64,000 nucleotides of DNA from Steroidobacteraceae bacterium (GTDB lineage Bacteria; Pseudomonadota; Gammaproteobacteria; Steroidobacterales; Steroidobacteraceae), in contig DAORVK010000009.1 in assembly GCA_035433705.1 (NCBI GenBank), positions 8,860 through 72,859 on the forward strand, written 5' to 3'. The notes under the pieces were generated by a model. It had not been told where the DNA came from, did no database searches, and saw only the letters and a program-made list of their open reading frames with translations. Numbering within the stretch: the stretch's first letter is position 1; each line of letters opens with the position of its first letter. Shown here piece by piece: positions 1 to 64,000 of the stretch. A program made the position numbers and the translations under genes.

Positions 1-261
<261 letters not shown>

Positions 262-272
262 GCACTGCGGGC

Positions 273-1346
273 ATGTCCGCCGAACCCATTTGCCTCGACC
301 CCTTTGAGGCCGGCGGCTGTCCCGTCCACTGCCGCACACTCATCGTCGAGGTGCTCGAGGACGAGCACCGCCGCGTGCGCGCGCTGGCGACGATCCTCGA
401 TCTGCGAAAGCAGGGCTGGGTTCCGACGGGAGGCGAGCTGCAGGCGGCGGGTCTCATCCATCACATGTCCCTCGACGTGCTCGTGGATATGGAGAGTGGC
501 CGTATCGAGCGCTTCGACCCAAGCCAGCAGGTGGTGGCCTTCGAGCCGGGCAAGCGCACCGCGGGCGAGAGTTGTCGCGATCCGATCCACCTGCTGCGCG
601 GCATGGTTGGCGAGTCGCTCGCCGCGGGCAATGCGCGACGGCTGCGCGAGATCTTCGGGGGGCCTCTCGGATGCAGTCATCTGCTCACGCTCGCGCAGCT
701 CGTGGTGTCTTTCCTTCCAGAGGCGATCGCCCGCGAGGCGCGGAGCGCGCGCGCGCGGGAGCGCGGCCGCGAGACGGGCGAGCGCATCGCCAAGCGCAGC
801 CTCGTCATCGACGCCTTCGAGCGCCGTGACGGCAACCAGGAGATCGCGATCCAGCTGACGGACGTGCACACCCTGCCGTTTTCTGCCATGGTCGGGGTGC
901 TCGATCGATTCGGCGTGCAGCACGAAGTGCGTGCGATCATCCGGGTCGATGCCGCCACGACGACGATCAGCGCCTTCGACGTAGCCGAGCGCACGCGGGG
1001 ACGGGCAGAGCTCGGTACTGCGGTGTGGCAGAGTCGGCGCGAGGAACTCGGCTGGCTCGACGACCGCCCCGTGATGCATGGGCTCGCGCCCGAGCTCCTG
1101 CGGCGCTACGGTGCCAACTCCGCGCACGAGCCGCTGCTTGCCGCGCTGATCAACTTTGCTCCAGGTTTCGTGCAGAGCCTGGCCACGCGCGTCACGCGCA
1201 TGATGGAGCAGGGCGCGCGCGAAGGCGGTGGCCGCGGCACGATGGATCTGTCGGGCATCGGCGGACTTCCGGATTCCTGCTACATGTGGCGCACCGGCGG
1301 ATGCCTGACGAAGCGGCGCCAGGCACGCAAGCTGGAAGGCGACTGA
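273..1346 (+). CDS. DUF2889-like protein (function unknown)
   Basis: ORF 231-1346. The ATG at 273 lies just after the upstream stop. The motif FGGPLGCSHLLTLAQL resembles the GCTHL signature I recall for DUF2889, and the second half looks like a degenerate repeat of the first. Confidence 0.5.
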   Translation: MSAEPICLDPFEAGGCPVHCRTLIVEVLEDEHRRVRALATILDLRKQGWVPTGGELQAAGLIHHMSLDVLVDMESGRIERFDPSQQVVAFEPGKRTAGESCRDPIHLLRGMVGESLAAGNARRLREIFGGPLGCSHLLTLAQLVVSFLPEAIAREARSARARERGRETGERIAKRSLVIDAFERRDGNQEIAIQLTDVHTLPFSAMVGVLDRFGVQHEVRAIIRVDAATTTISAFDVAERTRGRAELGTAVWQSRREELGWLDDRPVMHGLAPELLRRYGANSAHEPLLAALINFAPGFVQSLATRVTRMMEQGAREGGGRGTMDLSGIGGLPDSCYMWRTGGCLTKRRQARKLEGD

Positions 1347-1359
1347 CGGCGCGCCAGCG

Positions 1360-3459
1360 CTACTCGTTCATTTGTCCATGGCGAGCGCGCTCGCGCAGAA
1401 AGTGGCGCAGGGCTTCCAGATCGTCGTCGCCCAATTCATCGAAGGCCGGCATGCCGCGCTCGAGCAGTGCGCCACCGCGCACGATGTGCTCGAAGGCTGC
1501 CGGGGAGAGCGGCACCGCTGAAGCGCGCAGATCCGGTATATAGCCGCCCGCCACGGCTCCCACTCCGTGGCAGATGACACACTTGCCGTAGAGGGCCGCG
1601 CCGCGGCGCGCTTTGGCAGCGTCGATGATGAAATCGGGGTCGTCCACCGGCGTGGGTCGCGCCGGCGGCGGCGCAGCAGGCAGGCGCGCCTTGCCATCGA
1701 GCGCGAAGGTCAGCAGCCGGCGCGGATGCCCGCGCCCGATCCAGCCGTGTTGGGCGCTGAGGGAGCCGAGCAGGACGGTGCCACCCGTCCACCCGGCCAG
1801 AATGGAGATGTATTGCCGGCCATCCAACTCGTAGGTGATCGGCGGCGCAATCGTACCCACACCGAGATCGAAAGACCACAACTCGCGGCCGCTGCGCGCC
1901 TCATAGGCTGTGAGGCGCCCGCCGGCATGCCCCTGGAAGACGAGGTTGCCAGCCGTCGTCAGCACACCCCCGTTCCACAACCCCGGCGTCGGCACGCGCC
2001 AGGCTTCCTTCTGGTGCAGAGGATCCCATGCAAGGAGATAGCTGTGACCGGCACTTGCCGGGATGTCACCGCCCATGATGTTGATGCCGATGGGGTTGCG
2101 CGAATCGGGTCCATTGGTGAACGTGGCCGGGTCGATGCCCAGGTCGTTGTAATGGCCCGGCATGTCGCGTACCGGGATGTAGGCGAGACCGGTGCCGGGG
2201 CTGTAGGCCATGGGCTGCCAGTTGTGGGCACCGTAGGGGCCCGGCCAGATCAGTGCCTCGCCGCTCTCGTAGCGGCTGCCGGGCGCCTCCACCGGGCGAC
2301 CGGTCGCGAGATCAATGCGTTCGGCCCACGTGACCCTGGCGATCTTCTCCGCGGAGATCAGCTTGCCGTTCTCGCGGTCGATGACGTAGAAGAAGCCGTT
2401 CTTCGGCGCGTGCAGCAGCACCTTGCGCGGCTTGCCGTCGAAGGGCAGGGTGGCGAGCACCATATCCATCGCCGAGTTGTAATCCCAGCTTTCGCCCGGA
2501 TTGGTCTGGTAGTGCCAGACATACTCGCCGCTATCCGCATCGAGCGCGACGATCGAGGAGAGAAAGAGATTGTCGCCACCACCCGGGCTGCGCAGCTTCT
2601 GGTTCCAGGGTGCGCCATTGCCGGTGCCCAGGTACACGCGGTTGAATTCGGGGTCATAGGTCATCGCGTTCCAGACCGTGCCGCCACCACCGAATTTCCA
2701 CCACTCGCCGGTCCACGTTTTCGCGGCCATCTCCATGACCGGGTTCTCGAAGCCCTGGGCGGGGTTGCCGGGAACGGTATGAAAGCGCCAGAGCTGGCGA
2801 CCACTCTCGGCATCGTAGGCGGTGACGTAGCCACGCACGGGACCGAAATCGGCGCCGCCGTGGCCGATGATCACCTTGCCCCGGAAGACGCGCGGTGCGC
2901 CGGTGATGTAGCGCAGGTCATCCTTGCCGACCGTCATCACACTCCACACCGGCCTGCCACTCTTCGCGTCGATGGCAATCAGGCGCCCGTCCTGGGTGCC
3001 GGAGTACACCTTGCCGTTCCAGAAGGCGATGCCGCGTATGCCCCAGGCGCGCCGCAGCCTGGCGCCTGCTGCCTTCGCTGTCTGTGGGTCGTAGCGCCAC
3101 AGCAGTTTTCCGGTCCTCGCTTCCACTGCGTGGATCACGCTGAGACCGACGCCGAAGTAGATCACGCCATCCACTTCGAGCGGTGCGGTCGCCACATTGC
3201 CCGGTGCTTCGAGCTCGAGGCTCCAGAGCAGGCCGAGATGCTGGATGCCGCGGGCGTCGATCTGCGCGAGGGGGCTGTGGCGCTGTTCGCTGAAGGTGCG
3301 GCCGTACCCGGCCCAGTTGCGGCCGTCGTTTTCGTCGGCAAGTGCCCGATCATCCACGACGGTGGCATTCACCGTCGTGGTGATCGCACCCTGCACGGTC
3401 ATCAGCTTGCCCAGAGCGAGCACCAGGGCAGCGAGGCGCAACCGGCGCGCGATCATCAC
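1360..3459 (-). CDS. PQQ-dependent quinohaemoprotein alcohol dehydrogenase (type II ADH-like), periplasmic
   Basis: 699 aa with an N-terminal signal-like segment. Propeller motifs DGRNWAGYGRTFSEQRHSPL, WWKFGGGGTVWN, RSPGGGDNLFLSS and SWDYNS are present, plus a C-terminal cytochrome c domain with CVICH. The start is GTG 3459 or the adjacent ATG 3456, overlapping the upstream stop. Confidence 0.9.
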   Translation of the reverse strand: MMIARRLRLAALVLALGKLMTVQGAITTTVNATVVDDRALADENDGRNWAGYGRTFSEQRHSPLAQIDARGIQHLGLLWSLELEAPGNVATAPLEVDGVIYFGVGLSVIHAVEARTGKLLWRYDPQTAKAAGARLRRAWGIRGIAFWNGKVYSGTQDGRLIAIDAKSGRPVWSVMTVGKDDLRYITGAPRVFRGKVIIGHGGADFGPVRGYVTAYDAESGRQLWRFHTVPGNPAQGFENPVMEMAAKTWTGEWWKFGGGGTVWNAMTYDPEFNRVYLGTGNGAPWNQKLRSPGGGDNLFLSSIVALDADSGEYVWHYQTNPGESWDYNSAMDMVLATLPFDGKPRKVLLHAPKNGFFYVIDRENGKLISAEKIARVTWAERIDLATGRPVEAPGSRYESGEALIWPGPYGAHNWQPMAYSPGTGLAYIPVRDMPGHYNDLGIDPATFTNGPDSRNPIGINIMGGDIPASAGHSYLLAWDPLHQKEAWRVPTPGLWNGGVLTTAGNLVFQGHAGGRLTAYEARSGRELWSFDLGVGTIAPPITYELDGRQYISILAGWTGGTVLLGSLSAQHGWIGRGHPRRLLTFALDGKARLPAAPPPARPTPVDDPDFIIDAAKARRGAALYGKCVICHGVGAVAGGYIPDLRASAVPLSPAAFEHIVRGGALLERGMPAFDELGDDDLEALRHFLRERARHGQMNE

Positions 3460-5243
3460 GTTGCCGCGTGTTCCGCGAGTATCTCCCTGGTCACGCTGAT
3501 CCGGTCGATCTTGTCGGTGTGGGTACGCGGAAGGGTCTGGGAGCGGAAATGGAAAGTGTGCGGCACCTTGTAAGCAGCGAGGAGCTTCCTCGCGTGCACC
3601 CGCAGCTCGTCGGCACTCAGGGAGTGGTCGGGCTGAGGTACTACCACGGCCACCGGCATTTCACCCAACCGGCTGTCCGGGACGCCCAGAGCCAGCACTT
3701 CCCGAACGCCCGGGTGCTCGCCCAACGCCCGCTCCACTTCGGCGCAGTATATGTTCTCGCCACCGCTGATGATCATCAATGTCTGGCGGTCGGTGATATA
3801 GAGCCGCCCCTGATCGTCGAATCTGCCGATATCCCCGGTATGCAGCCAGCCGTTCCTGAATGTCGCGGCCGAGTCGGCCGGTAGTCCGAAGTAGCCGCTC
3901 ATCACCAGCGCGCCGCGTACCACGATTTCACCTTGCTCGCCCGCGTGCAGATCACGATCATCATCGTCAACGACCTTGACGTCGGCGATCGGCAGGATTC
4001 TGCCGACCGAATCGGGTTGTGCGATGAAGTCCTCGCCGCTCGAGCTGCAGACGGAACCGTTGGTCTCCGTCATGCCATAGCCGGTGGCAAATACGACGTG
4101 CGGCAACACGTCGTGAACCTTGCGCAGAAGATTGGGTGGAAAGGCCGCGCCACCGGTACCCACCACGGCGAGCGACGACAAGTCGTACTCCTGAAAACCC
4201 GGGGTGCGGAGCAAGTCCCACAGCATCGTGGGAACTGCGGTGATTGTCTGGACGTGTTCCCGGGCGATCAGCCGCAGGGCATCTTCTCCGGCCCAGCGGT
4301 TCAGAATGACGAGCTTGCTGCCGGTGGACAAGGCAGAGAGCACGCCATTGTGACAACCGGAGACATGGAACATCGGCGCGACCATCAGGGATACGGCTTG
4401 CCTCGCCGCGAGCATCGCGGCAGCTTCCGCGCCCGCCAGCGCCCGAAACCTGGCAAACGACACCGCAGTGCCGAATGTAGTGCCGCTCAGTCCCGCGAGC
4501 ACGCTGCGCTGGGTCAGCATGACGCCCTTGGCAAAGCCCGTTGTACCGCTGGTGAACATCATCAGGGCAGGATCGTCGCCATCGACGGGCGCGCAGGTGA
4601 GCCGCGGAGCCGTTTCCCATCCTGAGATCAGCTCATCGAAGGACCGGTCCTGGCGTGGGCGCAGCATGCGAGCGTCGTCGGTCAGTACCACTCTTGCCAG
4701 GTGCTGGCTCTGGCCACCGGCCTCCTGCAGCCGTTCGGCCCGTCTCGAGTCGGCTATGACGAGGCTGCATCCGGTGTCGCAGATCGCACGGTCGAGCTCT
4801 GACGGGGCGCCGCGGCTGTTGACCAGGACTGCGACGGCGCCCAGCGACGTGACTGCGAGAAACGCGATGATCCACCCGGTGGAGTTCTGCATCGCGATCG
4901 CAACCCGCTGCCCCTTCTGCACAGCGAACTGCTGCGTCAGATTGCTGGCGAGCCGCGCCGCCTGCCCGAAGACCTCCCCGAAAGTGTGATGCTTCCCGCC
5001 TTCAACCGTGAACACCCGATCGGCGAAGCGCGCGGCCTGACTGTAGAGATCGGGCAGCGTTTGCGGGCAGCTTCGGAAGAGCCTGCACGGCATCCCGTTG
5101 ACCTCTACGGTCACCATTTCGAAAGGAGCGCCCGGCGCGGTCAGCGCCGCCCGGATCGCATCGATGCCAGCTATGTTGATCCCCTCAAGTGACGATCTCG
5201 CAGGCGAGGCCGGCAGCTTCGAACATTCCGACGATCTGCGCAA
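3456..5243 (-). CDS. AMP-dependent synthetase/ligase (acyl-CoA ligase family)
   Basis: AMP-binding motif MMFTSGTTGFAKGVMLT, then GYGMTET and WLHTGDIGRFDDQGRLYITDR. Start uncertain: TTG at 5243 overlaps the activase 3' end by 59 nt, and the first ATG is at 5117. Confidence 0.85.
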   Translation of the reverse strand: MRRSSECSKLPASPARSSLEGINIAGIDAIRAALTAPGAPFEMVTVEVNGMPCRLFRSCPQTLPDLYSQAARFADRVFTVEGGKHHTFGEVFGQAARLASNLTQQFAVQKGQRVAIAMQNSTGWIIAFLAVTSLGAVAVLVNSRGAPSELDRAICDTGCSLVIADSRRAERLQEAGGQSQHLARVVLTDDARMLRPRQDRSFDELISGWETAPRLTCAPVDGDDPALMMFTSGTTGFAKGVMLTQRSVLAGLSGTTFGTAVSFARFRALAGAEAAAMLAARQAVSLMVAPMFHVSGCHNGVLSALSTGSKLVILNRWAGEDALRLIAREHVQTITAVPTMLWDLLRTPGFQEYDLSSLAVVGTGGAAFPPNLLRKVHDVLPHVVFATGYGMTETNGSVCSSSGEDFIAQPDSVGRILPIADVKVVDDDDRDLHAGEQGEIVVRGALVMSGYFGLPADSAATFRNGWLHTGDIGRFDDQGRLYITDRQTLMIISGGENIYCAEVERALGEHPGVREVLALGVPDSRLGEMPVAVVVPQPDHSLSADELRVHARKLLAAYKVPHTFHFRSQTLPRTHTDKIDRISVTREILAEHAAT

Positions 5244-6168
5244 CGCGCTCGTGCGAGAGCGGCTGCGCGTCGCCCAAGGGATAAGGGCGGTCGAGCATGT
5301 TGTACTTGTTCATGCCGAAGCGGTGGTAGGGCAGGACATTGACCACGATGCCGGGGCGCAGTTGCTGCACGAACCGGGCGGTGGCCGTGACGTTCGCATC
5401 CGTGTCCGAGACGCCGGGAATCAGAGGCATGCGGATGATCATCTGCGCGGGGCTGTCGGCGACGACACGGGCGTTCCTGAGAATCTGCCTGTTCGTGATA
5501 CCCGTTGTCTTGCGATGCAGTGCGTCGTCCATCACCTTCAGGTCGAAGAGCACCAGGTTTGTGTACCTGAGCACGGACTTCAGTCCCTTGGTGGATCCAT
5601 GGCCGGTCGTATCGAGTGTCGTGTGCAGGCCCGCTTCCTGGCAGCGCTCGAAGAGCGCGGCGACGAAGGGCGCTTGCATCAGCGGTTCGCCGCCGGAGCA
5701 GGTGACCCCGCCTTGCGAGCTGCGGTAGTAAAGCCGGTCCCTGAGTACTTCTTCGACGACCTCATCGACGGTCTTGTCGTCGCCGATCATTCGCAGGGAA
5801 CGCGGCCCGCAAACCTGGACACAGTCCCCGCAGTTGTCGCACAGGTCGCGGTTCACCCGGATGCCGGTTCCCGTGAGTTCGATCGCCTGCTTGCTGCAGG
5901 CCGTGACGCAACGGCCGCACTGGTCACAGAGCACGTCGTTGTGGGCGAGCTGGCGTCGGGTCTGCTGGGACTCCGGATTGGAGCACCACAGACAGGTCAG
6001 GGGACAGCCTTTCAGAAAGACGGTCGTCCTGATGCCCGGGCCGTCCTCGGTACTGAAGCGCTGGATGTTGAAAATGCGCCCCGTGAGCCAGTGCTCCGCG
6101 CCAGCCTCCATGTCTGGCTCATCGGGGTCGTCGAGCACCGGATCCGTGTCCAGCTCGCAGTCGCTCAT
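5185..6168 (-). CDS. Glycyl-radical enzyme activating enzyme (radical SAM)
   Basis: FSTEDGPGIRTTVFLKGCPLTCLWCSNPES (CxxxCxxC radical-SAM cluster), plus two ferredoxin-like Cys clusters, CDQCGRCVTAC and CDNCGDCVQVC. It lies 20 nt downstream of the GRE gene. Confidence 0.9.
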   Translation of the reverse strand: MSDCELDTDPVLDDPDEPDMEAGAEHWLTGRIFNIQRFSTEDGPGIRTTVFLKGCPLTCLWCSNPESQQTRRQLAHNDVLCDQCGRCVTACSKQAIELTGTGIRVNRDLCDNCGDCVQVCGPRSLRMIGDDKTVDEVVEEVLRDRLYYRSSQGGVTCSGGEPLMQAPFVAALFERCQEAGLHTTLDTTGHGSTKGLKSVLRYTNLVLFDLKVMDDALHRKTTGITNRQILRNARVVADSPAQMIIRMPLIPGVSDTDANVTATARFVQQLRPGIVVNVLPYHRFGMNKYNMLDRPYPLGDAQPLSHERVAQIVGMFEAAGLACEIVT

Positions 6169-6188
6169 ATGCTTTTCCGCCGGTTACC

Positions 6189-8738
6189 TCACATGCACTG
6201 TTCGGTGCGGCTGATGATCTCGTCCTGTACGACCGGCGACAGCTCCACCCAGAAGGCGCTGTAGCCCGCCACACGAACGACCAGATCGCGGTGGCTTTCG
6301 GGCGCGGCTTGCGCCTGCTTCAGCGTCTCGGTGTCGAGCACGTTGAACTGCACCTGGAAACCACCCTTCTCGAAATAAGTATCGAGCAGGCTGGCGAACT
6401 TCTGCTGACCGCCTTTTGTCCTGAGCGTTGCCGGCGAAAACTTCATGTTCAGCAGCGGCCCTTCAATGAAGGTGCTGTCGAGCTTGCAGACCGAGTTCAT
6501 GGCCGCCGTCGGGCCCTTCACGTCACAGCCCTGGACCGGGGAAGCCGAGGCATCACCGAGGTGCGTGCCGGACTTGCGTCCGTTCGGCAGCGCTCCGGTG
6601 GTCTTGCCGGCCCAGGATGACCAGGCGGCACCCTGCCGGAACATCGTGAAGCGTCGGCCGTAGCCGTCACGATAGCTCTGGCACCGGTCGGTCGCATCCT
6701 TGTACAGCTTGCACATGAGCGCATCAGGCTCATCCTCGTCGTTGCCGTACTTGGGCGCCGCGACGCAGGCCTGGCGCAGCTCCTCGTAGCCCTCCCAGTT
6801 GTTCTTCAGGGCATCCAGCAGGTCCGCCATCGTTCCCTTCTTGTCCTCGAAGATGACCTTCTTGATGGCCAGCAACGAGTCGGACGCGTCCTGGAAGCCG
6901 CGATCGACGAAGGAGAACGCTTCCAGCTGCTGATAGCGGCCGCCGAAGCGCGTGACATCCCTGCCATCCGCGATGCAGTCCTGAAGGAAGGCGGAGATGT
7001 ACGGGAAGTAGAAGGCGTCTTCGTAATAGCTCTTCTCGTACGCCCTGAAGTTCTTCATGGTGTAGTCGTAGAATGAATCGCGCTGCTTCTCGTACGCCTC
7101 GAGCATCTGCTCCCAGCGGGTGAACGTGCGGGGGTCGCCGGTCTCGATACCGAGCTTCTTGTTCGTCCACGTGTCCATGCCGTTGAACAGCGCCCACTCG
7201 AGGAGCTTCGAATGGTTGCAGAAGGACACGACGGCATTGCGCACCCAGGCGAAGCTCTTCGGGTACGAGGTGTTGATGCAGCCTGCCATGGCCCAGTCGC
7301 GCGCATCATCCCATCGAACACCGCGATCCAGCAGATACTCGGTGCCCATGCGGTCGCTGAACCAGGCGGGAATGCCGCCACCGTGATCGCGGTTGCACTC
7401 GATGCCTTTCTCCAGCAGTTCCGGCGCCATCAGCCGGTGATAGCGCAGCGAAACGTGCGGCTGGTGGGTCTTGACCTGCTTTGCAACCTGCAGGAAGAGG
7501 CAGGAGAGCTCGTTTGATGCATCCTTGCCATCGCGTGTCGTGCCGCCGAGCGTGACGTTCGCGTAGTAGTTCGAGGGCGAGATCTCCTGGTGGTCGCGCT
7601 TGCCGACCTGACCGAGGAACATGAAGGGTTCGAACTCGAGCCACTTCATGAACATGCAACCGAGGAGCTCGCCGGCCTCCTGGCGGGTAAGGCGTCCTTC
7701 GTTGATATCCTTCGAGTAGAAAGGCCACAGATACTGGTCGAAGCGGCCGACGAAGGCGTTGGTCGTCGCCTTTTCGATCTCCTGGCCGAACGCCACGAAC
7801 CAGTAGGTCTGCAAGGCCTCGTGGAAACTGCGCGGCGGATTCTCGGGCACCCGGTCGCACACTTCCGCGGTCTTGAGAAGCTCCTTCTGGCGTCGCGGAT
7901 CCTGCTCCATCTTTGCCGCCGAGCGCGCCAGCGCCGCATAGCGATGCGCGTGGTGAATCATGCCCTCCAGGGAAATGATCACCGCTTCAAGCCATTCGAT
8001 CTTCTCGCGGTCCTCGTGGCTGAGGTAGGGGCCGCTCGCCCTGGAACGGGTGCGGATGGCGTCGATGTGCTCCTGCGCCTGCTTGATGTGCCCGCGGAAC
8101 CCAATCGCCATGATCTTGTCCATGTCCGCGCCGGGAGTGAACAGCTGTGGCGTGAGTGGCGGGCGCAGAGCATTGCGGGCCTCGCCCATCAGGTGCATCT
8201 TGCCGCCGTCGAGCGCGTTCTCGGTCTCAAAGGAGCGCTTGGCAGGATACTTGTCTTTCCAGTACTCGGCTGCCTCGCGCAGGTACTGGCGGTCTTCATC
8301 GGCAAACTGGGTGACGGTCACCTCCGAGCCCGCGGTGACATCGACACGATCGAGGAGGGCTGCGAGGTGAATCGGCAACTGCTCGACGCCCGGGTTCGCG
8401 CCCCGGATATGCCGGGTCGGCGCGCCCACCAGAATCTCGTCGTCGCGAATGAGGATGTCCTTCTTCGCGAGCGCGTTCGCGAAGGCTTTCGCTCGCCGCT
8501 TTGCCGGATGCTCGCCTTCCGTCGTGCGGTAGGACTCGGTCCAGTACCGGGCCCGTTGACCGCAGATCGTGGGCCGGGATGCCAGGTAACGCTGCTTCAT
8601 GCGCTGGATCCGCTCCGTGAAGCCGTTGACCTTGTTGATCTCGGCGAGGGGGATCTTCCCGAGCACGGCCGCAATGATCTTCGTCATCCGGACTGTTATC
8701 GGTGTCGCCGTCGCGAGGTCGTCTATTACTGCTGACAT
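6189..8738 (-). CDS. Glycyl-radical enzyme, PFL2/glycerol-dehydratase-like fold, substrate unknown
   Basis: C-terminal glycine radical motif VVRVAGYSAFWVEL (Gly codon 6264-6266). Candidate thiyl Cys in WAMAGCINTSYP (codon 7278-7280), 338 residues upstream. The N-terminus ERIQRMKQRYLASRPTICGQRARYWTESY is typical of PFL2-type GREs. ATG 8738 is preferred over 8825 because GAGGAG sits 7 nt upstream. Confidence 0.9.
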   Translation of the reverse strand: MSAVIDDLATATPITVRMTKIIAAVLGKIPLAEINKVNGFTERIQRMKQRYLASRPTICGQRARYWTESYRTTEGEHPAKRRAKAFANALAKKDILIRDDEILVGAPTRHIRGANPGVEQLPIHLAALLDRVDVTAGSEVTVTQFADEDRQYLREAAEYWKDKYPAKRSFETENALDGGKMHLMGEARNALRPPLTPQLFTPGADMDKIMAIGFRGHIKQAQEHIDAIRTRSRASGPYLSHEDREKIEWLEAVIISLEGMIHHAHRYAALARSAAKMEQDPRRQKELLKTAEVCDRVPENPPRSFHEALQTYWFVAFGQEIEKATTNAFVGRFDQYLWPFYSKDINEGRLTRQEAGELLGCMFMKWLEFEPFMFLGQVGKRDHQEISPSNYYANVTLGGTTRDGKDASNELSCLFLQVAKQVKTHQPHVSLRYHRLMAPELLEKGIECNRDHGGGIPAWFSDRMGTEYLLDRGVRWDDARDWAMAGCINTSYPKSFAWVRNAVVSFCNHSKLLEWALFNGMDTWTNKKLGIETGDPRTFTRWEQMLEAYEKQRDSFYDYTMKNFRAYEKSYYEDAFYFPYISAFLQDCIADGRDVTRFGGRYQQLEAFSFVDRGFQDASDSLLAIKKVIFEDKKGTMADLLDALKNNWEGYEELRQACVAAPKYGNDEDEPDALMCKLYKDATDRCQSYRDGYGRRFTMFRQGAAWSSWAGKTTGALPNGRKSGTHLGDASASPVQGCDVKGPTAAMNSVCKLDSTFIEGPLLNMKFSPATLRTKGGQQKFASLLDTYFEKGGFQVQFNVLDTETLKQAQAAPESHRDLVVRVAGYSAFWVELSPVVQDEIISRTEQCM

Positions 8739-8877
8739 CTCGCCTGCTCCTCTGATGGGCCTTGTTGCGGTAGCCGGCGGTAGTCTAGGGAGCAGGGTGT
8801 CACCCAACAATAAACAGCGACGCAAAACAGCGTCACGCTAGCGCAACAATGTTGCAGCGCTTGGACGTCACAAGGAG

Positions 8878-8891
8878 TTGATAAATCTCAA
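8878..8891. promoter_or_regulatory. Candidate FNR/CRP-family box TTGATaaatCTCAA upstream of the GRE operon
   Basis: 9 of 10 matches to TTGAT-N4-ATCAA. Centred about 146 nt upstream of the GRE start codon and overlapping the LysR stop codon. Single site, no experimental support. Confidence 0.3.
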
Positions 8892-9823
8892 GGTGTGGGC
8901 GTTGTCATCAGCGGATGCGTTTCGAGGTATTCGAGCAGAAAGTCGCTGAACAGCCTGACCCGGCGCGGTACCTCCCGCGTGCCGGGCCGGATGATGTAGA
9001 TGAACGTCGAAAGGCTGTGATACTGCGGCAGAACGGTGACAAGCCGGCCTCTCTCCAGGTCTTTCGCGACCAGGAATGTCGGAATGACGCCGATTCCTGC
9101 GCCGGATCGAACGGCCTCGCGCACGAAGAAGATGTCGTCACAGCAGATGGGACCCTGTGGCTTGAAAGTGGCCGATGATGTCTTGCTCTGCAGCTGCAGC
9201 GTGGGCAGACCACGGTGAGTCACCCACCGATGGCCGGCCAGATCATCGGGCACGCGCGGGATGCCGTTCGTCTCGAGATACTTCGGGGAAGCGAAGAGCC
9301 TCGCGTAAATGGGGCAGGCCGGCCGGGCGACCAGCGAGGAATCCTTCATTCGCTCGGGTGCCGCGCGCAAGGCGATGTCAAAGCCCCCCACCGCGAAGTC
9401 CATGGGCTGGCTGTTCAGATACAGGTCGCAGTGGACCCGTGGATAGCGCGCCGAGAATTTCGTGACGGCATCGGCGAGGAAGGCGGAGCCGAGATAATTC
9501 GGCGCGGAGATCCGCACTTCGCCTGTCGGCTCCCCGAGATGGTCCGGTGATTCGACGGCAGCCTGTTCGAGGGAGGCGATCAGGGAAGCGACGCGCTCGT
9601 GGAGCGCAGCGCCTGCCGGGCTGAGCACGACCCGTCGCGTGGTCCGGTGCAGAAGCGGTACGCCCATGGTCGCCTCGAGCTGCGAGAGGCGCCGGCTCAC
9701 GGACCACTTCGGCAGGTTCAGTTTCCTGGCTGCCGCCGAGAAGCTCGCCGCATCCGCGACGGCGACGAACATGCGCAGGGCATTGAGATCCAGTTCTGCA
9801 CCGTGAGCCTTGTTGGTATTCAT
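8888..9823 (-). CDS. LysR-family transcriptional regulator
   Basis: LNALRMFVAVADAASFSAAARKLNLPKWSVSRRLSQLE is an N-terminal wHTH, followed by a LysR substrate-binding-like C-terminus. ATG 9823 is chosen because the HTH follows directly; the ORF extends to 9967. Confidence 0.85.
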   Translation of the reverse strand: MNTNKAHGAELDLNALRMFVAVADAASFSAAARKLNLPKWSVSRRLSQLEATMGVPLLHRTTRRVVLSPAGAALHERVASLIASLEQAAVESPDHLGEPTGEVRISAPNYLGSAFLADAVTKFSARYPRVHCDLYLNSQPMDFAVGGFDIALRAAPERMKDSSLVARPACPIYARLFASPKYLETNGIPRVPDDLAGHRWVTHRGLPTLQLQSKTSSATFKPQGPICCDDIFFVREAVRSGAGIGVIPTFLVAKDLERGRLVTVLPQYHSLSTFIYIIRPGTREVPRRVRLFSDFLLEYLETHPLMTTPTP

Positions 9824-9914
9824 TGTGGTGCTGATCCAGGATCTCACGGTGAATCGGATGAAGGCATTCTGGAACACGGGTGCAAGGCAGGCAAGGCGAT
9901 CATTTGCCTGGTCG

Positions 9915-9933
9915 ATAGTCTGTTTGGCCGATG
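9915..9933 (+). promoter_or_regulatory. Weaker copy of the recurring 19-nt motif (ATAGTCTGTTTGGCCGATG)
   Basis: 15 of 19 identical to the copies at 16562 and 29165. Lies 67 nt upstream of the 10000 start, in the LysR-divergent intergenic region. Confidence 0.4.
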
Positions 9934-9999
9934 AACGCCCGGCCCGCAGCCATGACAGTAGCCGCAAGCTGGGCGTGCCCGATGCTGAAAGGATCGCAG

Positions 10000-11277
10000 A
10001 TGAACGACGGGGAAACGGTTACAGGAGACGGCAGGATCACGCCCGAGGATATTGAGCGGGCGCGGGCGCAGATCGGGATTCCGCAGTACGAGCGCAATCC
10101 CGTGTTCAACAAAGTGGCGAGCGGCGACACCATCAGCCACTTCGCCTTCGGCATCGGCGACGACAATCCCCTGTGGCACGACGCGGAGTACGGCCGCGCG
10201 ACGCGCTGGCGCGGGCAGATCGCCTCACCCCTCTACGCCACCACCCTCGGCCTCGACGACACGCCGCGCCCCGGTCCGGAACTCAAGAAACTGTTCCGCG
10301 GATTGTTCCGCGGCGTCGGCAAGTACTACTCCGGCGCGACCTGGGAGTGGTACCGGCCGATTCGCCCCGGGGATGTGATCTGGCGCGAGTACACCACTTC
10401 GGGCGTCGAAGTGAAGGAGAGCTCGAGCTTCAGCGGTGGAATCACGGTGATCGACCGCTATCGCTACCACTATGTGAACGCCAACGGCGAGCCGGTCGCC
10501 ACGCACGAGCTGAGCTTCATCAACGCCGAGCGCCAGGCGTCGAAAGACAAGGGACGCAACAAGGACATCCAGCGGGCAAGCTACACGCCGCAGGACATCG
10601 AGCGGATCGACGCCCTCTATGCTGCGGAGGAAGTGCGCGGCAGCGACACGCGCTATTGGGAAGACGTGCAGGTCGGCGATGAGCTCACTCCCGTGATCAA
10701 AGGCCCGATGAGGGTGACCGACGTCGTGGGATTCCATATCGGCTGGGGGTTCGGGCAGATGTACGGAGCCGGGCCGCTTCGCTACGGCTGGAAGCAGCGT
10801 CGGCGGACACCGGCGTTTTACTCAACGGATGAGTTCGGCGTGCCGGACATCGTGCAGCGCTTGCACTGGGATCCGGCTCGCGCCCGTGAACTCGGCCTGC
10901 CCGCGCCCTACGATTACGGCACCATGCGCACGAACTGGCTCGCGCATCTGCTGACGAACTGGATGGGTGACGACGGGTGGCTCGTGCGCCTGCAGACCGA
11001 GATGCGCGCCTTCAACTTTCTCGGCGACACCACGATCTGCTCGGGCGTGGTGCAGGCAAAGACGATCGAAGGCGCACGCCGTCTCGTGCACATCGAGGTA
11101 AAGGCGACCAATCAGCGAGGTGAAATCACGAGCCCGGGCACAGCTACCGTCATGTTGCCATCGCGCGAAGCAGGAGCGGTCGTTCTGCCCGCGCCGTCCG
11201 AGGCGCTGATTTCCCGCGGCGCAAACATGATGGCAGAAGCGGCCGATCGCAACAGGAGCCGCAAAGGTGGGCCATAG
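10000..11277 (+). CDS. Double hot-dog acyl dehydratase (MaoC N-terminal-like plus MaoC-like domains)
   Basis: DTISHFAFGIGDDNPLWHD in the N-terminal half and hot-dog-like GDTTICSGVVQAKTIEG...VHIEVKATNQRGEITSPGTATV at the C-terminus. AAGGA lies 7 nt before ATG 10000. Confidence 0.75.
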   Translation: MNDGETVTGDGRITPEDIERARAQIGIPQYERNPVFNKVASGDTISHFAFGIGDDNPLWHDAEYGRATRWRGQIASPLYATTLGLDDTPRPGPELKKLFRGLFRGVGKYYSGATWEWYRPIRPGDVIWREYTTSGVEVKESSSFSGGITVIDRYRYHYVNANGEPVATHELSFINAERQASKDKGRNKDIQRASYTPQDIERIDALYAAEEVRGSDTRYWEDVQVGDELTPVIKGPMRVTDVVGFHIGWGFGQMYGAGPLRYGWKQRRRTPAFYSTDEFGVPDIVQRLHWDPARARELGLPAPYDYGTMRTNWLAHLLTNWMGDDGWLVRLQTEMRAFNFLGDTTICSGVVQAKTIEGARRLVHIEVKATNQRGEITSPGTATVMLPSREAGAVVLPAPSEALISRGANMMAEAADRNRSRKGGP

Positions 11278-11301
11278 GAGGATACGATGCGGCGGGCGAT
11301 G

Positions 11302-11643
11302 TCAGCCCTGCTGGCGACCTTCCGGAGCTTCCTCGAGAGCGAGCATCGCAGCCTTGCAGATGGCTTCGGCTTCGGCGTATTTGCCTTCACCGAATTGCGA
11401 CCAGTAGATCGCATCCGGATGGCCCTTGCCGAGCATGCGTTCGACCACTTCTTCGGCGGCTCCGATATCCTCGGAGTAAGCCGTCAATGGAACCCACACG
11501 GAGCCACCGTCGGCGGGATCGATCATGCGCTCCATGAATCCCATGAACTCGTCTCTTGTCGTGACGTTGCCCATGATCTTCTCGGCGACCAGCAGGCTCA
11601 GCCCCTCTCCAGGAGACATCTTCAGGATCTGCTCTCTGTTCAT
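11302..11643 (-). CDS. Small hypothetical protein
   Basis: The minus-strand ORF has more protein-like composition than the overlapping plus ORF 11287-11703. LSLLVAEKIMG faintly recalls phage ABA-sandwich-domain proteins. The start could instead be 11682. Confidence 0.4.
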   Translation of the reverse strand: MNREQILKMSPGEGLSLLVAEKIMGNVTTRDEFMGFMERMIDPADGGSVWVPLTAYSEDIGAAEEVVERMLGKGHPDAIYWSQFGEGKYAEAEAICKAAMLALEEAPEGRQQG

Positions 11644-11699
11644 GCGGTCTTTCCTGTCTCGTTGCAGAACAGTATAGGCCAAGCCGGCAGCCTGACCAC

Positions 11700-12611
11700 A
11701 TGAAGAACATTCTCGTCATCGGTGGCAGCTATTTCGCGGGTCGGGTGCTGGTAGAGGAATTACTCGCTGCCGGCGGCTACGTCCCCTACCTCATGAATCG
11801 TGGCAACCGGCCGTTGAGGCTGGAGGGAGTATGCGAGATTGTCTGCGATCGGCACGATGGGGCGGGAATGGCCAGTGCCGTTGCAGCTCACGAGTGGCAC
11901 GCGGTGGTCGATTTCTGCGCTTACGCACCGGGTGACATCGCAACGCTGCTGCAGCATCTGCCGGGCGCCGTCCGCCAGTACATCTACATCAGCACTGCGT
12001 CCGTGCACCGCAGTTCCACGCATCTGCCCATAAGCGACGATGCCGCGAAACTCACCGGTCCGTCTCCGGGCCGGGAGGGCGCCTATGCCTACCACAAGTG
12101 GCTGCTCGAGCAAGAGCTGGCGAGATGTTGCGAAGAGAAGGCAATTCCGTACGTGTCCCTGCGTCCCGCCATGGTCTATGGCAAGTACAATTATGCCCCA
12201 CGCGAGTCCTGGCTCTTCGATCTGATCAGCAAAGGCGAACCCATCATCCTGCCGCCGCCACCGCAGGCACTTTTCTCGATGGTGTCGGTCTGGGATCTGG
12301 CCTGGATCTGCATTGCCTGTCTGGACAATGGCGCAGTCGCCGGGGGGGCCTATGCGGTCTGCGCCGATGAACTCGTGTCCTGCGATCGCCTGATCGAGGC
12401 GCTCGAGACCATCACCTCGCGAAAGTTCGACGTGCAGCGCCAGACGGTGCGCGTGCTCAATGCCGCAGGCCTGCCGCTGCCCTTCCCACTCGTGGAGCAT
12501 CTGGTGTACTCGGGCGCGCGACTCCGACAGATCCTGCAGCACCGCTTTCTGTCCCTCGAGGAGGGCATGTCAAGAACGTATGAATGGTACCGTCAGGCCG
12601 ATGGCCGGTAG
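11700..12611 (+). CDS. NAD-dependent epimerase/dehydratase-family (extended SDR) protein
   Basis: N-terminal Rossmann motif MKNILVIGGSYFAGRVLVEELL and an SDR-like YxxxK region (YAYHKWLLE). Confidence 0.8.
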   Translation: MKNILVIGGSYFAGRVLVEELLAAGGYVPYLMNRGNRPLRLEGVCEIVCDRHDGAGMASAVAAHEWHAVVDFCAYAPGDIATLLQHLPGAVRQYIYISTASVHRSSTHLPISDDAAKLTGPSPGREGAYAYHKWLLEQELARCCEEKAIPYVSLRPAMVYGKYNYAPRESWLFDLISKGEPIILPPPPQALFSMVSVWDLAWICIACLDNGAVAGGAYAVCADELVSCDRLIEALETITSRKFDVQRQTVRVLNAAGLPLPFPLVEHLVYSGARLRQILQHRFLSLEEGMSRTYEWYRQADGR

Positions 12612-14148
12612 CGCGGCCGATCTCATCCTGCACAATGCCAGGGTCATCACCTGGGATGCGCAACGGCCGTACGCCGATCTGGTAGCCATCCGCGGGGAGC
12701 GGATTCTCGCCACCGGCAGCCAGGACGACCTCGGTCGATTCCAGGGGCCGGGCACGCGGCTCATCGATTGCGAAGGTGGCGGCGTGATGCCGGGCATCAA
12801 CGACGCTCACTGCCATCCGCTGGCCCTCGCCGTCGCGCTGCTCAGTGTCGACTGCGCGCCCGAGGCAGTCGAGGACATTGCCGGCATCACGGCTGCGATC
12901 CGGCGACGTGCGGCACAGACCGCGGAAGGCGAGTGGATCCGGGCAGCCAATTACGATGAATTTCATCTGCGCGAGAAACGCCCGCCCACCGCTCGAGAAC
13001 TGGACAGGGCCGCGCCGCATCACCCGGTGATACTGATGCATCGCACGGCCGGCCATTGTGTTCTGAACAGCCTCGCGCTGAAGCGGGCTGCCATCACTCG
13101 CGACACGCCGGATCCGCCGGGTGGCACAGTCCACCGGGATCCGGTGACCGACGAACCAAGCGGGTTGATCATCGGACGGAATGCGCGGGTGGAAGCTGCG
13201 CTACCACCGATCGCGGCGGAGGAGCTGATCCGGGGCATGAAGCTCGCTACCGGGCAATTCCTCGCGCACGGCATTACATCGCTGCAGGACACCGGCTGGA
13301 ACAACGGGCTGCGGCACTGGCAGGAGTGGCGCCGCCTGATCGAATGCGGTGCCGCGGTGTGCCGCGTCTCGGTGCTGATGGGCATCGATGCGCTGGATGA
13401 GTTGCCTGAAGCGGGCCTGTCGATGGACGCCGGTGACAGTCGCCTGCGCATTGGTGGCATCAAGCTCGCGCTCGACGAAAGCACTGGCTGCGCCGCACCG
13501 CCGCAGGAAGACGTCAATCGCCAGGCGCTGCGCGCTGCGCGGGCAGGGTTCAGCGTCGGTCTGCATGTCAGCGATGTCCCGATGCTCGAGGGCGCTATCG
13601 CAGCCATCCAGTACGTCAGCAGGCAGCTGCCCGTAGCCAAGGGGCGTTTTCGTCTGGAACATTGCACCGTCTGCCCACCCGAGTTGTTGCTGAAGGCCAG
13701 GGCTTGCCGGGCGATCGTGGTCGCACAGCCAGCCTTTCTTCGCTACATGGGGCAGCCGTATCTGGAACAGGCGACACCTCAGCAGGCCGGCTGGTTCCTG
13801 CCTCTCGGTTCCTTGCGCCGCTGGGGCGTCAGGGTCGCCCTGAGTTCCGATGCGCCGCTGGTGCCGTGCAATCCGTGGATCGGCATCGAGGCTGCGGTGA
13901 GCCGACGGACGGACACGGGGCAGATCCTTGCGTGTCGCGAGGGCGTGACGCTGCTCGAGGCGCTGGAGATGTACACGCAGGGCGGTGCGCAGGCCTCCTT
14001 CGAGGCTGACAGGAAAGGGCGCATCGGCCCGGGAATGCTTGCCGACCTGATGGTGCTGAACAGGAATCCGGTCCCAATGGAGCCCGGGGAGATTCAGGAG
14101 CTGCGCGTGGTCCGCTGCCTCATCGGCGGCAAGGTTGTGCGTGAGTAG
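12601..14148 (+). CDS. Amidohydrolase-family metal-dependent hydrolase (Amidohydro_3 / YtcJ-like)
   Basis: ADLILHNARVITWD...VMPGINDAHCHP matches the metal-binding HxH region, and the C-terminus has ADLMVLNRNP. ATG 12601 overlaps the upstream stop; ATG 12580 is also possible. Confidence 0.8.
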   Translation: MAGSAADLILHNARVITWDAQRPYADLVAIRGERILATGSQDDLGRFQGPGTRLIDCEGGGVMPGINDAHCHPLALAVALLSVDCAPEAVEDIAGITAAIRRRAAQTAEGEWIRAANYDEFHLREKRPPTARELDRAAPHHPVILMHRTAGHCVLNSLALKRAAITRDTPDPPGGTVHRDPVTDEPSGLIIGRNARVEAALPPIAAEELIRGMKLATGQFLAHGITSLQDTGWNNGLRHWQEWRRLIECGAAVCRVSVLMGIDALDELPEAGLSMDAGDSRLRIGGIKLALDESTGCAAPPQEDVNRQALRAARAGFSVGLHVSDVPMLEGAIAAIQYVSRQLPVAKGRFRLEHCTVCPPELLLKARACRAIVVAQPAFLRYMGQPYLEQATPQQAGWFLPLGSLRRWGVRVALSSDAPLVPCNPWIGIEAAVSRRTDTGQILACREGVTLLEALEMYTQGGAQASFEADRKGRIGPGMLADLMVLNRNPVPMEPGEIQELRVVRCLIGGKVVRE

Positions 14149-14161
14149 GGCCTCTTGACCA

Positions 14162-14788
14162 TCATCCGGCGGGGCGCGCAAGGTGCTCGTTCGCGTCCTG
14201 CAGCGAGGCATAACCGTACTGCTTCGCGGTGCAGGCCAGGGTGATCCCGGAACCATTGATACCCTCCGCGCACTGCTGCTCGACGTGGGCGAGGTAAAGT
14301 TCGAGTGTTCCGATCGAGTACGTGGCCAGCTCGCCCGTCAGGTAGGTTTCGAGCGAGGTCACTTGCGGCCGGTCTTCCGATCTGTAGATAGGGCGGCCCT
14401 TCGCCATGAGGCTCGGGTACAGCCTGGCGAGGGCGACTTCCCAGGCGAGGATGATCGGGACGATCTGCGCAATCAGATCGAGCGCGCGCGGCGCCACGAC
14501 CGGCAACAGGCGCGCGATGCGCGCGTATTCATCCGGCGCGGTCGATCGCATCATGTGGCCATATTTCTCGGTGAGCAGGTTGCGACCGGTGAGCGTCGCG
14601 TCCTTCAGATCGGTCAGGTAGCTTTCCAGCAGGGCATCCGACCAGCTCGCCAGCTGCGCCGCGCGCATGATTGCGAATGTACCGGGACTCTGCTGACAGG
14701 AGGCTTGGCCACCAGAGTTCGGAACCCGACTGAACATCTCCCATTCGCGCGCGACCAGCTCGTCCACGAGGACCTTCGTCCGGTTCAT
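14162..14788 (-). CDS. DUF4125-family protein
   Basis: LVAREWEMFSRVPNSGGQASCQQSPGTFAIMRAAQLASWSDALLESYLTDL...GRNLLTEKYGHMMRSTAPDEY matches my recollection of the DUF4125 N-terminal signature. Confidence 0.7.
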   Translation of the reverse strand: MNRTKVLVDELVAREWEMFSRVPNSGGQASCQQSPGTFAIMRAAQLASWSDALLESYLTDLKDATLTGRNLLTEKYGHMMRSTAPDEYARIARLLPVVAPRALDLIAQIVPIILAWEVALARLYPSLMAKGRPIYRSEDRPQVTSLETYLTGELATYSIGTLELYLAHVEQQCAEGINGSGITLACTAKQYGYASLQDANEHLARPAG

Positions 14789-14837
14789 GATGGGCTCTCC
14801 CCTGATTGCAGCAGTTCGGGTCGGCGATGGCGCATGG

Positions 14838-15761
14838 CTAAAGAGCCGACAGGTGTTGCCGGAGTTGCGGATCGGCGATACGGGCCTGGACCGAAGGCGC
14901 GTGATCCATCAGAAAGCTGCTCGGCGAATCAGTCAGCGCCTGGCGCTGCAATTCTCCGATCAATTCTCCAGCAATTTGCTCCATCAGCTGCGCTCTCTCG
15001 TCGGTGCCGGGGGCTTTCACGAGGCGAGCGACGAGCGCATGGATCGGGGCGCCAAGGATCGGCAAGTCGCGAACGGCGCGGTGCAGCCACTTGTAGAATG
15101 GCGCATAGCGCCTGTTCAGCAGGAAGACGAGCGCGATCGCATCGGCGCAGAATTTCATCGCCGAGTACTCCGCGGCGAACAGTTCGCCGCGCTTCAGCGA
15201 GCGAAGGAAGTTGTATTGCCCGGTCTGGGCGAGCGTGATGCAGAGTGCGGCGATCTTCCGCAGCCGCACGTCCTGCGGGTAATGCGCGAGCAGGGCTTCC
15301 CGCCAGCGCGTGAAATCCCCGAGTGGATCGCTGAAGACCTTGCCGTTGGTGCAGGCAGCCAGCGCATGTTCCGGAATTCGCAGCCACTCGTGCAGTGTGG
15401 CAGGCAGGCGGGCGAGCCCGGTAATGCGCATGAAGAAAGCGCTCGTGCGCATCACGCCAACGCGCCATTCTTCTCCGGGACTGCTTCCCCGCGGCGGGAA
15501 TCCCCGGAAAGGCGTGGGCAAGCCTTCATAGGCTTGCTGCAGGGCCTGGCCGAATTCGCGGTGGTCCTCGTCGGTCAGCCACAGGCAAAAGCCAGGCCCC
15601 CAGTCGTGGTCCCGCGAAAAGCTGTCATCGAATCCGAAGCACTCGGAACCAGGCCCTGCCAGGCCCGCGGCAACTCGCGGCCATAAGGAAGCGAATCGCG
15701 CGGGAGCGAGAGGCGCCCAGCTGGAGCGGTAATACTCCTCGGCCAGTTCGAGCCCCTTCAT
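14838..15761 (-). CDS. DUF4037-family protein (nucleotidyltransferase-like N-terminus)
   Basis: MKGLELAEEYY...GLAGPGSECFGFDDSFSRDHDWGPGFCLWL is the typical DUF4037 opening. ATG 15761 sits 2 nt after the TPR gene stop (TGACCATG). The longer ORF to 16079 overlaps the TPR gene. Confidence 0.7.
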   Translation of the reverse strand: MKGLELAEEYYRSSWAPLAPARFASLWPRVAAGLAGPGSECFGFDDSFSRDHDWGPGFCLWLTDEDHREFGQALQQAYEGLPTPFRGFPPRGSSPGEEWRVGVMRTSAFFMRITGLARLPATLHEWLRIPEHALAACTNGKVFSDPLGDFTRWREALLAHYPQDVRLRKIAALCITLAQTGQYNFLRSLKRGELFAAEYSAMKFCADAIALVFLLNRRYAPFYKWLHRAVRDLPILGAPIHALVARLVKAPGTDERAQLMEQIAGELIGELQRQALTDSPSSFLMDHAPSVQARIADPQLRQHLSAL

Positions 15762-15763
15762 GG

Positions 15764-16477
15764 TCAGCCGCAGCAATAACTTCCTGGCGTATCGCTTCTG
15801 CGGCTGAGCGCCGCGACGAGTCTGTTGATGTTGTCCACGGTCTTGTCGATTCTCGGCGTGTCTTTCGCCTCGATGTAGTGCGCCAGCGCTTCGCGGTACC
15901 AGGGCAAGGCATCGGCCGCCCTTTGCAGGCAAACAAGGGCGTAGGCGATGTTCGAGAGCTGATCGCCGACGCGCTCCCCGTGACCGAGCTGACGGTAAAT
16001 CGCGAGCGCCTGCCTGTAGCTCTCCAATGCGCTCTGTGGCTGATTCATGTCGCGGTGGACGGTACCGATGTTGGCCCACTGCCCGGCGCTGCGCAGCAAT
16101 TCACCGGCCTGCTCATAGCGCAACCGCGCCTCCTCGAAGCACGCAATGGCTTCCTCATACCGCCCGAGGCGCGCGAGCACCAGGCCGCGGTTGCTCAGGG
16201 CAGCCGCCCGGGCGGCCGTTTCCGTTTCATCATCGCGCAGGTGAACGACTTCCGTGAAAGCCAGCAAAGCTTCCTCATCGCGCTTCGTCTGCGCGTAAAT
16301 GCTGCCCGCCATGGCGAGCGCATCGGCTTCGCCCGTGCGGTAGCCGAGTGCCCGAAACCTGTCCGCCGCAACGTGAAATGACTGCAAGGCCCGCTCGTCG
16401 TCGCGCGCGCCGAGCAATGCCATGCCTTCGCGCAGCGACTGGAAGGCAGCATCGTGCATGGCGTTCTCGCTGTTCAT
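15764..16477 (-). CDS. Tetratricopeptide-repeat protein
   Basis: Successive about 40-aa repeats with the A/L/Y/G/E pattern (NRGLVLARLGRYEEAIACFEEA, NIGTVHRDMNQPQSALESYRQALAIY, NIAYALVCLQRAADALPWYREALAHY). Confidence 0.8.
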   Translation of the reverse strand: MNSENAMHDAAFQSLREGMALLGARDDERALQSFHVAADRFRALGYRTGEADALAMAGSIYAQTKRDEEALLAFTEVVHLRDDETETAARAAALSNRGLVLARLGRYEEAIACFEEARLRYEQAGELLRSAGQWANIGTVHRDMNQPQSALESYRQALAIYRQLGHGERVGDQLSNIAYALVCLQRAADALPWYREALAHYIEAKDTPRIDKTVDNINRLVAALSRRSDTPGSYCCG

Positions 16478-16561
16478 GAGCAGGGCTCCTCATCGGACTG
16501 CGCGATGGTGCGGGCGCGCACAAGGGTGGCTCGATTCTCCACTCTTCGTCAATTCGTCGGC

Positions 16562-16580
16562 TTAGTCTGGTCAGACGATG
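16562..16580 (+). promoter_or_regulatory. Recurring 19-nt motif TTAGTCTGGTCAGACGATG (candidate operator)
   Basis: Core palindrome GTCTG-GT-CAGAC. Lies 95 nt upstream of the 16675 start, in the divergent region between the TPR operon and the SnoaL/LLM operon. Confidence 0.55.
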
Positions 16581-16674
16581 TAGCAGGCGATCCCGCTTCC
16601 TAGGCTTTGATCGCGGATCGTCAGCCGGCTGCAGGCAGACCGCTGTCCGGGACTTCGTCGATCGGGGAGCAACA

Positions 16675-17139
16675 ATGGATAAGAAGCGTCGGCTGATCGC
16701 TGTCGCGTCCGCCGACCTCGATACAGAGCGCTTGCGCCCGCCCTCGCGCCGCGTAGGGAGAGAGCTGGCGAAGCTCCGGCGACAGGTGGTCGAAATGCTC
16801 GACCGCGAGGCCATTCGCCAGCTGCCGATCGCCTATGCCCACTTCGCTCGCGCCAAGGATGTGGAGGGCATGGTCGGGCTGTATGCGAAAGGTGCGATCT
16901 TCGATGTGCCGGAACTGGACCCCTGGCCGTTCATCCACAGCCACTACTTCGAAATGCGGGGGAGCGATCGGGCCGAAGGCTTCGTTTGTTTCGAACTCGG
17001 GGAGGAAGGGGGAGGGCCGCAGGTCTCGCAAGTGGGCTGTTACCGGGACGACTACGTCAAGGAAAATGGTGTCTGGAAGTTCCGCACGCGCCTGTTGTGT
17101 GCCATTGCCCTGCCGATGCCGGGCAGTGGCTTCGATTGA
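16675..17139 (+). CDS. SnoaL-like / NTF2-fold protein
   Basis: MLDREAIRQLPIAYAHFARAKDVEGMVGLYA...YRDDYVKENGVWKFRTR follows the SnoaL_4/NTF2-like pattern. GGGGAG lies 7 nt before the ATG. Confidence 0.6.
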   Translation: MDKKRRLIAVASADLDTERLRPPSRRVGRELAKLRRQVVEMLDREAIRQLPIAYAHFARAKDVEGMVGLYAKGAIFDVPELDPWPFIHSHYFEMRGSDRAEGFVCFELGEEGGGPQVSQVGCYRDDYVKENGVWKFRTRLLCAIALPMPGSGFD

Positions 17140-17152
17140 CTCAGGAGTTCTC

Positions 17153-18130
17153 GTGGCAGCATTTGGAATTCGTTTCGATTTGCGCAACCCCGCCTTCAGC
17201 AGGACGTCCATGGCAGAGCGGGTCGACGCCGCACTCGAAATGGCCACCTGGGCCGATCAGCTGGAGGCCCGGCTGATCGTGCTCGTCGAGCACCACGGTT
17301 CGGAAGACGGTTACCTGCCGAGCCCGCTCACGTTCGGTGCCGCGGTGGCGGCGAGAACGCGCGCAGCGACCGTACGGCTGTTCCTGAATGCTTCATTCTG
17401 CGATCCGCTGCGTCTCGCAGAGGACCTTGCGATCGTCGACCTGATCGGCAAGGGTCGCATCGATGTGAACCTCGTGGCCGGATATGTCCCGGACGAATTC
17501 GCGATGTTCGGCGTGCCGATGTCCGAGCGCGCGGCACGGATGACCGAAATCGTGCGGACTCTGAAGGCGGCGTGGACCGGCGAGTCTTTCGAGTACCGTG
17601 GGCGTACGGTCAAGATCCGGCCGACGCCGTTCCGCCAGGGTGGCCCGCCGCTTACACTCGGCGGCAGCACGGAAGCAGCCGCCCGTCGCGCTGCCCGCAT
17701 CGGCGACGGCTTCGCACCCGGTCTGCCGACACTATGGGAATTCTACCGGGACGAGTGCCTGAAGCTGGGCAAGCCCGATCCGGGCCCTGCGCGTCGCGCG
17801 TCTGCTGCTGTCACGATGCTGTGCCGGGATCCGCGCGACGGCTGGGAAGAGCTGGCCCCGTACTTCCTGCACGAAGCCAATGCCTACGGAGCCTGGGAGG
17901 CCACGCGCGCAGGCGAAGGATTGCACCAGCAGGCCGCAGATGCGGCGGCTCTGCGCAAGACGGGCGTCTATCGCGTGTTGACCCCCCAGGACTACCTCGC
18001 GGAGCTGCAGGCGGCCGGCCCTGCGGCCTTCGCGATGTTGCATCCGATGGTAGGGGGAATTCCGCCCGAACTCGCGTGGCGGCATCTGCGGCTCTTCGAG
18101 CATGAGGTGCTCCCGGGATTGCATCGATGA
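17153..18130 (+). CDS. LLM-class (luciferase-like) flavin-dependent oxidoreductase
   Basis: FGIRFDL...ALEMATWADQLEARLIVLVEHHG...IDVNLVAGY...LGGSTEAAARRAARIGDGF. A GTG start at 17153 is preceded by AGGAG; the longer ORF from 16835 overlaps the SnoaL gene. Confidence 0.8.
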   Translation: MAAFGIRFDLRNPAFSRTSMAERVDAALEMATWADQLEARLIVLVEHHGSEDGYLPSPLTFGAAVAARTRAATVRLFLNASFCDPLRLAEDLAIVDLIGKGRIDVNLVAGYVPDEFAMFGVPMSERAARMTEIVRTLKAAWTGESFEYRGRTVKIRPTPFRQGGPPLTLGGSTEAAARRAARIGDGFAPGLPTLWEFYRDECLKLGKPDPGPARRASAAVTMLCRDPRDGWEELAPYFLHEANAYGAWEATRAGEGLHQQAADAAALRKTGVYRVLTPQDYLAELQAAGPAAFAMLHPMVGGIPPELAWRHLRLFEHEVLPGLHR

Positions 18131-18243
18131 AGAACGCGCCGGTTGCCGCCCCCGCTCGCCCGCAAGCCGGTTTCCCGCGGCGTGGCAAAACGTGGACAAT
18201 CGGACCGCTGCGGGACAGTACCGCACCAACCGGCGGTGACAGG

Positions 18244-19455
18244 ATGGCAACAGCACGGAATCTGGAGCACGGGGTGCAATATGTCGGGCAAACGAAAGCC
18301 GAGCGCCTGTCGCCGTTGCTTGCCGCGCGGCATATGCCTCTCGAGCGCTTCTGCGAACTGCTGGAACTCGTCTACCAGGGACCGCTCGAGACGATCCCCT
18401 GCAGCAGCGCCATGTTGCAGCTGCGCGGCTGGCTGCAAGCCAATGAAGCCGTGCTCATCCTGCGCCCGCCCGGGACCAACGCGATGGCGCTCATCATGCG
18501 CGACGGCGATCAGGATGCGCAGCTTTACAACTACATCTACACGCCATTTCCGATCCTTTCCCTCGATCCGTTCATCGGGCTGCCGCCGGATCGGGCAGTG
18601 ACGCTCGACGAGATCGTCGATCCGGAGCAATACGTCAAGGGAGAATTCTTCCGCCAGTACGTCGCACCCAGGCATGTGCGCTACGTCCTCGGGGCCGACA
18701 TCCACGGGGAGGAGGGCCGGGAATTTCGGCTGCGCTTCACGCGCCCGCCGGAGGCGCAGGATTTTTCCGCGAGCGACAAGGCTCTCGTCGATGCGCTCAT
18801 CCCGCACTTCAAGGGCGCTCTCAATCTCCACACCCGCCTCGGGCAGATGGAGACGGAAATGAAGCTCTATGCGAACGTCATGAGCAGCATGCTGGTGGGC
18901 TCGGTGATACTCGATGGAGCCGGGGCACTGCTGCGCACCAACAGCGTCGCGCAGGCCATCCTGGCGGAACGCGATGGGCTCACTCTTGGCGTGGGGGGGC
19001 TCTCGGCCGAGTACCGGGGAGAGCACCGGGAGTTGCAGCGCCTGATCCGCCACACTCTCGAGATGCCGCCCGGGCAGCTGGCGGTCGCCGAGGCGATCTC
19101 GATCACACGCCCCTCGGGGCGCGCGAGCCTGAGCCTCCTGATCCGCCCGATCCCGCTCTCGGAGTGCTCGGATGGCCCCAATCGGCCGACCGTGGCGGTC
19201 TTCATCCGGGATCCGGAGAGAAACCTCTCGCCCTCTCTCGAACTCGTGCAGCGACTCTTTCACTTCACCCCTGCCGAGGCGAAGCTCGCGCTGCTACTCG
19301 CCGATGGGCTCTCGCTCGATGAGGCAGCGGGTGAAATGGTGATCCGCAAGAACACCGCACGGGCGCATCTGCGCGCGATTTTTTCGAAGACTGGTGTCAA
19401 GCGGCAGATCACCCTCGTGCGGCTGCTCCTGAATAGCGTCGCCTCGATCAGCTGA
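18244..19455 (+). CDS. LuxR-family transcriptional regulator (C-terminal HTH, N-terminal sensor domain of unknown type)
   Basis: C-terminal FTPAEAKLALLLADGLSLDEAAGEMVIRKNTARAHLRAIFSKTGVKRQ is a GerE/LuxR HTH. The start at ATG 18244 is tentative. Confidence 0.8.
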   Translation: MATARNLEHGVQYVGQTKAERLSPLLAARHMPLERFCELLELVYQGPLETIPCSSAMLQLRGWLQANEAVLILRPPGTNAMALIMRDGDQDAQLYNYIYTPFPILSLDPFIGLPPDRAVTLDEIVDPEQYVKGEFFRQYVAPRHVRYVLGADIHGEEGREFRLRFTRPPEAQDFSASDKALVDALIPHFKGALNLHTRLGQMETEMKLYANVMSSMLVGSVILDGAGALLRTNSVAQAILAERDGLTLGVGGLSAEYRGEHRELQRLIRHTLEMPPGQLAVAEAISITRPSGRASLSLLIRPIPLSECSDGPNRPTVAVFIRDPERNLSPSLELVQRLFHFTPAEAKLALLLADGLSLDEAAGEMVIRKNTARAHLRAIFSKTGVKRQITLVRLLLNSVASIS

Positions 19456-19613
19456 AGCTCACTTCGGCTACGCGCCGGTTCCATGATGCAGATCGGGTAC
19501 GCATTGTTGCCCTGGAACGACAGTGTGTCGCATTTTTGACGATTGTCATGAGCCACGCCTGATTTTTAGACTCCATCTGATTCGCCCATCTGTATTCGCC
19601 GGAGGTAAACGAG

Positions 19614-20930
19614 ATGGAAATGAGCGACATGGTGATCGTCAGCGTCGATGACCACATCATCGAACCGCCAACGATGTGGGATCGGCACCTGCCTGCGAAG
19701 TACCGCAGCATCAAGCCGCAGTGGAAGGAGCGCGCCGACGGCTCGCAGTACTGGGTGATGGAAGGGCGCATCCTGCAGAACTTCGGGCTGTGTGCCGCCG
19801 CAGGAAGGGTGCGGGAGGAACTCGGCTCGGAGTCCGAAAGGCTCGACCAGATGCGCGCCGGCTGCTGGGACATCAAGGCCCGCATCGAGGACATGAACGC
19901 CAACGGCATCGTCGCATCGGTCAACTTTCCGACCTATGTTGATCTCGACGGCTCGTTCTTCCAGTCCTTGCCCAACCAGGAGAACGCGCTGATCCTGCTG
20001 CGCGCCTACAACGACTGGCATATCGATGAGTGGTGCGGCAGCTACCCGGGGCGCAATATCCCGATGGCGATCATTCCGTTCTGGAATATCGGGGCCGCCG
20101 TGGAGGAGATCAAACGCGTCGCGGCCAAGGGTTGTCGCGCGATCAGCATGTGCGATAACCCTTCGCTGAAGGGTTGCCCCAGCATTCACAACGCGCATTG
20201 GGAGCCGCTGTGGCGTGTCTGTGCCGAGTACGAAATCGTCATCAACCTGCACATCGCTTCCGGCGCGCGGGCGCCGCACGCCTCGATGGAATCGCCGATC
20301 GACTGCTGGATCATCAGCATGCCGATGGCAATCGCAAATTCCGCCGCTGACTGGCTGTTCCTGAGCGCGCTCGACCGCTACCCGAACCTCAAGATCAGTC
20401 TCGCCGAGGCGGGTATCGGCTGGATACCGGCCCTGATCGAGCGCGCCGACTTCGTCTATGGCCATCACCGTGCCTGGACGCATGCGAATTTCGGCGCCGG
20501 GCGGTTGCCGAGCGACCGTTTCCGCGAGCACTTCCTGACCTGCTTCATCGAAGACCACTTCGGCCTGCGCAACGTCGATGCCATCGGTGAGAAGAACATC
20601 GCCTACGAATGCGACTATCCGCACTCCGATTCGGTGTGGCCGCATACGCCGGAGCGCCTGTACGAGGGCGTGAAGCATCTGCCGGATGCCACCATCGACC
20701 GCATCACGCACGCAAATGCGCTCGAGGTGTTCAAGTTCGACGCCATTGGCATGCTCGGCGGGCGCAAGCACTGCACGGTGGGCGCGCTGCGCGCGCAGGC
20801 GAAGCACGTGAGCACCACGCCGGTGTCCTTTGGTGGCGTGCATCCTCTGCCGCCCGGCGCCACGCCGCGTCCCGTGACCTCCGGGGATGTAGCAAAGGTG
20901 GTCGAGGCGCTCAACCGGTCGGCAGCCTGA
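19614..20930 (+). CDS. Amidohydrolase_2 (ACMSD-like) metal-dependent hydrolase/decarboxylase family
   Basis: VIVSVDDHIIEPP..., NFPTY..., CDYPHSDSVWP, consistent with the metal-ligand pattern of the amidohydrolase-2 fold. GGAGG RBS before the ATG. Confidence 0.8.
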   Translation: MEMSDMVIVSVDDHIIEPPTMWDRHLPAKYRSIKPQWKERADGSQYWVMEGRILQNFGLCAAAGRVREELGSESERLDQMRAGCWDIKARIEDMNANGIVASVNFPTYVDLDGSFFQSLPNQENALILLRAYNDWHIDEWCGSYPGRNIPMAIIPFWNIGAAVEEIKRVAAKGCRAISMCDNPSLKGCPSIHNAHWEPLWRVCAEYEIVINLHIASGARAPHASMESPIDCWIISMPMAIANSAADWLFLSALDRYPNLKISLAEAGIGWIPALIERADFVYGHHRAWTHANFGAGRLPSDRFREHFLTCFIEDHFGLRNVDAIGEKNIAYECDYPHSDSVWPHTPERLYEGVKHLPDATIDRITHANALEVFKFDAIGMLGGRKHCTVGALRAQAKHVSTTPVSFGGVHPLPPGATPRPVTSGDVAKVVEALNRSAA

Positions 20931-20951
20931 GACAGCGGTTTTCGCGCGCTC

Positions 20952-22166
20952 ATGAACAAGCCGCTCGCGGGAATCAGGGTTGTCGAGGTGTCGATGTGGG
21001 CCTTTGTGCCCGCCGCAGGCGCAGTGCTCGCCGACATGGGCGCAGAGGTCGTGAAGATCGAGCCGCCTGCGGGCGACCCGATGCGCTGGCTCACGTACTC
21101 AGGCATCGCGCCCGGCGCCTACGGTTTCACGTTCCTGTGGGAGATCTTCAACCGCGGCAAGCGCAGCATCACCGTGGACCTCAACGTGGAGGGCGCCACG
21201 GAACTGTTGCATCGGCTGCTTGAGGACGCCGACGTTTTCCTGGTGAGCCTGCTGCCGTCTGCCCGTCGCAAGCTCAAGATCGACATCGAGGACGTGAGGA
21301 GTCGTCACCCCAGGCTCATCTACGCGGTCGGCAGCGGCCAGGGCGCCTTCGGGCCCGAGGCGGACAAGGGCGGCTACGACTCGCTGTCGTTCTGGGCACG
21401 TGGCGGGGTGGCCTCGGCGGTCACACCGGACGGCTCGCCCTACGTGCTGCAGCAGCCAGGCGGTGCCTTCGGCGACAGCATCAGCGGCGCGATTCTGGCG
21501 GGTGGTATCGCCGCTGCACTCGCGCAGCGTGCAACGACCGGCAAGGTGTCGGTGGTGGATGCGTCACTCCTCGGCACCTCCATGTGGGTGATGCAGACTG
21601 GCATCATCGGAGCCACGCTCGCCGGCGTGAACGAATTGCCGAAACTGAGTCGCGACGTAGTGCCCAATCCCCTGGTGAACAGCTATCGCACTTCCGACGG
21701 CCGCTTCATCGCACTCTGCATGCTGCAGGGTCAGCGCTACTGGCCCGGGTTTTGCGAGGCGGTGGAGCGCCCGGAGCTGATCGATGATCCGCGTTTCGAC
21801 AGCGATGAGCACCGCTCGGCCAATCTCAAGGCCTGCGTGGCGACTCTCGATGACATCTTTGCCACCCGCACGCTCGCGGAGTGGCAGGCGATCCTCGTCC
21901 GGCAGGAAGGGCAGTGGAACATCGTGCAGCAGGCCGGCGAGTTGGCGCGAGACGCGCAGGCGGTCGCCAATCGCTTCATCCAGGAAGTGGATTATGGTGA
22001 CGGCCGCGCGCTCAAGATGGTCAGCACGCCGTTGCAGTTCGACCGCCAAGCCCTCGACGCCCGGCCGGCGCCGGAGCTGGGTGCCCACAACGACGAAGTT
22101 CTGGCGGAGCTCGGCTACACCGATGAGCAGATCATCGATCTCAGGGTGGCGGGCGTCGTCTTCTGA
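20952..22166 (+). CDS. Family III CoA-transferase (CaiB/BaiF family)
   Basis: PLAGIRVVEVSMWAFVPAAGAVLADMGAEVVKIEPP, and the catalytic-Asp region GGAFGDSISGAILAGGIAAAL. Confidence 0.9.
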   Translation: MNKPLAGIRVVEVSMWAFVPAAGAVLADMGAEVVKIEPPAGDPMRWLTYSGIAPGAYGFTFLWEIFNRGKRSITVDLNVEGATELLHRLLEDADVFLVSLLPSARRKLKIDIEDVRSRHPRLIYAVGSGQGAFGPEADKGGYDSLSFWARGGVASAVTPDGSPYVLQQPGGAFGDSISGAILAGGIAAALAQRATTGKVSVVDASLLGTSMWVMQTGIIGATLAGVNELPKLSRDVVPNPLVNSYRTSDGRFIALCMLQGQRYWPGFCEAVERPELIDDPRFDSDEHRSANLKACVATLDDIFATRTLAEWQAILVRQEGQWNIVQQAGELARDAQAVANRFIQEVDYGDGRALKMVSTPLQFDRQALDARPAPELGAHNDEVLAELGYTDEQIIDLRVAGVVF

Positions 22167-22180
22167 TCGTCCGGCGCCGG

Positions 22181-22199
22181 TTAGTCCGATCAGACGATT
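22181..22199 (+). promoter_or_regulatory. Recurring 19-nt motif TTAGTCCGATCAGACGATT (candidate operator)
   Basis: Lies in the 66-nt gap between the CoA-transferase and the first acyl-CoA dehydrogenase, 34 nt upstream of ATG 22233. Confidence 0.5.
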
Positions 22200-22232
22200 C
22201 CCCGCCCGAATCCGCTCATAAGAATCCGGGGC

Positions 22233-23438
22233 ATGCACTTCGAGCCCAGTCCCGGTGATGCGGTCTTTCGCGCTGAAGTGCGCCAATTCATCCGGGACCA
22301 TCTGCCTGGCGAGATAGCTCGTCGAAGCTACATCTGCTCGCAGCCGCCGGACATCGTGGACTATCGTCGCTGGCAGCGCATTCTCCACGACCGGGGCTGG
22401 GGGGCGCCGCACTGGCCGGTCGAGCACGGCGGCACAGGCTGGACGGCGATGCAGCAGCACCTCTTCATGGAGGAGGTCTACCGCGCCGATGCCATCGACT
22501 ATGGCTGGCAGGGCACGCACATGATCGGCCCTGTGCTGATCGCGTTTGGCTCGGAGGCGCAGAAGCGGCGCTTCCTGCCGCCCATGCTGCGGGGCGAGGA
22601 AATCTGGTGCCAGGGATTCTCCGAGCCCAATGCCGGCTCGGATCTGGCGAGCCTGCGCACGCGCGCCGAGCTCGAGGGCGATGAATGGGTGATCCACGGA
22701 CAGAAGATCTGGACCAGCGATGCCAGCGAGGCGGACTGGGGATTTTTTCTGGTCCGCACCGATCCGGCCGCAAAACCCCAACGCGGTATCTCACTGCTAC
22801 TCGTGCCCATGAACGCTGCGGGCATCCGCATCCGCCCGATCGAAGTACTGAACGGCGGGCGCGATCTCAACGAAGTGTTTCTGGACGGCGTGCGCGTACC
22901 GCGCGACCACCTGGTCGGCGAGGCGGGACAGGGCTGGACCTACGCAAAGTATCTGCTCGAGAAGGAGCGCACCGCGAGCGCCTACCTGTATCGCAACAAG
23001 CGCGAACTGGAGAAGGCGAAGGAGATAGCCCGCGGCGAGCACGCCGGCGGCGTGCGGCTCATCGATACGCCGGAATTCGCCCGCAAGATTGCCCGTGTCG
23101 AAGCGGATCTGCTCGCCCTCGAGTGGTCGGTGCTGCGCATCCTGGCCGGCGAGAAGAACCTGCACGACGCGCAGGCCATCGTATCGGCGCTCAAGATCCG
23201 TGGTTCGGAGATGCAGCAGCGCGTCGCAGAGTTGCAGATCGATGCGCTGGGTCCGCGTGCCCTGCGGGTTTTCCGCCAAGGCGACTGCAGCGCCGAGGTG
23301 ATCGATGGTACGCCGCTCTGGCCGGCCTACATACCGGGGCGTCTGGGCCAGTTCCTGTATGCGCGGGCCGCCACGCTCTACGGGGGCACGCGCGAGGTGC
23401 AAAAGAACATCATCGCCCGGCGTGCTTTCGGGCTGTGA
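22233..23438 (+). CDS. Acyl-CoA dehydrogenase (alpha-like member of pair 1)
   Basis: WCQGFSEPNAGSDLASLRTRA, IWTSDASEADW, and C-terminal YGGTREVQKNIIARR. Confidence 0.9.
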   Translation: MHFEPSPGDAVFRAEVRQFIRDHLPGEIARRSYICSQPPDIVDYRRWQRILHDRGWGAPHWPVEHGGTGWTAMQQHLFMEEVYRADAIDYGWQGTHMIGPVLIAFGSEAQKRRFLPPMLRGEEIWCQGFSEPNAGSDLASLRTRAELEGDEWVIHGQKIWTSDASEADWGFFLVRTDPAAKPQRGISLLLVPMNAAGIRIRPIEVLNGGRDLNEVFLDGVRVPRDHLVGEAGQGWTYAKYLLEKERTASAYLYRNKRELEKAKEIARGEHAGGVRLIDTPEFARKIARVEADLLALEWSVLRILAGEKNLHDAQAIVSALKIRGSEMQQRVAELQIDALGPRALRVFRQGDCSAEVIDGTPLWPAYIPGRLGQFLYARAATLYGGTREVQKNIIARRAFGL

Positions 23439-23446
23439 GCGCCGGG

Positions 23447-24592
23447 ATGGATTTCAATCTCACCGACGAGCAGCAGATGTTGCGCGACGGCGCGCGGCGT
23501 TTCTTTCGCGAGCACTACGGTTTCGAGCAGCGCCGCGCGCTGCTGGCAAGCGAGTCAGGATTTTCCGCCGAGTGTTGGGCCCGCTATGCCGAACTCGGCT
23601 GGCTCGCGCTCGGCCAGCCGGAGGAGAGCGGTGGCTGGGCCTGCTCCTTCGTCGAGACGGCAATCCTGCTGGAGGAGTTCGGTCGTGCGCTCGCGCTCGA
23701 GCCCTATCTTTCCTCCGCCGTGCTGTGCGGGCACATCCTCGGACGCTGCAGCGATGCCAGAGCGGGCGGCGCGGCGCTGCAGGAAATGATGAAAGGCCGT
23801 ACGCGCCTCGCACTTGCCCACGAGGAGCCTGGTGACCGCTACGATGCCGATTTTCCAGGGCTCGTCGCCACGCGTCGCGGCGACGGCTTCCTGTTGCAGG
23901 GCACGAAGAGCTGCGTGCTCGATGCGCCGGCGGCCGATCGCCTGATTGTCTCGGCGCAGCCCGGGGGCGAGAACGGTCTCGCGCTCTTCCTGGTCGATGC
24001 GGCCACCCCTGGTCTGCGGATGAACGCCTACCCTCTGGTGGACGGCACGAGGGCGGCGGACATCGTGCTCGATGGCGTACGGGTGCCGGCCGCGTGCCTG
24101 CTCGCAGGCGGTGCTGCGGCTCGCGATCTCCTGCATGAGGCCCTCGATCGCGCCACGCTTGCGCGAGTCGCGATGGCGCTCGGTGCCATGGAGAGCGTGC
24201 TGCAGTTGACGGCGGACTACCTGAAGACGCGCGTGCAATTCGGCCAGCCGATCGGGCGTTTCCAGGCCCTGCAGCACCGTCTCGCGGAAATGTTCGTGGA
24301 GGTGCAGGAGACACGCTCGATCCTCTGCTGCGGCCTTGCACAGATGGGTGGACCGGCGGCACAGCGCAGCGCCATGGTTTCTGCCGCCAAGGTCGTTGCG
24401 GTGAATGCCGCGAGAATCGTCGGCGGGCAGGCGATCCAGCTGCACGGCAGCATCGCGATGACGGCCGAATACGCAGCCGGTCACTACTATGAACATCTGC
24501 TCGCCTTCGAGAAAATCCACGGCGATGCGGACTGGCATCTCGATCGCTTCGCGCGCTTGCGGGGGACCCATGCAGCTGTCGTGCACGCCTGA
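23447..24592 (+). CDS. Acyl-CoA dehydrogenase family protein (beta-like member of pair 1)
   Basis: MDFNLTDEQQMLRDGARRFF..., QFGQPIGRFQALQHRLAEM, IQLHGSIAMTAEY. The ATG lies 8 nt after the upstream stop. Confidence 0.85.
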   Translation: MDFNLTDEQQMLRDGARRFFREHYGFEQRRALLASESGFSAECWARYAELGWLALGQPEESGGWACSFVETAILLEEFGRALALEPYLSSAVLCGHILGRCSDARAGGAALQEMMKGRTRLALAHEEPGDRYDADFPGLVATRRGDGFLLQGTKSCVLDAPAADRLIVSAQPGGENGLALFLVDAATPGLRMNAYPLVDGTRAADIVLDGVRVPAACLLAGGAAARDLLHEALDRATLARVAMALGAMESVLQLTADYLKTRVQFGQPIGRFQALQHRLAEMFVEVQETRSILCCGLAQMGGPAAQRSAMVSAAKVVAVNAARIVGGQAIQLHGSIAMTAEYAAGHYYEHLLAFEKIHGDADWHLDRFARLRGTHAAVVHA

Positions 24593-25745
24593 AGAAACGC
24601 AGTTCCGCGAGGAAGTCCGTGCCTGGCTGCGTGCGAACGTGCCGCGCAGCAAGCGCCCCCGCACAGGACTCGCGCTGCGCGACTACGACCTCGCATGGCA
24701 ACGCTGCCAGTACGAAGGCGGCTGGGCCGGCATCTCCTGGCCCCGGGAATACGGCGGGCGGGGGCTGTCGCTTACGCAGCAGGTGATCTGGTACGAGGAG
24801 TGCGCGGCGGCCCACGCACCCGTCGGCGGCTCGACTTTCGTCGGGCTCTCACACGCGGGACCGACCCTGATCGTGCGCGGCACCGAAGAACAGAAGCGCT
24901 TCCATCTGCCGAAGATCCTGCAGGGCGAGGCTGTCTGGTGCCAAGGCTTCTCCGAGCCAAATGCCGGCTCGGACCTTGCGAGCCTGAAGACCAGGGCCCA
25001 TGTCGAGGGCGAGCATCTGGTCGTCAACGGCTCGAAGATCTGGACCTCCTACGCCGCGCTCGCCGACTGGCAGGAACTGCTGGTGCGCACGGACCCGGGC
25101 GCGCAGCGTCACAGGGGCCTCACCTGGGTGATCTGCGACATGCATGCTCCAGGCATCACCATAAGAAGGATTCCGACCTTGTCGGGCACCGGCAACTTGT
25201 GTCAGGTGTTCTACGACGAGGTACGTCTGCCGCTCGCCAACGTGGTGGGTGAAGTGAACGGTGGCTGGGATGTGTCCATGACCACGCTCGGCTTCGAGCG
25301 CGGCACAGCCTTCATCGCGCACCAGATCCATCTCGCTGCGATGCTGGAGAAGCTCTACGTGATGGCCCACGATCTCCGCGGGCCGGACGGCCGCCTGCCT
25401 GCGATCGAGGATGGCGCGGTGGCCGATCAGCTGCTGAAATTGCGGGCGGAGGTGGCGGCGCTGCGCGCCATGACCTATCTCAGCGTCTCGCGCGGCGCGC
25501 GCCAGGTGGTGCCCGGTCCCGAGGGCAACATCATCGCGCTCTGCTACGCCGAGCTCTCGAAGCGCGTCTACGCTTTCGCCGTGGAACTGTTGGGCAACGA
25601 GGCCCTGGAAATGCACGACGAGAACCCCGACTGGCTCACCGACTATCTGGATGCATTCAAGAACACCATTGCGGGCGGCACTTCAGAGATCCGGCGCAAC
25701 GTGATCGGCGAGCGGCTCCTCGGGCTGCCGCGCGGCGGACGCTGA
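24570..25745 (+). CDS. Acyl-CoA dehydrogenase (alpha-like member of pair 2)
   Basis: WCQGFSEPNAGSDLASLKTRA, IWTSYAALADW, and C-terminal AGGTSEIRRNVIGERLLGLP. The start overlaps the preceding gene by 23 nt. Confidence 0.9.
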   Translation: MQLSCTPEETQFREEVRAWLRANVPRSKRPRTGLALRDYDLAWQRCQYEGGWAGISWPREYGGRGLSLTQQVIWYEECAAAHAPVGGSTFVGLSHAGPTLIVRGTEEQKRFHLPKILQGEAVWCQGFSEPNAGSDLASLKTRAHVEGEHLVVNGSKIWTSYAALADWQELLVRTDPGAQRHRGLTWVICDMHAPGITIRRIPTLSGTGNLCQVFYDEVRLPLANVVGEVNGGWDVSMTTLGFERGTAFIAHQIHLAAMLEKLYVMAHDLRGPDGRLPAIEDGAVADQLLKLRAEVAALRAMTYLSVSRGARQVVPGPEGNIIALCYAELSKRVYAFAVELLGNEALEMHDENPDWLTDYLDAFKNTIAGGTSEIRRNVIGERLLGLPRGGR

Positions 25746-25758
25746 GCACGGTGCAATC

Positions 25759-26778
25759 ATGATCGATCTCCTACCCTCCGAAGTAGAGCAGCAGATCATC
25801 GACGGTGTTGCCGGCTTCCTCGCAGAGGAGCTGCCCCTGGCGCGGCTGCGTCCGGGTCCCGATGGTGAGCGTTCGGCCGACATCGGCATCTCCGCGGAGC
25901 AGTGGCATGAAATCGCCGGCCTGGGTTGGTTCGGTCTAGGCATCCCCGAGGAGCGGGGTGGCGCGGGCTTCACGGTCGTCGCTGAAATGCTCGTGGTGCG
26001 CGAAGTCGGTCGCTACGCCGTTTCGCCTTCAATCTCCGCGACGATCGCGGCCGCATGCCTGGCCGCGCGCGCCGACAGCGAACTCCTCGCGGGTCTCCTG
26101 GCTGGGGAGCGGCGCGTCGCTTTCGCCAGTCGCCTGTGCGCCGGGAGCGACGAATACCATCTGGTCGATGCGCGCGGTGCCGACCACTTGCTGGTGGTGG
26201 ATGGCATGCAGGCGCAGCTCTACGGCGCTGCCGCCTTCGGCGAAGTGAGGCCCGTGATTTCGCTGGACGATGCCGTGACCCTCGAGCGTGCGCGCCTCAC
26301 TGCGGGCGCCCGGCCGCTGCTGCAGGAGGCCGACAGCGACATCGGGCATCGAGCTTCGCTGCACAACTCTGCGCAGCTGCTCGGTGTAGCGGAGGGCGCG
26401 CTGACGCTGTCGGTGGAGTACGCGAAGGTGCGCGAGCAGTTCGGACAGGCCATCGGCTCCTTTCAGACGATCAAGCATCGCTGCGCCGACATGGCGGTGA
26501 TGGCGGAGGCGGCCTATGCCCAGGCCTTCTTCGCCGGGCTATCGCAGGCGGGCGGCCAGCGCGATGCGGCCTACCAGATCGCGGCAGCCAAGGTGATTTG
26601 CGCCGAGGCCGCACTCGCCAACGCCCGCTCTGGCATCCAGATCCACGGCGGCATCGGCTTCACGGCCGAGTGCGACGCCCACGTCTTCCTGAAGCGTGCG
26701 CATTTGCTCGGCCAGATGGGAGGGGAACGACGCTGGGTCCGTGAGACCCTTCTGTCAAAGACGGGGGTGGTTGCGTGA
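25759..26778 (+). CDS. Acyl-CoA dehydrogenase family protein (beta-like member of pair 2)
   Basis: QFGQAIGSFQTIKHRCADM, IQIHGGIGFTAECDAHVFLKRA. A shorter 339-aa protein. Confidence 0.85.
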   Translation: MIDLLPSEVEQQIIDGVAGFLAEELPLARLRPGPDGERSADIGISAEQWHEIAGLGWFGLGIPEERGGAGFTVVAEMLVVREVGRYAVSPSISATIAAACLAARADSELLAGLLAGERRVAFASRLCAGSDEYHLVDARGADHLLVVDGMQAQLYGAAAFGEVRPVISLDDAVTLERARLTAGARPLLQEADSDIGHRASLHNSAQLLGVAEGALTLSVEYAKVREQFGQAIGSFQTIKHRCADMAVMAEAAYAQAFFAGLSQAGGQRDAAYQIAAAKVICAEAALANARSGIQIHGGIGFTAECDAHVFLKRAHLLGQMGGERRWVRETLLSKTGVVA

Positions 26779-26800
26779 GTGCAAGCGTCGGTGTCCCGCG

Positions 26801-27673
26801 TTACGTGGAGGTGGTCGCCGCGCTGCCCACCAATGCCAGAGGCTGAGTCATCATTGTTCGGACGAGGCCGCGAGCCTCGGAGATCATGGCGACGTCCAGG
26901 TTGGCGGCTCTGCCGCAGTCGATGGCGAGCTGGAGGTCCTTCTCGCCGATCCCTGCCTGGCTGGCAAGGAACTGATCCCGGGCCGGGTCAGTACCGGGCG
27001 GAGACTCATGTTTTCCGTCAAACAAGGTCGCGACCGTCGGTGTCAGATTGCCGTTCGCCGCCAGAACGCCACGAAGTTTTTCGTAGGGTACACCGTAGTG
27101 GGCCGCGAGCAGGGTGGCCTGCGCGCCGACGACCAGATGTGTCCAGGTAACGAGATTGTTGGCGATCTTGGCTGCCATACCGGCGCCCAACGGGCCCATG
27201 TGATCGAGATCTGTCGAAAAGGCCCCAACGACGGCCCGTGCCCGGTCCACGTCACCAGACTCGCCCCCCAACATTGTGAATACGAAGGCTTCGTCATCTG
27301 TGCGGCGGGTGCGCGAGACCGGCGCATCGACGAGAGCGATCCCCCGCGACTTGAGCGCCGCCTGCAGCCGATACAGGGTGTCGATCCCGATGGTGCTGTG
27401 AATCAGCACCAGCGCTCCCGGCGCGAGCGACTCGACGAGACCGGCCCCGCCGAGCACGACTTCGATGACCTGCTCATCGTCCCTGACACATACGCAGGCG
27501 ACTTCTGCCCCCTTCGCGGCGTCGGCCGGCGAGCTGGCTACTCTCGCAATTGCACGTAACGCATCGCACGCGGCCGGGACAGCGTCACAGACGGCGAGCT
27601 CGTGCCCGTTGCGGGCAATCAGGCGGGCCTGCGGAGCACCCATGCTCCCCAATCCGACGAACGCAACTCTCAT
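26801..27673 (-). CDS. NAD(P)-dependent beta-hydroxyacid dehydrogenase (3-hydroxyisobutyrate dehydrogenase family)
   Basis: MRVAFVGLGSMGAPQARLIARNGHEL (Rossmann) and GPLGAGMAAKIANNL. GGGAG lies before ATG 27673; the longer ORF to 27934 overlaps the CMD gene. Confidence 0.85.
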   Translation of the reverse strand: MRVAFVGLGSMGAPQARLIARNGHELAVCDAVPAACDALRAIARVASSPADAAKGAEVACVCVRDDEQVIEVVLGGAGLVESLAPGALVLIHSTIGIDTLYRLQAALKSRGIALVDAPVSRTRRTDDEAFVFTMLGGESGDVDRARAVVGAFSTDLDHMGPLGAGMAAKIANNLVTWTHLVVGAQATLLAAHYGVPYEKLRGVLAANGNLTPTVATLFDGKHESPPGTDPARDQFLASQAGIGEKDLQLAIDCGRAANLDVAMISEARGLVRTMMTQPLALVGSAATTST

Positions 27674-27687
27674 CGTGTGCTCCCGCA

Positions 27688-28065
27688 TCAAGGCTCGGCG
27701 CCACCCGCTGCGGCGATCGCTTCCTCGGTCACGCGCAGCAGACTGCTCACCCTTGGATAGCCCGCATACTGCGCGAGATGAATCAGTGTCTCGCGCGCCT
27801 GCTCGGCCGTGAGCTCGCCATTGGCGAGCGCGGCGCGCACCTGGATGCCCCAGGTGGTCTGCTCGCCGAGTGCGGCGATAACGCCCATCGTGAGCAGGCG
27901 CCGGTCGCGGACCGACAGCGCCTCGCGCGTCCACACCTCTGCGAAGAGTTGCTCGAGCATCAGATCGCCGAAGGCGCTCTGGCCTGCGACGGGCGCGGGT
28001 ACGACGTCCGCGTACACTTTCCGCATCATTGCCGCACCCCTGGTTCGTCGATCAGAGCCGCTCAT
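27688..28065 (-). CDS. Carboxymuconolactone decarboxylase-family (AhpD-like) protein
   Basis: FAEVWTREALSVRDRRLLTMGVIAALG...ELTAEQARETLIHLAQYAGYP. The start overlaps the AraC stop (ATGA). Confidence 0.8.
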   Translation of the reverse strand: MSGSDRRTRGAAMMRKVYADVVPAPVAGQSAFGDLMLEQLFAEVWTREALSVRDRRLLTMGVIAALGEQTTWGIQVRAALANGELTAEQARETLIHLAQYAGYPRVSSLLRVTEEAIAAAGGAEP

Positions 28066-29057
28066 TGCCTCGCTCCTTCCATCACCGGGTCGGGTAACAC
28101 GTTTGCCGTCTCCGGGCCGGCGCGCGTCGTCCGGTTGCGATAGGCGTGAGGTGCCACGCCGAATGTCTTACGGAAGCTCCGCGAGAAGTATTGCGGATCC
28201 GGATAGCCCACGGTGACAGAAATCTGCTTGATCGTCAGCGCAGTCGTATCGAGCAGCCGGCAGGCCTGCTGCAGGCGCATCCGGGTGAAGTACTGCATGG
28301 GTGCGAGACCGGTCCGCCTCTTGAAGGTCCGCGCAAAGTGATAGGGCGACAGGTTGGAGGCTCGCGCGATTTCCTCCAGCCGCAAGGGGTCACAGAGTCG
28401 CTGTGCCATGAGTCCGCGAATCCGGCCGAGATCGATGCGGTTCTTCTTCCCGTTCGTCTTGCGCGACACGAGCACCGGGATACTGGTCAGCAGCACCTTC
28501 AGCAGATTGGCGCCGTTGATGAACCTGTCGACGTTGAAGCTCGCGAGCTGCAAATCGTGCAGCCCGCAGAGTGATTCGAACTGGGCGATCAGCTCGGGGT
28601 GCAGACCCACGGACACCACGTTGTCGGAGAGATCGATGAACTGTGTGTACGCTGCGCTCAGGTTTCCGGAGAACGCCACCCAATAGAAGCTCAGGAGTGT
28701 TTCATCTGACGCCGCCGCAAGCGCGGACGTGCCCGGCGGATTGATCGCAATGTCTCCGGGGGACAGCAGCCGATCGGCGGCGGCGGAGCGCAGTCGCATC
28801 TTTCCGCGGATGCAGTAATACACCACATGACACGGTTGCATGAAGGGGTCGTGTCCTGGATCGCGTGAATAGTGCCCGGCCGCACGAGTATGGAGATCGC
28901 CTCCCAAAGGATGGTCGTGCAGCGTCCGACGCAACTCGGTCGGCAGGATAAAGCGCGAGCACCCGTTCGGTATCGGGTACTGCTGAAGCGGGTAACCGCG
29001 GCTCCCGCCGCCCTCATCTTCGGGCAAGTCGGCATACGTCTGGGCAAGAATGTCCAT
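28062..29057 (-). CDS. AraC-family transcriptional regulator
   Basis: An N-terminal cupin-like domain and a C-terminal double HTH (LEEIARASNLSPYHFARTFKRRTGLAPMQYFTRMRLQQACRLL...VTVGYPDPQYFSRSFRKTFGVAP). Confidence 0.85.
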   Translation of the reverse strand: MDILAQTYADLPEDEGGGSRGYPLQQYPIPNGCSRFILPTELRRTLHDHPLGGDLHTRAAGHYSRDPGHDPFMQPCHVVYYCIRGKMRLRSAAADRLLSPGDIAINPPGTSALAAASDETLLSFYWVAFSGNLSAAYTQFIDLSDNVVSVGLHPELIAQFESLCGLHDLQLASFNVDRFINGANLLKVLLTSIPVLVSRKTNGKKNRIDLGRIRGLMAQRLCDPLRLEEIARASNLSPYHFARTFKRRTGLAPMQYFTRMRLQQACRLLDTTALTIKQISVTVGYPDPQYFSRSFRKTFGVAPHAYRNRTTRAGPETANVLPDPVMEGARQ

Positions 29058-29164
29058 ACAGTGCGCAATCCGTTGGGACTCTGAAAAATCCTGCGCGGGC
29101 TAGCATCGGCGGGCAATTTCAGCTCGCGCTCCGGTGAATCGTGCAACGGGCGGGAAGGCCCCGC

Positions 29165-29183
29165 CTAGTCTGGTCAGACGATG
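29165..29183 (+). promoter_or_regulatory. Recurring 19-nt motif CTAGTCTGGTCAGACGATG (candidate operator)
   Basis: Lies in the AraC/TonB-receptor divergent region, 109 nt upstream of ATG 29292. 18 of 19 identical to the copy at 16562. Confidence 0.55.
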
Positions 29184-29291
29184 CCGCAGGAGAAACCGGC
29201 TCGCCAGCCTCGTCTGTGCCACAGGCATCGATGTGCATCGAGGCATTTTCGGGTGCGGACACACTCGTACAACCTGAAGGGGACATCATCA

Positions 29292-31712
29292 ATGAGTAAT
29301 CCGCGCCATGCCGTTCACGGACTGCGTTTCTCGCTGCTGGCCGTCCCGGCGTTGATGGTGGCTTCGCTGTTGGTGCAGGCGCAGACGGCCGATCAGACCT
29401 CCAGACTCGAAGAGGTCGTGGTGACCGCCCAGAAGCGCGAACAGAACATCCAGGACGTTCCGGTCTCGATCAGCGCGCTGAGCGCCGATACCCTCGCCGC
29501 CAATCGCATCGAAACCGTGAATGATCTCAGCGGCGTCACGCCGAACCTCACCATTCGTCCGGGCGCGGGCGGAGGCCGAAACCCGCAATATTCGATGCGT
29601 GGCATCTACACCTATGGCAGCGGCCTGGGAACAGACAAGGGCGTTTCTCTCTACATTGACGGCGTGTACGTCCAGGCCGCAACGGGCTCGATCTTCGAGT
29701 TCGCGGACATCGAACAGATCGAAGTCCTGCGCGGGCCGCAGGGAACGCTGTTCGGGCGCAACTCTACCGGAGGCGCCGTCAGTATCCGAACGCGCAGGCC
29801 GACCGGCGAGTTCGGGATCCGGCAGGAGCTGACCGCGGGCAACTACAGCCAGTTCCGTTCGAAGACCCGGATCGACTTGCCTCGTGTCGGCCCTCTGAGT
29901 CTGTCGCTTTCGTATCTGCATTCCGGGCGTGATGGGGATACCCGCAATCTGGGGGCCGGAACCGTGTGGAATCACGGGCCGGCGAGCGGCGGCGTCTACG
30001 GTCTCCTCAGATCGCCGGAGCGGCTGGGCGACGAGAAGGTCGACGGCGTCTTCGTCGCCGCAGACTTCGACTTCCATCCGGATATCGACCTGTCCTACAA
30101 GTTCGATCTTTCCGACACGGATTTCACGCCTCCTGCGACAGGGGTCGCCTATCTCGCGACGCCGGCTGCAGCGGCACTCGGCGGGACGCCTCCTTCGAGT
30201 ACTCCGTACATGTTCTACCTCGCAAGCCCAAACGCGATGACGCCCGTCGCGACGAAGCGGCCGGATGCGGTGAACAATTGGTTCAACAGTGACGGCAGTA
30301 CCGAGACCTACGGCCACAACCTGACGGCCACTTGGCAGATAAACGACTGGGCAACGCTCAAGAACATACTCGCCTATCGCAGCATGAGCCTGTACACCAA
30401 TTCCCAGCTCGACGGTCTCGGTGGCCTGATCGTGCCGACTTCCCGAGTGCCATTCCTGTTCGTAGCCAACAATGTCGGACTGTCCGAGAAGCAGTGGAGC
30501 GATGAACTGCAGCTCAACCTGACCCGGGACCGGTTCAATCTCACTGCCGGGGTCATTCACTTCCAGAACGACCAGGAAACCAGTGGCATCGCCGGTGAGT
30601 TCAATTCCCTGCAGGGTGCGGCGATGGTGGGGCAGGGTACGTCCTCGCCGGGTCCCTTCGTGGTGCCTGCGAATACCGGATATGTTCGCCCGCGCGTGAA
30701 GGCGAAGTCCGACGCCTTCTACATCCAGCCGGAGATTCATCTCAACGACCAGTTCGATTTCGTGGTCGGCTATCGAATCACGAAGGACAAGAAGGACGGT
30801 ACGGAGATCGTCCCCGGCTCGGTTCAGCCCTACGCTCCCTCGCTGGGCCGCTCCTCGCCCATCCGCTACGATGACGAGAGGGGCACCTATCTCGTCGGAC
30901 TCAATTACAAGCCGACGGCGAACCTGCTCGCTTACCTCAAGTACGCAACGGGCTACATCTCTGGTGGACAGCTCGCCACGATCGTATTCGCCCCCGAGAC
31001 GGCCAGGTCTTACGAGGCGGGCGTCAAGACCGAACTCCTCGACCATCGACTCCGCAGCAATCTCGCCGTCTATCACGTGGAATATGGCTCGATTCAACAG
31101 ACCGCCCTGGGAGCGCAGACCGGTATCCCGTCGTCGATCCCGTTCGGGCAGGCGATCATTCCGAGCGCCGACGCGACGGCCTATGGATTCGAGTGGGAGA
31201 ACACCCTGGTGCCGATCGATCGGTTGATGCTCGGCGTCAACGTGGGCTACACGCACTTCGAGTTCGACGATGACACGGTGTTCCCGGGCTATCGCATCAC
31301 GCATGGCGTGCCTGGATTCCAGGAGTTCAATCGCCCGGAGTGGACCGGCAGCCTCTTCGCGCAATACAACGGCCCGCGCGTCTTTTCCGACGCTCATCTG
31401 TCGGCTCGGGTCGACGGGCAATTCAGGAGCCGGTATCTGATGACGTCCGATACTTCGCCTGGCTCCGGACTGACCGCGCAGGAGGATCCTCTCTTGCGGG
31501 ACTCGGCGACGGCGCCCGATCAGTGGCTCGTGAATGCGCGGTTCGCCTTGAATGGCCTCAGGATCGGAGGCGCCACAGTGGAACTCTCGCTTTGGGGCAG
31601 GAACGTCTTCGACAACAGGAACATCATCCAGTACGCGGGTCTGGGTTTCGCGGGGGCAGTCATCTACGAGCGGGCGCGCACTTACGGCGTCGATCTGAGC
31701 ATCGAATTCTGA
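29292..31712 (+). CDS. TonB-dependent outer-membrane receptor
   Basis: Signal peptide LLAVPALMVASLLVQAQ, a TonB-box/plug (LEEVVVTAQKREQNIQDVPVSISAL, IEVLRGPQGTLFGRNSTGGAVSI) and a C-terminal beta-barrel ending in F. ATG 29292 is chosen because the signal peptide follows it. Confidence 0.9.
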   Translation: MSNPRHAVHGLRFSLLAVPALMVASLLVQAQTADQTSRLEEVVVTAQKREQNIQDVPVSISALSADTLAANRIETVNDLSGVTPNLTIRPGAGGGRNPQYSMRGIYTYGSGLGTDKGVSLYIDGVYVQAATGSIFEFADIEQIEVLRGPQGTLFGRNSTGGAVSIRTRRPTGEFGIRQELTAGNYSQFRSKTRIDLPRVGPLSLSLSYLHSGRDGDTRNLGAGTVWNHGPASGGVYGLLRSPERLGDEKVDGVFVAADFDFHPDIDLSYKFDLSDTDFTPPATGVAYLATPAAAALGGTPPSSTPYMFYLASPNAMTPVATKRPDAVNNWFNSDGSTETYGHNLTATWQINDWATLKNILAYRSMSLYTNSQLDGLGGLIVPTSRVPFLFVANNVGLSEKQWSDELQLNLTRDRFNLTAGVIHFQNDQETSGIAGEFNSLQGAAMVGQGTSSPGPFVVPANTGYVRPRVKAKSDAFYIQPEIHLNDQFDFVVGYRITKDKKDGTEIVPGSVQPYAPSLGRSSPIRYDDERGTYLVGLNYKPTANLLAYLKYATGYISGGQLATIVFAPETARSYEAGVKTELLDHRLRSNLAVYHVEYGSIQQTALGAQTGIPSSIPFGQAIIPSADATAYGFEWENTLVPIDRLMLGVNVGYTHFEFDDDTVFPGYRITHGVPGFQEFNRPEWTGSLFAQYNGPRVFSDAHLSARVDGQFRSRYLMTSDTSPGSGLTAQEDPLLRDSATAPDQWLVNARFALNGLRIGGATVELSLWGRNVFDNRNIIQYAGLGFAGAVIYERARTYGVDLSIEF

Positions 31713-31756
31713 TCGGCGCCGCGGTTGGCCGCGGTGGCGGCGCGAGAATCGCGATC

Positions 31757-32776
31757 ATGAAGATCTGGGCCACAGCCGACTTCCGCATGCCCTATCGGCA
31801 GGTAGGCGGGTACGCCCGGCGCGCCGAAGCCCTGGGCTTTGACGGCATCAAGGTCGCGGATCAGGTTTCCGACGGCTTCCTGAACGCTGCCGCGGCGCTC
31901 GGCGCTACAAGCCGCATCGCGGTCTGCGCGCCAGCGCTGGTCGCTTTCGCCCGCAGCCCCATGATCGTGGCCATCGCGGCCTGGGATCTGCGCGGTGCCT
32001 TCGGTGAGCGCTTCGAACTCGGTCTCGGTCCCCAGGTTCGCGGCAATATCATCCGCCGCTACAGCGGACACTGGGTTCCGCCCGCGCCGCGCATGCGGGA
32101 GTACGTGAATTCGCTGCGTGTGATCTTCGACTGCTGGCAGAACGGCACGCCGCTGCATTTCGAAGGCCAGCATTACAGCTTCACGCGGATGCAGGAGTTC
32201 ATCAAGCCGCAACCCATCGAACACCCGGACATGCCGATCATCGTGGCCGGAATCGGTCCCCTCATGACCGCCGTGGCAGGCGAGGTGGGCGACGCACTCG
32301 CGACCCACCCGACCAACGTGGCGCCGCGCTTCATCCGCGATCGCGTGCTGCCGAACCTCGCGCGCGGGGCGGCGCGAGCCGGTCGCTCGCTCAGCGACGT
32401 CGAGCTGCGCATCAATTGCCTGTCGGCGACCGGCGTGGACGAGCAGGCGGTCCGGCGGAGTCGCGAGCAGTTGCGGGCAACCATGGCGATGCTGTTCTCG
32501 ACGCCGAGCTATTGGCCCATTCTCGAGTTGTATGGCTGGCAGGATCGCGGGGCGCACCTCAACCGCCTTGTCCGCGAAGGTCGCTGGCAGGATCTACCTC
32601 CCGCGGTGACCGACGAGATGCTCGATGTGCTGATTCCGACTGCGCCCTATGGCGAGATCGCGGATGTTCTGCGTGAGCGCTACGCAGGCCTCGCCGACAA
32701 CGTCTCCTTCGCGCTGCCCGATGATCCTGCGCTGGACGCAGAGGTCGCCCGCGTGATCGAACGGCTGCACGGGTGA
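31757..32776 (+). CDS. LLM-class F420/flavin-dependent oxidoreductase
   Basis: MKIWATADF...AEALGFDGIKVAD...ELGLGPQVRGNIIRRYS...PIIVAGIGPLMTAVAGEVGDAL. The longer ORF from 31340 overlaps the receptor gene. Confidence 0.8.
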   Translation: MKIWATADFRMPYRQVGGYARRAEALGFDGIKVADQVSDGFLNAAAALGATSRIAVCAPALVAFARSPMIVAIAAWDLRGAFGERFELGLGPQVRGNIIRRYSGHWVPPAPRMREYVNSLRVIFDCWQNGTPLHFEGQHYSFTRMQEFIKPQPIEHPDMPIIVAGIGPLMTAVAGEVGDALATHPTNVAPRFIRDRVLPNLARGAARAGRSLSDVELRINCLSATGVDEQAVRRSREQLRATMAMLFSTPSYWPILELYGWQDRGAHLNRLVREGRWQDLPPAVTDEMLDVLIPTAPYGEIADVLRERYAGLADNVSFALPDDPALDAEVARVIERLHG

Positions 32777-32780
32777 CTCG

Positions 32781-35255
32781 ATGACCACCGGGTCGCCGGA
32801 ACGGGCTCCGCTTCGCCACGGCGCGCTCGCGGGCTTGCGAGTCATCGAGCTGGCGCAGGGCATTGCCGGACCGTATTGCGGCAGGATCTTCGCCGACCAC
32901 GGGGCTACCGTCGTCAAGGTGGAGCCGCGCAGCACGGGCGACACGACGCGCAGCTGGGGTCCATTTCCGGGCGACCGACGCGACCTCGAGAAGAGCGGAA
33001 CCTTTTTCTTTCTCAATACGGACAAGCGCAGTATCGCGCTCGATGTGGACGTCGCAGATGACCGGCAGCGGTTGCTCGATCTGCTGCGCGAGGCCGACGT
33101 GCTGATCGACGATTCGAGCCCGCGGCAGTTGCAGGAGCGAGGGCTCGACTACGCCACGCTGGCCCGGCTCAATCCGAAGCTCGTGATGATCTCCTGCACG
33201 CCTTTCGGCCAGACGGGTCCGTACGCGGAGTGGAAAGGCTACGAGCTGAATGCCTACCATCTCTCGGCCACCGGCAGCCGCTACTGCGGGCTCCCTGATC
33301 GCGAACCCCTGGCGACGGGAACCTTTCTCGCGGATTTCTTCGGCGGCTTCACGGCCGCTGCCTGGGGCCTGGCCGCGGTGCTCGGCCGCGAGCAGGTCGG
33401 TGGCGGCCAGCACATCGACTGTGCATCGACGGAGGTTCTGGCGGCGCTCGTCGTCGGCTCCCTGAACGTCGGTGGGTACGTCCAGGATGGCGTTTACCAT
33501 CGCCGAACCGGGCGCGGCATGGGGCTCGCCTGCCCGGCGCGGCTCTACCCTTGCAGAGACGGCTGGGTATTCATCATTGCACTCGAGACCCATCAATGGC
33601 TGGGACTCTGCCGGGCGATGGACAATCCCGAATGGGCCATGCCGGAGTTCCTCCACGAACTGAAGTCCCGCGGCGAGAACCGTGACCTGATCGACCCCAT
33701 GATCGAAGAGTGGACGCTACAGCGCCCCAAGAACGAGATCATGGAGATCTGTCAGGCGCACGGATGTCCCGCGACCGCACTCTATGACATGGGGGATCTC
33801 GCGCGGTTGCCGCATCTGCACGAGCGCAACTACTGGCGGGATCTCGAGCATGCGGCACTCGGCCGCGTGCGCACACCGGGTCCGGCCATTCGGCTGCCAG
33901 ACTGTGCGGGCGGACCGGAGGCGGGTGCACCGCTGCTGGGCGAGCACGGCCCGGAGATCCTCGCGGCGCGCAGGCCGGCGCGCTTGGCCGAGTCCTCTGG
34001 TGCCCTCGGGGAGGCCGTGGGCGCGGCACGGGACGCTGGCCTGCTGCCGCTGAGCGGCATGCGTGTTGCGAACTTCGGTTGGGGCCTGGTGGGTCCCATG
34101 GTAGGACAACTGTTGTCCTTCCTCGGCGCCGAGGTGTACAAGATCGAATCGAGCGCCCAGCTGGATTTTCAGCGCAAGGTGCCTCCCTTCTATCACGGCA
34201 TTCCGCACCCGGACCGCAGCATCCAGAATCATGCCTGCTGGGCGGGAAATCGCAGCATCACCCTGAACCTGAAGCAGCCGGAAGCCCAGGAACTCGCTCT
34301 GCAGCTCGTGACGAAGTGCGACGTGGCGGTCGAAAACTTCAGCCCGGGCGTGATGCAGCGGATGAATCTCGCTTACGAGCGGCTGAAATCGGTGCGTCCG
34401 GGTCTGATCCTGCTGTCGATGCCGGCCGCGGGGCTGTCGGGCCCGTTGCACAAGCTACGGACCTACGGCAACAGCCTGGCGTGTCTCGCCGGTCTCGACT
34501 CCATCACCGGCTATCCGGAGCTCGCGAGGCCGCAGGGCATGGAGACCGCGCCGGCCGACATGCTCGGCGGCGTGGTCGGCGCGTTGGCCGTGATGTTGGC
34601 GGAGCACCATCGGCGGCGTACCGGCAGAGGCCAGCACATCGAGTGCGCGCAGCAGGAGGTGGTCATGCAGCTGATCGGGCCGGCGTTCATGGACTACGTA
34701 CTGAACGGGCGGGTGGCGGGGCCGATCGGCAACCGGCATCCTCTGCGCGCCGCGGCGCCGCATGGCCTCTTCCGCTGCCGCGGCGAGGATCGCTGGCTCG
34801 CAATCGCAGTTGCCACGGACGCGGAATGGCGCAGCCTCGTGAGCGCCCTCGGCAGTCCCGAGTGGGCGCTCGCTCCTGCACTGGCCGACGCCTCCGGACG
34901 GCTGCGCGACATCGACGCGATACATGAGCGGCTGGCCGCATGGGTCAGCGGCGGCGATGACTACGAACTCGCGCGACACCTGCAGCGACACGGCGTCGCT
35001 GCAACGCCGATCCTGGACGTCGCGGATCTCCTGCACGACCCACACTACCGCGCGCGCGGTACGTTCATCGAGGTGATGCATCCGCTCGGGTTCGCGGAAA
35101 CGATCTACGGGTCTTACGTGAAGTGCAGCCGCAGCGAGCCGCGCATCCAGCCGGGACCCGCGCGCGGCTGCGACAATGAGCACGTGTTCCGGGATCTGCT
35201 CGGGCTCTCGGCAGCGCGGTACCGCGAACTGATCGAGCGGGAGGTCATCTACTGA
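32781..35255 (+). CDS. Tandem-fused family III CoA-transferase (two CaiB/BaiF modules in one 824-aa polypeptide)
   Basis: Module 1: LAGLRVIELAQGIAGPYCGRIFADHGATVVKVEP ... LADFFGGFTAAAWGLAAVLG. Module 2: LSGMRVANFGWGLVGPMVGQLLSFLGAEVYKIES ... PADMLGGVVGALAVMLA. Both keep the candidate catalytic Asp. Confidence 0.85.
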   Translation: MTTGSPERAPLRHGALAGLRVIELAQGIAGPYCGRIFADHGATVVKVEPRSTGDTTRSWGPFPGDRRDLEKSGTFFFLNTDKRSIALDVDVADDRQRLLDLLREADVLIDDSSPRQLQERGLDYATLARLNPKLVMISCTPFGQTGPYAEWKGYELNAYHLSATGSRYCGLPDREPLATGTFLADFFGGFTAAAWGLAAVLGREQVGGGQHIDCASTEVLAALVVGSLNVGGYVQDGVYHRRTGRGMGLACPARLYPCRDGWVFIIALETHQWLGLCRAMDNPEWAMPEFLHELKSRGENRDLIDPMIEEWTLQRPKNEIMEICQAHGCPATALYDMGDLARLPHLHERNYWRDLEHAALGRVRTPGPAIRLPDCAGGPEAGAPLLGEHGPEILAARRPARLAESSGALGEAVGAARDAGLLPLSGMRVANFGWGLVGPMVGQLLSFLGAEVYKIESSAQLDFQRKVPPFYHGIPHPDRSIQNHACWAGNRSITLNLKQPEAQELALQLVTKCDVAVENFSPGVMQRMNLAYERLKSVRPGLILLSMPAAGLSGPLHKLRTYGNSLACLAGLDSITGYPELARPQGMETAPADMLGGVVGALAVMLAEHHRRRTGRGQHIECAQQEVVMQLIGPAFMDYVLNGRVAGPIGNRHPLRAAAPHGLFRCRGEDRWLAIAVATDAEWRSLVSALGSPEWALAPALADASGRLRDIDAIHERLAAWVSGGDDYELARHLQRHGVAATPILDVADLLHDPHYRARGTFIEVMHPLGFAETIYGSYVKCSRSEPRIQPGPARGCDNEHVFRDLLGLSAARYRELIEREVIY

Positions 35256-35258
35256 GTC

Positions 35259-36497
35259 ATGCAGGCACTCGTGTTTCACGGATGGTGGATAGTCGGCGTA
35301 GCCATGCTGGCGCAGGCCGTGAGCGTGGGGCTCGCAATCTATTCCTATGGCCTGCTGGTGCTTCCCATCGGCAGCGAACTCGGCGCGAGCCGAATGGAAA
35401 TGATGTGGGGCAAGACCGGTCTCTCGCTGATGACGATCGTGGTGTCGCCCATTCTCGGTGTACTGCTTGACCGTCACTCGACGCGCGCCCTGATGATTCT
35501 CGGCGTCCTGGCCTTGGGATCAGCTTTCGCGTTGATCTCCGTGTCGCGTAGTCCCTGGGAGTTTGCCTTCGCCTTTGCCGTGCTGCCCGCTGTGGCCATG
35601 GCATTCCTCGGCCCTCTCGGTACGAGCGTACTGGTCACGCGATGGTTCGCGGCCCAGCGCGGCCGCGCGTTGAGTCTCGTGGCTCTGGGCAGTTCCATCG
35701 GCGGGTTGCTGATCCCCTATCTTTTCCAGGCGCTGATCGATGCACGTGGTTGGCGCTCAGCCTGTCTGTGGATCGGCATCGCCGCCATCGCTCTCCTGGC
35801 GCCCGCTATCCTCGTGCTGGTGCGCAACCGGCCGGCGGACCTCGCTCTGCATCCGGACGGATCGGCGACGGCAAGCCCCTCCACCGTTCATGCCGCACCG
35901 ACGCCTGTAGAGCATCTGCTCCGCAGCGGCCTGTTCTGGCGGATCGCAATCACCGTGGGCGCAGTGTTCGCCGCGAACGCTGCGCTGCTCGTAAACCTCG
36001 TGCCCTTTGCCCAGGGGCAGGGTATCGCTTCGAAGCAGGCGGCGCTCCTGGTCTCGGTGTTCGCGATCAGCGGCATCGGTGGCAAACTGCTGTTCGGTCT
36101 CATCGCCGATCGCGTCGATCTCAAGACTGCGCTGGTGGCGCTCATGGCCTTGCAGGCTCCACCCATGCTGGCAATGGGCACGACGAGCGCTTATCCGGTC
36201 ATGGCGATCTCTGCTGCCGTTCTCGGGATGGCCTCGGGTGGTCTCATGCCAGGGTGGACTGCACTGCTGGCACGCATCTACGGGCCAATGCACTACGGTC
36301 GGGTCCTGGGCCGCATGCTGCCCATGGCGGGCATCCTGTCGACGCTGATCGTCCCGTTCGTGGGCTATCTGTTCGATCGCAGCGGTGACTATGTCACGGC
36401 CTTCATGTTTCTCGCAGTGCTCGTAATCCTGGCGACCGTGTTCCTGGCTCCGCTGCGCCACGTCGCGCGTTTCGCCAAAGGAGAGGTGGCCAGATGA
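35259..36497 (+). CDS. MFS transporter
   Basis: 412 aa, about 12 hydrophobic segments, and an MFS loop motif G(x)LLDRHSTR. Confidence 0.85.
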   Translation: MQALVFHGWWIVGVAMLAQAVSVGLAIYSYGLLVLPIGSELGASRMEMMWGKTGLSLMTIVVSPILGVLLDRHSTRALMILGVLALGSAFALISVSRSPWEFAFAFAVLPAVAMAFLGPLGTSVLVTRWFAAQRGRALSLVALGSSIGGLLIPYLFQALIDARGWRSACLWIGIAAIALLAPAILVLVRNRPADLALHPDGSATASPSTVHAAPTPVEHLLRSGLFWRIAITVGAVFAANAALLVNLVPFAQGQGIASKQAALLVSVFAISGIGGKLLFGLIADRVDLKTALVALMALQAPPMLAMGTTSAYPVMAISAAVLGMASGGLMPGWTALLARIYGPMHYGRVLGRMLPMAGILSTLIVPFVGYLFDRSGDYVTAFMFLAVLVILATVFLAPLRHVARFAKGEVAR

Positions 36498-37303
36498 AGC
36501 TGGGAATCGAAGGTCGCAGGGCGCTGATCGCCGGATCGAGCAGCGGCATCGGCGCCGGCATTGCCGCGATGCTTGCCGGCGAGGGCGTTGAGGTACTCGT
36601 GCATGGTCGCAACCTCGCGCACGCGGAGGTCGTGGTGGGGGAGATCCGCGCGCAGGGCGGCAAGGCGTCAATATTGACCGGGGCGCTGGACGTGCCAGGG
36701 GAAGTCGAGCGGCTCGCCCGCGATGCGCTCGCCATGGGTCCAATCGACATCCTCATCAACAGCGCCGGTGCGACGAGCTCAGCTCGCGGCTGGTTCGACG
36801 TGCCGATCGAGAGCTGGCAACAGCAGTTTCAGTTCTCGACTCTCTACGCTGTCCAGCTGATCCGCGCGCTGGTCCCCGCGATGCGCGAGCGCGGCTGGGG
36901 GCGCGTGCTCAATATCAGCAGCGGCGCTGCATTCAAGCCCATGGCATTTCATCCCGAGTATTCGGCGGCGAAGCTGGCGCTGCACACACTGGCGTGCTCG
37001 CTGTCGCGCGAGCTCGGTGATTGCGGCGTCACGGTCAATACCCTGATCTCCGGCCTCGTGATGACAGTGAACACCCAGGCGCTGATACGCGGCGCGGCCC
37101 AGGCGCACGGCTTCACCGAGACCGGGGAGGCGCTCGAGCGCCGGGTGCTGCGCGAGGTGTGGCACTCGACGATGCCCTTGGGGCGGGCGGGCAAGGTGGA
37201 AGAGCTGGCCGCTGCGGCCTGCTTCCTGGTATCGCAGCACGCGGCCTACATCACCGGCGCGTCGCTGCGCGTCGACGGTGGAGGCGCCGGCTACGTGACC
37301 TGA
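36494..37303 (+). CDS. Short-chain dehydrogenase/reductase (SDR)
   Basis: ALIAGSSSGIGAGIA (TGxxxGxG-like), NSAG, and the YSAAK catalytic motif. ATGA overlap with the MFS gene. Confidence 0.9.
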   Translation: MKLGIEGRRALIAGSSSGIGAGIAAMLAGEGVEVLVHGRNLAHAEVVVGEIRAQGGKASILTGALDVPGEVERLARDALAMGPIDILINSAGATSSARGWFDVPIESWQQQFQFSTLYAVQLIRALVPAMRERGWGRVLNISSGAAFKPMAFHPEYSAAKLALHTLACSLSRELGDCGVTVNTLISGLVMTVNTQALIRGAAQAHGFTETGEALERRVLREVWHSTMPLGRAGKVEELAAAACFLVSQHAAYITGASLRVDGGGAGYVT

Positions 37304-37336
37304 TGGCGGCGCCAACGGGCTGCTGCTGTCAGCCAA

Positions 37337-37774
37337 TCAGGGTCGAGTCGTCTGCCCCACGAAGAGATGGGCCCGCGCGACCGCAACAGGCGCGCTCTCG
37401 TCGCTCTGCCAGCAACCGACGCTGACCGCCGCCACCCGTCGACCGATGCGCTGGAAGCTGCAGCGCGCATGGAGGTCCTTCGGTCCGGCATGGCTCAGGT
37501 AGTCGATCGAGAAATCGATGAATCGGGGCGGGCGCTGCTCGCCGAGCTGAGCGAACGCGGCGACGAGCGCCGTGATCTGCATGAAGCTGCCGATGACTCC
37601 GCCATGGATGGCCGGCAGGCGCATGTTGCCGATCAGGCGCTGCTGGAATGGAAGTCGCAGCATGATGCCGCGATCGTCCGTGCACTGCTCGAGGCAGGCA
37701 CCGATCTGCTGCGCATACGGCATGCGGGAGAGGGCCCGCGCAGCGCGCTCCGCGATCGCGGATGGGCCGCTCAC
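37337..37774 (-). CDS. PaaI-family hot-dog thioesterase (second of a pair)
   Basis: MPYAQQIGACLE...NMRLPAIHGGVIGSFMQITAL...IDYLSHAG. GTG 37774 forms a GTGA overlap with the upstream thioesterase stop; the first ATG is at 37723. Confidence 0.65.
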   Translation of the reverse strand: MSGPSAIAERAARALSRMPYAQQIGACLEQCTDDRGIMLRLPFQQRLIGNMRLPAIHGGVIGSFMQITALVAAFAQLGEQRPPRFIDFSIDYLSHAGPKDLHARCSFQRIGRRVAAVSVGCWQSDESAPVAVARAHLFVGQTTRP

Positions 37775-38220
37775 GGGCGGGCGCCGCCTGGCGAGTGGGA
37801 AGTTCGCATGAAGGCCCCGTTTGCGCTCGCCACCGGCCGCTCGTGCCGTCCCGAGTGCAATTCGCACCGGACGAAGATGACTGAACGGGTCACTCGATAG
37901 CACGCGGCTTCGGCCACCAGATCGTGTTTCAGGGGAGCCGGCGCAAGGTAATCGATGCGCAGATCCAGCGTGGACATGGGTTCGGGGCGCTCGAGACTGC
38001 GACCGGCAGCAAGCCCGCAAGCAGTGTCGGCGAGGCTAAACAGGACGCCGGGAAAGAAGAATCGCTCGTCCGGATCTGCAGCCAGCATCGGTTGAGCGAC
38101 AATGCGCATGCGGATCTTTCCCGGGGGCGAAGCAAGGTCGACTTTCATGCCGACGTCGATCGTGTGAGGCATGTGCTGCTCGATGATGCGAGCGAGATTT
38201 TCAAGTGAGAGCTGACTCAT
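37771..38220 (-). CDS. PaaI-family hot-dog thioesterase (first of a pair)
   Basis: MPHTIDVGMKV...FFFPGVLFSLADTACGLAA...LRIDYLAPA, which follows the PaaI/4HBT-like pattern. Confidence 0.75.
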   Translation of the reverse strand: MSQLSLENLARIIEQHMPHTIDVGMKVDLASPPGKIRMRIVAQPMLAADPDERFFFPGVLFSLADTACGLAAGRSLERPEPMSTLDLRIDYLAPAPLKHDLVAEAACYRVTRSVIFVRCELHSGRHERPVASANGAFMRTSHSPGGARP

Positions 38221-38316
38221 GGTTCACGTCCCTCTGCCGCGCCATAGACCATGTGGACGACGCCGCGTTTGAGCGCCCGTCCATAATTCAGGCTGCTGTC
38301 GTGTGAGGTTGAAGAC

Positions 38317-39096
38317 ATGATTGATACCGCTCTGCACATCGTGACCGAGAAACGTGAGGGCGTGCTACGCGTGGAGATTCATCGCCCGGAGAAGAAGAAT
38401 GCCCTGACCGCCGCGATGTATGGGCAGTTGGCCGATGTATTCCAGCAGGCCGCCGGGGATAGTGACATCCGCGTGCTGCTGCTCCATGGGCAGCCTGGCG
38501 CATTCACGGCAGGCAACGATCTGGGGGAATTCCTGAATGATCCGCCGATGAACGAAGATGCGCCGGTCTTCCGTTTCCTTACGGCCTTCCGGGACTTTCC
38601 GAAGCCCTTTCTCGCCGCGGTGACCGGGGCGGCCGTCGGCGTTGGCACGACAATGCTGCTCCATTGCGACATGGTGTTCGCGGGCGAGGGAGCAAAGTTC
38701 CAGCTGCCCTTCGTCAGCCTTGGTCTGTGTCCTGAAGCAGCTTCCAGTCTGTTGCTCCCGGCCTTGATCGGCCACGCGCGGGCGGCGGAGATCATCCTGC
38801 TGGGCGAACCCTTCGGCGCCGGGCAAGCGCGCGAGATGGGCCTCGTCAATGCGGTGCTGCCCGACGCCGAGGTGCTCGATCATGCGCTCGTCCGGGCTCG
38901 CAGGCTCGCGGCGCAGCCCCCGGCGGCGGTGCGGCTGGCGAAGCAGCTGCTGAAGCGACCGCAGGCGGCGCTGGTCAGGGAAACCATGGCGGAGGAAGAT
39001 CGGCAGTTCAAGGCGCGTCTCACTTCGCCGGAGGCGAGGGAAGCCTTCGGCGCGTTCCTCGAGAAGCGCAAGCCCGACTTCTCGCGCTTCTCGTGA
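38317..39096 (+). CDS. Enoyl-CoA hydratase/isomerase (crotonase family)
   Basis: RVEIHRPEKKNALT, FTAGNDLGEF, AAVTGAAVGVGTTMLLHCDMVFA, EAREAFGAFLEKRKPDF. Confidence 0.9.
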   Translation: MIDTALHIVTEKREGVLRVEIHRPEKKNALTAAMYGQLADVFQQAAGDSDIRVLLLHGQPGAFTAGNDLGEFLNDPPMNEDAPVFRFLTAFRDFPKPFLAAVTGAAVGVGTTMLLHCDMVFAGEGAKFQLPFVSLGLCPEAASSLLLPALIGHARAAEIILLGEPFGAGQAREMGLVNAVLPDAEVLDHALVRARRLAAQPPAAVRLAKQLLKRPQAALVRETMAEEDRQFKARLTSPEAREAFGAFLEKRKPDFSRFS

Positions 39097-39118
39097 GCCC
39101 CGCATCGGGCTGGCCCGG

Positions 39119-39940
39119 TCATCGTGCGTCGGGCTTTGCCATGCGCGCCAGGATGCGGCGAGCACGTTCCATGACCGGCCGGTCGATCATCTCGCCATCG
39201 AGCGAGCGAGCCGCGCCGGTATCGGCCGTCGCGATGACTCGCTGGGCCCAGGAGACTGCCGCCTCGTCGGGCCGAAAGGCATGACTGATGGGTGCGATCT
39301 GGCGTGGGTGGATCGCGAGCTTGCCGCCAAAGCCCAGATCGGCAGCGCGGCGCGCATCGTGCGCAACGGCAACCGGATCATCGATTGCCGTGGTGACGCC
39401 ATCGAGTGGTGCCGCTAGTCCGGCAAGCCGTGAGCGCAGCACGAGTTCCGCGCGCGCCGGCAGCAGTGGTTCCCAGGCGTGCGCACAACCGAGGTCGAGT
39501 GCGTAGTCGATCGAGCCAAGAGCGGCCATGCACACTCCTGGCGCCCCGAGAATATCGGTCAGACCAGCGAGCCCTGCGGCGCTTTCGATGAGAGGAATCA
39601 CAGACACGGTGCGCTGCAGAGCTGCTTGAATGGCTGCGATATCGCCGGCGTGCTCGACCTTCGGCAGCATCAGCGCGGCGATGGGGATTTCCCTGAGCGC
39701 GGCGAGATCGGCCTCAAACCAGGGAGAGGTGCGCGCGTTGACGCGGATGATCGTCCGGGATCCGTCCAGGCCATGACTGCGAATGCACTCACGCGCATAG
39801 GCCTTGCGTTCTGCCGCAACGGCGTCCTCGAGGTCCAGAATGACGGCGTCGGCGCCGCTCGCGGCAGCCTTTGCAAATCGTTCCGGCCGATCGCCCGGGA
39901 CGAACAGCGGCGCGATGAGGGGGCGGATCGACGTGCTCAC
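39119..39940 (-). CDS. HpcH/HpaI aldolase / CitE-like acyl-CoA lyase
   Basis: PLFVPGDRPERFAKAAASGADAVILDLEDAV..., RVNA..., LMLPKVE..., GFGGKLAIHPRQI. The second GTG at 39940 forms a GTGA overlap with the upstream stop; the ORF extends to 39994. Confidence 0.85.
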   Translation of the reverse strand: MSTSIRPLIAPLFVPGDRPERFAKAAASGADAVILDLEDAVAAERKAYARECIRSHGLDGSRTIIRVNARTSPWFEADLAALREIPIAALMLPKVEHAGDIAAIQAALQRTVSVIPLIESAAGLAGLTDILGAPGVCMAALGSIDYALDLGCAHAWEPLLPARAELVLRSRLAGLAAPLDGVTTAIDDPVAVAHDARRAADLGFGGKLAIHPRQIAPISHAFRPDEAAVSWAQRVIATADTGAARSLDGEMIDRPVMERARRILARMAKPDAR

Positions 39941-40794
39941 CACGATGCCGTGGCCTCCATGTTTCTCTCGCCGTGCGACGATTGTGTCCAGCATCGCAGG
40001 CTGCCGTCGGCCTCGCGCCGGCAGCAGACGTAGAAGTCACTTCCTGCAATCAGCGGCGCGACGCCCCGGTACTCGAAAGCCCGCGGTGTGCTGCCACCGA
40101 TCGTGGCCGCGAGATTCAGCAGCAGGGTGGCCTGTAGCGGGCCGTGTACGACCAGGCCCGCATAGCCCTCGACGTCCATTGCATAGGGCTGGTCGTAATG
40201 GATGCGGTGGCTGTTGAAAGTCAGTGCCGAATACCGGAACAGCAGCACCGGAGAAGCCGCTATGGTCCACACTCCATCGCAGTCCGCGGGAGGAGTGCAC
40301 GCGGCGGCCTCTGCGGCACGGGCTCGTGTCTCGCCCATTGGTGGCAACGCCGCTTCGCGATAGACGAGATCCTGCCGCTCGCGAATGACCGCGCTGCGTT
40401 CCGTGGCGAGTTCGTGCTCCACCGTGACGAAGGCGAGCGTTCCCGAGCGGCCTTCCTTGCACGTGATCTCGGCGATTTTCGAGCGGCGCGTGACTCGATC
40501 ATCCAGGCGCAATGGCGCGTTCGTTTCGACTCGACCTCCGGCCCACATGCGTCGCGGCAGCGGTAGGGGTGGCAGGAAGTCTCCAGTCAGAGGATGGCCG
40601 TCGGCTCCGATTCGGGAACCGTCGGCGGCTTCGGGAGCGAGACACCAGTGAATCGCCGGCGGCGCATCGCCAGGCTCCGTGCGTGCGAGGTGTGGTGTCA
40701 GGGTCGCGCAGTAGGCGTCGACCAGTCGGGGCGTCAGCACGTCGGCGCTCTCGCGAGTGCGACCGATCCACTGCGTCAGGGTAGGGAGATCCAA
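39937..40794 (-). CDS. FAS1-like/MaoC-type acyl-CoA hydratase (itaconyl-/mesaconyl-CoA hydratase-like)
   Basis: LTQWIGRTRESADVLTPRLVDAYCATL, MWAGGRVE, FRYSALTFNSHRIHYD...GLVVHGPL. Start uncertain: TTG 40794 lies 10 nt after the upstream stop; GTG 40848 and GTG 40878 would overlap the upstream gene. Confidence 0.7.
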   Translation of the reverse strand: MDLPTLTQWIGRTRESADVLTPRLVDAYCATLTPHLARTEPGDAPPAIHWCLAPEAADGSRIGADGHPLTGDFLPPLPLPRRMWAGGRVETNAPLRLDDRVTRRSKIAEITCKEGRSGTLAFVTVEHELATERSAVIRERQDLVYREAALPPMGETRARAAEAAACTPPADCDGVWTIAASPVLLFRYSALTFNSHRIHYDQPYAMDVEGYAGLVVHGPLQATLLLNLAATIGGSTPRAFEYRGVAPLIAGSDFYVCCRREADGSLRCWTQSSHGERNMEATASW

Positions 40795-40804
40795 AGCCGC
40801 GCTC

Positions 40805-41632
40805 TCAGTAACCCCGATACTTTGGCTCGCGACCTTCGCGCGCCGCACGCAGTACTTCCCTGGCGTCGTCGGTCGCACTGCATTGCATCATGTTGTAGGC
40901 CTCGAGCTCGATGACCTGCTCGAGCGTCATCGATTCCGCAGCGTTGAGGCTGCGCTTGATGTAGCGGTAGGCCACCGGTGGGCCATCGTCCAGACGGCTC
41001 GCGAGCGCCTGCGTTTCCCCTTCCAGCTCGGCATCCGGCACGACGCGCGTTACGAGGCCGATGCGCAGGGCCTCATCCGCCGGGATCTTGTCTCCGAGCA
41101 GATAGAGTTCCCGCGCCTTTGCCGGCCCGACCACACGCGGGAGAAGATAGCTGCCGCCGAAATCCCCGGGCCGCGCCGCCCTGACGTAGGCCGTGGCGAA
41201 CGATGCGGTTTCCGAGGCAATACGAATGTCGCAAGCGGCGGCGAGGCACAGTCCGGCGCCGACGACAGGGCCGCGCAGCATCGCGATCGTCGGCTTCGGC
41301 ATGGTGTGCAGCAGGATCGGCGAGCGGCTGAGCCTCCCGACGTGCGAAGCGCGCATGCCGACCGATTTCCACACCGGATCCTCGGACCATCTGACGCTGA
41401 CAGGATCTCCCGGATCCAGTTGCTCGCGGCTGCGCAGATCCCCTCCCGAGCAGAAGCCGCGACCCGTGCCGGCCAGTACGACGACTCTCACGCCGGGATC
41501 GACGCTGGCCGCTTCCAGCGCCTCGTTGAGCAGCCGCATCAACTCCCATGTGAGCGCATTGAGCTGCTCGGGGCGATTCAGCGTCAGCGTGAGAACGCCT
41601 TCGAGCTGCTGTCTGAGTAGAACGGATGTCAT
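40805..41632 (-). CDS. Enoyl-CoA hydratase/isomerase (crotonase family)
   Basis: LTLTLNRPEQLNALT, GFCSGGDL, AMLRGPVVGAGLCLAAACDIRIA, AREGREPKY. Confidence 0.9.
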   Translation of the reverse strand: MTSVLLRQQLEGVLTLTLNRPEQLNALTWELMRLLNEALEAASVDPGVRVVVLAGTGRGFCSGGDLRSREQLDPGDPVSVRWSEDPVWKSVGMRASHVGRLSRSPILLHTMPKPTIAMLRGPVVGAGLCLAAACDIRIASETASFATAYVRAARPGDFGGSYLLPRVVGPAKARELYLLGDKIPADEALRIGLVTRVVPDAELEGETQALASRLDDGPPVAYRYIKRSLNAAESMTLEQVIELEAYNMMQCSATDDAREVLRAAREGREPKYRGY

Positions 41633-41673
41633 GTCATTCTCTCGTCAACTTAACTGTCGCAAGTGCGAGTACT

Positions 41674-41693
41674 CATCGTCCGTTCAGACGATG
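41674..41693 (+). promoter_or_regulatory. Recurring motif, most palindromic copy: CATCGTCCGTTCAGACGATG (candidate operator)
   Basis: Inverted repeat CATCGTC-N6-GACGATG. Lies in the divergent region between the crotonase operon (minus) and the carboxylase genes (plus), 86 nt upstream of ATG 41779. Confidence 0.55.
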
Positions 41694-41778
41694 GGTCACG
41701 ATGGCCCGGGAGCTAGCCTAGCATTGCGGGGCCGAGTGCGCGGCCCTTGCAGGCTCGGTCCACGGAGGTGATGGTCAG

Positions 41779-43923
41779 ATGCAGCGCTATCTCGCAGCCT
41801 GTGATGCAGGTGGAACGATGACCGACGTGATCATCGTCGATGAGACGGGTCGCTCGGTCGTGGGCAAGGCTCCCACCAGCCCGCGCGATGAAAGTATCGG
41901 CTACATGGAAGCGTTCTTCGAGGCGCTCGACGAAATCGGGATCCCGAAGGAGGAGCAGCAGAGCTTTGGTTCGCGTCTCGAGACAGCGATCTACACCGGC
42001 ACTTCGATGCTCAACTGCGTGATCAACATGTCCGGGTACCGGACAGGCCTGATCACCACCAGAGGCTTCGAGGACATCAACGCGCAGGGTCGCGGCAAGC
42101 AGACTTTCATCGGTCAGCAGTGGTCCGAGATCAGCCACATGCAGTACCGCAGGCACCGCACGCCGCTCGTGCCAAGGAAGCTGGCGCGCGGCGTCACCGA
42201 GCGCATCGACATGTTCGGCAAGGTTGTCATCCCGCTCTACGAGCACGAGGTGGAGCAGGCCGCGCGCGAGTTGATCGTCAATGAGCAGTGCCAGTCGATT
42301 GCCATCGTTTTCCTGCAGTCGTACAAGAACGCCGAACACGAGGAACGCGCCGAGGCTATCGTGCGGCGCGTGATGCAGCAGGCCGGCCGCGACATTCCCA
42401 TCGAGCTCTCGAGCCGGGTGGCGCCGACGATGCGGGAGATCTCCCGCGCGAACTCGACCATCGTGCAGGCCTATGCGACCGACCCGGCGAGAAAGCAGCT
42501 GTTCCGCATCGAGGAGTCGCTGAAGAAGATCGGCTATCGCCACAGCCTCAAGACCGTGCTCGGTTACGGCGGGGTGACCAATATCCGCTACCCGCGGCTG
42601 TTCGAAGCCGCCATGTCGGGCCCCGTCGGCGGCCTGATGGGGGCGAAGTATCTCGGCGGCGTGATCGGCGAGGAGAACATCGTCTGTTCAGACGTTGGCG
42701 GCACATCCTTCGATGCCGGCTGCATCACGGCAGGCGCGGTGCCCATCAACCGCGAGCCGGGCTTCCAGGACATGTATCTCACGGCCCCGATGCTGAGCAT
42801 CAATTCCATCGGCGCAGGAACGGGCACCTACATTCGCATCGATCCCACCACCAACCGCATCAAGCTGGGTCCCGACTCCGCCGGCGGCACGCCGGGGCCG
42901 ACCTTCATGGAGGCCGGCAACACGACACCGACCATCAATGACGCGAATCTCCTGCTCGGCATCCTGAATGAGCACAACTATCTCGGCGGCAAGGTCAAGG
43001 TCAACAAGGAGACCTCGTTCCGGCTGTTCAGGGAAAGGGTCGCAGAGCCGCTTGGGCTCGACGTCTACGATGCCTGTGAAGTCTGCATCGATCTGCTGAA
43101 CATCCAGATGCGCGAACACCTGGTGCGCAGTCTCATGGTCGGCCGCGACTTGCGTGACTACGTTCTGCTCGGATATGGCGGTGGCGGTCCGCTGCACCTG
43201 TTGCCCTACGCCGGAGGCCATCCCTACAAGGCCGTAATCACCGTGCCCTGGGCCGGCGGCTTCTCCGCATGGGGTGGTGCCTGCATGGACTATGCGCACC
43301 GCCGTCACAAGACCGTTTCCGTGGTGATCGCCTCCGGACAAAGCGACACCGGGCGCGTAGCCGCGGCCCAGCCGATGGTGGACATCTGGGATCAGCTGCG
43401 CAACGAACTCGTCGAGGAGCTCGTGGGCGAGGGGTTCAGGAAGGAGTCAATCCAGATTCAGCCCGTGGCCTACGTTCGCTATTACGGGCAGCTCGAGGAC
43501 GTCGAGGTGCCCGCCCCGACAGCGAGCATCCGCACTTCCGGCGATCTCGACGCGCTGATCGCACGGTTCGAGGAAATCTACACGCGCATGTTCACGCTTG
43601 CCGGCAAGCCCGATGTGGGCACCTACCACATCACGGAAGTCTGCGTCGTGGCCACGGTAGAGACCGTCAAGCCGAAGCTCGTGAAGTACCCGCTCGCAGG
43701 CCGTACGCCACCGGCGGAGGCGACGAAGGGCACACGCCGGATCTACCAGAAAGGCAAGTGGCACGATGCGAATATCTACAGGATGGAGAGCATGCGACCC
43801 GGCAACGAGGTGGATGGCCTCGCCGTCATCGAAGCCTCCAACACGACGTTGTTCGTTCCATCCGAGTGGCACGTCCGCATCGACGAGTACAGCGTCTACT
43901 GGATGACGCGGAAGGACCGATAG
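41779..43923 (+). CDS. Hydantoinase/oxoprolinase A-family protein (acetone-carboxylase beta-subunit-like)
   Basis: AACDAGGTMTDVIIVDETGRSVVGKAPTSP at the N-terminus, 714 aa, SDVGGTSFD. The gene order A-B-gamma matches acetone/acetophenone carboxylase loci. Confidence 0.9.
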   Translation: MQRYLAACDAGGTMTDVIIVDETGRSVVGKAPTSPRDESIGYMEAFFEALDEIGIPKEEQQSFGSRLETAIYTGTSMLNCVINMSGYRTGLITTRGFEDINAQGRGKQTFIGQQWSEISHMQYRRHRTPLVPRKLARGVTERIDMFGKVVIPLYEHEVEQAARELIVNEQCQSIAIVFLQSYKNAEHEERAEAIVRRVMQQAGRDIPIELSSRVAPTMREISRANSTIVQAYATDPARKQLFRIEESLKKIGYRHSLKTVLGYGGVTNIRYPRLFEAAMSGPVGGLMGAKYLGGVIGEENIVCSDVGGTSFDAGCITAGAVPINREPGFQDMYLTAPMLSINSIGAGTGTYIRIDPTTNRIKLGPDSAGGTPGPTFMEAGNTTPTINDANLLLGILNEHNYLGGKVKVNKETSFRLFRERVAEPLGLDVYDACEVCIDLLNIQMREHLVRSLMVGRDLRDYVLLGYGGGGPLHLLPYAGGHPYKAVITVPWAGGFSAWGGACMDYAHRRHKTVSVVIASGQSDTGRVAAAQPMVDIWDQLRNELVEELVGEGFRKESIQIQPVAYVRYYGQLEDVEVPAPTASIRTSGDLDALIARFEEIYTRMFTLAGKPDVGTYHITEVCVVATVETVKPKLVKYPLAGRTPPAEATKGTRRIYQKGKWHDANIYRMESMRPGNEVDGLAVIEASNTTLFVPSEWHVRIDEYSVYWMTRKDR

Positions 43924-46128
43924 ATGGGCAGTCAGCTGAAGCTCAGGGAGCAGCTCACGGTCAACGACGAACTCTTCAGGCAGACCGGCTGCATGTTCGG
44001 TCTGGAGCGACTCGCCGAGAAGGAAAAGGACCCTGGCCTCTATGAGGCCGTGTGGCACATCCTGCTGAGCGTCTGCAACACCGCCTGGGAGGTCGGCTGC
44101 AAGGTTTCGGCCTCTCCGGTCGCCGCGGAAGGTGGCGATGCACTCTGGGCGCTGCACACCCCGACCGGCGAGTGCATCTGCACCTCGTATGGCATCACCG
44201 CGCACGTCGGGCTTCTCGCCTCGATGGTGCGCAAATTCATCGAGCTCGGTTACGAGGACGTGCCCGGCTTCCGGCAGGGCGATATCTTCGAGAACAACGA
44301 TCCGCACTACGGCGGCATCCATATGCCCGACATGGATACCGCCATGCCGATCTTCTACCACGGCAAGCTCGTGGCCTGGGCCTCCTCGGTGACCCACGTC
44401 GTCGATGCCGGCGCGGTGCTGCCGGGCTCGATCAACTTCATGAACCCCGACACCTTCTCGGACGGCATGCCCGTCTCGGTGGAGCGGATCGGGGAGAACG
44501 ATCGCTACTATCCCTGGTACGAACTGCGCATCAGGTCGCGTACGCGCGCTCCGGACTGGGTATTCAGCGATGCGCGCGGGCGACTGGCTGGCCTCATCAC
44601 CGTGCGCGAGAAGCTGATCGAGACCATCGACAAGTACGGCCTCGCGTTCTTCGAGGGCGCCTCAAAAGAATACATCGAGGACAGCCGACGCTATGCTGTG
44701 GCGCGCATCCGTACGCAGGCGGTTCCGGGGCGCATACGCAAGTCGCAGTTCAAAGACCTGGCAATGAAGGACAACGTGGTCCTGATGCCGAAGCAGAAGG
44801 TCGATCTTCTGTCGAACGTGCCGATGGAGATGAACATCGACGGCAAGGCCAACGTGAGTCTGTCGCTTGCCGGGGCCAGCGCGAGCGTGCCTTTCGGTCA
44901 GAACATCACGCCGACGGCGCTGTCCTCGGCGCTGCTCATGGGCTACTCGCACGTGGTCGGCTTTGACATGTTCAACTCCGGGCCGACTTACGCGCTGACG
45001 GTGGATACGCCACCGCCGGGTTCATGGTGCAACCCCTTCGCGACCGACTGGTTCGCCTCCACCGGCATGGGCTGGTCCTCGGCGATCCGCTGGCTGAGCT
45101 CGCTCTACGAAGTGACGGGGCGCCTCTATTACATGCGCGGTTTCGTGGAGGAAATGTCGGCCGGCGCCGCTACCACGTTGTGCGCCGAGTGGAACGGCAT
45201 CAACCAGTATGGGCAGTATGCGGTATGCCTCACGCTGGAGCAGGCGAGCAACGGCTCTCCGGCACGCGGCATTTCCGACGGTGAGCCGGCGGCCTGGTGC
45301 CTGTACACGGCGAACGCCGACTTCGGCAACGCCGAGGTCATGGAGCTCTACTATCCGCTCATGTATCTCGGCCGGAACATGGAGCCGGATTCGGGCGGCT
45401 ATGGCAAGTTCCGCGGTGGCATGGGTCACACCACCGTCTGGATGGTGAAGAACTCCCCGGGGATGAACTTTGCCGCTGCCTGCGCCGGGGCCCATAGCAA
45501 AATCACAGCCAATCACGGCATGTACGGCGCGTATCCGACGCCGGGGGACCGTGTCGCCTATGCTGCCGGCACGAACGTCGAGGAACTCATCGCGCAGCGC
45601 AAACCCCTCGTGCACGATCGCGGCGACGATCCCGAGCATCCGACGCTCGAGCGCAACATCTCCGCGCGCGTCATGAACAACGACGTGGTCGTGCCGGTGA
45701 ATATTCCCGAAACGCTGCACGAGTACGACCTGGTGATCAGTCCGACTTCCGGCGCGCAGGCCATGGGGGACCCCATCGAGCGCGACCTCGCGCTCGTCAA
45801 GGACGATCTCGACAAAGGCCTGACCCGCCCATGGGTCGCGGAGAACGTCCATGGCGTCATCGCACGCAAGGCAGGCGAGGGCGATTGGATCATCGATGTG
45901 CAAGCCACGGAGAAGAAGCGCCAGGGTATCCGTGAAGCACGGCGACGCCGCGGCGTGCCGTTCAGGGACTGGTGGCAGCAGGAGCGCGAACAGGTTGCAG
46001 TGGGCGCCAACATGGACGAGGCCGTGCTGAGAATGTGGAACAGCTCAATGAAGCTTTCGCCCGGGTATGCCGCTGAGCTCCGCGCCTTCTGGAATCTGCC
46101 GGTCGACTTCGAATTCCGGGGAGCCTGA
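43924..46128 (+). CDS. Hydantoinase B/oxoprolinase-family protein (acetone-carboxylase alpha-subunit-like)
   Basis: 734 aa; NDPHYGGIHMPD, GGYGKFRGGMG. The start abuts the upstream stop. Confidence 0.9.
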   Translation: MGSQLKLREQLTVNDELFRQTGCMFGLERLAEKEKDPGLYEAVWHILLSVCNTAWEVGCKVSASPVAAEGGDALWALHTPTGECICTSYGITAHVGLLASMVRKFIELGYEDVPGFRQGDIFENNDPHYGGIHMPDMDTAMPIFYHGKLVAWASSVTHVVDAGAVLPGSINFMNPDTFSDGMPVSVERIGENDRYYPWYELRIRSRTRAPDWVFSDARGRLAGLITVREKLIETIDKYGLAFFEGASKEYIEDSRRYAVARIRTQAVPGRIRKSQFKDLAMKDNVVLMPKQKVDLLSNVPMEMNIDGKANVSLSLAGASASVPFGQNITPTALSSALLMGYSHVVGFDMFNSGPTYALTVDTPPPGSWCNPFATDWFASTGMGWSSAIRWLSSLYEVTGRLYYMRGFVEEMSAGAATTLCAEWNGINQYGQYAVCLTLEQASNGSPARGISDGEPAAWCLYTANADFGNAEVMELYYPLMYLGRNMEPDSGGYGKFRGGMGHTTVWMVKNSPGMNFAAACAGAHSKITANHGMYGAYPTPGDRVAYAAGTNVEELIAQRKPLVHDRGDDPEHPTLERNISARVMNNDVVVPVNIPETLHEYDLVISPTSGAQAMGDPIERDLALVKDDLDKGLTRPWVAENVHGVIARKAGEGDWIIDVQATEKKRQGIREARRRRGVPFRDWWQQEREQVAVGANMDEAVLRMWNSSMKLSPGYAAELRAFWNLPVDFEFRGA

Positions 46129-46129
46129 C

Positions 46130-46684
46130 GTGGCCGAGTACGACACTTACGACATCGAGGACATCCGCAAGCTCGTGGACGGAGAGCTTCCCTGGGGGGC
46201 CGTTCAGCAGATCATGAAGAACGCCAAGGACAGGGACCGCTTCGACAAGTGGGTCTCTATCCTGCAGGGGCGCGTGCCCTGGAAGGACAAGATACTGCTG
46301 CCGCTGACGCCGGCTCTCTACATCGTGCAGAAACCAGGCGAGCGTGTGGTGAAGTGCCGCTGCGGGCACGAGTTTGGCGACTATCGGGTCAACTGGAAGC
46401 TCTCCGCGCTGATCCATGTGCGCGACACCGACGAGAAGATTTCCGAGGTGTATCGTGGCTTCCAGAAGCCCGATCTCGCCTGGATGCAGTTGCGCGAGTA
46501 TTACTGCCCAGGCTGCGGCTCGCAGCTCGAAGTCGAGGCGGTGGCGCGCGGCTGCCCGCCGGACTTCGAGTTCCTCCCCGACCTCGACACCTTCTACCGC
46601 GACTGGCTGGGCCAGCCGCTGCCCGACACCGTCGAATTTGCCGACCGGACGCCGGAGCGAATCAGGGAGTGGTCGTCCCGATGA
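46130..46684 (+). CDS. Acetone-carboxylase gamma-subunit-family protein
   Basis: A GTG start lies 1 nt after the upstream stop. Zinc-ribbon Cys pairs VKCRCGHEF ... YYCPGCGSQLEVE, and PDFEFLPDLDTFYRDWLG. Confidence 0.85.
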   Translation: MAEYDTYDIEDIRKLVDGELPWGAVQQIMKNAKDRDRFDKWVSILQGRVPWKDKILLPLTPALYIVQKPGERVVKCRCGHEFGDYRVNWKLSALIHVRDTDEKISEVYRGFQKPDLAWMQLREYYCPGCGSQLEVEAVARGCPPDFEFLPDLDTFYRDWLGQPLPDTVEFADRTPERIREWSSR

Positions 46685-46784
46685 GGCAACGCGCCCGACG
46701 CAGGTGAACAAAGGCATGGACACGGAACCGGCACCGTTGGTGAAATCCGGGTTGTCACAAAGCAATTGGATTGAGACCCCGGAC

Positions 46785-47945
46785 ATGACATTACTCAGCG
46801 GCTACAGTGTTCTCGATTTCGCCAGCGTCGGCCCCGCGGCGCGCGCCTCGCGGATCCTCGCCGACTACGGCATGGATATCATCAAGGTCGCGCCTGTTTC
46901 GGCTCAGGGTGCCAAGCAGATCGAGCCGGTCTTTCACGCCTATGGCGCCGGGCGCGGCACGCGCCGGATCCGCGTCGATCTGAAATCACCCGAGGGCAAG
47001 CGGACGATCGCAAGGCTCGTCGAGCGGGCCAACGTGGTCATCGAAAGTTATCGCCCGGGCGTTGCGAGCCGGCTCGGCGTCGGCTACGACGATCTCAAGG
47101 CCATCAATCCGAAAATCGTCTACTGCTCGACCAGCGGCTATGGCCAGGACGGCCCCTGGTCGCAATGGGCGGGCCACGACATCAATTACGTCGCGGTCAG
47201 CGGCTATCTCGCCTGCAGCGGCCGCGATGCCGGGGGCCGGCCGGCCCTGCCCGGAGCGACGGTGGCCGACAGCGCGGGGGGCGGCATGCAGGCCGCACTG
47301 GCCGTGATCGCCGCGCTGCTGAACGTCGCAAGAGGCGGCGAGGGCCGTCATCTCGACGTGTCGATCGCGGACGGCATGCTCAATCTGATGTCGCTATACA
47401 TCGACCGGTATCTCGCCACGGGCGAGGAGACGCACCCGGGCACCGACGTGTTGACGGGCAGGTATGCCTGGTACGGCGTGTACACCTGTGCAGACGGTCG
47501 CCACGTTTCGGTGGGCCCGGTGGAAACTCACTTCTTCAGGAACCTTTGCCGGCTGCTCGAGCTGGAGCAGTTCAGCGGCAGCCAGTATGACGATGCAAAA
47601 CAGGACGAAATGCGTGTGGCGTTCGCACAGCGATTCCTGACGAAGCCGCGCGACGCCTGGGTGGCAGCGCTCTCGGGCGAGAACACCTGCGTTGCGCCGG
47701 TGCTCTCGATCGCCGAGGTCGCGGCGAACCCGCATCTGCGGGCGCGGCAAAGCTTCATGCATGCGAACCATGCCGAGCGGGGCCGCTTCGAGCAGCTTGG
47801 TCCGGTGTTGGCTGGTGGTGAGCGGCAGCAGCCCGAGCATCAGGTCCGCCCCGCCGGCACCACCGATACGGATGCGGTTCTGGCGGCAGCGGGGTTTTCA
47901 GCCAGTGAAATCGAAGATCTGCGCCGCCGCGGAGTGATCGAGTGA
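46785..47945 (+). CDS. Family III CoA-transferase, alpha-methylacyl-CoA-racemase-like
   Basis: LSGYSVLDFASVGPAARASRILADYGMDIIKV, YCSTSGYGQDGPWSQWAGHDINYVAVSGYL (His of the racemase acid/base pair) and TVADSAGGGMQAALAVIAAL (Asp). ATG 46716 is an alternative start. Confidence 0.85.
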   Translation: MTLLSGYSVLDFASVGPAARASRILADYGMDIIKVAPVSAQGAKQIEPVFHAYGAGRGTRRIRVDLKSPEGKRTIARLVERANVVIESYRPGVASRLGVGYDDLKAINPKIVYCSTSGYGQDGPWSQWAGHDINYVAVSGYLACSGRDAGGRPALPGATVADSAGGGMQAALAVIAALLNVARGGEGRHLDVSIADGMLNLMSLYIDRYLATGEETHPGTDVLTGRYAWYGVYTCADGRHVSVGPVETHFFRNLCRLLELEQFSGSQYDDAKQDEMRVAFAQRFLTKPRDAWVAALSGENTCVAPVLSIAEVAANPHLRARQSFMHANHAERGRFEQLGPVLAGGERQQPEHQVRPAGTTDTDAVLAAAGFSASEIEDLRRRGVIE

Positions 47946-47974
47946 GCGGCGAGCATAGTCAGGAGTAATGACAG

Positions 47975-48499
47975 GTGACAGACATAGCAAGCGATCTGCC
48001 CGTCGTGGTGCGCGACTTGATCGGCAAGCCGCACTACGTGGAACAGACCGAGTTCCCGATCGAGATCGGGTACGTCTACAACATGTGTGCCGCGGTGCAG
48101 GACGGCAACCCCCTGTATTGGGATCCGGAAGTTGCCCGCGAGATCACCGGTGGGCAGATTGCGCCACCGGCGATGCTTTCGGTCTGGTTCAAGCTGCATC
48201 ACTGGATGCCGGGTGCTGCAGGTGAGCGCAGGCCGATGCAACTCTATTTCGATATCAAGGATATGGTTGGGCTGCCCGAAGGCATCGTTGCCAGCAACGA
48301 AGCGAGCTTCGGCGAGCCCGTGCGCATTGGGGATGTGCTGACCACCAGCCAGTACTGCCGCTCGCTCGGCGAGTTGAAGGACACAAAGCTTGGTCGCGGC
48401 CGCTTTTGCACGATGGACATCGTGACGGTCAATCAGCGCGGCGAGTGGTGTGGCACCGACACCTACAACTTCCTCATTTACATCAAGGGTGCCCGATGA
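47975..48499 (+). CDS. MaoC-N-terminal-type (FAS1-like) hot-dog dehydratase subunit
   Basis: FPIEIGYVYNMCAAVQDGNPLYWD... A GTG start lies 9 nt after AGGAG. The stop overlaps the next gene (ATGA). Confidence 0.75.
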   Translation: MTDIASDLPVVVRDLIGKPHYVEQTEFPIEIGYVYNMCAAVQDGNPLYWDPEVAREITGGQIAPPAMLSVWFKLHHWMPGAAGERRPMQLYFDIKDMVGLPEGIVASNEASFGEPVRIGDVLTTSQYCRSLGELKDTKLGRGRFCTMDIVTVNQRGEWCGTDTYNFLIYIKGAR

Positions 48500-48978
48500 G
48501 CGCCGTACGCAATCTGACTTTCGCCGAAGTCGAGGAGGGGCAGGAGCTGCCCGTTCTCATCCATCCCGTCACCGCCACGACCGTAGTGCTCGGTGCGATC
48601 GCGAGCCGCGACTGGCGCCCGATGCACCATGATCGGGATTTCGCGATCAACCGCAACGGCACGAAGGACATCTTCATCAACACGCCAACCAATGGCGGGT
48701 GGCTCCAGCGCTTCGTCACCGACTGGACGGGTCCGAAGGGCCGGCTCGGCAGGATGAAGTTCAAGATGAAGATCCCGGTGTTCCCTGGCGACACGATGAG
48801 ATTTGCAGGCCGCGTCGCGCGTAAATCGGTGGACGAAACGGGCTGTTGCTGGGTCGATCTCGATCTCTCCATTTCAGTGGGAGACAAGACCAACACCGAG
48901 TGCCAGGCACGCTTTGCGTTGCCTGCGGACGCCGACGACAACCCCTGGCAACGGCGCGGCGAGCGCTGGAAGCCCTGA
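48496..48978 (+). CDS. MaoC-like hot-dog dehydratase subunit
   Basis: LGAIASRDWRPMHHDRDFA...NGGWLQRFVTDWTG...FPGDTMRFAGRV. Translationally coupled to the preceding hot-dog gene, which suggests a heteromeric hydratase. Confidence 0.75.
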   Translation: MSAVRNLTFAEVEEGQELPVLIHPVTATTVVLGAIASRDWRPMHHDRDFAINRNGTKDIFINTPTNGGWLQRFVTDWTGPKGRLGRMKFKMKIPVFPGDTMRFAGRVARKSVDETGCCWVDLDLSISVGDKTNTECQARFALPADADDNPWQRRGERWKP

Positions 48979-48989
48979 CCGTTTGTTGC

Positions 48990-49988
48990 ATGAACGGGGC
49001 AGTCGTGGCATTTCCGTTATCGATCAAGGATCAGCTGACACTGCCGGTGCTGTGTTCACCGATGTTCATCGTGTCGACGCCGCCGCTGGTCCTTGCGCAG
49101 TGTGTGAGCGGCATCATCGGGTCGTTTCCAGCGCTGAATGCGCGTGGGGACGGGGCGCTCGATGCATGGCTGAGCGATCTCGAGGGCCAGCTGCAAGCCT
49201 GGCGCATGGCGAATCCCGGCAAAAAGGTGGCGCCGTTCGCCGTCAACCAGATCGTGCACCAGAGCAACGCACGGCTGGAGGCGGATTTCGAAGTGCTGGA
49301 AAAGCACAAGGTACCGCTGGTGATCACCAGCCTGCGCGCCCCCACGGAATATGTGCCTCGCATTCATGCCTGGGGCGGAAACGTGCTGCACGATGTGACC
49401 AATATCCGGCACGCGGAAAAGGCGCTGGAGGCGGGGGTCGATGGTTTGATCCTGGTCTGCGCGGGGGCGGGCGGGCACTCGGGGGCACTCAGCCCGATGG
49501 CGCTCGTGAGCGAAGTGCGGCGTATCTACGATGGACTCGTGGTGCTCGCGGGCAGCATCACGCGGGGCGAGCACATCCTCGCGGCGCTCGCGATGGGTGC
49601 CGATCTCGCCTACATGGGTACACGCTTCATCGCCACCGAAGAGGCGAATGCGACGCCGGGCTACAAGCGGATGATCGTCGAGTCCGGTGCCAGCGATGTC
49701 CTGTATACGCCTTACTTCTCCTCCGCCCACGGCAACTACCTGAAGCCTTCCATCCGCGCCGCCGGTCTCGATCCGGACAATCTCGTCCGTGCACCCGGCG
49801 AAACGGCCAAGATGGCTTTCACGAGCGCCGATGGATCCCGGACAGTGGGTGCGAAGACCTGGAAAGACATCTGGAGCGCCGGGCACGGCGTGGGTGCCAT
49901 CGGCGATATCCCGACTGCCGCGGAGCTGGTCGCGAGCCTGCAGACGCAGTTCGCTGCGGCCCGGGCGCGCCTGTGCACGTTGCCCTGA
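48990..49988 (+). CDS. Nitronate monooxygenase / 2-nitropropane-dioxygenase-family FMN enzyme (enoyl-reductase-like)
   Basis: LPVLCSPMFIVSTPPLVLAQCVSGIIGSFPALN, DGLILVCAGAGGHSG, GADLAYMGTRFIATEEA. Confidence 0.85.
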   Translation: MNGAVVAFPLSIKDQLTLPVLCSPMFIVSTPPLVLAQCVSGIIGSFPALNARGDGALDAWLSDLEGQLQAWRMANPGKKVAPFAVNQIVHQSNARLEADFEVLEKHKVPLVITSLRAPTEYVPRIHAWGGNVLHDVTNIRHAEKALEAGVDGLILVCAGAGGHSGALSPMALVSEVRRIYDGLVVLAGSITRGEHILAALAMGADLAYMGTRFIATEEANATPGYKRMIVESGASDVLYTPYFSSAHGNYLKPSIRAAGLDPDNLVRAPGETAKMAFTSADGSRTVGAKTWKDIWSAGHGVGAIGDIPTAAELVASLQTQFAAARARLCTLP

Positions 49989-50012
49989 CGGGGGCGATGC
50001 GAGGAGATCATC

Positions 50013-51803
50013 GTGAGTCTGTGGCGTGAAATCGTCGCCCGGCGGATAGCCACCCTCCACGACAGCGCGGCGGACAAGCGCATGGGTCTCGCGCAAGCGA
50101 TCCGCCGCTTTGTCCACCCGGGCATGAAGATCAATCCCGTGACGATGCAGGCGCGGCCGCAGGCGGCCATGTACGAACTCTGCCGTCAGTTCGCCGGAAC
50201 CAGCCCGGGCTTCGAGTTCATTACCTCGGCTCTGAGCGGCAGCTATCTGCAGCTCGCCCATCTCGGGCTGCTCCGCAAAGCCGTCGTGTCCTTCGCAGGT
50301 GAGGGCTACCCGACCCCGGGCCCGAGCCCCGTGACGCGCTGGGCTCTCGAGCGGGGTGATTTCGAGATTGAAAACTGGACCATGCTCACGATCTCCCAAC
50401 GCCTGCTCGCCGGCGCAATGGGAGTGCCGTTTCTGACCACCCGCTCCATCACGGGCAGTTCCCTCGCGAGGGAGCGACAGACCACCGGCGACTATGCCGA
50501 GCTGCCTGATCCATTCAATCCGGGATGCGTGCAGGGCGTGATCAGGGCCTACAGCCCGGACATCGCGTTCGTGCACGTGTGGGCGGCGGATCGCGCGGGC
50601 AACGCCCTCTGTTTTCCTCCCTTTCAGGAGAACATCTATGGCGCGCTGGCGGCCCGGCAGGGCGTGGTGCTCACGGCCCACAAGCTGGTCTCGACGGACT
50701 TCATCCGCCAGCACGCCCATCTCGCGCGCATTCCCGGAGAGATCGTGCTGTCCGTGAGCGAGGTGCCGTACGGCTCGCACCCTTACGGCAATTACAGCGC
50801 GGGCATCCCCGAGCTGCGCGCGTATGCCAATGACTACGCATTCATGAAGGAGCACCGCGAGGCGCAAAGCGCCAGGGAGCGCTACGACGGCTGGATCAGG
50901 GAGTGGATACTCGACGTCGAGCACCACGATGCGTATCTCACCCGCTTGGGCCCTGAACGCGTGCGCGCGATTCATCGGGCAGCCGAGCCGGACTCCTGGC
51001 GGGAAGATCTCGAGCGGCACGCTGCAACGCTGGACCCCGAGCGCGCCGCGGGTGGCGTCGAGGAGATGATCGTACAGGCAGCCCGTGAGGTGGCGAAACG
51101 CATCGCGGCCAACGGCTATCGGGCCGTGCTGGCCGGCGCGGGGCAGGCCTCGCTCATGTGCTGGCTGGCGGCCCATCGATTGCGGGGAGAGGGAATCGAA
51201 TTTGCGTTGCTCGCCGAGACGGGCATGTACGGCTTCGATCCCCGACCTGCCGACCCATTCCTCACCAGTTACCGCAACCTGCCTACCTGCACGATGCTCA
51301 CCGATGTCTTCGAAGCACTCGGCCTGCACGGATGCGGCGGGACCAATGCCTGCATGGGGACCATCGGCGCGGGCGAGATCGACAAGCATGGCAACGTGAA
51401 CTCGACTCGCACTGCTGCGGGCGAGTTTCTCGTCGGATCGGGAGGGGCGAACGACATCGTCACCTCGGCCGCAGAGACGGTGGTGGTCGCGGCGCAGCGC
51501 GCTCAGACTTTCGTGGAAAAGGTCTCCTATGTCACGAGCCCGGGGACGAAGATCCGCTGCGTCGTTTCGACCATGGGTCGCTTCGAGAAGCTCGACGGCG
51601 ACGAGCTCGTGCTGACCGGATATTTCGCGGCGTCTGGCCTCGATCGGTCACAGGCCATCGCGGAAATCCGCCGGCGCTGCGGCTGGGATCTGAAAATCGC
51701 CGACGAGCTGCAGGAGCTTCCACCTGCGAATGCGGAGGAACTGACCTTGCTCAGGATGTTCGATCCGGAGCGATTTTTCCTCGGGAAGCCGGCCGACAAA
51801 TAA
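50013..51803 (+). CDS. Fused class-I CoA-transferase (subunit A-like plus subunit B-like halves)
   Basis: 596 aa. The N-terminal half (GMKINP..., SFAGEGYP..., AFVHVWAADRAGNA) and the C-terminal half (VLAGAGQASLM..., ETGMYGF..., GSGGANDI) resemble glutaconate/3-oxoacid CoA-transferase A and B subunits. A GTG start follows AGGAG. Confidence 0.8.
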   Translation: MSLWREIVARRIATLHDSAADKRMGLAQAIRRFVHPGMKINPVTMQARPQAAMYELCRQFAGTSPGFEFITSALSGSYLQLAHLGLLRKAVVSFAGEGYPTPGPSPVTRWALERGDFEIENWTMLTISQRLLAGAMGVPFLTTRSITGSSLARERQTTGDYAELPDPFNPGCVQGVIRAYSPDIAFVHVWAADRAGNALCFPPFQENIYGALAARQGVVLTAHKLVSTDFIRQHAHLARIPGEIVLSVSEVPYGSHPYGNYSAGIPELRAYANDYAFMKEHREAQSARERYDGWIREWILDVEHHDAYLTRLGPERVRAIHRAAEPDSWREDLERHAATLDPERAAGGVEEMIVQAAREVAKRIAANGYRAVLAGAGQASLMCWLAAHRLRGEGIEFALLAETGMYGFDPRPADPFLTSYRNLPTCTMLTDVFEALGLHGCGGTNACMGTIGAGEIDKHGNVNSTRTAAGEFLVGSGGANDIVTSAAETVVVAAQRAQTFVEKVSYVTSPGTKIRCVVSTMGRFEKLDGDELVLTGYFAASGLDRSQAIAEIRRRCGWDLKIADELQELPPANAEELTLLRMFDPERFFLGKPADK

Positions 51804-51897
51804 CACTGCTGCAATCACCGCCCTTCTACCGGAACTTGCAATTGTGGAGCGTGCCGTCGCGGGGCCGATTGCTCCTGCACTGCTATGATGCACGGCC

Positions 51898-52455
51898 ATG
51901 GAAGCGCCCAGGGTCGCCCGCCGCCGCAGCACTTTTCTCGCGCCTGTCTGGCTCGCGCTCTTCGCGTTCGCGGCGCTGGCCATTGTCAGCGTCACATTCT
52001 GGACGCGCGCAACGACCACGACGATCGTGCTCGTGCGTCATGCCGAGAAACAGCTCGGCACGATTGAGGACCCGCCTTTGACCCAGGAAGGCGATGAGCG
52101 TGCGCAACGGCTGGCGAGCCTCTTCGGTGAACGCTCACAGATAGGCGAAGTACGAGCCATCTACGCAACGAAGACCCGCCGCGCGCAGGCGACCGCTGCA
52201 CCGCTCGCGGCACGCCTGGGTCTTGCCGTAATCACTGCCGATGAGTCGCCTGAAGCGCTCGCGCGCCGGGTGCGCCGCGAGCAGCACGGCGGCGCCGCGC
52301 TCATCGTCGGTCACAGCAACACGGTACCGCGAGTCGTGGCTGCGTTGACCGCCCGCCAGGACATCCCGGCGATGGCCGACGATGACTATGGGACGATCTA
52401 CATCGTGACCGTTCCGGATGTCGGGCGGGCGTCAGTCCTGCAGCTGCGGTACTGA
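51898..52455 (+). CDS. Histidine-phosphatase-superfamily protein with N-terminal membrane anchor
   Basis: TM segment FLAPVWLALFAFAALAIVSV, then IVLVRHAEK (RHG-type motif) and LIVGHSNT. Confidence 0.7.
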   Translation: MEAPRVARRRSTFLAPVWLALFAFAALAIVSVTFWTRATTTTIVLVRHAEKQLGTIEDPPLTQEGDERAQRLASLFGERSQIGEVRAIYATKTRRAQATAAPLAARLGLAVITADESPEALARRVRREQHGGAALIVGHSNTVPRVVAALTARQDIPAMADDDYGTIYIVTVPDVGRASVLQLRY

Positions 52456-52462
52456 ACGCGGC

Positions 52463-52918
52463 TCACGTGCTCGAAAGTGCGATAGCGCGACTCACGAATG
52501 CATCGTGTGCGCTGATACGGAAGTCGGCGAGCACCGCGTCGCGGATGTGGCGCGACGGATCGATCAGAAAGGTGGCGCGGCGCACGCCGAAGCCGAGCGG
52601 CCCGTTGACGCCGTACATGCCGATCACTGCCTTGTCGGTGTCGGAGAGCAGCGTGAAGGGCAGGTGGTATTTCTCGCGGAAGCGTCGGTGACTGTCAGGG
52701 TCCTGCGGGCTTATGCCCGCAACGGTCAGTCCGACCTTCTGGATCCCGGAGTGCAGATCGCGAATGGCACAGGCTTCGCGTGTGCAACCGGGCGTAAAAT
52801 CCGCCGGGTAGAAGTAGAGGATGAGGGCACCGCGGCGCAAGAGCGAAGTGAGCGAGGTTTCGCGACCTTCGTGGTCGGGCAGCGCAAATTCGGGCGCGCG
52901 TTCACCGGGCGAGAGCAT
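52463..52918 (-). CDS. bcp: Thioredoxin-dependent peroxiredoxin Bcp
   Basis: APEFALPDHEG..., LYFYPADFTPGCTREAC (peroxidatic Cys motif), SPQDPDSHRRFREKYHLPFTLLSD. Confidence 0.9.
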   Translation of the reverse strand: MLSPGERAPEFALPDHEGRETSLTSLLRRGALILYFYPADFTPGCTREACAIRDLHSGIQKVGLTVAGISPQDPDSHRRFREKYHLPFTLLSDTDKAVIGMYGVNGPLGFGVRRATFLIDPSRHIRDAVLADFRISAHDAFVSRAIALSST

Positions 52919-53036
52919 CCTGACCCCCTGCGCGTTATGTTAACGAAAGTGCGAGCCACTACAAATTGATTTTCCGCGCCTTTCCGCGGGGTGCAATCCA
53001 CCGTGCTACGTCCACGCCGTCGTCAGGACCCCGGCG

Positions 53037-53351
53037 TTATCCCGATTGGGCAAACTCGGCCGGAATGCGTGCGTAGAAGAGGTCGAGGTGCTCCTCGGCG
53101 AGCTGCTGCAGCAGGGAGTCCGCTTGGGCCTCCGAGACGATGAACTCGACCAGGACGGGCACTTCGCCTGCAAGCTCGAAGAAGCGTTGCTCGTGGAGCT
53201 GCCCATGGCGCCCGAAACCGGCGATCGCCTTGAAAGCGGAGCCTCCCGCGATTCCAAGGCTCTTCGCGCGACCGAGCAGCCACTCGTAGACCGGTACTCC
53301 ATGCGTCTTGCGGTTCTCGTACGTGTAGAAGCGAAGGTGGGCACCTTTCAT
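53037..53351 (-). CDS. DUF190-domain protein (commonly paired with crcB)
   Basis: LRFYTYENRKTHGVPVYEWLLGRAKSLGIAGGSAFKAIAGFG. ATGA overlap with the crcB stop. Confidence 0.75.
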   Translation of the reverse strand: MKGAHLRFYTYENRKTHGVPVYEWLLGRAKSLGIAGGSAFKAIAGFGRHGQLHEQRFFELAGEVPVLVEFIVSEAQADSLLQQLAEEHLDLFYARIPAEFAQSG

Positions 53352-53749
53352 GGCGAGCCTCCCAGGGTCTTCAGCAGTCCGCGGACCAGGGCCATACCGG
53401 CCAGCGTCGCGATGAGCGAGGCGGCGACGTGCAGCATGATATGCACGAGCATCCACCGGTATTCGCCCCGAAGCAGCAGCGTGACGGATTCGGCGGAAAA
53501 AGTTGAAAAGGTCGTGAGCCCGCCGAGAAAGCCCGTCGTCATGGCAAGTCGCATCGTCGGCGAGATGGCCTCATATTGAGAGAATGCGCCGAGCGCGAGG
53601 CCCATCAGAAACCCGCCGAGCACGTTCGCCGCGAGCGTGCCGAGCGGCAGGGTGGGAAACACCGGATTCAGGGAATGCCCGAGCGCCCAGCGCAGCAGCG
53701 CGCCGAGCCCGGCTCCGGAAAAAACGGCAACTCCAGCGGTTAGTCCCAT
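53348..53749 (-). CDS. crcB: Fluoride ion channel CrcB/FluC
   Basis: 133 aa with four hydrophobic helices; GTLAANVLGGFLMG and GFLGGLTTFSTF motifs. Preceded by a fluoride riboswitch. Confidence 0.9.
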   Translation of the reverse strand: MGLTAGVAVFSGAGLGALLRWALGHSLNPVFPTLPLGTLAANVLGGFLMGLALGAFSQYEAISPTMRLAMTTGFLGGLTTFSTFSAESVTLLLRGEYRWMLVHIMLHVAASLIATLAGMALVRGLLKTLGGSP

Positions 53750-53834
53750 GCGTCTCGACTCCTCGTGCCGGAATCGGGTGCGCCTTGCGGGTTTCGCTGG
53801 ATTGCGACGCCCGCGCGCACCCGTGGACCGGGCG

Positions 53835-53905
53835 GGCAGGCATCATCAGCCGCGAGCGGCGGTTCGTCCCGGTGAGCCCCGGGACCGGAAGAATGCCATC
53901 TCCGG
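53835..53905 (-). ncRNA. Fluoride riboswitch (crcB RNA motif)
   Basis: The minus strand reads CCGGAGAUGGCAUUCUUCCGG-(hairpin UCCCGGGGCUCACCGGGA)-CGAACCGCCGCUCGCGGCUGAUGAUGCCUGCC. This matches the conserved GGnGAUGGCAUUCC...AACCGCC...GCUGAUGAUGCCUAC core. It lies 85 nt upstream of the crcB ATG. Confidence 0.85.
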
Positions 53906-53982
53906 CGCACATCGTCCTCCCGCCTGGCGGTGACAGTCAAGCTACGAGGGCGGGTGGTAGTGGCACGTGCGTGCGGCACGAC

Positions 53983-54010
53983 TTGCAGCGCGCAGCCGCG
54001 ATGCTAGAAT
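53983..54010 (+). promoter_or_regulatory. Candidate sigma70 promoter for tRNA-Ala (TTGCAG-16 nt-TAGAAT with TGn extension)
   Basis: -35 TTGCAG at 53983-53988 and extended -10 TGCTAGAAT at 54002-54010. The tRNA starts 23 nt after the -10. Confidence 0.4.
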
Positions 54011-54032
54011 CGCGCGCCTTTCGTTGGTCTGT

Positions 54033-54108
<76 letters not shown>

Positions 54109-54115
54109 CTTTTTT

Positions 54116-55822
54116 TCAGGCGACCTGCAGCGGTCGACGGGACAGGTCCTGCACGAGATCCCTGTCGCGTGCAGCAAGGCGGTTGATGCCTGAGAGTACG
54201 GCGAGGATCGAGGCGGTGACGATATTGGCATCGATGCCGACGCCGTGCGTGCCGCCCGGCTGATTGCCGCCGGCGAGTTCGATGCAGGCGATGGCGCGGG
54301 CGTCGGCACCCTTGCCGAGCGAGCGTTCCTCGTAGGCGAGCACGTGCACCGGCAGGCGCAACGCGCGGATCACCGCATCGATCGGGCCGTTGCCTTCGCC
54401 GCTCACCGTGACGCGGCGTTCGCCCATCGTGACGGTGAGCTTCACGCCCTGCGCCCGGCCGTGCTCATAAAGATGGTGCTCGACGTAGCGCAGGGGGTCA
54501 CTCTCCTGCAGATAGGTCGCGCCAAAGATCCGCCACAGTTCCTCGGCGGTGACTTCGGTGCCGGTGGCATCGGTGTGCTGCTGAACGACGCCGCTGAACT
54601 CGATCTGCAATCGGCGCGGCATGACCAGTCCGTAGCCGGATTCAAGCAGGTAGGCGATGCCGCCCTTGCCCGACTGGCTGTTCACGCGAATGATTGAATC
54701 GTAGCCGCGTCCAAGGTCGATCGGGTCGACCGGCAGGTACGGGACTTGCCAGTGTTCAGTGGCGTCCCGTGTGGCCATGCCCTTCTTGATGGCGTCCTGG
54801 TGCGAACCGGAAAAGGCAGTGAACACGAGGTCACCGGCGTAAGGGTGGCGCGGGTGCACCGGCAGCTGCGTGCATTCCTCGACCGTGCGTGCGATGCGGT
54901 CGATATCAGAAAAATCGAGCCCCGGATCGACGCCCTGCGAGTAGAGGTTCAGGGCGAGCGTGACCAGATCGACGTTTCCGGTGCGCTCGCCGTGGCCGAA
55001 CAGGCAGCCCTCGACCCGTTCGGCGCCGGCCATGAGCGCGAGTTCGGTGGCGGCGACGGCGCAGCCGCGGTCGTTATGCGGGTGCACGCTGAGGATCACG
55101 CTGTCGCGGCGGGCGAGATGGCGATGCATCCATTCAATCTGGTCGGCGTAGACGTTTGGCGTCGATACCTCGACGGTCGCCGGCAGGTTGAGGATCACCT
55201 TGCGAGCGGGCGTTGCGCCCCAGGCTTCGGTCGCCGCGTCGCAGATCTCACGGGCATATTCGAGTTCGGTGGCCGAGAAAGTCTCCGGGCTGAACTCGAG
55301 CGTCCATTCGGTTTCGGGGCGGGCAGCGCAGAGTTCGCGGATCTGGTGCACGGCATCGACGGTCATTAGCACCACGTCCGCCTTCTGCATCGCGAATACC
55401 GTCTCCCGGAAGAGGGGTGAGGTCGCAGAGTAGACGTGCACGATGGCGCGCTTTGCGCCGGCCAGCGATTCGATGGTGCGCGCGATCAGCGCCGGGCGAG
55501 CCGGGGTCAGCACCTCGATCGTCACGTCGTCGGGGATGTGCCCGTTCTCGATGAGGGTGCGCACGAAGCTGAAGTCGGTCTGCGATGCGGCCGGAAAGGC
55601 GACTTCGATCTCCTTGAAGCCGATCTTGCAGAGCATCCTGAACATGCCGAGCTTGCGCTCCGCGTCCATCGGCTCAAAGAGGGCCTGGTTGCCGTCGCGC
55701 AGGTCGGTGCTCATCCAGACCGGCGCCCTGGAGAGGGTCTTGTCCGGCCATGTCCGGTCGGCGAGGCGGACGGGCGGGAAGGGGCGGTACTTGCCGGTGG
55801 TCTTCATATTTGAATCGTTCAC
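54116..55822 (-). CDS. leuA: 2-isopropylmalate synthase (long form)
   Basis: [78 protein letters not shown], and a C-terminal regulatory domain. ATG 55807 is an alternative start. Confidence 0.9.
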
Positions 55823-55988
55823 GCGCGAATGCGGTTCAGTTGCGGCAGTTTAAGGGGGGCAACGAGGTGAATAATTGCGAATGACACGAAGTTTCACTGA
55901 ATGAGGGCAATCGGATTGCGCACGTATAGCGTTTAAAGCAATATACTTGTGCCTGTTTCACATATGCCGCAATCTGGAGCTGAAGACG

Positions 55989-56450
55989 ATGGAACTCGAT
56001 CGTTATGACCGCCGCATTCTCGAGGTGCTGCAGGCTGACGGCCGCCTCGCGAACCAGGAGCTGGCCGAGCGTATCGGGCTCTCGCCCTCGCCTTGTCTGC
56101 GTCGCGTGCGCGCGCTGGAGGAGGCCGGCGTGATCACCGGCTATCGTGCCCTTGTAGATGCCCGGAAGCTCGGCCTGTCGCTGATGGCGCTCCTGCACAT
56201 TTCAATGGACAAGCACACGCCGGAGCGTTTCGCCAACTTCGAGAAAAAAATCGCCGCGCGGCCGGAAGTGCTCGAGTGTCTGCTCATCACCGGCCAGGAG
56301 GCGGACTATCAGCTGAAGGTGATCGTGCGCGACATGGACGCTTACCAGGAGCTGCTGCTGAACCGGATCACGCGCATCGAAGGGGTCACCGGCGTGCATA
56401 CCAGCTTCGTGCTGCGTCGGGCACACGACAACACGGCCGTGTCGGTCTGA
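55989..56450 (+). CDS. Lrp/AsnC-family transcriptional regulator
   Basis: MELDRYDRRILEVLQADGRLANQELAERIGLSPSPCLRRVRALEEAGVITGY, plus a RAM-like C-terminus. Divergent from leuA across an AT-rich spacer. Confidence 0.9.
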   Translation: MELDRYDRRILEVLQADGRLANQELAERIGLSPSPCLRRVRALEEAGVITGYRALVDARKLGLSLMALLHISMDKHTPERFANFEKKIAARPEVLECLLITGQEADYQLKVIVRDMDAYQELLLNRITRIEGVTGVHTSFVLRRAHDNTAVSV

Positions 56451-56474
56451 ACGACTCTCTTGTGGCGCGCTCTC

Positions 56475-58895
56475 CTATGGTTCGCGGAGAGGACCGCGCT
56501 CGCGCCGCTGCTGATGAGACGATTCGCGAGATCCTCCGTCGCGAGGGCGTGCCGGTGCCGCCTGGCGCTCCTGTTCGCGAGGCTGCGATTGCTGTTGCGG
56601 CTGGGCGGGCGGTTGAACGCGTGCAGGCCCGCGCAATTCGCCGCCGTGCCGCGGCTCACGCACGCGAGGCGCCGCCGGCTCCATCGGCCGATTCGGGGCC
56701 GCGGGGCGATAGATCGGGCGATTGCCGTTCGATGGCGCAGGAGAGCGCCAGACATCGCGCTCATCGGGTGTCCGCCACTGATTACCGCGACCGCGGGGGG
56801 CGTTGTCGGCCGCGTCCACGTGGCCGTCATTCGGTCGTGTGGCGGGTCGTGACATGGGTCGATTGCCCATCGAGGGTGCGGATCGGAGCAGAGGCTCGCG
56901 TCGCAGGCGTCGATCAGGCGCCGGTCGATAGTCGGTGCCGCGTGCGGGACGCTCGGGAGCTGCAGGGCGCAACAGACGCCCGCCCGCGGGATCGTTCCAG
57001 TAGCGCGCGGTGGGGCGAGTGGCTGCGAAGTTCGCGTTGCCGGGGCGTGCGTACACGTTCTCCGCCCAGCGCTGCGTCGCTGCGTGGCGTGTGCCGAGTC
57101 CTTTCACCGGGCGCGCATCGGGGCGATAGTGCGGCGGGCGGGGCGAATGCACGGGTGGGCGATAGCCGCCAGGACCGAACCAGCCACCATCGTGCACGCC
57201 GTGCCAGTAGCCGTTGTTGTAGCCGTTCCGGTAACCGCGGTCGTACCCGCGCCCATAGCCCGGGCGCCACTGACCCCAGCCATCGCCCCATGCCCACGAA
57301 AGACCGATCCAGCCGGCATTCCAGCTCATGCCATAGTTCCAGCCGTACGGCGAGTAGTGGATACTGAATCCCCAAGTCCAGGGGCGCGGGTAATACCAAG
57401 TCTCGCCGTAATACGGACGGTATCTGTACCCCGTGCCGTAAACGACGGCGCCGCCATAGGGGAATGACCAGAGGTAGCCGGGCGTGTAGCCCATGTAGAT
57501 GACGTCGGGCTGCACGTCATAGATGTACACGTAGCGTGTGTTGTAGGCGGGGCTGCTGGGTGGAATGTCCTCGAGCCCCACGGGTCGCGTCCCGGATACC
57601 TCCCAAGGCCCGTACGGCGAATCCGCGATGAACCAGATGCCCTGGTCGACCGCGTAGTAGTGCCCATCCGCCAGAAAGACCTGCGAGGCCGTGTTGACGG
57701 CGTAGCGCAGATCCGTGCGCGGGACGGGCTCGAACCGGGCGGGACCGTCATAGGTCGCGCTGAAGTGCGCGCTCTCACGATCGACCGCAGCGACCTGAGG
57801 CACCGCGGAGTCCATCACGGCGTCCTTCGCGGCCTCGGTGCCTGCTACGTAGGCGAGTGCGTCAGCCTTCGAAGACGAGGGCGGGATGCGCGCGAAGCTC
57901 GCCGGCAGGTGATCTGACTCGACGAACGACCAGTCGCCGTTGAGGGAGCGCGCACGGTACCAGCGACCGGAGACCACGATGTACCAGGTCTGGCTCGGCA
58001 CGTCGAAGAACAGGTCGCTGTCGGTGTTGCTGACGGTCAGGAGTTCGCTGCCGACGAGCGGCTGCAGGGCGGGGCGACCATCGGTCGAAATGAGCTCAGT
58101 GGGCTCGGTCGCAACGAGGATGCGTGCTCGACGCAATTGTTCAGCCGAGAGAGACGGGGTGTCCTGCGCGCTTTCTGTCGCGTCACGTTGCTTGTCGGCA
58201 AATAGCGCGACGACATTCGCGGGAGGGTTCGATGCCTGTGACCAGCGGCCGCGCGTCAGGTCGTTCGTCACAAACCAGGTGCTGCTGCCGTAGAAATAGT
58301 AGCGCTTCGAGGCGCGGTCGAAGACGACGGGAAAGGGCGTGTTGACGACGCGCTCGAGGCCCGTGCTGCCCACCGATCGCAGGCGCGGCTCGCCGTCGAT
58401 CGAAATGAGGATCGCGGGCTGGTCCACATAGATGAATTTCGGCGGTGTATTGCGCAGGTCTTCGGTGCTCGCCTGCTGCTCGAGACGCTTCTCGATGTCG
58501 GCCATGGAGAGGTCGAGATTCCAGCGCGGCATTTCGCGCTCGAGCGCACTCGACAGTTCGCGGGCTTCTTCGCTGTCCTCGCGCATGCCCGGGAAGCGCA
58601 CGCGATCGACGGTGAGTTCGGCGATGCGCGCGCGATCACCATCGATGTCGAGTGTCGCGGTCGTTTCAACAGCACCGAAGACCGGCGCCTCGTCGCCGGA
58701 GTGCTGGATCGAGACTGCGCTGCGCGAAAGCAGGGTATCGCCGTCGAGCGAGTCGAGCTGGGGCTCGTAAATCACGTAGGTGGTCCCGTCTCCGCGGGTG
58801 ATTTCGCGCGGCCAGTCGGCCTGCGCCGCATGGAGGTTGCTCGCACAGGCGGCCAGGCAGAGAACAGCAAACGCACTCCTGATCATGGCCGTCAT
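56475..58895 (-). CDS. Exported protein of unknown function with a Gly/Tyr/Trp/Arg- then Pro/Arg-rich low-complexity C-terminal tail
   Basis: Signal peptide MTAMIRSAFAVLCLAACASNLHA. About 530 aa of ordinary composition with recurring W-Y/F strands. The tail begins around YRYRPYYGETWYYPRPWTWGF and continues through GWGQWRPGYGRGYDRGYRNGYNNGYWHG to RP/PR-rich sequence. Confidence 0.7.
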   Translation of the reverse strand: MTAMIRSAFAVLCLAACASNLHAAQADWPREITRGDGTTYVIYEPQLDSLDGDTLLSRSAVSIQHSGDEAPVFGAVETTATLDIDGDRARIAELTVDRVRFPGMREDSEEARELSSALEREMPRWNLDLSMADIEKRLEQQASTEDLRNTPPKFIYVDQPAILISIDGEPRLRSVGSTGLERVVNTPFPVVFDRASKRYYFYGSSTWFVTNDLTRGRWSQASNPPANVVALFADKQRDATESAQDTPSLSAEQLRRARILVATEPTELISTDGRPALQPLVGSELLTVSNTDSDLFFDVPSQTWYIVVSGRWYRARSLNGDWSFVESDHLPASFARIPPSSSKADALAYVAGTEAAKDAVMDSAVPQVAAVDRESAHFSATYDGPARFEPVPRTDLRYAVNTASQVFLADGHYYAVDQGIWFIADSPYGPWEVSGTRPVGLEDIPPSSPAYNTRYVYIYDVQPDVIYMGYTPGYLWSFPYGGAVVYGTGYRYRPYYGETWYYPRPWTWGFSIHYSPYGWNYGMSWNAGWIGLSWAWGDGWGQWRPGYGRGYDRGYRNGYNNGYWHGVHDGGWFGPGGYRPPVHSPRPPHYRPDARPVKGLGTRHAATQRWAENVYARPGNANFAATRPTARYWNDPAGGRLLRPAAPERPARGTDYRPAPDRRLRREPLLRSAPSMGNRPMSRPATRPNDGHVDAADNAPRGRGNQWRTPDERDVWRSPAPSNGNRPIYRPAAPNRPMEPAAPRVREPRHGGELRGPARVQPPAQPQQQSQPREQERQAAPARPRDGGSRESSHQQRRERGPLREP

Positions 58896-58967
58896 CCTAC
58901 GCCGACCGGGTTGAACGGTGCCTGAACGGCTGGCCCGGGGCCGTGGCTGGTAAACTGCGCGGCGCGC

Positions 58968-59043
58968 GCCCCCGTAGCTCAGTGGATAGAGCGACCGCCT
59001 CCTAAGCGGTAGGTCGTCGGTTCAACTCCGGCCGGGGGCGCCA
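58968..59043 (+). tRNA. tRNA-Arg (anticodon CCU)
   Basis: Manually folded cloverleaf: acceptor GCCCCCG/CGGGGGC, D-arm GCUCAGUGGAUAGAGC, anticodon stem ACCGC/GCGGU with loop CUCCUAA, T-loop GGUUCAACUCC and an encoded CCA. Confidence 0.95.
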
Positions 59044-59050
59044 TCGGGAA

Positions 59051-59130
59051 ATGGTGCCGGGTTTTCGGTTATTCGGTTATTGCCGGTACCGGGCGCGCCA
59101 ATAACCGAATAACCGAAAACCCGGCACCAT
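59051..59130. repeat. Perfect 32-bp inverted repeat with a 16-nt spacer, immediately 3' of tRNA-Arg
   Basis: Left arm ATGGTGCCGGGTTTTCGGTTATTCGGTTATTG (59051-59082). The right arm at 59099-59130 is its exact reverse complement. Each arm contains the tandem TTCGGTTA TTCGGTTA, and the arms are AT-rich relative to the surrounding DNA. Confidence 0.9.
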
Positions 59131-59261
59131 GCGGCACCGTGCGTCCGGTCACACATTGCTCCCTCAGTTCCGCCAAAGCGTCGCCGATACCTGACAGGCA
59201 GAAGGGAACTCCGAGAATTGATTTGACCAAACCGGACACCAGGATCGACGGGCACCCGTCA

Positions 59262-60470
59262 GTGCAGGCGCTCGTCGCACGCCAATCCATCGTGAACGCG
59301 CAAATGGAGGTCGTTGCCTACGAACTGCTCTATCGCGGCCTCTATGGCATGGCGATGGCGACCGACATCGATCCCGCCGCGGCTACCTCTTCGCTGCTGG
59401 TCGATGCGATTCTCGAGCTGGGATTCGAGCAGCTCGCTGGCAAACTGCCGATGCACGTCAATTTCCCTGAAAGCATGCTCGAAAGCGACGCGCCTCTCGG
59501 AGCGCCGCCGGATCGGCTCATCATCGAAGTGCTCGAGTCGGTGCGCGGCACCCCGATCGTGCTGACGGCGCTCGCAGCGTTCCGGCAGCGCGGATACCGG
59601 ATCGCAATCGACGACTACGTGCCGGGGTGCAGCGATGCGGCGCTCCTCGCACAGGCCGACATCGTCAAACTCGATCTCGGGGTACTGAGCGCGGAAGAGG
59701 CGGCGGCCAGCGCGCAGAGCCTGCTCGCGCAGGGCAAGGTCTGCGTCGCCGAGAAAGTGGAGTCACGTGCGCAGTTCGTGATCTGCAGGGACGCCGGGAT
59801 CCAGCTCTTTCAGGGCTACTTCCTGCAGCGACCCGAAACGTTCTATGGGCGGCGCGTCGCGGTCAATTGTGTGACTGCCGTCCATCTGCTTGCGCAACTG
59901 CAGCGCATGGACTGGTCGATTCGCGATGCCGAGCGGCTGATCGCGTCGGACGCCGGACTCAGCTACAAGCTCCTGCGCGCGGTGCAGACGGCGAGCTTTT
60001 ACGCAACGCATCAGGTGTCGAGCCTGTCGCAGGCGATCGTCGTTCTTGGACGTGACCAGCTCATTCGCATTCTCTCGCTCATCATGCTGTCGCGCTTCCG
60101 TGGCAGGCCGACAGAACTGATGCGCAACGCACTGCACCGCGCGCGCCTGTGCGAGCTGCTGGCCGGGCGGTCGGGGGTTGACGACTGCGGCCCGTACTTC
60201 ATGGTGGGTCTCCTGTCCCTGATGCCGGCGATGCTCGGCGAGCGAGTCGAAGAGACCGTGAGTTCGTTACCACTGAGCGAGGACGTCCGCAATGCGCTGC
60301 TGACTCACGCAGGCGATCTGGGAGCGGCGCTCGACTGCGTCGATTCGCTCGAGCGTGCCGACTGGAGCCAGGTGCGCTTCGGGGCGCTCAGCCTCACCGA
60401 CATCAACACCGCCTACGTCGAGGCCTGTGGTTGGGTTGAGGATTCGATGGCGAGGGTTCAGGCCATCTGA
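59262..60470 (+). CDS. EAL-like plus HDOD domain signalling protein
   Basis: ARQSIVNAQMEVVAYELLYR (EAL-type opening), IAIDDYVPG, EKVESRAQF, QGYFLQRP, then HDOD-like LLRAVQTASFY...SLSQAIVVLG. Start uncertain: GTG 59262 is chosen, and the ORF is open from GTG 59139. Confidence 0.75.
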   Translation: MQALVARQSIVNAQMEVVAYELLYRGLYGMAMATDIDPAAATSSLLVDAILELGFEQLAGKLPMHVNFPESMLESDAPLGAPPDRLIIEVLESVRGTPIVLTALAAFRQRGYRIAIDDYVPGCSDAALLAQADIVKLDLGVLSAEEAAASAQSLLAQGKVCVAEKVESRAQFVICRDAGIQLFQGYFLQRPETFYGRRVAVNCVTAVHLLAQLQRMDWSIRDAERLIASDAGLSYKLLRAVQTASFYATHQVSSLSQAIVVLGRDQLIRILSLIMLSRFRGRPTELMRNALHRARLCELLAGRSGVDDCGPYFMVGLLSLMPAMLGERVEETVSSLPLSEDVRNALLTHAGDLGAALDCVDSLERADWSQVRFGALSLTDINTAYVEACGWVEDSMARVQAI

Positions 60471-60916
60471 GAGTGGCGAGGCTGGGTGCAAAGCAGCGTC
60501 GATGCACTTTACATTCCCGTGGGCCGGTCATTCGAAACGATACTGACTTTCCTTGACATCTGATTCAGCGCAGAGGTATCCACTACAATCGGCCGGGATG
60601 CCGCGCCTGTCGATTCTGAGTCTGCTGTTTCCGGCATTGACCGGGGCCGGTGACGTATCGAGCATCAAGGGAGTGCGCGGCGTGGGCCCATGAATTGGCA
60701 GCGAAGCGACGCCAGCTCGCAGAACTCACCGCCGCGTTGCCAGAGCGCGGGCTCTCCACGGCGGATGCGTGCGTGGCGCAAGTACTGTGCGTGAAGCTCT
60801 CCGTGTTCGAGAAGCCGACTGCACCGGGGCTCGAGTGAGGGTGCTGTGAAGACCGTTCGCGCAAGGATCTCAACTACGCGGCGCTGGGTCACGCGCTCGT
60901 CGACTGTTTCACGCAG

Positions 60917-61705
60917 TTACGGCACATCGGGCACTGAGATCCGCTCGCAAACTCGAATCTGCGCGTGCATGTCGGTGTGATAGACGAGGCGGGTGCCCGC
61001 GGCATCCACTTCGACCCGATATCCGGGCGTCAGCACCTGGATGGCGAGTTCGCCAGGCGTGCGACAGCCGAGTGCGCCGTCCGACCAAGTGACCGCTTCC
61101 ACCGCGACAATCGTTGCCTCTTCGGGTTTGATGCCGGTGCGCCGCGCGGCGTCGGCTTTCACGAGAGCCTCGATCTTCGGGAGCAAGCCGTCGATAGCCT
61201 GATCTGTGACGGCTGGCGCGGGCACGACTGCAGGCGCCCGCGCATCTGGCGGCGCTGATGCCTCCGCGCGCGCAAGCGCCTTGGCACTCGCAGGAGCTTC
61301 GTCGTGGGCTGAAGCTTCCGCGACCCCTTGCGCTGTCATCGCCGCCTGCTGCTCTTTTTCCAGTGACACCACGCGGCTGCGCTCGGCGAGACTCTCCGCT
61401 GCGTCCACTTCCGGTGCGGCGGCAAACGGGGCGGAGGGTGCTGCGGACACCGGCGCGGGGCTGGATTCGAGTGCCTCGCGAGCAACGGGGACGTCACGTG
61501 CCGGAGCCGGATTCGGAGCCTGCCGCACGAGCAGCAGCGCGATCACGCCCACCGAGGCAGCGGCGGCGAGCGGCACGTAGCGCTGCCACGCGGGACGACG
61601 ACGCATCGCGCGCTGCGCCGCGGTGCGAATCGCCTCGTCGAGCCGCCTGGACGGCAGCTCGGTCGAGCGCGCGCGCCACTGACGTTCGAGCTCGTCATCG
61701 TTCAT
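60917..61705 (-). CDS. Putative membrane-anchored anti-sigma factor
   Basis: ATGA overlap with the ECF sigma stop. A short cytoplasmic N-terminus, one TM segment (YVPLAAAASVGVIALLLV), an Ala/Pro-rich linker and a compact C-terminal domain (VTWSDGALGCRTPGELAIQVLTPGYRVEV). Confidence 0.6.
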   Translation of the reverse strand: MNDDELERQWRARSTELPSRRLDEAIRTAAQRAMRRRPAWQRYVPLAAAASVGVIALLLVRQAPNPAPARDVPVAREALESSPAPVSAAPSAPFAAAPEVDAAESLAERSRVVSLEKEQQAAMTAQGVAEASAHDEAPASAKALARAEASAPPDARAPAVVPAPAVTDQAIDGLLPKIEALVKADAARRTGIKPEEATIVAVEAVTWSDGALGCRTPGELAIQVLTPGYRVEVDAAGTRLVYHTDMHAQIRVCERISVPDVP

Positions 61706-62265
61706 TGCAGGTCTCCGAGCGCCTCACGCAGGCGCGCGTACGCATAGCGCAGGCGGCTCTTCACCGTCTCCTGCGTGGTGCCGGTGAGCTTCGCGACGTC
61801 GGCGAGTGCGAGCCCGCCCTCGACGTGCAGCAGGAACGCGTCGCGCTGGGCCTCGGGTAGCGCACCGAGTGCCGCAACGAGGCGGGTTCCGTGTTGCTCC
61901 GACGCCGAGGCGGACAAGGGGTCGTAGCTCTCGGGTGCGGCATGCGCGTCGTCGTCGAGTGCTGCCAAGCGCAGTGGCGCGTTGGCACGCCAATAGTCGA
62001 TCAACCGATTGCGGGCGACCGTGTACAGCCAGGTCGTGAAGCGCGCTGTCGGCTTCCAGCTGTCCCGCGCCTTGATGAGCTTCAGCCAGACATCGTGATG
62101 CAGTTCTTCAGCGCGGCCCCGGTCGCGGCACTGGCGCAGGAAGTACCGGAACACGCCGCCGCGATGTCGCTCGTACAACCGATCGAATGCGGCGGCGTCA
62201 CCGGATTGCCAGGCGAGCATGATGGCTTCGTCCGTGGTGGCGTCGTGAGAGTCGTGCAGCAGCAT
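61702..62265 (-). CDS. ECF-type RNA polymerase sigma-70 factor
   Basis: Region 2: FDRLYERHRGGVFRYFLRQCRDRGRAEELHHDVWLKLI, WLYTVARNRLIDYWR. Region 4: LPEAQRDAFLLHVEGGLALADVAKLTGTTQETVKSRLRYA. Confidence 0.85.
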   Translation of the reverse strand: MLLHDSHDATTDEAIMLAWQSGDAAAFDRLYERHRGGVFRYFLRQCRDRGRAEELHHDVWLKLIKARDSWKPTARFTTWLYTVARNRLIDYWRANAPLRLAALDDDAHAAPESYDPLSASASEQHGTRLVAALGALPEAQRDAFLLHVEGGLALADVAKLTGTTQETVKSRLRYAYARLREALGDLQ

Positions 62266-62327
62266 GCGCGCAGCAGTATGGGGCGGCCCTTGCGCTGCGA
62301 CAATGACTACTCCGGTCACCGCAGGCC

Positions 62328-63134
62328 CTACGGATCCGCAACGAAGCCGAGCGCGGCCGGAAACGGCTCGGGCCTGTCGCCGGGCACGCGCGTTCGAGGC
62401 AGCACGCCCAGTGCAATCAATGATTCGCGGCTCTCGTAGCGCAGCACGACGACCTGATCCGGGGAATCGCTTGCACGCTCGAACGAGGTTCTTTCTGCCG
62501 GCGAATACTCGATGCGGCCGTGCCCGGTGCCGAGCGAAGGTGACGTGGGAGCAGCCTTCTGCGCGAGGCGACCGTCCGCCGCGGTGGAAGCGCCGCGCTC
62601 CCCTTCGCGCGCCAGTTCGGCAACCGGCATCGGTGGCTGCTCGCGCTCGCGAAAGAGCGCGACGCCGATCACGCCCACGTTGTCGGGGCGGCGTGTGCGC
62701 GAAGCGTAGGAGCGGTTCGGTGCGGTGAAGACGAAGGCAGCCGTGCGTTCAAGACTCTTGCGCCAACCGTCGATGGTCACCGACCCACCAGGTTCGATCA
62801 CGTAGCCCGATTGCGACGGCGCGGCCGTCTGGCCAGTGACCGCATTCACCCCATCGACACTGACCACCGCGAGCACCCGTACATCTGAAGTGTTGTGAAC
62901 GCGCACGGAGTATTCATGGCCGCGCTCGCCGGCGATCCACCGCTCGCCGAACTTGCGGTGAATCGGCAGAACTTCGCGGGTCGTGCGGTCGTGAATCTCA
63001 ACTTGCGCGACACCGTGCGCTGCGTGTACAGGCGCTGCAAACCACGCGGCGAGGCACAGCGACAGGAGTGCTGCGCGCCTCGCGCGACGGGCGGCGGGCA
63101 ATGACCGTGGCATGGCAATGTGATTCGGCTGCAT
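62328..63134 (-). CDS. Exported hypothetical protein, first gene of the ECF operon
   Basis: GGGAG lies 5 nt before ATG 63134. Arg-rich signal peptide RRARRAALLSLCLAAWFAAPVHA. No family recognised. Confidence 0.55.
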   Translation of the reverse strand: MQPNHIAMPRSLPAARRARRAALLSLCLAAWFAAPVHAAHGVAQVEIHDRTTREVLPIHRKFGERWIAGERGHEYSVRVHNTSDVRVLAVVSVDGVNAVTGQTAAPSQSGYVIEPGGSVTIDGWRKSLERTAAFVFTAPNRSYASRTRRPDNVGVIGVALFREREQPPMPVAELAREGERGASTAADGRLAQKAAPTSPSLGTGHGRIEYSPAERTSFERASDSPDQVVVLRYESRESLIALGVLPRTRVPGDRPEPFPAALGFVADP

Positions 63135-63203
63135 GGCAGCTCCCGGGTGCTGGTACTGCATCCTTGAACGCGGGGGAGCACGCCACGGGGTTAAGATCGG
63201 GAT

Positions 63204-64000
63204 ATGTCGATAGAGAAAATGTGGCTGCTTGCCACTGCAGAGGTGCTCCTGCTAGTGGGCTGTCGATCACTGCCGGGTGGTCTGACGCCTGCGATCGATC
63301 CGGCGCACCTCACCGCAATGGTGCAGACGTTGGCCTCCGATGCCTACGAGGGGCGCGCACCGGGCACGGATGGCGAGACGATGACGATCGCATATCTGCA
63401 GGAGCGCTTCCGCTCGCTCGGCCTCGAGCCGGGTGGCGAGAACGGCGGCTGGACCCAGGCGGTGCCGCTCATCCGCACGCAGCTCGGTGTGCCGCGCGGC
63501 CTCAGCCTTTCCATCCGTGGACAATCGCGTGCGCTGACCCAGGGAACGGAGATCTACCTCAACACCGTGCGCAACTCCACGCATATCGACGTGCGCGCGG
63601 CACCGCTCGTATTCGTCGGTTACGGCGCGACGGCGCCCGAGCGGCAGTGGGACGATTTCAAGGGCGTCGATGTCGCCGGCAAGGTCGTGGTGATGCTGGT
63701 CAACGATCCGGATTTCCACGCCGTGGAGGGCGAGCCGGTCACCGGCCGCTTCGGCGGTCGCCGCATGACTTACTACGGACGGTGCAGGCTATGGCTGGCC
63801 GACCGTCGTCGCGTCGGCGGGTGAAAACTACGACCTGGCGAATCGCGATCCGGCGCAGCAACTTGCCGTACGGGGCTGGCTCGCGCACGAGTTTGCCGCG
63901 TCGTTGTTCCATGATGCAGGCCTTGATCTCAACACGCTGCGTGTGCAGGCGCGGCGCAGTGATTTTCGCCCGGTCGCAATGCCGGTGACCCTGACTGCGG
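63204..64000 (+). pseudogene. M28-family (PA-domain) aminopeptidase, frameshifted with an apparent internal deletion; 3' end outside window
   Basis: Frame 0 reads a lipoprotein-like signal (LLLVGC), then AYEGRAPGTDGE...VVVMLVNDPDF...GGRRMTYYGR, and stops at 63822-63824. Homology continues in frame +1 from about 63784 (AGYGWPTVVASAGENYDLANRDP...GWLAHEFAASLF...FRPVAMPV). Confidence 0.6.

Follow-up and report, generated by a model that had tools for sequence, protein, structure and literature searches.

Comparative sequence evidence for a derived, lineage-specific operon that joins a glycyl radical enzyme to a PQQ/haem-c dehydrogenase in Steroidobacteraceae

Introduction

Glycyl radical enzymes (GREs) catalyze difficult anaerobic reactions, and entire clades of them are still unassigned (PMC13450708). 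The locus described here raises two questions: which reaction its GRE may catalyze, and whether the PQQ/haem-c dehydrogenase encoded behind the GRE belongs to that reaction. The locus lies in a stretch of 64,000 nucleotides from a metagenome-assembled genome (MAG) of the Steroidobacteraceae (assembly GCA_035433705.1, contig DAORVK010000009.1), hereafter the window. The Steroidobacteraceae include the denitrifier Steroidobacter denitrificans. Four tightly packed open reading frames (ORFs) on the minus strand encode a GRE, its activase, an acyl-CoA ligase and a type II quinohaemoprotein alcohol dehydrogenase (ADH). The explanation favored here, with a probability of roughly 0.55, is that a two-gene GRE core behind a LysR-type regulator later received an inserted ligase/PQQ cassette, which would have been retained by selection.

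Layout of the locus

The ORF coordinates given for the four minus-strand genes in a preliminary description of this DNA were recovered (Table 1), with 20 nt between the GRE and activase genes and 149 nt between the LysR and GRE genes; the overlap that it reported between the ligase TGA and the dehydrogenase start, in GTGATG, is also seen in the sequence. The dehydrogenase ORF spans 1360–3459, and the public annotation uses ATG 3456, which gives 698 aa. The ligase frame is open over 3456–5243 (AMP-binding, E = 2e-83), and its start had been placed at about 5243. That start is unlikely, since TTG 5243 lies inside the activase gene and the overlapping stretch, read in the ligase frame, shows no constraint and changes non-synonymously. 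ATG 5120 is the canonical start that comes next, and the 63 nt before it (5183–5121) match the native ligase N-terminus of homologues (MTGIAGNEAIR...), with GGG (5183–5181) at the place where the native Met belongs and GAGGGG 6 nt before ATA 5174. Because this stretch shows five synonymous and no non-synonymous differences from the related locus L100 in the ligase frame, it appears to be translated. The four genes likely form a single transcription unit, as the preliminary description had proposed, because at the junction with the activase gene the ligase is left with neither a start codon nor an upstream region of its own, and yet it is under purifying selection.

The region between the LysR and GRE genes, with its conserved block, is probably the promoter and operator of the operon. 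A promoter scan found no sigma-70 site, and a terminator scan gave terminator-like matches not above shuffled expectation. A hairpin in the region looks terminator-like, but it lies inside the block, which four lineages conserve, and an operator or promoter is the likelier reading. A candidate FNR-type box, TTGAGATTTATCAA (8878–8891), has one mismatch to the consensus; its conservation is limited to the window and L100, and a putative −10 element follows about 110 nt downstream of it.

Table 1. Features of the locus in window coordinates, with the basis of each assignment.
Feature	Coordinates	Strand	Basis
Convergent DUF2889 gene	231..1346	+	Pfam and relatives' loci; directly abuts activase in relatives
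Periplasmic type II quinohaemoprotein alcohol dehydrogenase	1360..3456	-	1KV9, 735 bits; TIGR03075, 542 bits (cut-off 480)
Lineage-specific cassette (ligase and PQQ dehydrogenase)	1366..5184	-	Synteny; between activase stop and short ancestral spacer before DUF2889; right boundary approximate (1366–1385)
AMP-forming acyl-CoA ligase, long-chain/steroid-acid type	3456..5183	-	Pfam, NCBIfam, homologues
Ligase 5' stretch without canonical start codon	5121..5183	-	Homologue N-termini and L100 comparison
GRE-activating radical SAM enzyme, 327 aa, ferredoxin-like insert	5185..6168	-	TIGR02494, 335 bits (cut-off 174)
Glycyl radical enzyme (GRE), 849 aa, GC[I/V]N clade	6189..8738	-	Pfam, NCBIfam, PDB and clade alignments, AF2 model
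Glycyl-radical Gly825 codon, motif RVAGYS	6264..6266	-	Pfam and clade alignment
Candidate thiyl-radical Cys487 codon	7278..7280	-	PDB alignment; Cys+2 = Asn489
LysR–GRE intergenic region: conserved block (ATTGTTGC, GTGACGCTGTTTTGCG, CTCCCTAGACT) and GAGGAG ribosome-binding site	8739..8887	-	Alignment of window, L100, L083 and L089
LysR-type regulator upstream of GRE, 311 aa (length taken from relatives)	8888..9823	-	Pfam
MaoC-like double hot-dog hydratase (FAS1_DH region), 425 aa, divergent	10000..11277	+	Pfam; length from annotation

Identity of the glycyl radical enzyme

The GRE carries a PFL-like domain (PF02901, E = 1.5e-147) and a Gly_radical domain (PF01228, E = 3e-30). The glycine and cysteine codons and the 338 residues between Cys487 and Gly825 were re-found as first described, and the superfamily hallmarks are present: the barrel, the C-terminal RVxG[FYW] domain, an aligned Cys and an adjoining activase. 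Formation of the radical at Gly825 and sensitivity of the enzyme to O2 are predicted from this membership. In the alignments Cys487 takes the place of Cys433 in glycerol dehydratase and of Cys489 in CutC, and Asn489 stands where both of these enzymes have Glu; Cys487 is invariant in the 151 nearest representatives (151/151). The earlier observation that the enzyme has no Cys-Cys stands, as there is a single Cys in AGCINT; the vicinal pair of pyruvate/2-ketobutyrate formate-lyases is thus lacking, and the formate-lyase model TIGR01255 gives 75 bits (cut-off 994).

Every NCBIfam model scores the GRE under its cut-off, and its identity to any solved or curated GRE is at most 34%. The equivalog models give 373–483 bits against cut-offs of 1000–1150: HpsG 483/1000, HypD 478/1100, CutC 456/1050, HpfG 400/1000, IAD 418/1100 and the HPAD large subunit 373/1150 (score/cut-off); the characterized 1,2-eliminases are among the models whose equivalog cut-offs are not reached. 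TIGR01774 gives 520 bits (cut-off 678). Likewise, the loop C487-I-N489 departs from the Cys-loop motif that defines the 1,2-eliminases/isomerases (GDH, PD, CutC, HypD, IslA, HpsG, HplG, YbiW and PflD) (PMC13450708). An AF2 model (pLDDT 89, pTM 0.91) matches the listed GRE structures about equally well, with query-normalized Foldseek TM-scores of 0.82–0.87 and no specific nearest neighbor, so that the fold does not discriminate among GRE classes.

The GC[I/V]N loop is kept within the clade down to about 45% identity. Only about 5 of roughly 1,900 clusters (50% identity) carry the clade signature K323/N327/R500/R701/Q702, and a metagenome scan with the Cys-loop pattern found 7 loci. Judged by profile scores and alignments, the GRE is a member of a small clade outside every characterized GRE clade, and the earlier view of it as atypical is upheld. 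A search of the literature on the GC[I/V]N clade and on Binatia or Steroidobacter GREs found nothing relevant.

In pairwise alignment, H164, S282, E435, D447 and Y640 of glycerol dehydratase correspond to T201, N327, N489, R500 and Q702 of the GRE. On that alignment, K323, N327, R500, R701 and Q702, which are the clade's own, occupy positions that bind substrate in glycerol dehydratase. These replacements bear on whether the enzyme is still a 1,2-eliminase or isomerase in which another base does the work of the Cys+2 Glu. This is improbable: although the nearest sequences and folds are those of eliminases (439 bits for CutC and 404 bits for glycerol dehydratase) and the sister subclades P0082 and P0086 carry CXD or CXE in the Cys loop, four substrate-binding residues of glycerol dehydratase are each replaced, Asn at Cys+2 is conserved clade-wide, and HypD and CutC lose their activity when this Glu is changed to Gln (PMC7079210).

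Gene neighborhoods and possible chemistry

The neighborhood survey covered at least about 20 clade loci. In most of them a LysR gene stands next to the GRE gene, and the recurring partners are acyl-CoA ligases from more than one family, a MaoC-like hydratase, acyl-CoA dehydrogenases and thiolase/DUF35 pairs. Ligases beside different clade GREs are non-orthologous (about 26–36% identity). The MaoC-like hydratase of the window is 43% identical to the neighbor at clade locus L093 and 87–90% identical to those of L083, L089 and L100, and a FAS1_DH gene (about 410 aa) is also present at a Halieaceae locus. Binatia-type loci encode a vinylacetyl-CoA isomerase/4-hydroxybutyryl-CoA dehydratase homologue and an MbcS-like short/branched-chain ligase. 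Because non-orthologous ligases, MaoC-like hydratases and acyl-CoA dehydrogenases recur beside clade GREs, a link of the clade to CoA activation is plausible, and with it the initial suggestion that an acid substrate or product of the GRE is CoA-activated. The clade genomes are themselves dense in acyl-CoA genes, and this background may account for some of the co-location.

The thiyl radical would most likely start a reaction other than 1,2-elimination, on a substrate with one carboxylate or possibly two. Cleavage or formation of a C–C bond would be the likeliest reaction type, and the acid product would then be CoA-activated and degraded by a beta-oxidation-like route. One candidate, unlikely as it stands, is a PhdB-like radical decarboxylation of an acid from which an allylic or benzylic radical would arise; the acid might be a dicarboxylate converted to a monocarboxylate that is ligated to CoA. 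The rule first put forward, that decarboxylase GREs have Glu at Cys+2, applies to HPAD and IAD but not to PhdB, which has Gln (PMC7079210), or AAD, which has Leu (loop GCVLH). Asn489 differs from all four of these arylacetate decarboxylases, and the IAD and HPAD scores lie under their cut-offs. PhdB has CXQ and is inactive as Q484E (PMC7079210), and the GRE here has CXN; Arg occupies two of its pocket-aligned positions, and the isomerase/dehydratase homologue and short/branched-chain ligase of Binatia-type operons would also suit decarboxylation. Conversely, the known decarboxylases yield hydrocarbons or phenols, which do not undergo CoA activation, and the case is purely inferential, with PhdB likened by description only.

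Less probable again is a fumarate-adding hydroalkylase of the X-succinate synthase type that works without small subunits and feeds a bbs-like beta-oxidation. The neighbors are bbs-like (thiolase with DUF35, acyl-CoA dehydrogenases, hydratases, and a CoA ligase or family III CoA-transferase), and, compared by offset, Arg at Cys+13 and Gln at Cys+215 of the GRE resemble the fumarate-binding R508 and Q707 of BSS at +15 and +214 (PMC12358834). However, beta and gamma subunit genes are absent. The preliminary description saw no room for them, and indeed the 20- and 149-nt flanks of the GRE gene hold no gene for a small FeS subunit and no Cys-rich small ORF is found nearby, which is also the case in relatives. 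The loop is CIN, as against the Ser-containing loop of BssA (Ser at Cys+2; PMC7079210). Similarity to BSS and MASS (304 and 302 bits, 26–27% identity) is lower than to eliminases, so that the scores point away from X-succinate synthases. In a tblastn search of plasmids, neither BSS nor a close relative turned up (best 34% identity).

It is a doubtful but possible extension that the GC[I/V]N clade performs a reaction type new to GREs, either C–C cleavage/decarboxylation of an aliphatic/alicyclic (di)carboxylate or a subunit-free addition of the fumarate type. This reaction would start CoA-dependent anaerobic degradation in nitrate-respiring Steroidobacteraceae, Binatia and relatives, and in the window lineage a single operon would tie it to the periplasmic PQQ/haem-c dehydrogenase. 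If so, the PQQ enzyme would have to work, and PQQ be available, under the anoxia required by the GRE.

Origin of the ligase–dehydrogenase cassette

The relatives L083 and L089, whose GREs are 94% and 89% identical to that of the window, have the same synteny without the cassette. Both align to the window as far as 5185 and resume at 1324, where L083 has 45 nt versus 3860 nt in the window. The breaks in synteny coincide exactly with the activase stop, and the 3.8-kb cassette is inserted 1–2 nt after this codon. L100, with 85% nucleotide identity to the window, has an identical cassette junction and also carries SnoaL and an rve remnant at the cassette; small identity differences (94.7% versus 93.8% and 93.1%) underlie the placement of the window with L100. 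Relative to L100, dN/dS is 0.064 for the GRE, 0.083 for the activase, 0.13 for the ligase and 0.133 for the dehydrogenase at dS 0.45–0.68, which indicates purifying selection on all four genes. Because the diverged L100 shares the junction and the four genes are all under purifying selection, this comparison identifies the four-gene operon as real, but lineage-specific and derived. Precise deletion in L083 and L089 was considered instead of insertion and rejected, as it needs two independent precise deletions and leaves the lost ligase start, the SnoaL neighbor and the rve remnant unexplained.

The proposal that the PQQ enzyme is an integral partner of the GRE chemistry, with the four genes as an ancestral functional unit, is very unlikely. 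The tight spacing and the TGATG overlap would fit it, as would the retention of the arrangement under purifying selection in two genomes only 85% identical. Yet the PQQ homologue, which the preliminary description had taken for a GRE partner, is, among the clade loci surveyed, present only in the window and L100 sub-lineage: it is missing together with the ligase from L083 and L089, and the roughly 15 other distinct clade loci listed have no PQQ gene. PQQ-ADH orthologues (70–82% identity) instead occur elsewhere in a PQQ-ADH/SnoaL/SDR context without GRE or ligase, the junction destroyed the ligase start codon, and L100 holds an IS remnant.

Alternatively, the cassette could be an unrelated passenger, inserted by chance through an IS element behind the activase, with genes that serve a separate alcohol/steroid-acid pathway and are read through from the GRE promoter. 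This account is possible, though it falls well short of being probable. It draws on the rve remnant and native SnoaL neighbor in L100, on orthologues that work in other contexts, and on the ligase, which is of the steroid/long-chain type rather than MbcS-like as in Binatia-type operons. Against it, the ligase without its own start or upstream region shows dN/dS of 0.13 over a dS of about 0.7, which indicates continued expression from the GRE operon, and other clade loci recruit ligases independently. The ligase itself is 78% identical to ACG33_03645 of Steroidobacter denitrificans, on which a literature search found nothing relevant. Its best model is CasG (steroid-24-oyl-CoA synthetase; 404 bits, cut-off 750), and AMP-binding and C-terminal domains are present; by these matches it is an ANL acyl-CoA ligase whose identity as CasG is not demonstrable.

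Under the favored reading of a two-gene core with a later, selected insertion, the cassette of a steroid/long-chain-type CoA ligase and a PQQ/haem-c ADH would have entered in the common ancestor of the window genome and L100, probably moved by an IS element and probably accompanied by the native SnoaL neighbor of the dehydrogenase. The ATG and upstream region of the ligase would have been lost at the junction, and both cassette genes would now be expressed only as part of the GRE operon. The cassette may extend the pathway upstream, with the dehydrogenase oxidizing an alcohol precursor in the periplasm and passing electrons to c-type cytochromes, and the ligase then activating the resulting or a downstream acid.

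The PQQ/haem-c dehydrogenase

The dehydrogenase has a PQQ propeller, a C-terminal haem c domain (PF13442, CVICH) and a signal-peptide-like N-terminus. It thus combines the PQQ beta-propeller of the methanol/ethanol family with a CXXCH haem c, as in type II ADHs. It lacks the vicinal Cys-Cys beside PQQ, with RRAWGIRG aligned to SCCDAVNRG of 1KV9, and the pair is absent in 60/60 dehydrogenase homologues. The pairing of a PQQ enzyme with a GRE was at first called odd on the ground that the PqqC step needs O2. This chemistry is correct, but PQQ dehydrogenases work in denitrifiers, which makes the pairing less odd, and an O2-independent route has been proposed for the late steps of PQQ synthesis (PMC12423496).

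Significance

With its clear CXN and K, N, R, R, Q signature, its consistent partners (CoA ligase, MaoC-like hydratase and acyl-CoA dehydrogenases) and its presence in widespread uncultured bacteria including Steroidobacteraceae, the clade GRE is a concrete target in the search for a new substrate and perhaps a new type of reaction. Its tie to the PQQ enzyme appears to be a local add-on. The cassette offers a cleanly resolved case of operon growth, in which a gene pair seems to have been inserted at a stop codon, the start of the incoming gene lost and the resulting arrangement selected. Should the operon be induced under anoxia, it would be a natural system for anaerobic cofactor supply to PQQ enzymes.

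Comparison with known systems

The best sequence and fold matches of the GRE are the B12-independent glycerol/1,2-propanediol dehydratases and CutC (31–34% identity, query-normalized TM 0.84–0.86). They share its 10-stranded barrel, Cys and Gly loops and Cys-Gly spacing, and their activases likewise have a ferredoxin-like insert. In contrast, the eliminase CXE is CXN in the window GRE, H164, S282, D447 and Y640 of glycerol dehydratase are replaced by T, N, R and Q, and no microcompartment genes were seen. Among characterized GREs, PhdB alone carries an amide (Gln) at Cys+2, and a Glu in its place makes the enzyme inactive (PMC7079210); PhdB too has a single catalytic subunit with an activase. 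Compared by description, the window GRE differs from PhdB in having Asn rather than Gln, Arg-rich pocket-aligned positions and CoA-pathway neighbors.

As proposed for the window, the acid made by BSS is CoA-activated and then passes, in the bbs operon, to an acyl-CoA dehydrogenase, a hydratase and thiolase/DUF35; both GREs are found in facultative denitrifiers and both lack Glu at Cys+2. The window GRE differs in the absence of beta/gamma FeS subunits, in its Cys loop (Ser in BssA) and in its low identity of 26–27%, and CoA activation would fall to a ligase in the window, whereas the bbs system uses the BbsEF transferase (PMC7079210; PMC12358834). Finally, ADH-IIB of Pseudomonas putida HK5 (PDB 1KV9) matches the dehydrogenase over its full length (735 bits), with the same propeller, the catalytic Asp in SWD and a CXXCH cytochrome domain. 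ADH-IIB has the vicinal Cys-Cys, whereas the window enzyme belongs to a subfamily without it and its gene stands behind a GRE operon.

Gene layout and catalytic motifs

The window, from a Steroidobacteraceae MAG, carries the four minus-strand ORFs of the preliminary description, and they are present as described. The first encodes the glycyl radical enzyme (GRE) HQX77871.1, and the overlap between the ligase TGA and the dehydrogenase start is also seen. The Cys and Gly codons had been assigned correctly, with 338 residues between Cys487 and Gly825, and in alignment Cys487 falls on the catalytic Cys of both CutC and glycerol dehydratase. Asn is indeed found two residues after this Cys (Cys+2), where Asn489 aligns with the Glu of both enzymes.

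Features of the window and their positions
Feature	Position	Strand	Description
GRE	6189-8738	minus	849 aa; PFL-like domain, E = 1.5e-147; glycine-radical domain, E = 3e-30
Cys487 codon	7278-7280		
Gly825 codon	6264-6266		
GRE activase	20 nt downstream of GRE	minus	TIGR02494, 335 bits (cut-off 174)
Ligase (third gene)		minus	AMP-forming acyl-CoA ligase
Dehydrogenase (fourth gene)	1360-3456	minus	methanol/ethanol-family PQQ dehydrogenase with C-terminal cytochrome c domain
Conserved block	8780-8850		
FNR/CRP-type palindrome	8878-8891		
DUF4125 gene	14162-14788		
DUF4037 gene	14838-16079		
Region rich in acyl-CoA metabolism	20952-51803		
Fused double CoA-transferase	32781-35255		family III; 824 aa
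Hydantoinase A/B pair	41779-46128		similar to acetone or acetophenone carboxylases

A GRE outside the characterised clades

The view that the GRE is atypical is upheld by profile models and solved structures, which place it outside all characterised clades. It stays far below the cut-off of every NCBIfam equivalog, among them HpsG (483 bits vs 1000), HypD (478 vs 1100), CutC (456 vs 1050), IAD (418 vs 1100) and the large subunit of HPAD (373 vs 1150), and the broad PFL2/glycerol-dehydratase subfamily model gives 520 bits, under its cut-off of 678. The closest solved structures (29-34% identity) are CutC, glycerol dehydratase, AAD, propanediol dehydratase and HypD, whereas BSS and MASS are less similar to the window GRE than these. 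An AF2 model (pLDDT 89, pTM 0.91) fits the listed GRE structures to a similar degree (TM normalised to query 0.82-0.87). The GC[I/V]N loop is retained in homologues down to 45% identity; their hosts are Steroidobacteraceae, Candidatus Binatia, "Deltaproteobacteria", Halieaceae, Desulfosarcina and Chloroflexota. After clustering of a sequence library at 50% identity, this clade accounts for only about 5 of about 1,900 GRE clusters, and it has a signature of its own (K323, N327, W498, R500, R701 and Q702). The window enzyme is a genuine and uncharacterised variant. For two GC[I/V]N GREs, one on a metagenome contig (L095) and one in a Desulfosarcina MAG (L004), an activase is absent within 10 kb.

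Active site and favoured chemistry

Pairwise alignment equates H164, S282, E435, D447 and Y640 of glycerol dehydratase, which we take to be its substrate-binding residues, with T201, N327, N489, R500 and Q702 of the GRE. Because these residues are replaced, the window GRE would not be a diol dehydratase, and its pocket appears suited to an anionic substrate. To our knowledge, Asn at Cys+2 is unreported among characterised GREs. The CXE motif is that of eliminases and isomerases according to a 2026 review (PMC13450708), and PflB and BssA have Ser at Cys+2 (PMC7079210). PhdB, with CXQ and an inactive Q484E variant (PMC7079210), and AAD, with Leu at Cys+2 by alignment, make the earlier rule that decarboxylase GREs have Glu at this position too broad. 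Among 151 sequences (the 150 nearest cluster representatives and the query), Glu occupies Cys+2 in only 61, and the remainder includes 13 with Gln, 11 each with Asp and Ser, 9 with His, 8 with Gly and 7 with Asn; therefore, residues other than Glu are frequent in sequence space and merely unstudied. In 5 of the 150 representatives, the radical-Gly position is Thr or Ala, and these may be recently described aminoacyl radical enzymes. For the window GRE, we favour a substrate that bears a carboxylate and a reaction that is not a 1,2-elimination; candidate sub-hypotheses are decarboxylation, a fumarate-type addition and an eliminase using another base.

CoA-dependent processing near the clade

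The proposed link to CoA activation holds in part: CoA-dependent processing recurs near the GREs of the clade, but not through one particular ligase, as the ligases belong to different families. Loci of the Binatia and Deltaproteobacteria types carry LysR, GRE, activase, a homologue of 4-hydroxybutyryl-CoA dehydratase / vinylacetyl-CoA isomerase and an MbcS-like short/branched-chain ligase, with acyl-CoA dehydrogenases, enoyl-CoA hydratase and MaoC-like hydratase upstream. In a second Binatia locus GRE, activase and ligase are consecutive, and the order in a Halieaceae locus is hydratase, ligase, ligase, GRE. Locus L081 contains GRE, activase, DUF4125, two MaoC-like genes, thiolase/DUF35 and acyl-CoA dehydrogenases, together with a divergent set of thiolase, ChsH2-like hydratase, two acyl-CoA dehydrogenases and ligase. 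The MaoC-like hydratases of the window and of the GRE locus L093 are 43% identical. The clade is linked to CoA-dependent processing in general, with co-location possibly in part background in genomes as dense in acyl-CoA genes as those compared. The GRE itself probably acts before CoA activation.

In the Binatia-type operons of the clade at L093 (gene at 13156-14583), L002, L003 and L086, the homologue of 4-hydroxybutyryl-CoA dehydratase / vinylacetyl-CoA isomerase (338 bits to 1U8V) has the activase on one side and the MbcS-like ligase on the other; Pfam labels this homologue HpaB. DUF4125 and DUF4037 genes lie in the GRE-syntenic block of the window and are paired in close relatives too. DUF4125 immediately follows the activase in L081 (13751-14374), and in Blautia and Dorea (L041, L070) it occurs close to distant GREs; it is a possible, so far overlooked accessory of GRE systems. 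The acyl-CoA-rich region of the window holds four family III CoA-transferase genes (including the fused double), three acyl-CoA dehydrogenases, two enoyl-CoA hydratases, a second MaoC-like gene and an HpcH-type lyase, and a hydantoinase A/B pair is also present.

Insertion of the ligase and PQQ dehydrogenase genes

The idea of the PQQ enzyme as a general GRE partner is not supported. The ligase and PQQ dehydrogenase genes are shared with a sister-lineage locus (L100) and missing in two loci of close relatives (L083 and L089), and no PQQ dehydrogenase homologue was found at any other GRE locus among those surveyed. L083 (GRE 94% identical) and L089 (89%) have synteny with the window in the order luciferase-like, SnoaL, TPR, DUF4037, DUF4125, amidohydrolase, epimerase, MaoC-like, LysR, GRE and activase, and in both a convergent DUF2889 gene adjoins the activase with nothing between. 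The L083 DNA aligns with the window to the activase stop (5185) and picks up again at 1324, with 45 nt in between vs 3860 nt in the window. Dehydrogenase orthologues (70-82% identity) occur elsewhere, mostly as PQQ-ADH/SnoaL/SDR, without ligase or GRE. By these comparisons, the ligase and PQQ genes are an inserted cassette.

Over 9.2 kb, L100 and the window are colinear (85% nucleotide identity), with the same four genes and an identical junction, TGAGGGGATCAACATAGC. The GRE identities (window-L100 94.7%, window-L083 93.8%, L100-L083 93.1%, about 88% to L089) agree with a single insertion in an ancestor that the window and L100 share. Between the two, dN/dS is 0.064 (GRE), 0.083 (activase), 0.13 (ligase) and 0.133 (dehydrogenase), at dS of 0.45-0.68. 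The four-gene arrangement is inherited and maintained.

Downstream of the PQQ gene, L100 has a SnoaL-like gene, which natively adjoins PQQ-ADH orthologues, and a fragment of an rve integrase (9321-11138). Together they suggest IS-mediated arrival of the cassette, with later trimming in the lineage of the window. Apparently on one 55,436-bp Steroidobacteraceae contig lie a ligase (P0247) with an intact native N-terminus, 81% identical to that of the window, and a GRE (MDY0066373.1; P0366) of the same 90% cluster, a pairing that may be an intermediate arrangement.

Start of the ligase and transcription

Ligase homologues, for instance ACG33_03645 of Steroidobacter denitrificans (78% identity), start MT(G/N)...AIRAALTAPGAPFEM. 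Since the native-Met position in the window is GGG (5183-5181), 2 bases past the activase TGA, the junction took away the ligase's own start and upstream region. No ATG, GTG or TTG stands in the ligase frame between the activase stop and ATG 5120 (5121-5186), and this stretch matches the native N-terminus of the homologues. The 63 nt upstream of ATG 5120 show 5 synonymous and 0 non-synonymous changes against L100 in the ligase frame, which is unconstrained farther upstream within the activase gene. Translation probably starts at a non-canonical codon just past the activase stop; ATA 5174, 6 nt after GAGGGG, is a candidate, and an N-terminal peptide covering AGIDAIRAALTAPGAPFE would be expected from such a start. 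For the homologues P0241 (99% identical) and P0244 (84%), the start assigned by gene callers is the corresponding internal ATG. Because the ligase lacks expression signals of its own, co-transcription with GRE and activase is the simplest reading.

Upstream of the GRE, a block containing ATTGTTGC, GTGACGCTGTTTTGCG and CTCCCTAGACT is kept in 4/4 Steroidobacteraceae lineages and includes an inverted repeat marked as terminator-like in a scan; the block probably serves the GRE operon as operator and promoter. A candidate FNR/CRP-type palindrome, TTGAGATTTATCAA, departs from the consensus at 1 position. It overlaps the stop codon of LysR, lies about 110 nt upstream of the putative -10 element, and is kept in L100 and not in the cassette-less L083 or L089.

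The PQQ dehydrogenase and its relatives

GREs are ordinary in facultative anaerobes. The pairing with a PQQ enzyme, called odd in the preliminary description, is unusual as an operon, and the point that PqqC needs O2 is correct. It is no physiological contradiction, as PQQ enzymes work in denitrifiers: PQQ dehydrogenases function in methylotrophs that denitrify, and several denitrifiers have a second pqq cluster, pqqAED-puuD-serC-pyrD, for which O2-independent PQQ synthesis has been proposed (PMC12423496). The PQQ coupling, though real, is derived and limited to one lineage. It is best read as a captured module for alcohol to acyl-CoA conversion.

The dehydrogenase, with a signal-peptide-like N-terminus, is a close relative of the type II quinohaemoprotein alcohol dehydrogenase ADH-IIB (1KV9; 735 bits) and keeps its SWD catalytic Asp and CXXCH motif. 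Whereas 1KV9 has a vicinal Cys-Cys beside PQQ (SCCDAVNRG), the window dehydrogenase has RRAWGIRG (residues ~130-145), and the Cys-Cys is absent in all 60 of the 60 homologues with an extractable motif. The dehydrogenases lacking the Cys-Cys are a distinct, widespread subfamily, present in Nevskiales, Denitratisoma and Steroidobacteraceae.

Follow-up and report, generated by a model that had tools for sequence, protein, structure and literature searches.

A lux-box-like promoter motif as the proposed binding site of a TesR/TeiR-like LuxR-type regulator in a catabolic island of a Steroidobacteraceae bacterium

The lux box is centred near -42.5, and promoters of this kind, governed by LuxR, TraR or LasR, combine an inverted repeat of 18-20 bp over a poor -35 element with a sigma-70 -10 element at fixed spacing. 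Their regulators are dimers with a C-terminal GerE-type HTH of four helices, act by class II activation and are commonly positively autoregulated. In PAS-LuxR proteins such as VqmA, a PAS/GAF-fold small-molecule sensor is fused to a GerE-type HTH that binds a dyad. The TetR-family repressors KstR and KstR2 have a short palindromic site before many operons of actinobacterial steroid clusters, so that the regulon can be read from the sequence; both have been summarised in PMC6678751. The LuxR-type protein TeiR is about 390 aa long. TesR and TeiR are LuxR-type positive regulators needed to induce the steroid genes of Comamonas (PMC6678751, PMC8700777), and TeiR has been presented as a polar, membrane-associated kinase, not simply a DNA-binding protein (PMC6678751). 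TeiR-like genes lie in the steroid cluster of Pseudomonas Chol1 (PMC8399759), and the LuxR-type genes of Pseudomonas steroid clusters have been called TeiR-like or counterparts of tesR (PMC8399759; 2026 TA441 preprint). No DNA target of TesR/TeiR-type regulators was reported in the literature searched.

The window analysed here, a stretch of 64,000 nucleotides from a Steroidobacteraceae bacterium, contains a recurring motif which, with a probability of roughly 0.78, would be the site bound by the TesR/TeiR-like LuxR-type regulator that the island itself encodes, and part of an activator-dependent sigma-70 promoter. The motif is an imperfect palindrome of 18 bp, T(A/C)GTCY-N4-RGACGATG. A scan of the window with TAGTCYGNTCAGACGAT, allowing up to three mismatches, returned eight matches against 0.65 expected by chance, a count that none of 100 shuffles reached, which bears out the view of the preliminary description that a chance origin is very unlikely. 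The matches at 16563, 22182 and 29166 are exact and that at 41676 has one mismatch. The five copies reported earlier are all present on the + strand, between called genes and, as described, 34-109 nt before the start codons (Table 1); a PWM trained on other genera only, with the window and its near relatives left out, finds exactly these sites (shuffle maxima, 8.0-15.7). The copy at 9916, which had been called weaker, deserves that name with respect to the window pattern (three mismatches), but not with respect to the consensus from other genera, from which it departs at one position (A13 to C; PWM score 20.2). Similarly, the 9-mer TCAGACGAT, said to occur four times and in promoters only, has five copies, the fifth of which (26463-26471) lies inside an acyl-CoA dehydrogenase (ACAD) coding sequence and is not a full box.

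The geometry of the putative promoters was derived from 135 non-redundant sites from 53 loci, of which 123 do not lie deep within a called gene in DNA that is about 84% coding. A sigma-70-type -10 signal (A-N3-T) is found at one fixed distance, within 1 bp, in 80% of the sites (exact register in 61%, +1 base in 19%) against about 3% elsewhere; it lies 21-22 nt downstream of the box, with A at position 40 in 70% of the sites and T at position 44 in 67%. Position 18 is G in 89%, though the search did not demand it, and only this TG (box positions 17-18) is kept in place of a real -35 element, positions 19-21 being unconserved. The fixed distance to the predicted -10, on which this placement rests, would put the centre of the palindrome at about -42.5 and align its 3' TG with the TTG of a -35, 17 bp before a -10 of the TAnnnT type. 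The predicted layout matches lux-box-type promoters with class II activation: the box would cover about -50 to -33, and a regulator dimer would bind the half-sites T(A/C)GTCC and its complement GGACGA, 10 bp apart from centre to centre. Since a proper -35 hexamer is missing, we infer that the bound dimer would recruit or position RNA polymerase, as at lux boxes. The constant orientation of the boxes would be explained by the arm nearer the promoter, GACGATG, which overlaps the -35 position. All five copies share the orientation of the downstream gene, as had been noted, but the 41674-41693 copy also scores in reverse, and back-to-back divergent pairs of boxes occur as well.

The same LuxR-type protein might instead bind the box as a repressor, blocking the -35 region until an inducer releases it, which appears unlikely. 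A protein bound at this position could obstruct RNA polymerase, and PMC6678751 and PMC8700777 cite a report from Comamonas testosteroni of a LuxR-type protein that represses the 3,17beta-HSD gene. However, promoters with no usable -35 should be weak without help, and a spacing of box and -10 that is held within 1 bp in 80% of the sites is what activators in contact with the polymerase typically show, whereas occlusion would not need it; moreover, TesR/TeiR-type regulators have been described as positive regulators. Together, the fixed spacing and the lack of a real -35 point to an activator site rather than a repressor operator. The earlier proposal of a shared operator, and a regulon, for one regulator is thus supported with regard to the shared site, the regulon and the single regulator, while the word operator seems slightly off.

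Table 1. Position and context of the proposed regulator gene, the boxes and the box-like sequences in the window.
Feature	Sequence	Position	Strand	Context	PWM score	Predicted -10	Predicted +1	ATG
LuxR-type regulator gene (403 aa)		18244..19455	+	proposed box-binding activator				
Box 1	TAGTCTGTTTGGCCGATG	9916..9933	+	upstream of double hot-dog (MaoC-like) dehydratase operon	20.2	GACAGT 9954-9959	near 9966	10000 or 9982
Box 2	TAGTCTGGTCAGACGATG	16563..16580	+	upstream of SnoaL/luciferase-like monooxygenase (LLM)/LuxR-type regulator operon	25.8	TAGGCT 16601-16606	near 16613	16675 (SnoaL)
Box 3	TAGTCCGATCAGACGATT	22182..22199	+	upstream of four acyl-CoA dehydrogenase genes (22233-26778)	26.1	AAGAAT 22220-22225	near 22232	22233
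Box 4	TAGTCTGGTCAGACGATG	29166..29183	+	upstream of TonB-dependent receptor operon (genes to ~37303)	26.1	CAGCCT 29205-29210		29292
Box 5	CATCGTCCGTTCAGACGATG	41674..41693	both orientations	near-perfect palindrome; rightward, acetone-carboxylase-like genes; leftward, enoyl-CoA hydratase/MaoC/HpcH-lyase operon (- strand)	24.8 (+), 24.0 (-)	rightward TAGCCT 41714-41719; leftward TAAGTT 41647-41652		rightward 41779; leftward 41637 or 41632
Box-like sequence, probably not a promoter	TCGTCTGTTCAGACGTTG	42680..42697	+	inside hydantoinase-A-like CDS	19.9	none at the fixed distance (GGCTGC)		
Marginal candidate, not established as a box	TAGACCATGTGGACGACG	38245..38262	+	upstream of enoyl-CoA hydratase 38317-39096	13.0	CATAAT 38282-38287		

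Conservation in orthologous loci sets the boxes apart from their surroundings. In relatives with a regulator of 80-89% identity, the boxes and -10 elements before the dehydratase and SnoaL genes are invariant while the flanks diverge, and the box before the ACAD genes is kept except for one spacer base. The 18-mer and -10 of box 1 are identical in L001, L005, L085 and L087; when this intergenic region is aligned between the window, L001 and L002, box 2 is the one long stretch without any change, and it is also conserved in L005, L006, L085 and L087. Box 3 is conserved before the ACAD genes in L001, L005, L006 and L087, and in L085 a box lies at 21138, after an insertion of about 8 kb ending with a P450 gene, in a locus that ends before the gene downstream of the box. 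Box 4 has the weakest -10 of the set, one base further away than usual; paralogues of its TonB receptor in L009 and L015 also have boxes upstream. Box 5 would be used in both directions. At two promoters the predicted start coincides with an annotated ATG or is only a few bases away from it (22233; 41637 or 41632), which suggests either leaderless mRNAs or misplaced start codons. With regard to the two other sequences in Table 1, that at 42680 overlaps codons for NIVCSDVGGTSFD, and that at 38245 scores inside the range of the shuffle maxima, with its -10-like element one base closer than usual.

The LuxR-type protein matches the Pfam family GerE with E=0.002, under the gathering score; PF00196 is recorded for many of its homologues (373-405 aa), and in a PDB profile search its C-terminal domain matches the DNA-binding domains of VraR, GerE, VpsT and NarL. 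No N-terminal family was found by Pfam, while the AF2 model, compared by Foldseek, has two PAS/GAF-like sensor modules before a C-terminal four-helix GerE/NarL-type HTH. The box is associated with this protein family across genomes. In 81 loci selected solely for encoding a homologue, 247 sites occur over 1.44 Mb, where shuffles yield 3.7, and 67 loci have at least one site; site density is highest within 2 kb either side of the regulator gene, and a co-oriented box lies within 2.5 kb upstream of it in 46 of 79 loci. At the strict threshold 14 loci lack a site, among them Sterolibacterium-like and Nevskia loci, and some of the 14 are short contigs; the pNL2 homologue (31% identical) has no box. 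Homologues flanked by the box are found in Pseudomonas, Pandoraea, Pseudoduganella, Oceanospirillaceae and other genera. When 36 window proteins were compared with the loci by tblastn, a counterpart recurred consistently in the distant loci listed for the LuxR-type protein alone; the other matches there are generic, low-identity SDR, ACAD and ECH proteins and one LysR. In the reverse direction, of 120 metagenome loci fetched by the motif alone, 73 have a -10 signal at register 0 or +1 and 7 have a regulator homologue, and the first downstream genes encode SDRs, ACAD-type proteins, flavin reductases, alpha/beta-hydrolases, TonB receptors and CoA-transferases.

Less probable than repression by the LuxR-type protein is binding of the box by the AraC-type protein (28062-29057), the LysR-type protein (8888-9823) or a factor encoded elsewhere, which may take the form of a trans factor always travelling with the LuxR-type family. 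The AraC gene is divergent from box 4 and the LysR gene from box 1, and LysR stays beside the dehydratase gene in close relatives. Yet among the 18 distant or related loci listed in the tblastn comparison, AraC has no match, and LysR has matches in close relatives only, plus one of 28% in L043, while the box is abundant there. Across the regulator loci, sites peak directly beside the LuxR-type gene. Furthermore, the spacer between LysR and the dehydratase gene has another conserved block (9863-9878), apart from the box, which LysR could bind. All three proteins had been put forward as candidates, and the locus association backs the LuxR-type one, leaving AraC and LysR unsupported in the loci listed.

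Sigma region 4 and the GerE-type HTH are related, and GAC- or CGTC-like strings occur in many ECF promoters, which, together with the ECF sigma gene in the window (61702-62319), would favour reading the box as the promoter element of an alternative sigma factor, not as a transcription-factor site. This is very improbable: the downstream element resembles TAnnnT, as in sigma-70 rather than ECF promoters, the 10-bp half-site spacing of the dyad fits a dimer rather than a lone sigma domain, and, among the 36 window proteins compared by tblastn, all of them other than the ECF sigma, the gene travelling with the box is that of the LuxR-type regulator. Least credible of all is the earlier fallback of a transcribed element common to the operons, such as a 5'-UTR RNA hairpin, which the constant orientation and the inverted-repeat core would suit, but which is disfavoured because the -10 downstream of the box places the box upstream of the predicted transcription start, and because the window-type core GTCTG-GT-CAGAC leaves a loop of 2 nt, too short for a hairpin; in addition, boxes form divergent pairs, one palindromic window copy scores both ways and no Rfam family matches at the boxes.

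If the LuxR-type protein is the activator, its PAS/GAF-like modules would presumably sense a metabolite derived from a steroid as the ligand, and its predicted targets comprise at least six promoters in the window: those of the hot-dog dehydratase operon, the SnoaL-LLM-regulator operon, through which the regulator would be positively autoregulated, the four ACAD genes and the TonB-receptor/LLM/CoA-transferase/MFS/SDR operon, and the two that would diverge from box 5 towards the carboxylase and hydratase-lyase operons. The predicted dimer, its HTH, the promoter layout and the predicted autoregulation resemble those of lux-box systems, but the box, T(A/C)GTCC-N4-GGACGATG, is unrelated in sequence, the protein has two PAS/GAF-like modules in the model and no detected acyl-homoserine-lactone-binding domain, and the regulon is catabolic, not quorum-controlled. 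VqmA, which appears at ranks 39 and 50 in Foldseek with low TM-scores of about 0.2-0.35, shares the fusion of sensor and HTH and the dyad binding predicted here; unlike it, proteins of the window family carry two sensor modules with a long helix between them and are roughly double its length, and the target sequence and biology differ. As with KstR and KstR2, one short palindromic site is repeated before many operons of a catabolic cluster, but the motif is another one, the geometry suggests activation, and no TetR-family gene is found among the window genes scanned.

The TesR/TeiR-type regulators, to which the window protein may be related, are likewise LuxR-type, of similar size and sited in steroid clusters, and in Pseudomonas the homologues of the window protein adjoin KshA, KstD-like, hydrolase and SDR genes. 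They differ in that the predicted targets in the window are genes other than the classical 9,10-seco set, and in that TeiR has been described as a membrane-associated kinase whereas a DNA-binding activator is proposed here. The genes behind the boxes in Pseudomonas and other genera encode KshA, KstD-like FAD_binding_2 proteins, DUF1302/DUF1329 proteins, a hydrolase with an aldolase/dehydrogenase, and SDRs, and those of Pseudomonas (KshA, KstD-like, hydrolase, SDR, DUF1302) are steroid catabolism genes. The design of box plus promoter recurs beside related regulators in the steroid-degradation clusters of many Proteobacteria.

The five sequences that a preliminary description had proposed as copies of a shared operator are all present where it placed them, and they correspond to an 18-bp imperfect palindrome, hereafter the box, that recurs upstream of catabolic operons. 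Searching the 64-kb window with TAGTCYGNTCAGACGAT gives eight matches at up to three mismatches against 0.65 expected, a number reached by none of 100 dinucleotide-preserving shuffles; boxes 2, 3 and 4 are exact copies and the rightward reading of box 5 carries one mismatch. The 9-mer TCAGACGAT, described as having four copies confined to promoters, has a fifth copy at 26463 within a coding sequence. A PWM trained on 123 sites, with the window and its close relatives left out, recovered the shared sites with scores that can be compared with shuffle maxima of 8.0-15.7. The near-perfect palindrome of box 5 probably drives the carboxylase operon in one direction and the hydratase-lyase operon in the other. 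A further box-like sequence that had been missed, TCGTCTGTTCAGACGTTG, lies within a hydantoinase-A-like coding sequence, over the codons for NIVCSDVGGTSFD. Since it sits on these codons and has no -10 element, it is taken to be probably a coding-sequence coincidence, a roadblock or cryptic role being less likely. A marginal candidate, TAGACCATGTGGACGACG, has the hexamer CATAAT 20 nt downstream and precedes an enoyl-CoA hydratase gene, with a score that falls within the shuffle range.

Coordinates of the boxes, regulator genes and neighbouring features of the window
Feature	Position	Strand	PWM score	-10 hexamer or remark
Box 1 (the "weak" copy)	9916	+	20.2	GACAGT 9954-9959
Box 2	16563	+	25.8	TAGGCT 16601-16606
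Box 3	22182	+	26.1	AAGAAT 22220-22225
Box 4	29166	+	26.1	CAGCCT 29205-29210, weak, shifted by one
Box 5, near-perfect palindrome	41674-41693
Box 5, rightward reading	41676	+	24.8	TAGCCT 41714-41719
Box 5, leftward reading	41674	-	24.0	TAAGTT 41647-41652
Box-like sequence	42680-42697	+	19.9	without -10
Reverse reading of the box-like sequence	42678	-	15.2
Marginal candidate	38245-38262	+	13.0
Enoyl-CoA hydratase gene behind it	38317-39096
Radical-SAM activase gene	5185-6168	-
Glycyl-radical enzyme (PFL-like) gene	6189-8825	-
LysR gene	8888-9823	-		Pfam scan
Conserved 16-nt block	9863-9878
LuxR-type regulator gene	18244-19455	+		Pfam scan
AraC gene	28062-29057	-		Pfam scan
Small ORF	53348-53749	-
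Fluoride riboswitch	53830-53912	-
tRNA-Ala and tRNA-Arg genes	54033-54108, 58968-59043
Lrp gene	55947-56450			Pfam scan
ECF sigma gene	61702-62319			Pfam scan

The anatomy of the box was derived from 135 non-redundant sites in 53 loci, aligned on the motif and with flanks sharing at most 55% identity. Their consensus reads T(A/C)GTC(C/T)-N3-(C/T)(G/A)GACGATG, with a final G in 89% of the sites, though the search did not demand it. A distance of 10 bp separates the half-sites, and a dyad of this spacing fits the predicted binding of a dimer. The aligned bases upstream of the box are not conserved, and downstream there is one sharp signal, an A at position 40 (70%) and a T at position 44 (67%), counted from the start of the box. 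This A-N3-T is found at the exact register in 61% of the sites, one base further in 19% and at other registers in about 3%. Judged by this pattern, positions 39-44 appear to be a sigma-70-type -10 hexamer, with a predicted start near position 51 and a dyad centre that would lie at about -42.5. The conserved TG of the box (positions 17-18) coincides with the place of the TTG of a -35 element at a 17-bp spacer, and it is the only part of a -35 that is kept across the 135 sites. At lux boxes, class II activation involves a rigidly spaced dyad at -42.5 that covers a defective -35. By analogy, the box promoters, which have an inverted repeat at about -42.5 relative to the predicted starts, a weak -35 and a sigma-70 -10 at a fixed distance, seem to follow the same class II activator layout, and their predicted geometry speaks for activation rather than repression.

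This layout accounts for the constant orientation of the box, already pointed out in the preliminary description, which invariably matches the downstream gene, while the double use of the right arm as a -35 remnant accounts for the constant imperfection of the palindrome. Under crude gene calling, a co-oriented gene start lies within 300 nt of 61% of the sites, compared with 42% when the sites are flipped, partly because divergent spacers hold many of the sites. The -10 signal became visible only by aligning many sites; a scan for generic sigma-70 promoters near box 2 returned nothing, as expected from the lack of a -35. Transcription in the window is predicted to start near 9966, 16613, 22232, 29217 and 41726 on the plus strand and near 41640 on the minus strand. 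With regard to the translation starts, two annotated ATGs, that of the leading ACAD gene (22233) and that of the minus-strand enoyl-CoA hydratase gene (41632/41637), coincide with these predicted positions or lie no more than 10 nt away, which would imply either leaderless mRNAs or start codons that need revision.

The protein acting on the box is, with a probability of nearly four in five, the LuxR-type protein of the window, a TesR/TeiR-like regulator of 403 aa that would work as a class II activator. An alignment of 26 of its homologues served to retrieve 80 loci, picked solely for encoding a relative of this protein, from one-genome-per-species contigs. The motif is present in most of them, even at a regulator identity of only 40-48%, as in loci from Pseudomonas, Pandoraea, Pseudoduganella, a Neisseriaceae bacterium, Oceanospirillaceae and Endozoicomonas. 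When up to one mismatch is allowed, the family-wide pattern TMGTCYNNNYRGACGAT occurs 247 times in 1.44 Mb, compared with 3.7 times in shuffles. At least one strict site is found in 67 of the 81 regulator loci, the density of sites is highest at distances of up to 2 kb from the regulator gene in both directions, and a co-oriented box lies up to 2.5 kb upstream of this gene in 46 of 79 loci. Furthermore, when 36 window proteins were compared with the loci by tblastn, the LuxR-type protein was the sole consistent counterpart among the distant loci listed, the other window proteins having generic low-identity SDR, ACAD or ECH matches there. The proposal of one shared site for the regulon of one regulator is supported. 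Since box 2 precedes the SnoaL-LLM-regulator operon, the regulator is also predicted to activate its own gene.

Two other local regulators had been put forward for this role together with the LuxR-type protein, around whose homologues the box clusters. LysR, which is encoded next to box 1, has tblastn matches in close relatives and a single one of 28% among the loci listed, and has a candidate site of its own; AraC has no match among the loci listed. It is the combination of a sole consistent counterpart in the distant loci with the clustering of sites that favours the LuxR-type protein over these two, and both were rejected. The constant orientation had also suggested a 5'-UTR RNA element. 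The box lies upstream of the conserved -10, and hence of the predicted transcript, which disfavours a cis-regulatory RNA; moreover, Rfam at gathering scores matched only two tRNAs and a fluoride riboswitch in the whole window, away from the boxes, and nothing at the sites themselves. An ECF-sigma promoter, although the window encodes such a factor, was rejected on account of the sigma-70-type character of the downstream element. Lastly, a regulon of the KstR/KstR2 kind, under TetR-type steroid repressors, differs from what is found here, where the box promoters are devoid of a -35 and no TetR-family gene is present among the window genes scanned.

The architecture of the LuxR-type protein is in line with this assignment. 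Pfam places a GerE domain at residues 381-433 of the long ORF, with E=0.002, below the gathering score, and PF00196 is recorded for many homologues. A family profile compared with the PDB matched only GerE/NarL-type DNA-binding domains (VraR, GerE, VpsT, DevR and NarL, best E=8e-4) and a weak PAS-like stretch. The AF2 model, with a mean pLDDT of 73.5, has two alpha/beta sensor modules with a long helix (176-215) between them and a C-terminal four-helix HTH (332-339, 343-353, 358-365 and 369-383) of the GerE kind seen in NarL/FixJ-type proteins. Foldseek searches with the sensor part returned tandem GAF/PAS proteins (PDE5/6 GAF-A/B, bacteriophytochromes and DhaR-N) as well as VqmA, at low TM-scores of about 0.2-0.35. 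No N-terminal Pfam family, the autoinducer-binding domain included, was detected at E values up to 10, and NCBIfam has no specific family for the regulator. The window protein therefore appears to have PAS/GAF-like modules in place of an acyl-homoserine-lactone domain, and although it would act in the manner of a lux-box activator, it does not belong to quorum-sensing LuxR proper. Box and regulator together are a new instance of a well-known design. The protein is 70-99% identical to Steroidobacteraceae MAG proteins, 79% identical to ACG33_03715 of Steroidobacter denitrificans and 51% identical to a Sterolibacterium denitrificans protein, which assigns the window to a Steroidobacteraceae bacterium.

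TesR/TeiR, which regulates steroid degradation in Comamonas testosteroni, is a LuxR-type protein of about 390 aa. In Pseudomonas, homologues of the window protein of 373-405 aa are encoded near KshA, KstD-like, DUF1302/1329, TesD-like hydrolase and SDR genes. The window protein is filed as TesR/TeiR-like by this context and its architecture; no Comamonas protein was among the best 120 of a homology search seeded with a Pandoraea homologue. In Pseudomonas sp. 2FG (locus L045), boxes precede genes for a KshA-type Rieske oxygenase, followed by the regulator, for a KstD-like flavoprotein, for DUF1302/DUF1329 outer-membrane proteins, for an alpha/beta-hydrolase with aldolase and acetaldehyde dehydrogenase genes, for an SDR and for a NUDIX protein. 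Among the first ORFs behind 93 non-redundant boxes, the most frequent encode alpha/beta-hydrolases (11), SDR (10), NUDIX (9), DUF1302 (7), FAD_binding_2 (6) and SnoaL (5) proteins, with three each for KshA, flavin reductase, ACAD and the TonB-receptor plug; such genes make up the 9,10-seco steroid pathway. In most Pseudomonas loci a box follows straight after the regulator stop codon (for example L045 11289-11305 and L067 11162-11178), and the gene behind it in L045 is the NUDIX gene.

In C. testosteroni, tesR/teiR encodes a LuxR-type regulator needed to induce the steroid genes (PMC6678751, PMC8700777), whose mode of action is unsettled, with transcription factor and kinase roles both proposed (PMC6678751). 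TeiR-like genes are found within the steroid cluster of Pseudomonas Chol1, and a 2021 review considered the regulation of proteobacterial steroid and bile-acid degradation to be largely unknown (PMC8399759). Counterparts of tesR also lie at the end of the scd cluster in Pseudomonas (2026 TA441 preprint). No published TesR/TeiR binding site was found in open-access text, and subscription journals may hold one. The box is apparently a conserved and as yet undescribed element for steroid-cluster regulators of Proteobacteria; if a TesR box has already been published, the result shrinks to a routine regulon annotation of this genome.

In close relatives, the boxes are kept while the spacers around them diverge, a conservation seen in syntenic loci with a regulator identity of 80-89% (L001/L007, L005, L006, L085 and L087). 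The boxes before the orthologous dehydratase and SnoaL genes are unchanged base for base and that before the ACAD genes differs in one spacer base; box 1 and its GACAGT are identical in four of these loci. In L085, the box at 21138 lies past an insertion of about 8 kb between the amidohydrolase genes and the end of the locus. A separate 16-nt block, GGCATTCTGGAACACG, in the divergent LysR/dehydratase spacer is kept in L001 and could be a LysR site, in which case the dehydratase promoter may have two inputs.

The strict site is absent from 14 of the 81 regulator loci, several of which are short contigs, and an enumeration of inverted repeats in such loci (Sterolibacterium-like, Nevskia, Panacagrimonas and Steroidobacteraceae paralogues) gave nothing convincing. 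At a lower PWM threshold, Nevskia retains only the promoter-proximal half, a degenerate variant of the box design that is followed by GAGTCT and sits about 250 nt after the regulator gene; in Nevskia loci L024-L028 this half-box reads TAAGCCATTTGGACGATT (for example L025 7062-7079), or begins TAACCC in some of them. The paralogue locus L003 has no match to the window-type pattern at up to three mismatches, and the PWM finds one box there, in the spacer (9819-9836, minus strand). The regulator gene of this locus, whose product is a paralogue sharing 67-68% identity with the window protein, lies divergently to a molybdenum-hydroxylase-type operon (FAD_binding_5, Fer2_2), which hints that paralogues may drive different modules with the same box. 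On pNL2 of Novosphingobium aromaticivorans (L089, 7712-10488), an LLM gene, a LuxR-type regulator gene and a steroid delta-isomerase gene are adjacent, an arrangement that echoes the SnoaL-LLM-regulator module of the window, with a regulator 31% identical to the window protein. This locus has no box, which shows that LLM-LuxR modules do not all carry one.

A reverse scan of metagenome contigs with TAGTCCNNTYGGACGATG alone returned at least 120 loci. Of the 120 listed sites with enough downstream sequence, 73 have A-N3-T at register 0 or +1, compared with 0-15 at control registers. A regulator homologue is encoded in seven of the listed loci, most of which are short. The first downstream ORFs include at least 12 SDR, 6 ACAD-type, 5 flavin reductase, 5 alpha/beta-hydrolase, 2 CoA-transferase, 2 TonB receptor and 2 MFS transporter genes. 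The motif is therefore not a dispersed repeat without promoter bias, an outcome that the preliminary description had named as a refutation.

Genes of the window were called by GC3 and scanned against Pfam. They make it a catabolic island, with MaoC-like hot-dog hydratases, amidohydrolases, SnoaL, luciferase-like monooxygenases, family III CoA-transferases, four consecutive ACAD genes, a TonB-dependent receptor, MFS, SDR, enoyl-CoA hydratases, an HpcH-type lyase and an acetone-carboxylase-like three-gene set. At the island edge, a glycyl-radical enzyme and its radical-SAM activase adjoin LysR, a trio that is syntenic in L001, and an oxygen-sensitive PFL-like enzyme is thus found beside a steroid-type regulon. 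A fluoride riboswitch precedes a small ORF that looks, by eye, CrcB-like, and the two nearby tRNA genes, ordinary features like the riboswitch, may mark the island border.

Tentatively, and with odds somewhat against it, the box may be at once an unreported target of TesR/TeiR-type regulators, a mark of a steroid-catabolism regulon common to many beta- and gamma-Proteobacteria and, in this window, the sign of an undescribed route, the regulon of the Steroidobacteraceae bacterium having recruited a non-canonical enzyme set. This set comprises the acetone-carboxylase-like ATP-dependent enzyme, family III CoA-transferases, luciferase-like monooxygenases, amidohydrolases, heteromeric-type ACADs and the dedicated TonB-dependent receptor. 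If this holds true, the box would flag a possibly oxygen-sparing route for a substrate that is a steroid or resembles one, and PWM scanning could reveal new genes of steroid catabolism in bacteria not yet cultured. A conserved box with fixed geometry offers a direct, testable model of steroid-gene regulation and, with its regulator, ready-made parts for steroid-responsive expression systems such as biosensors. It also makes the regulon readable from genomes and metagenomes, among them those of steroid degraders that are uncultured or denitrifying, and ties unassigned catabolic genes, such as those for the unusual enzymes of the window, to one inducible pathway.
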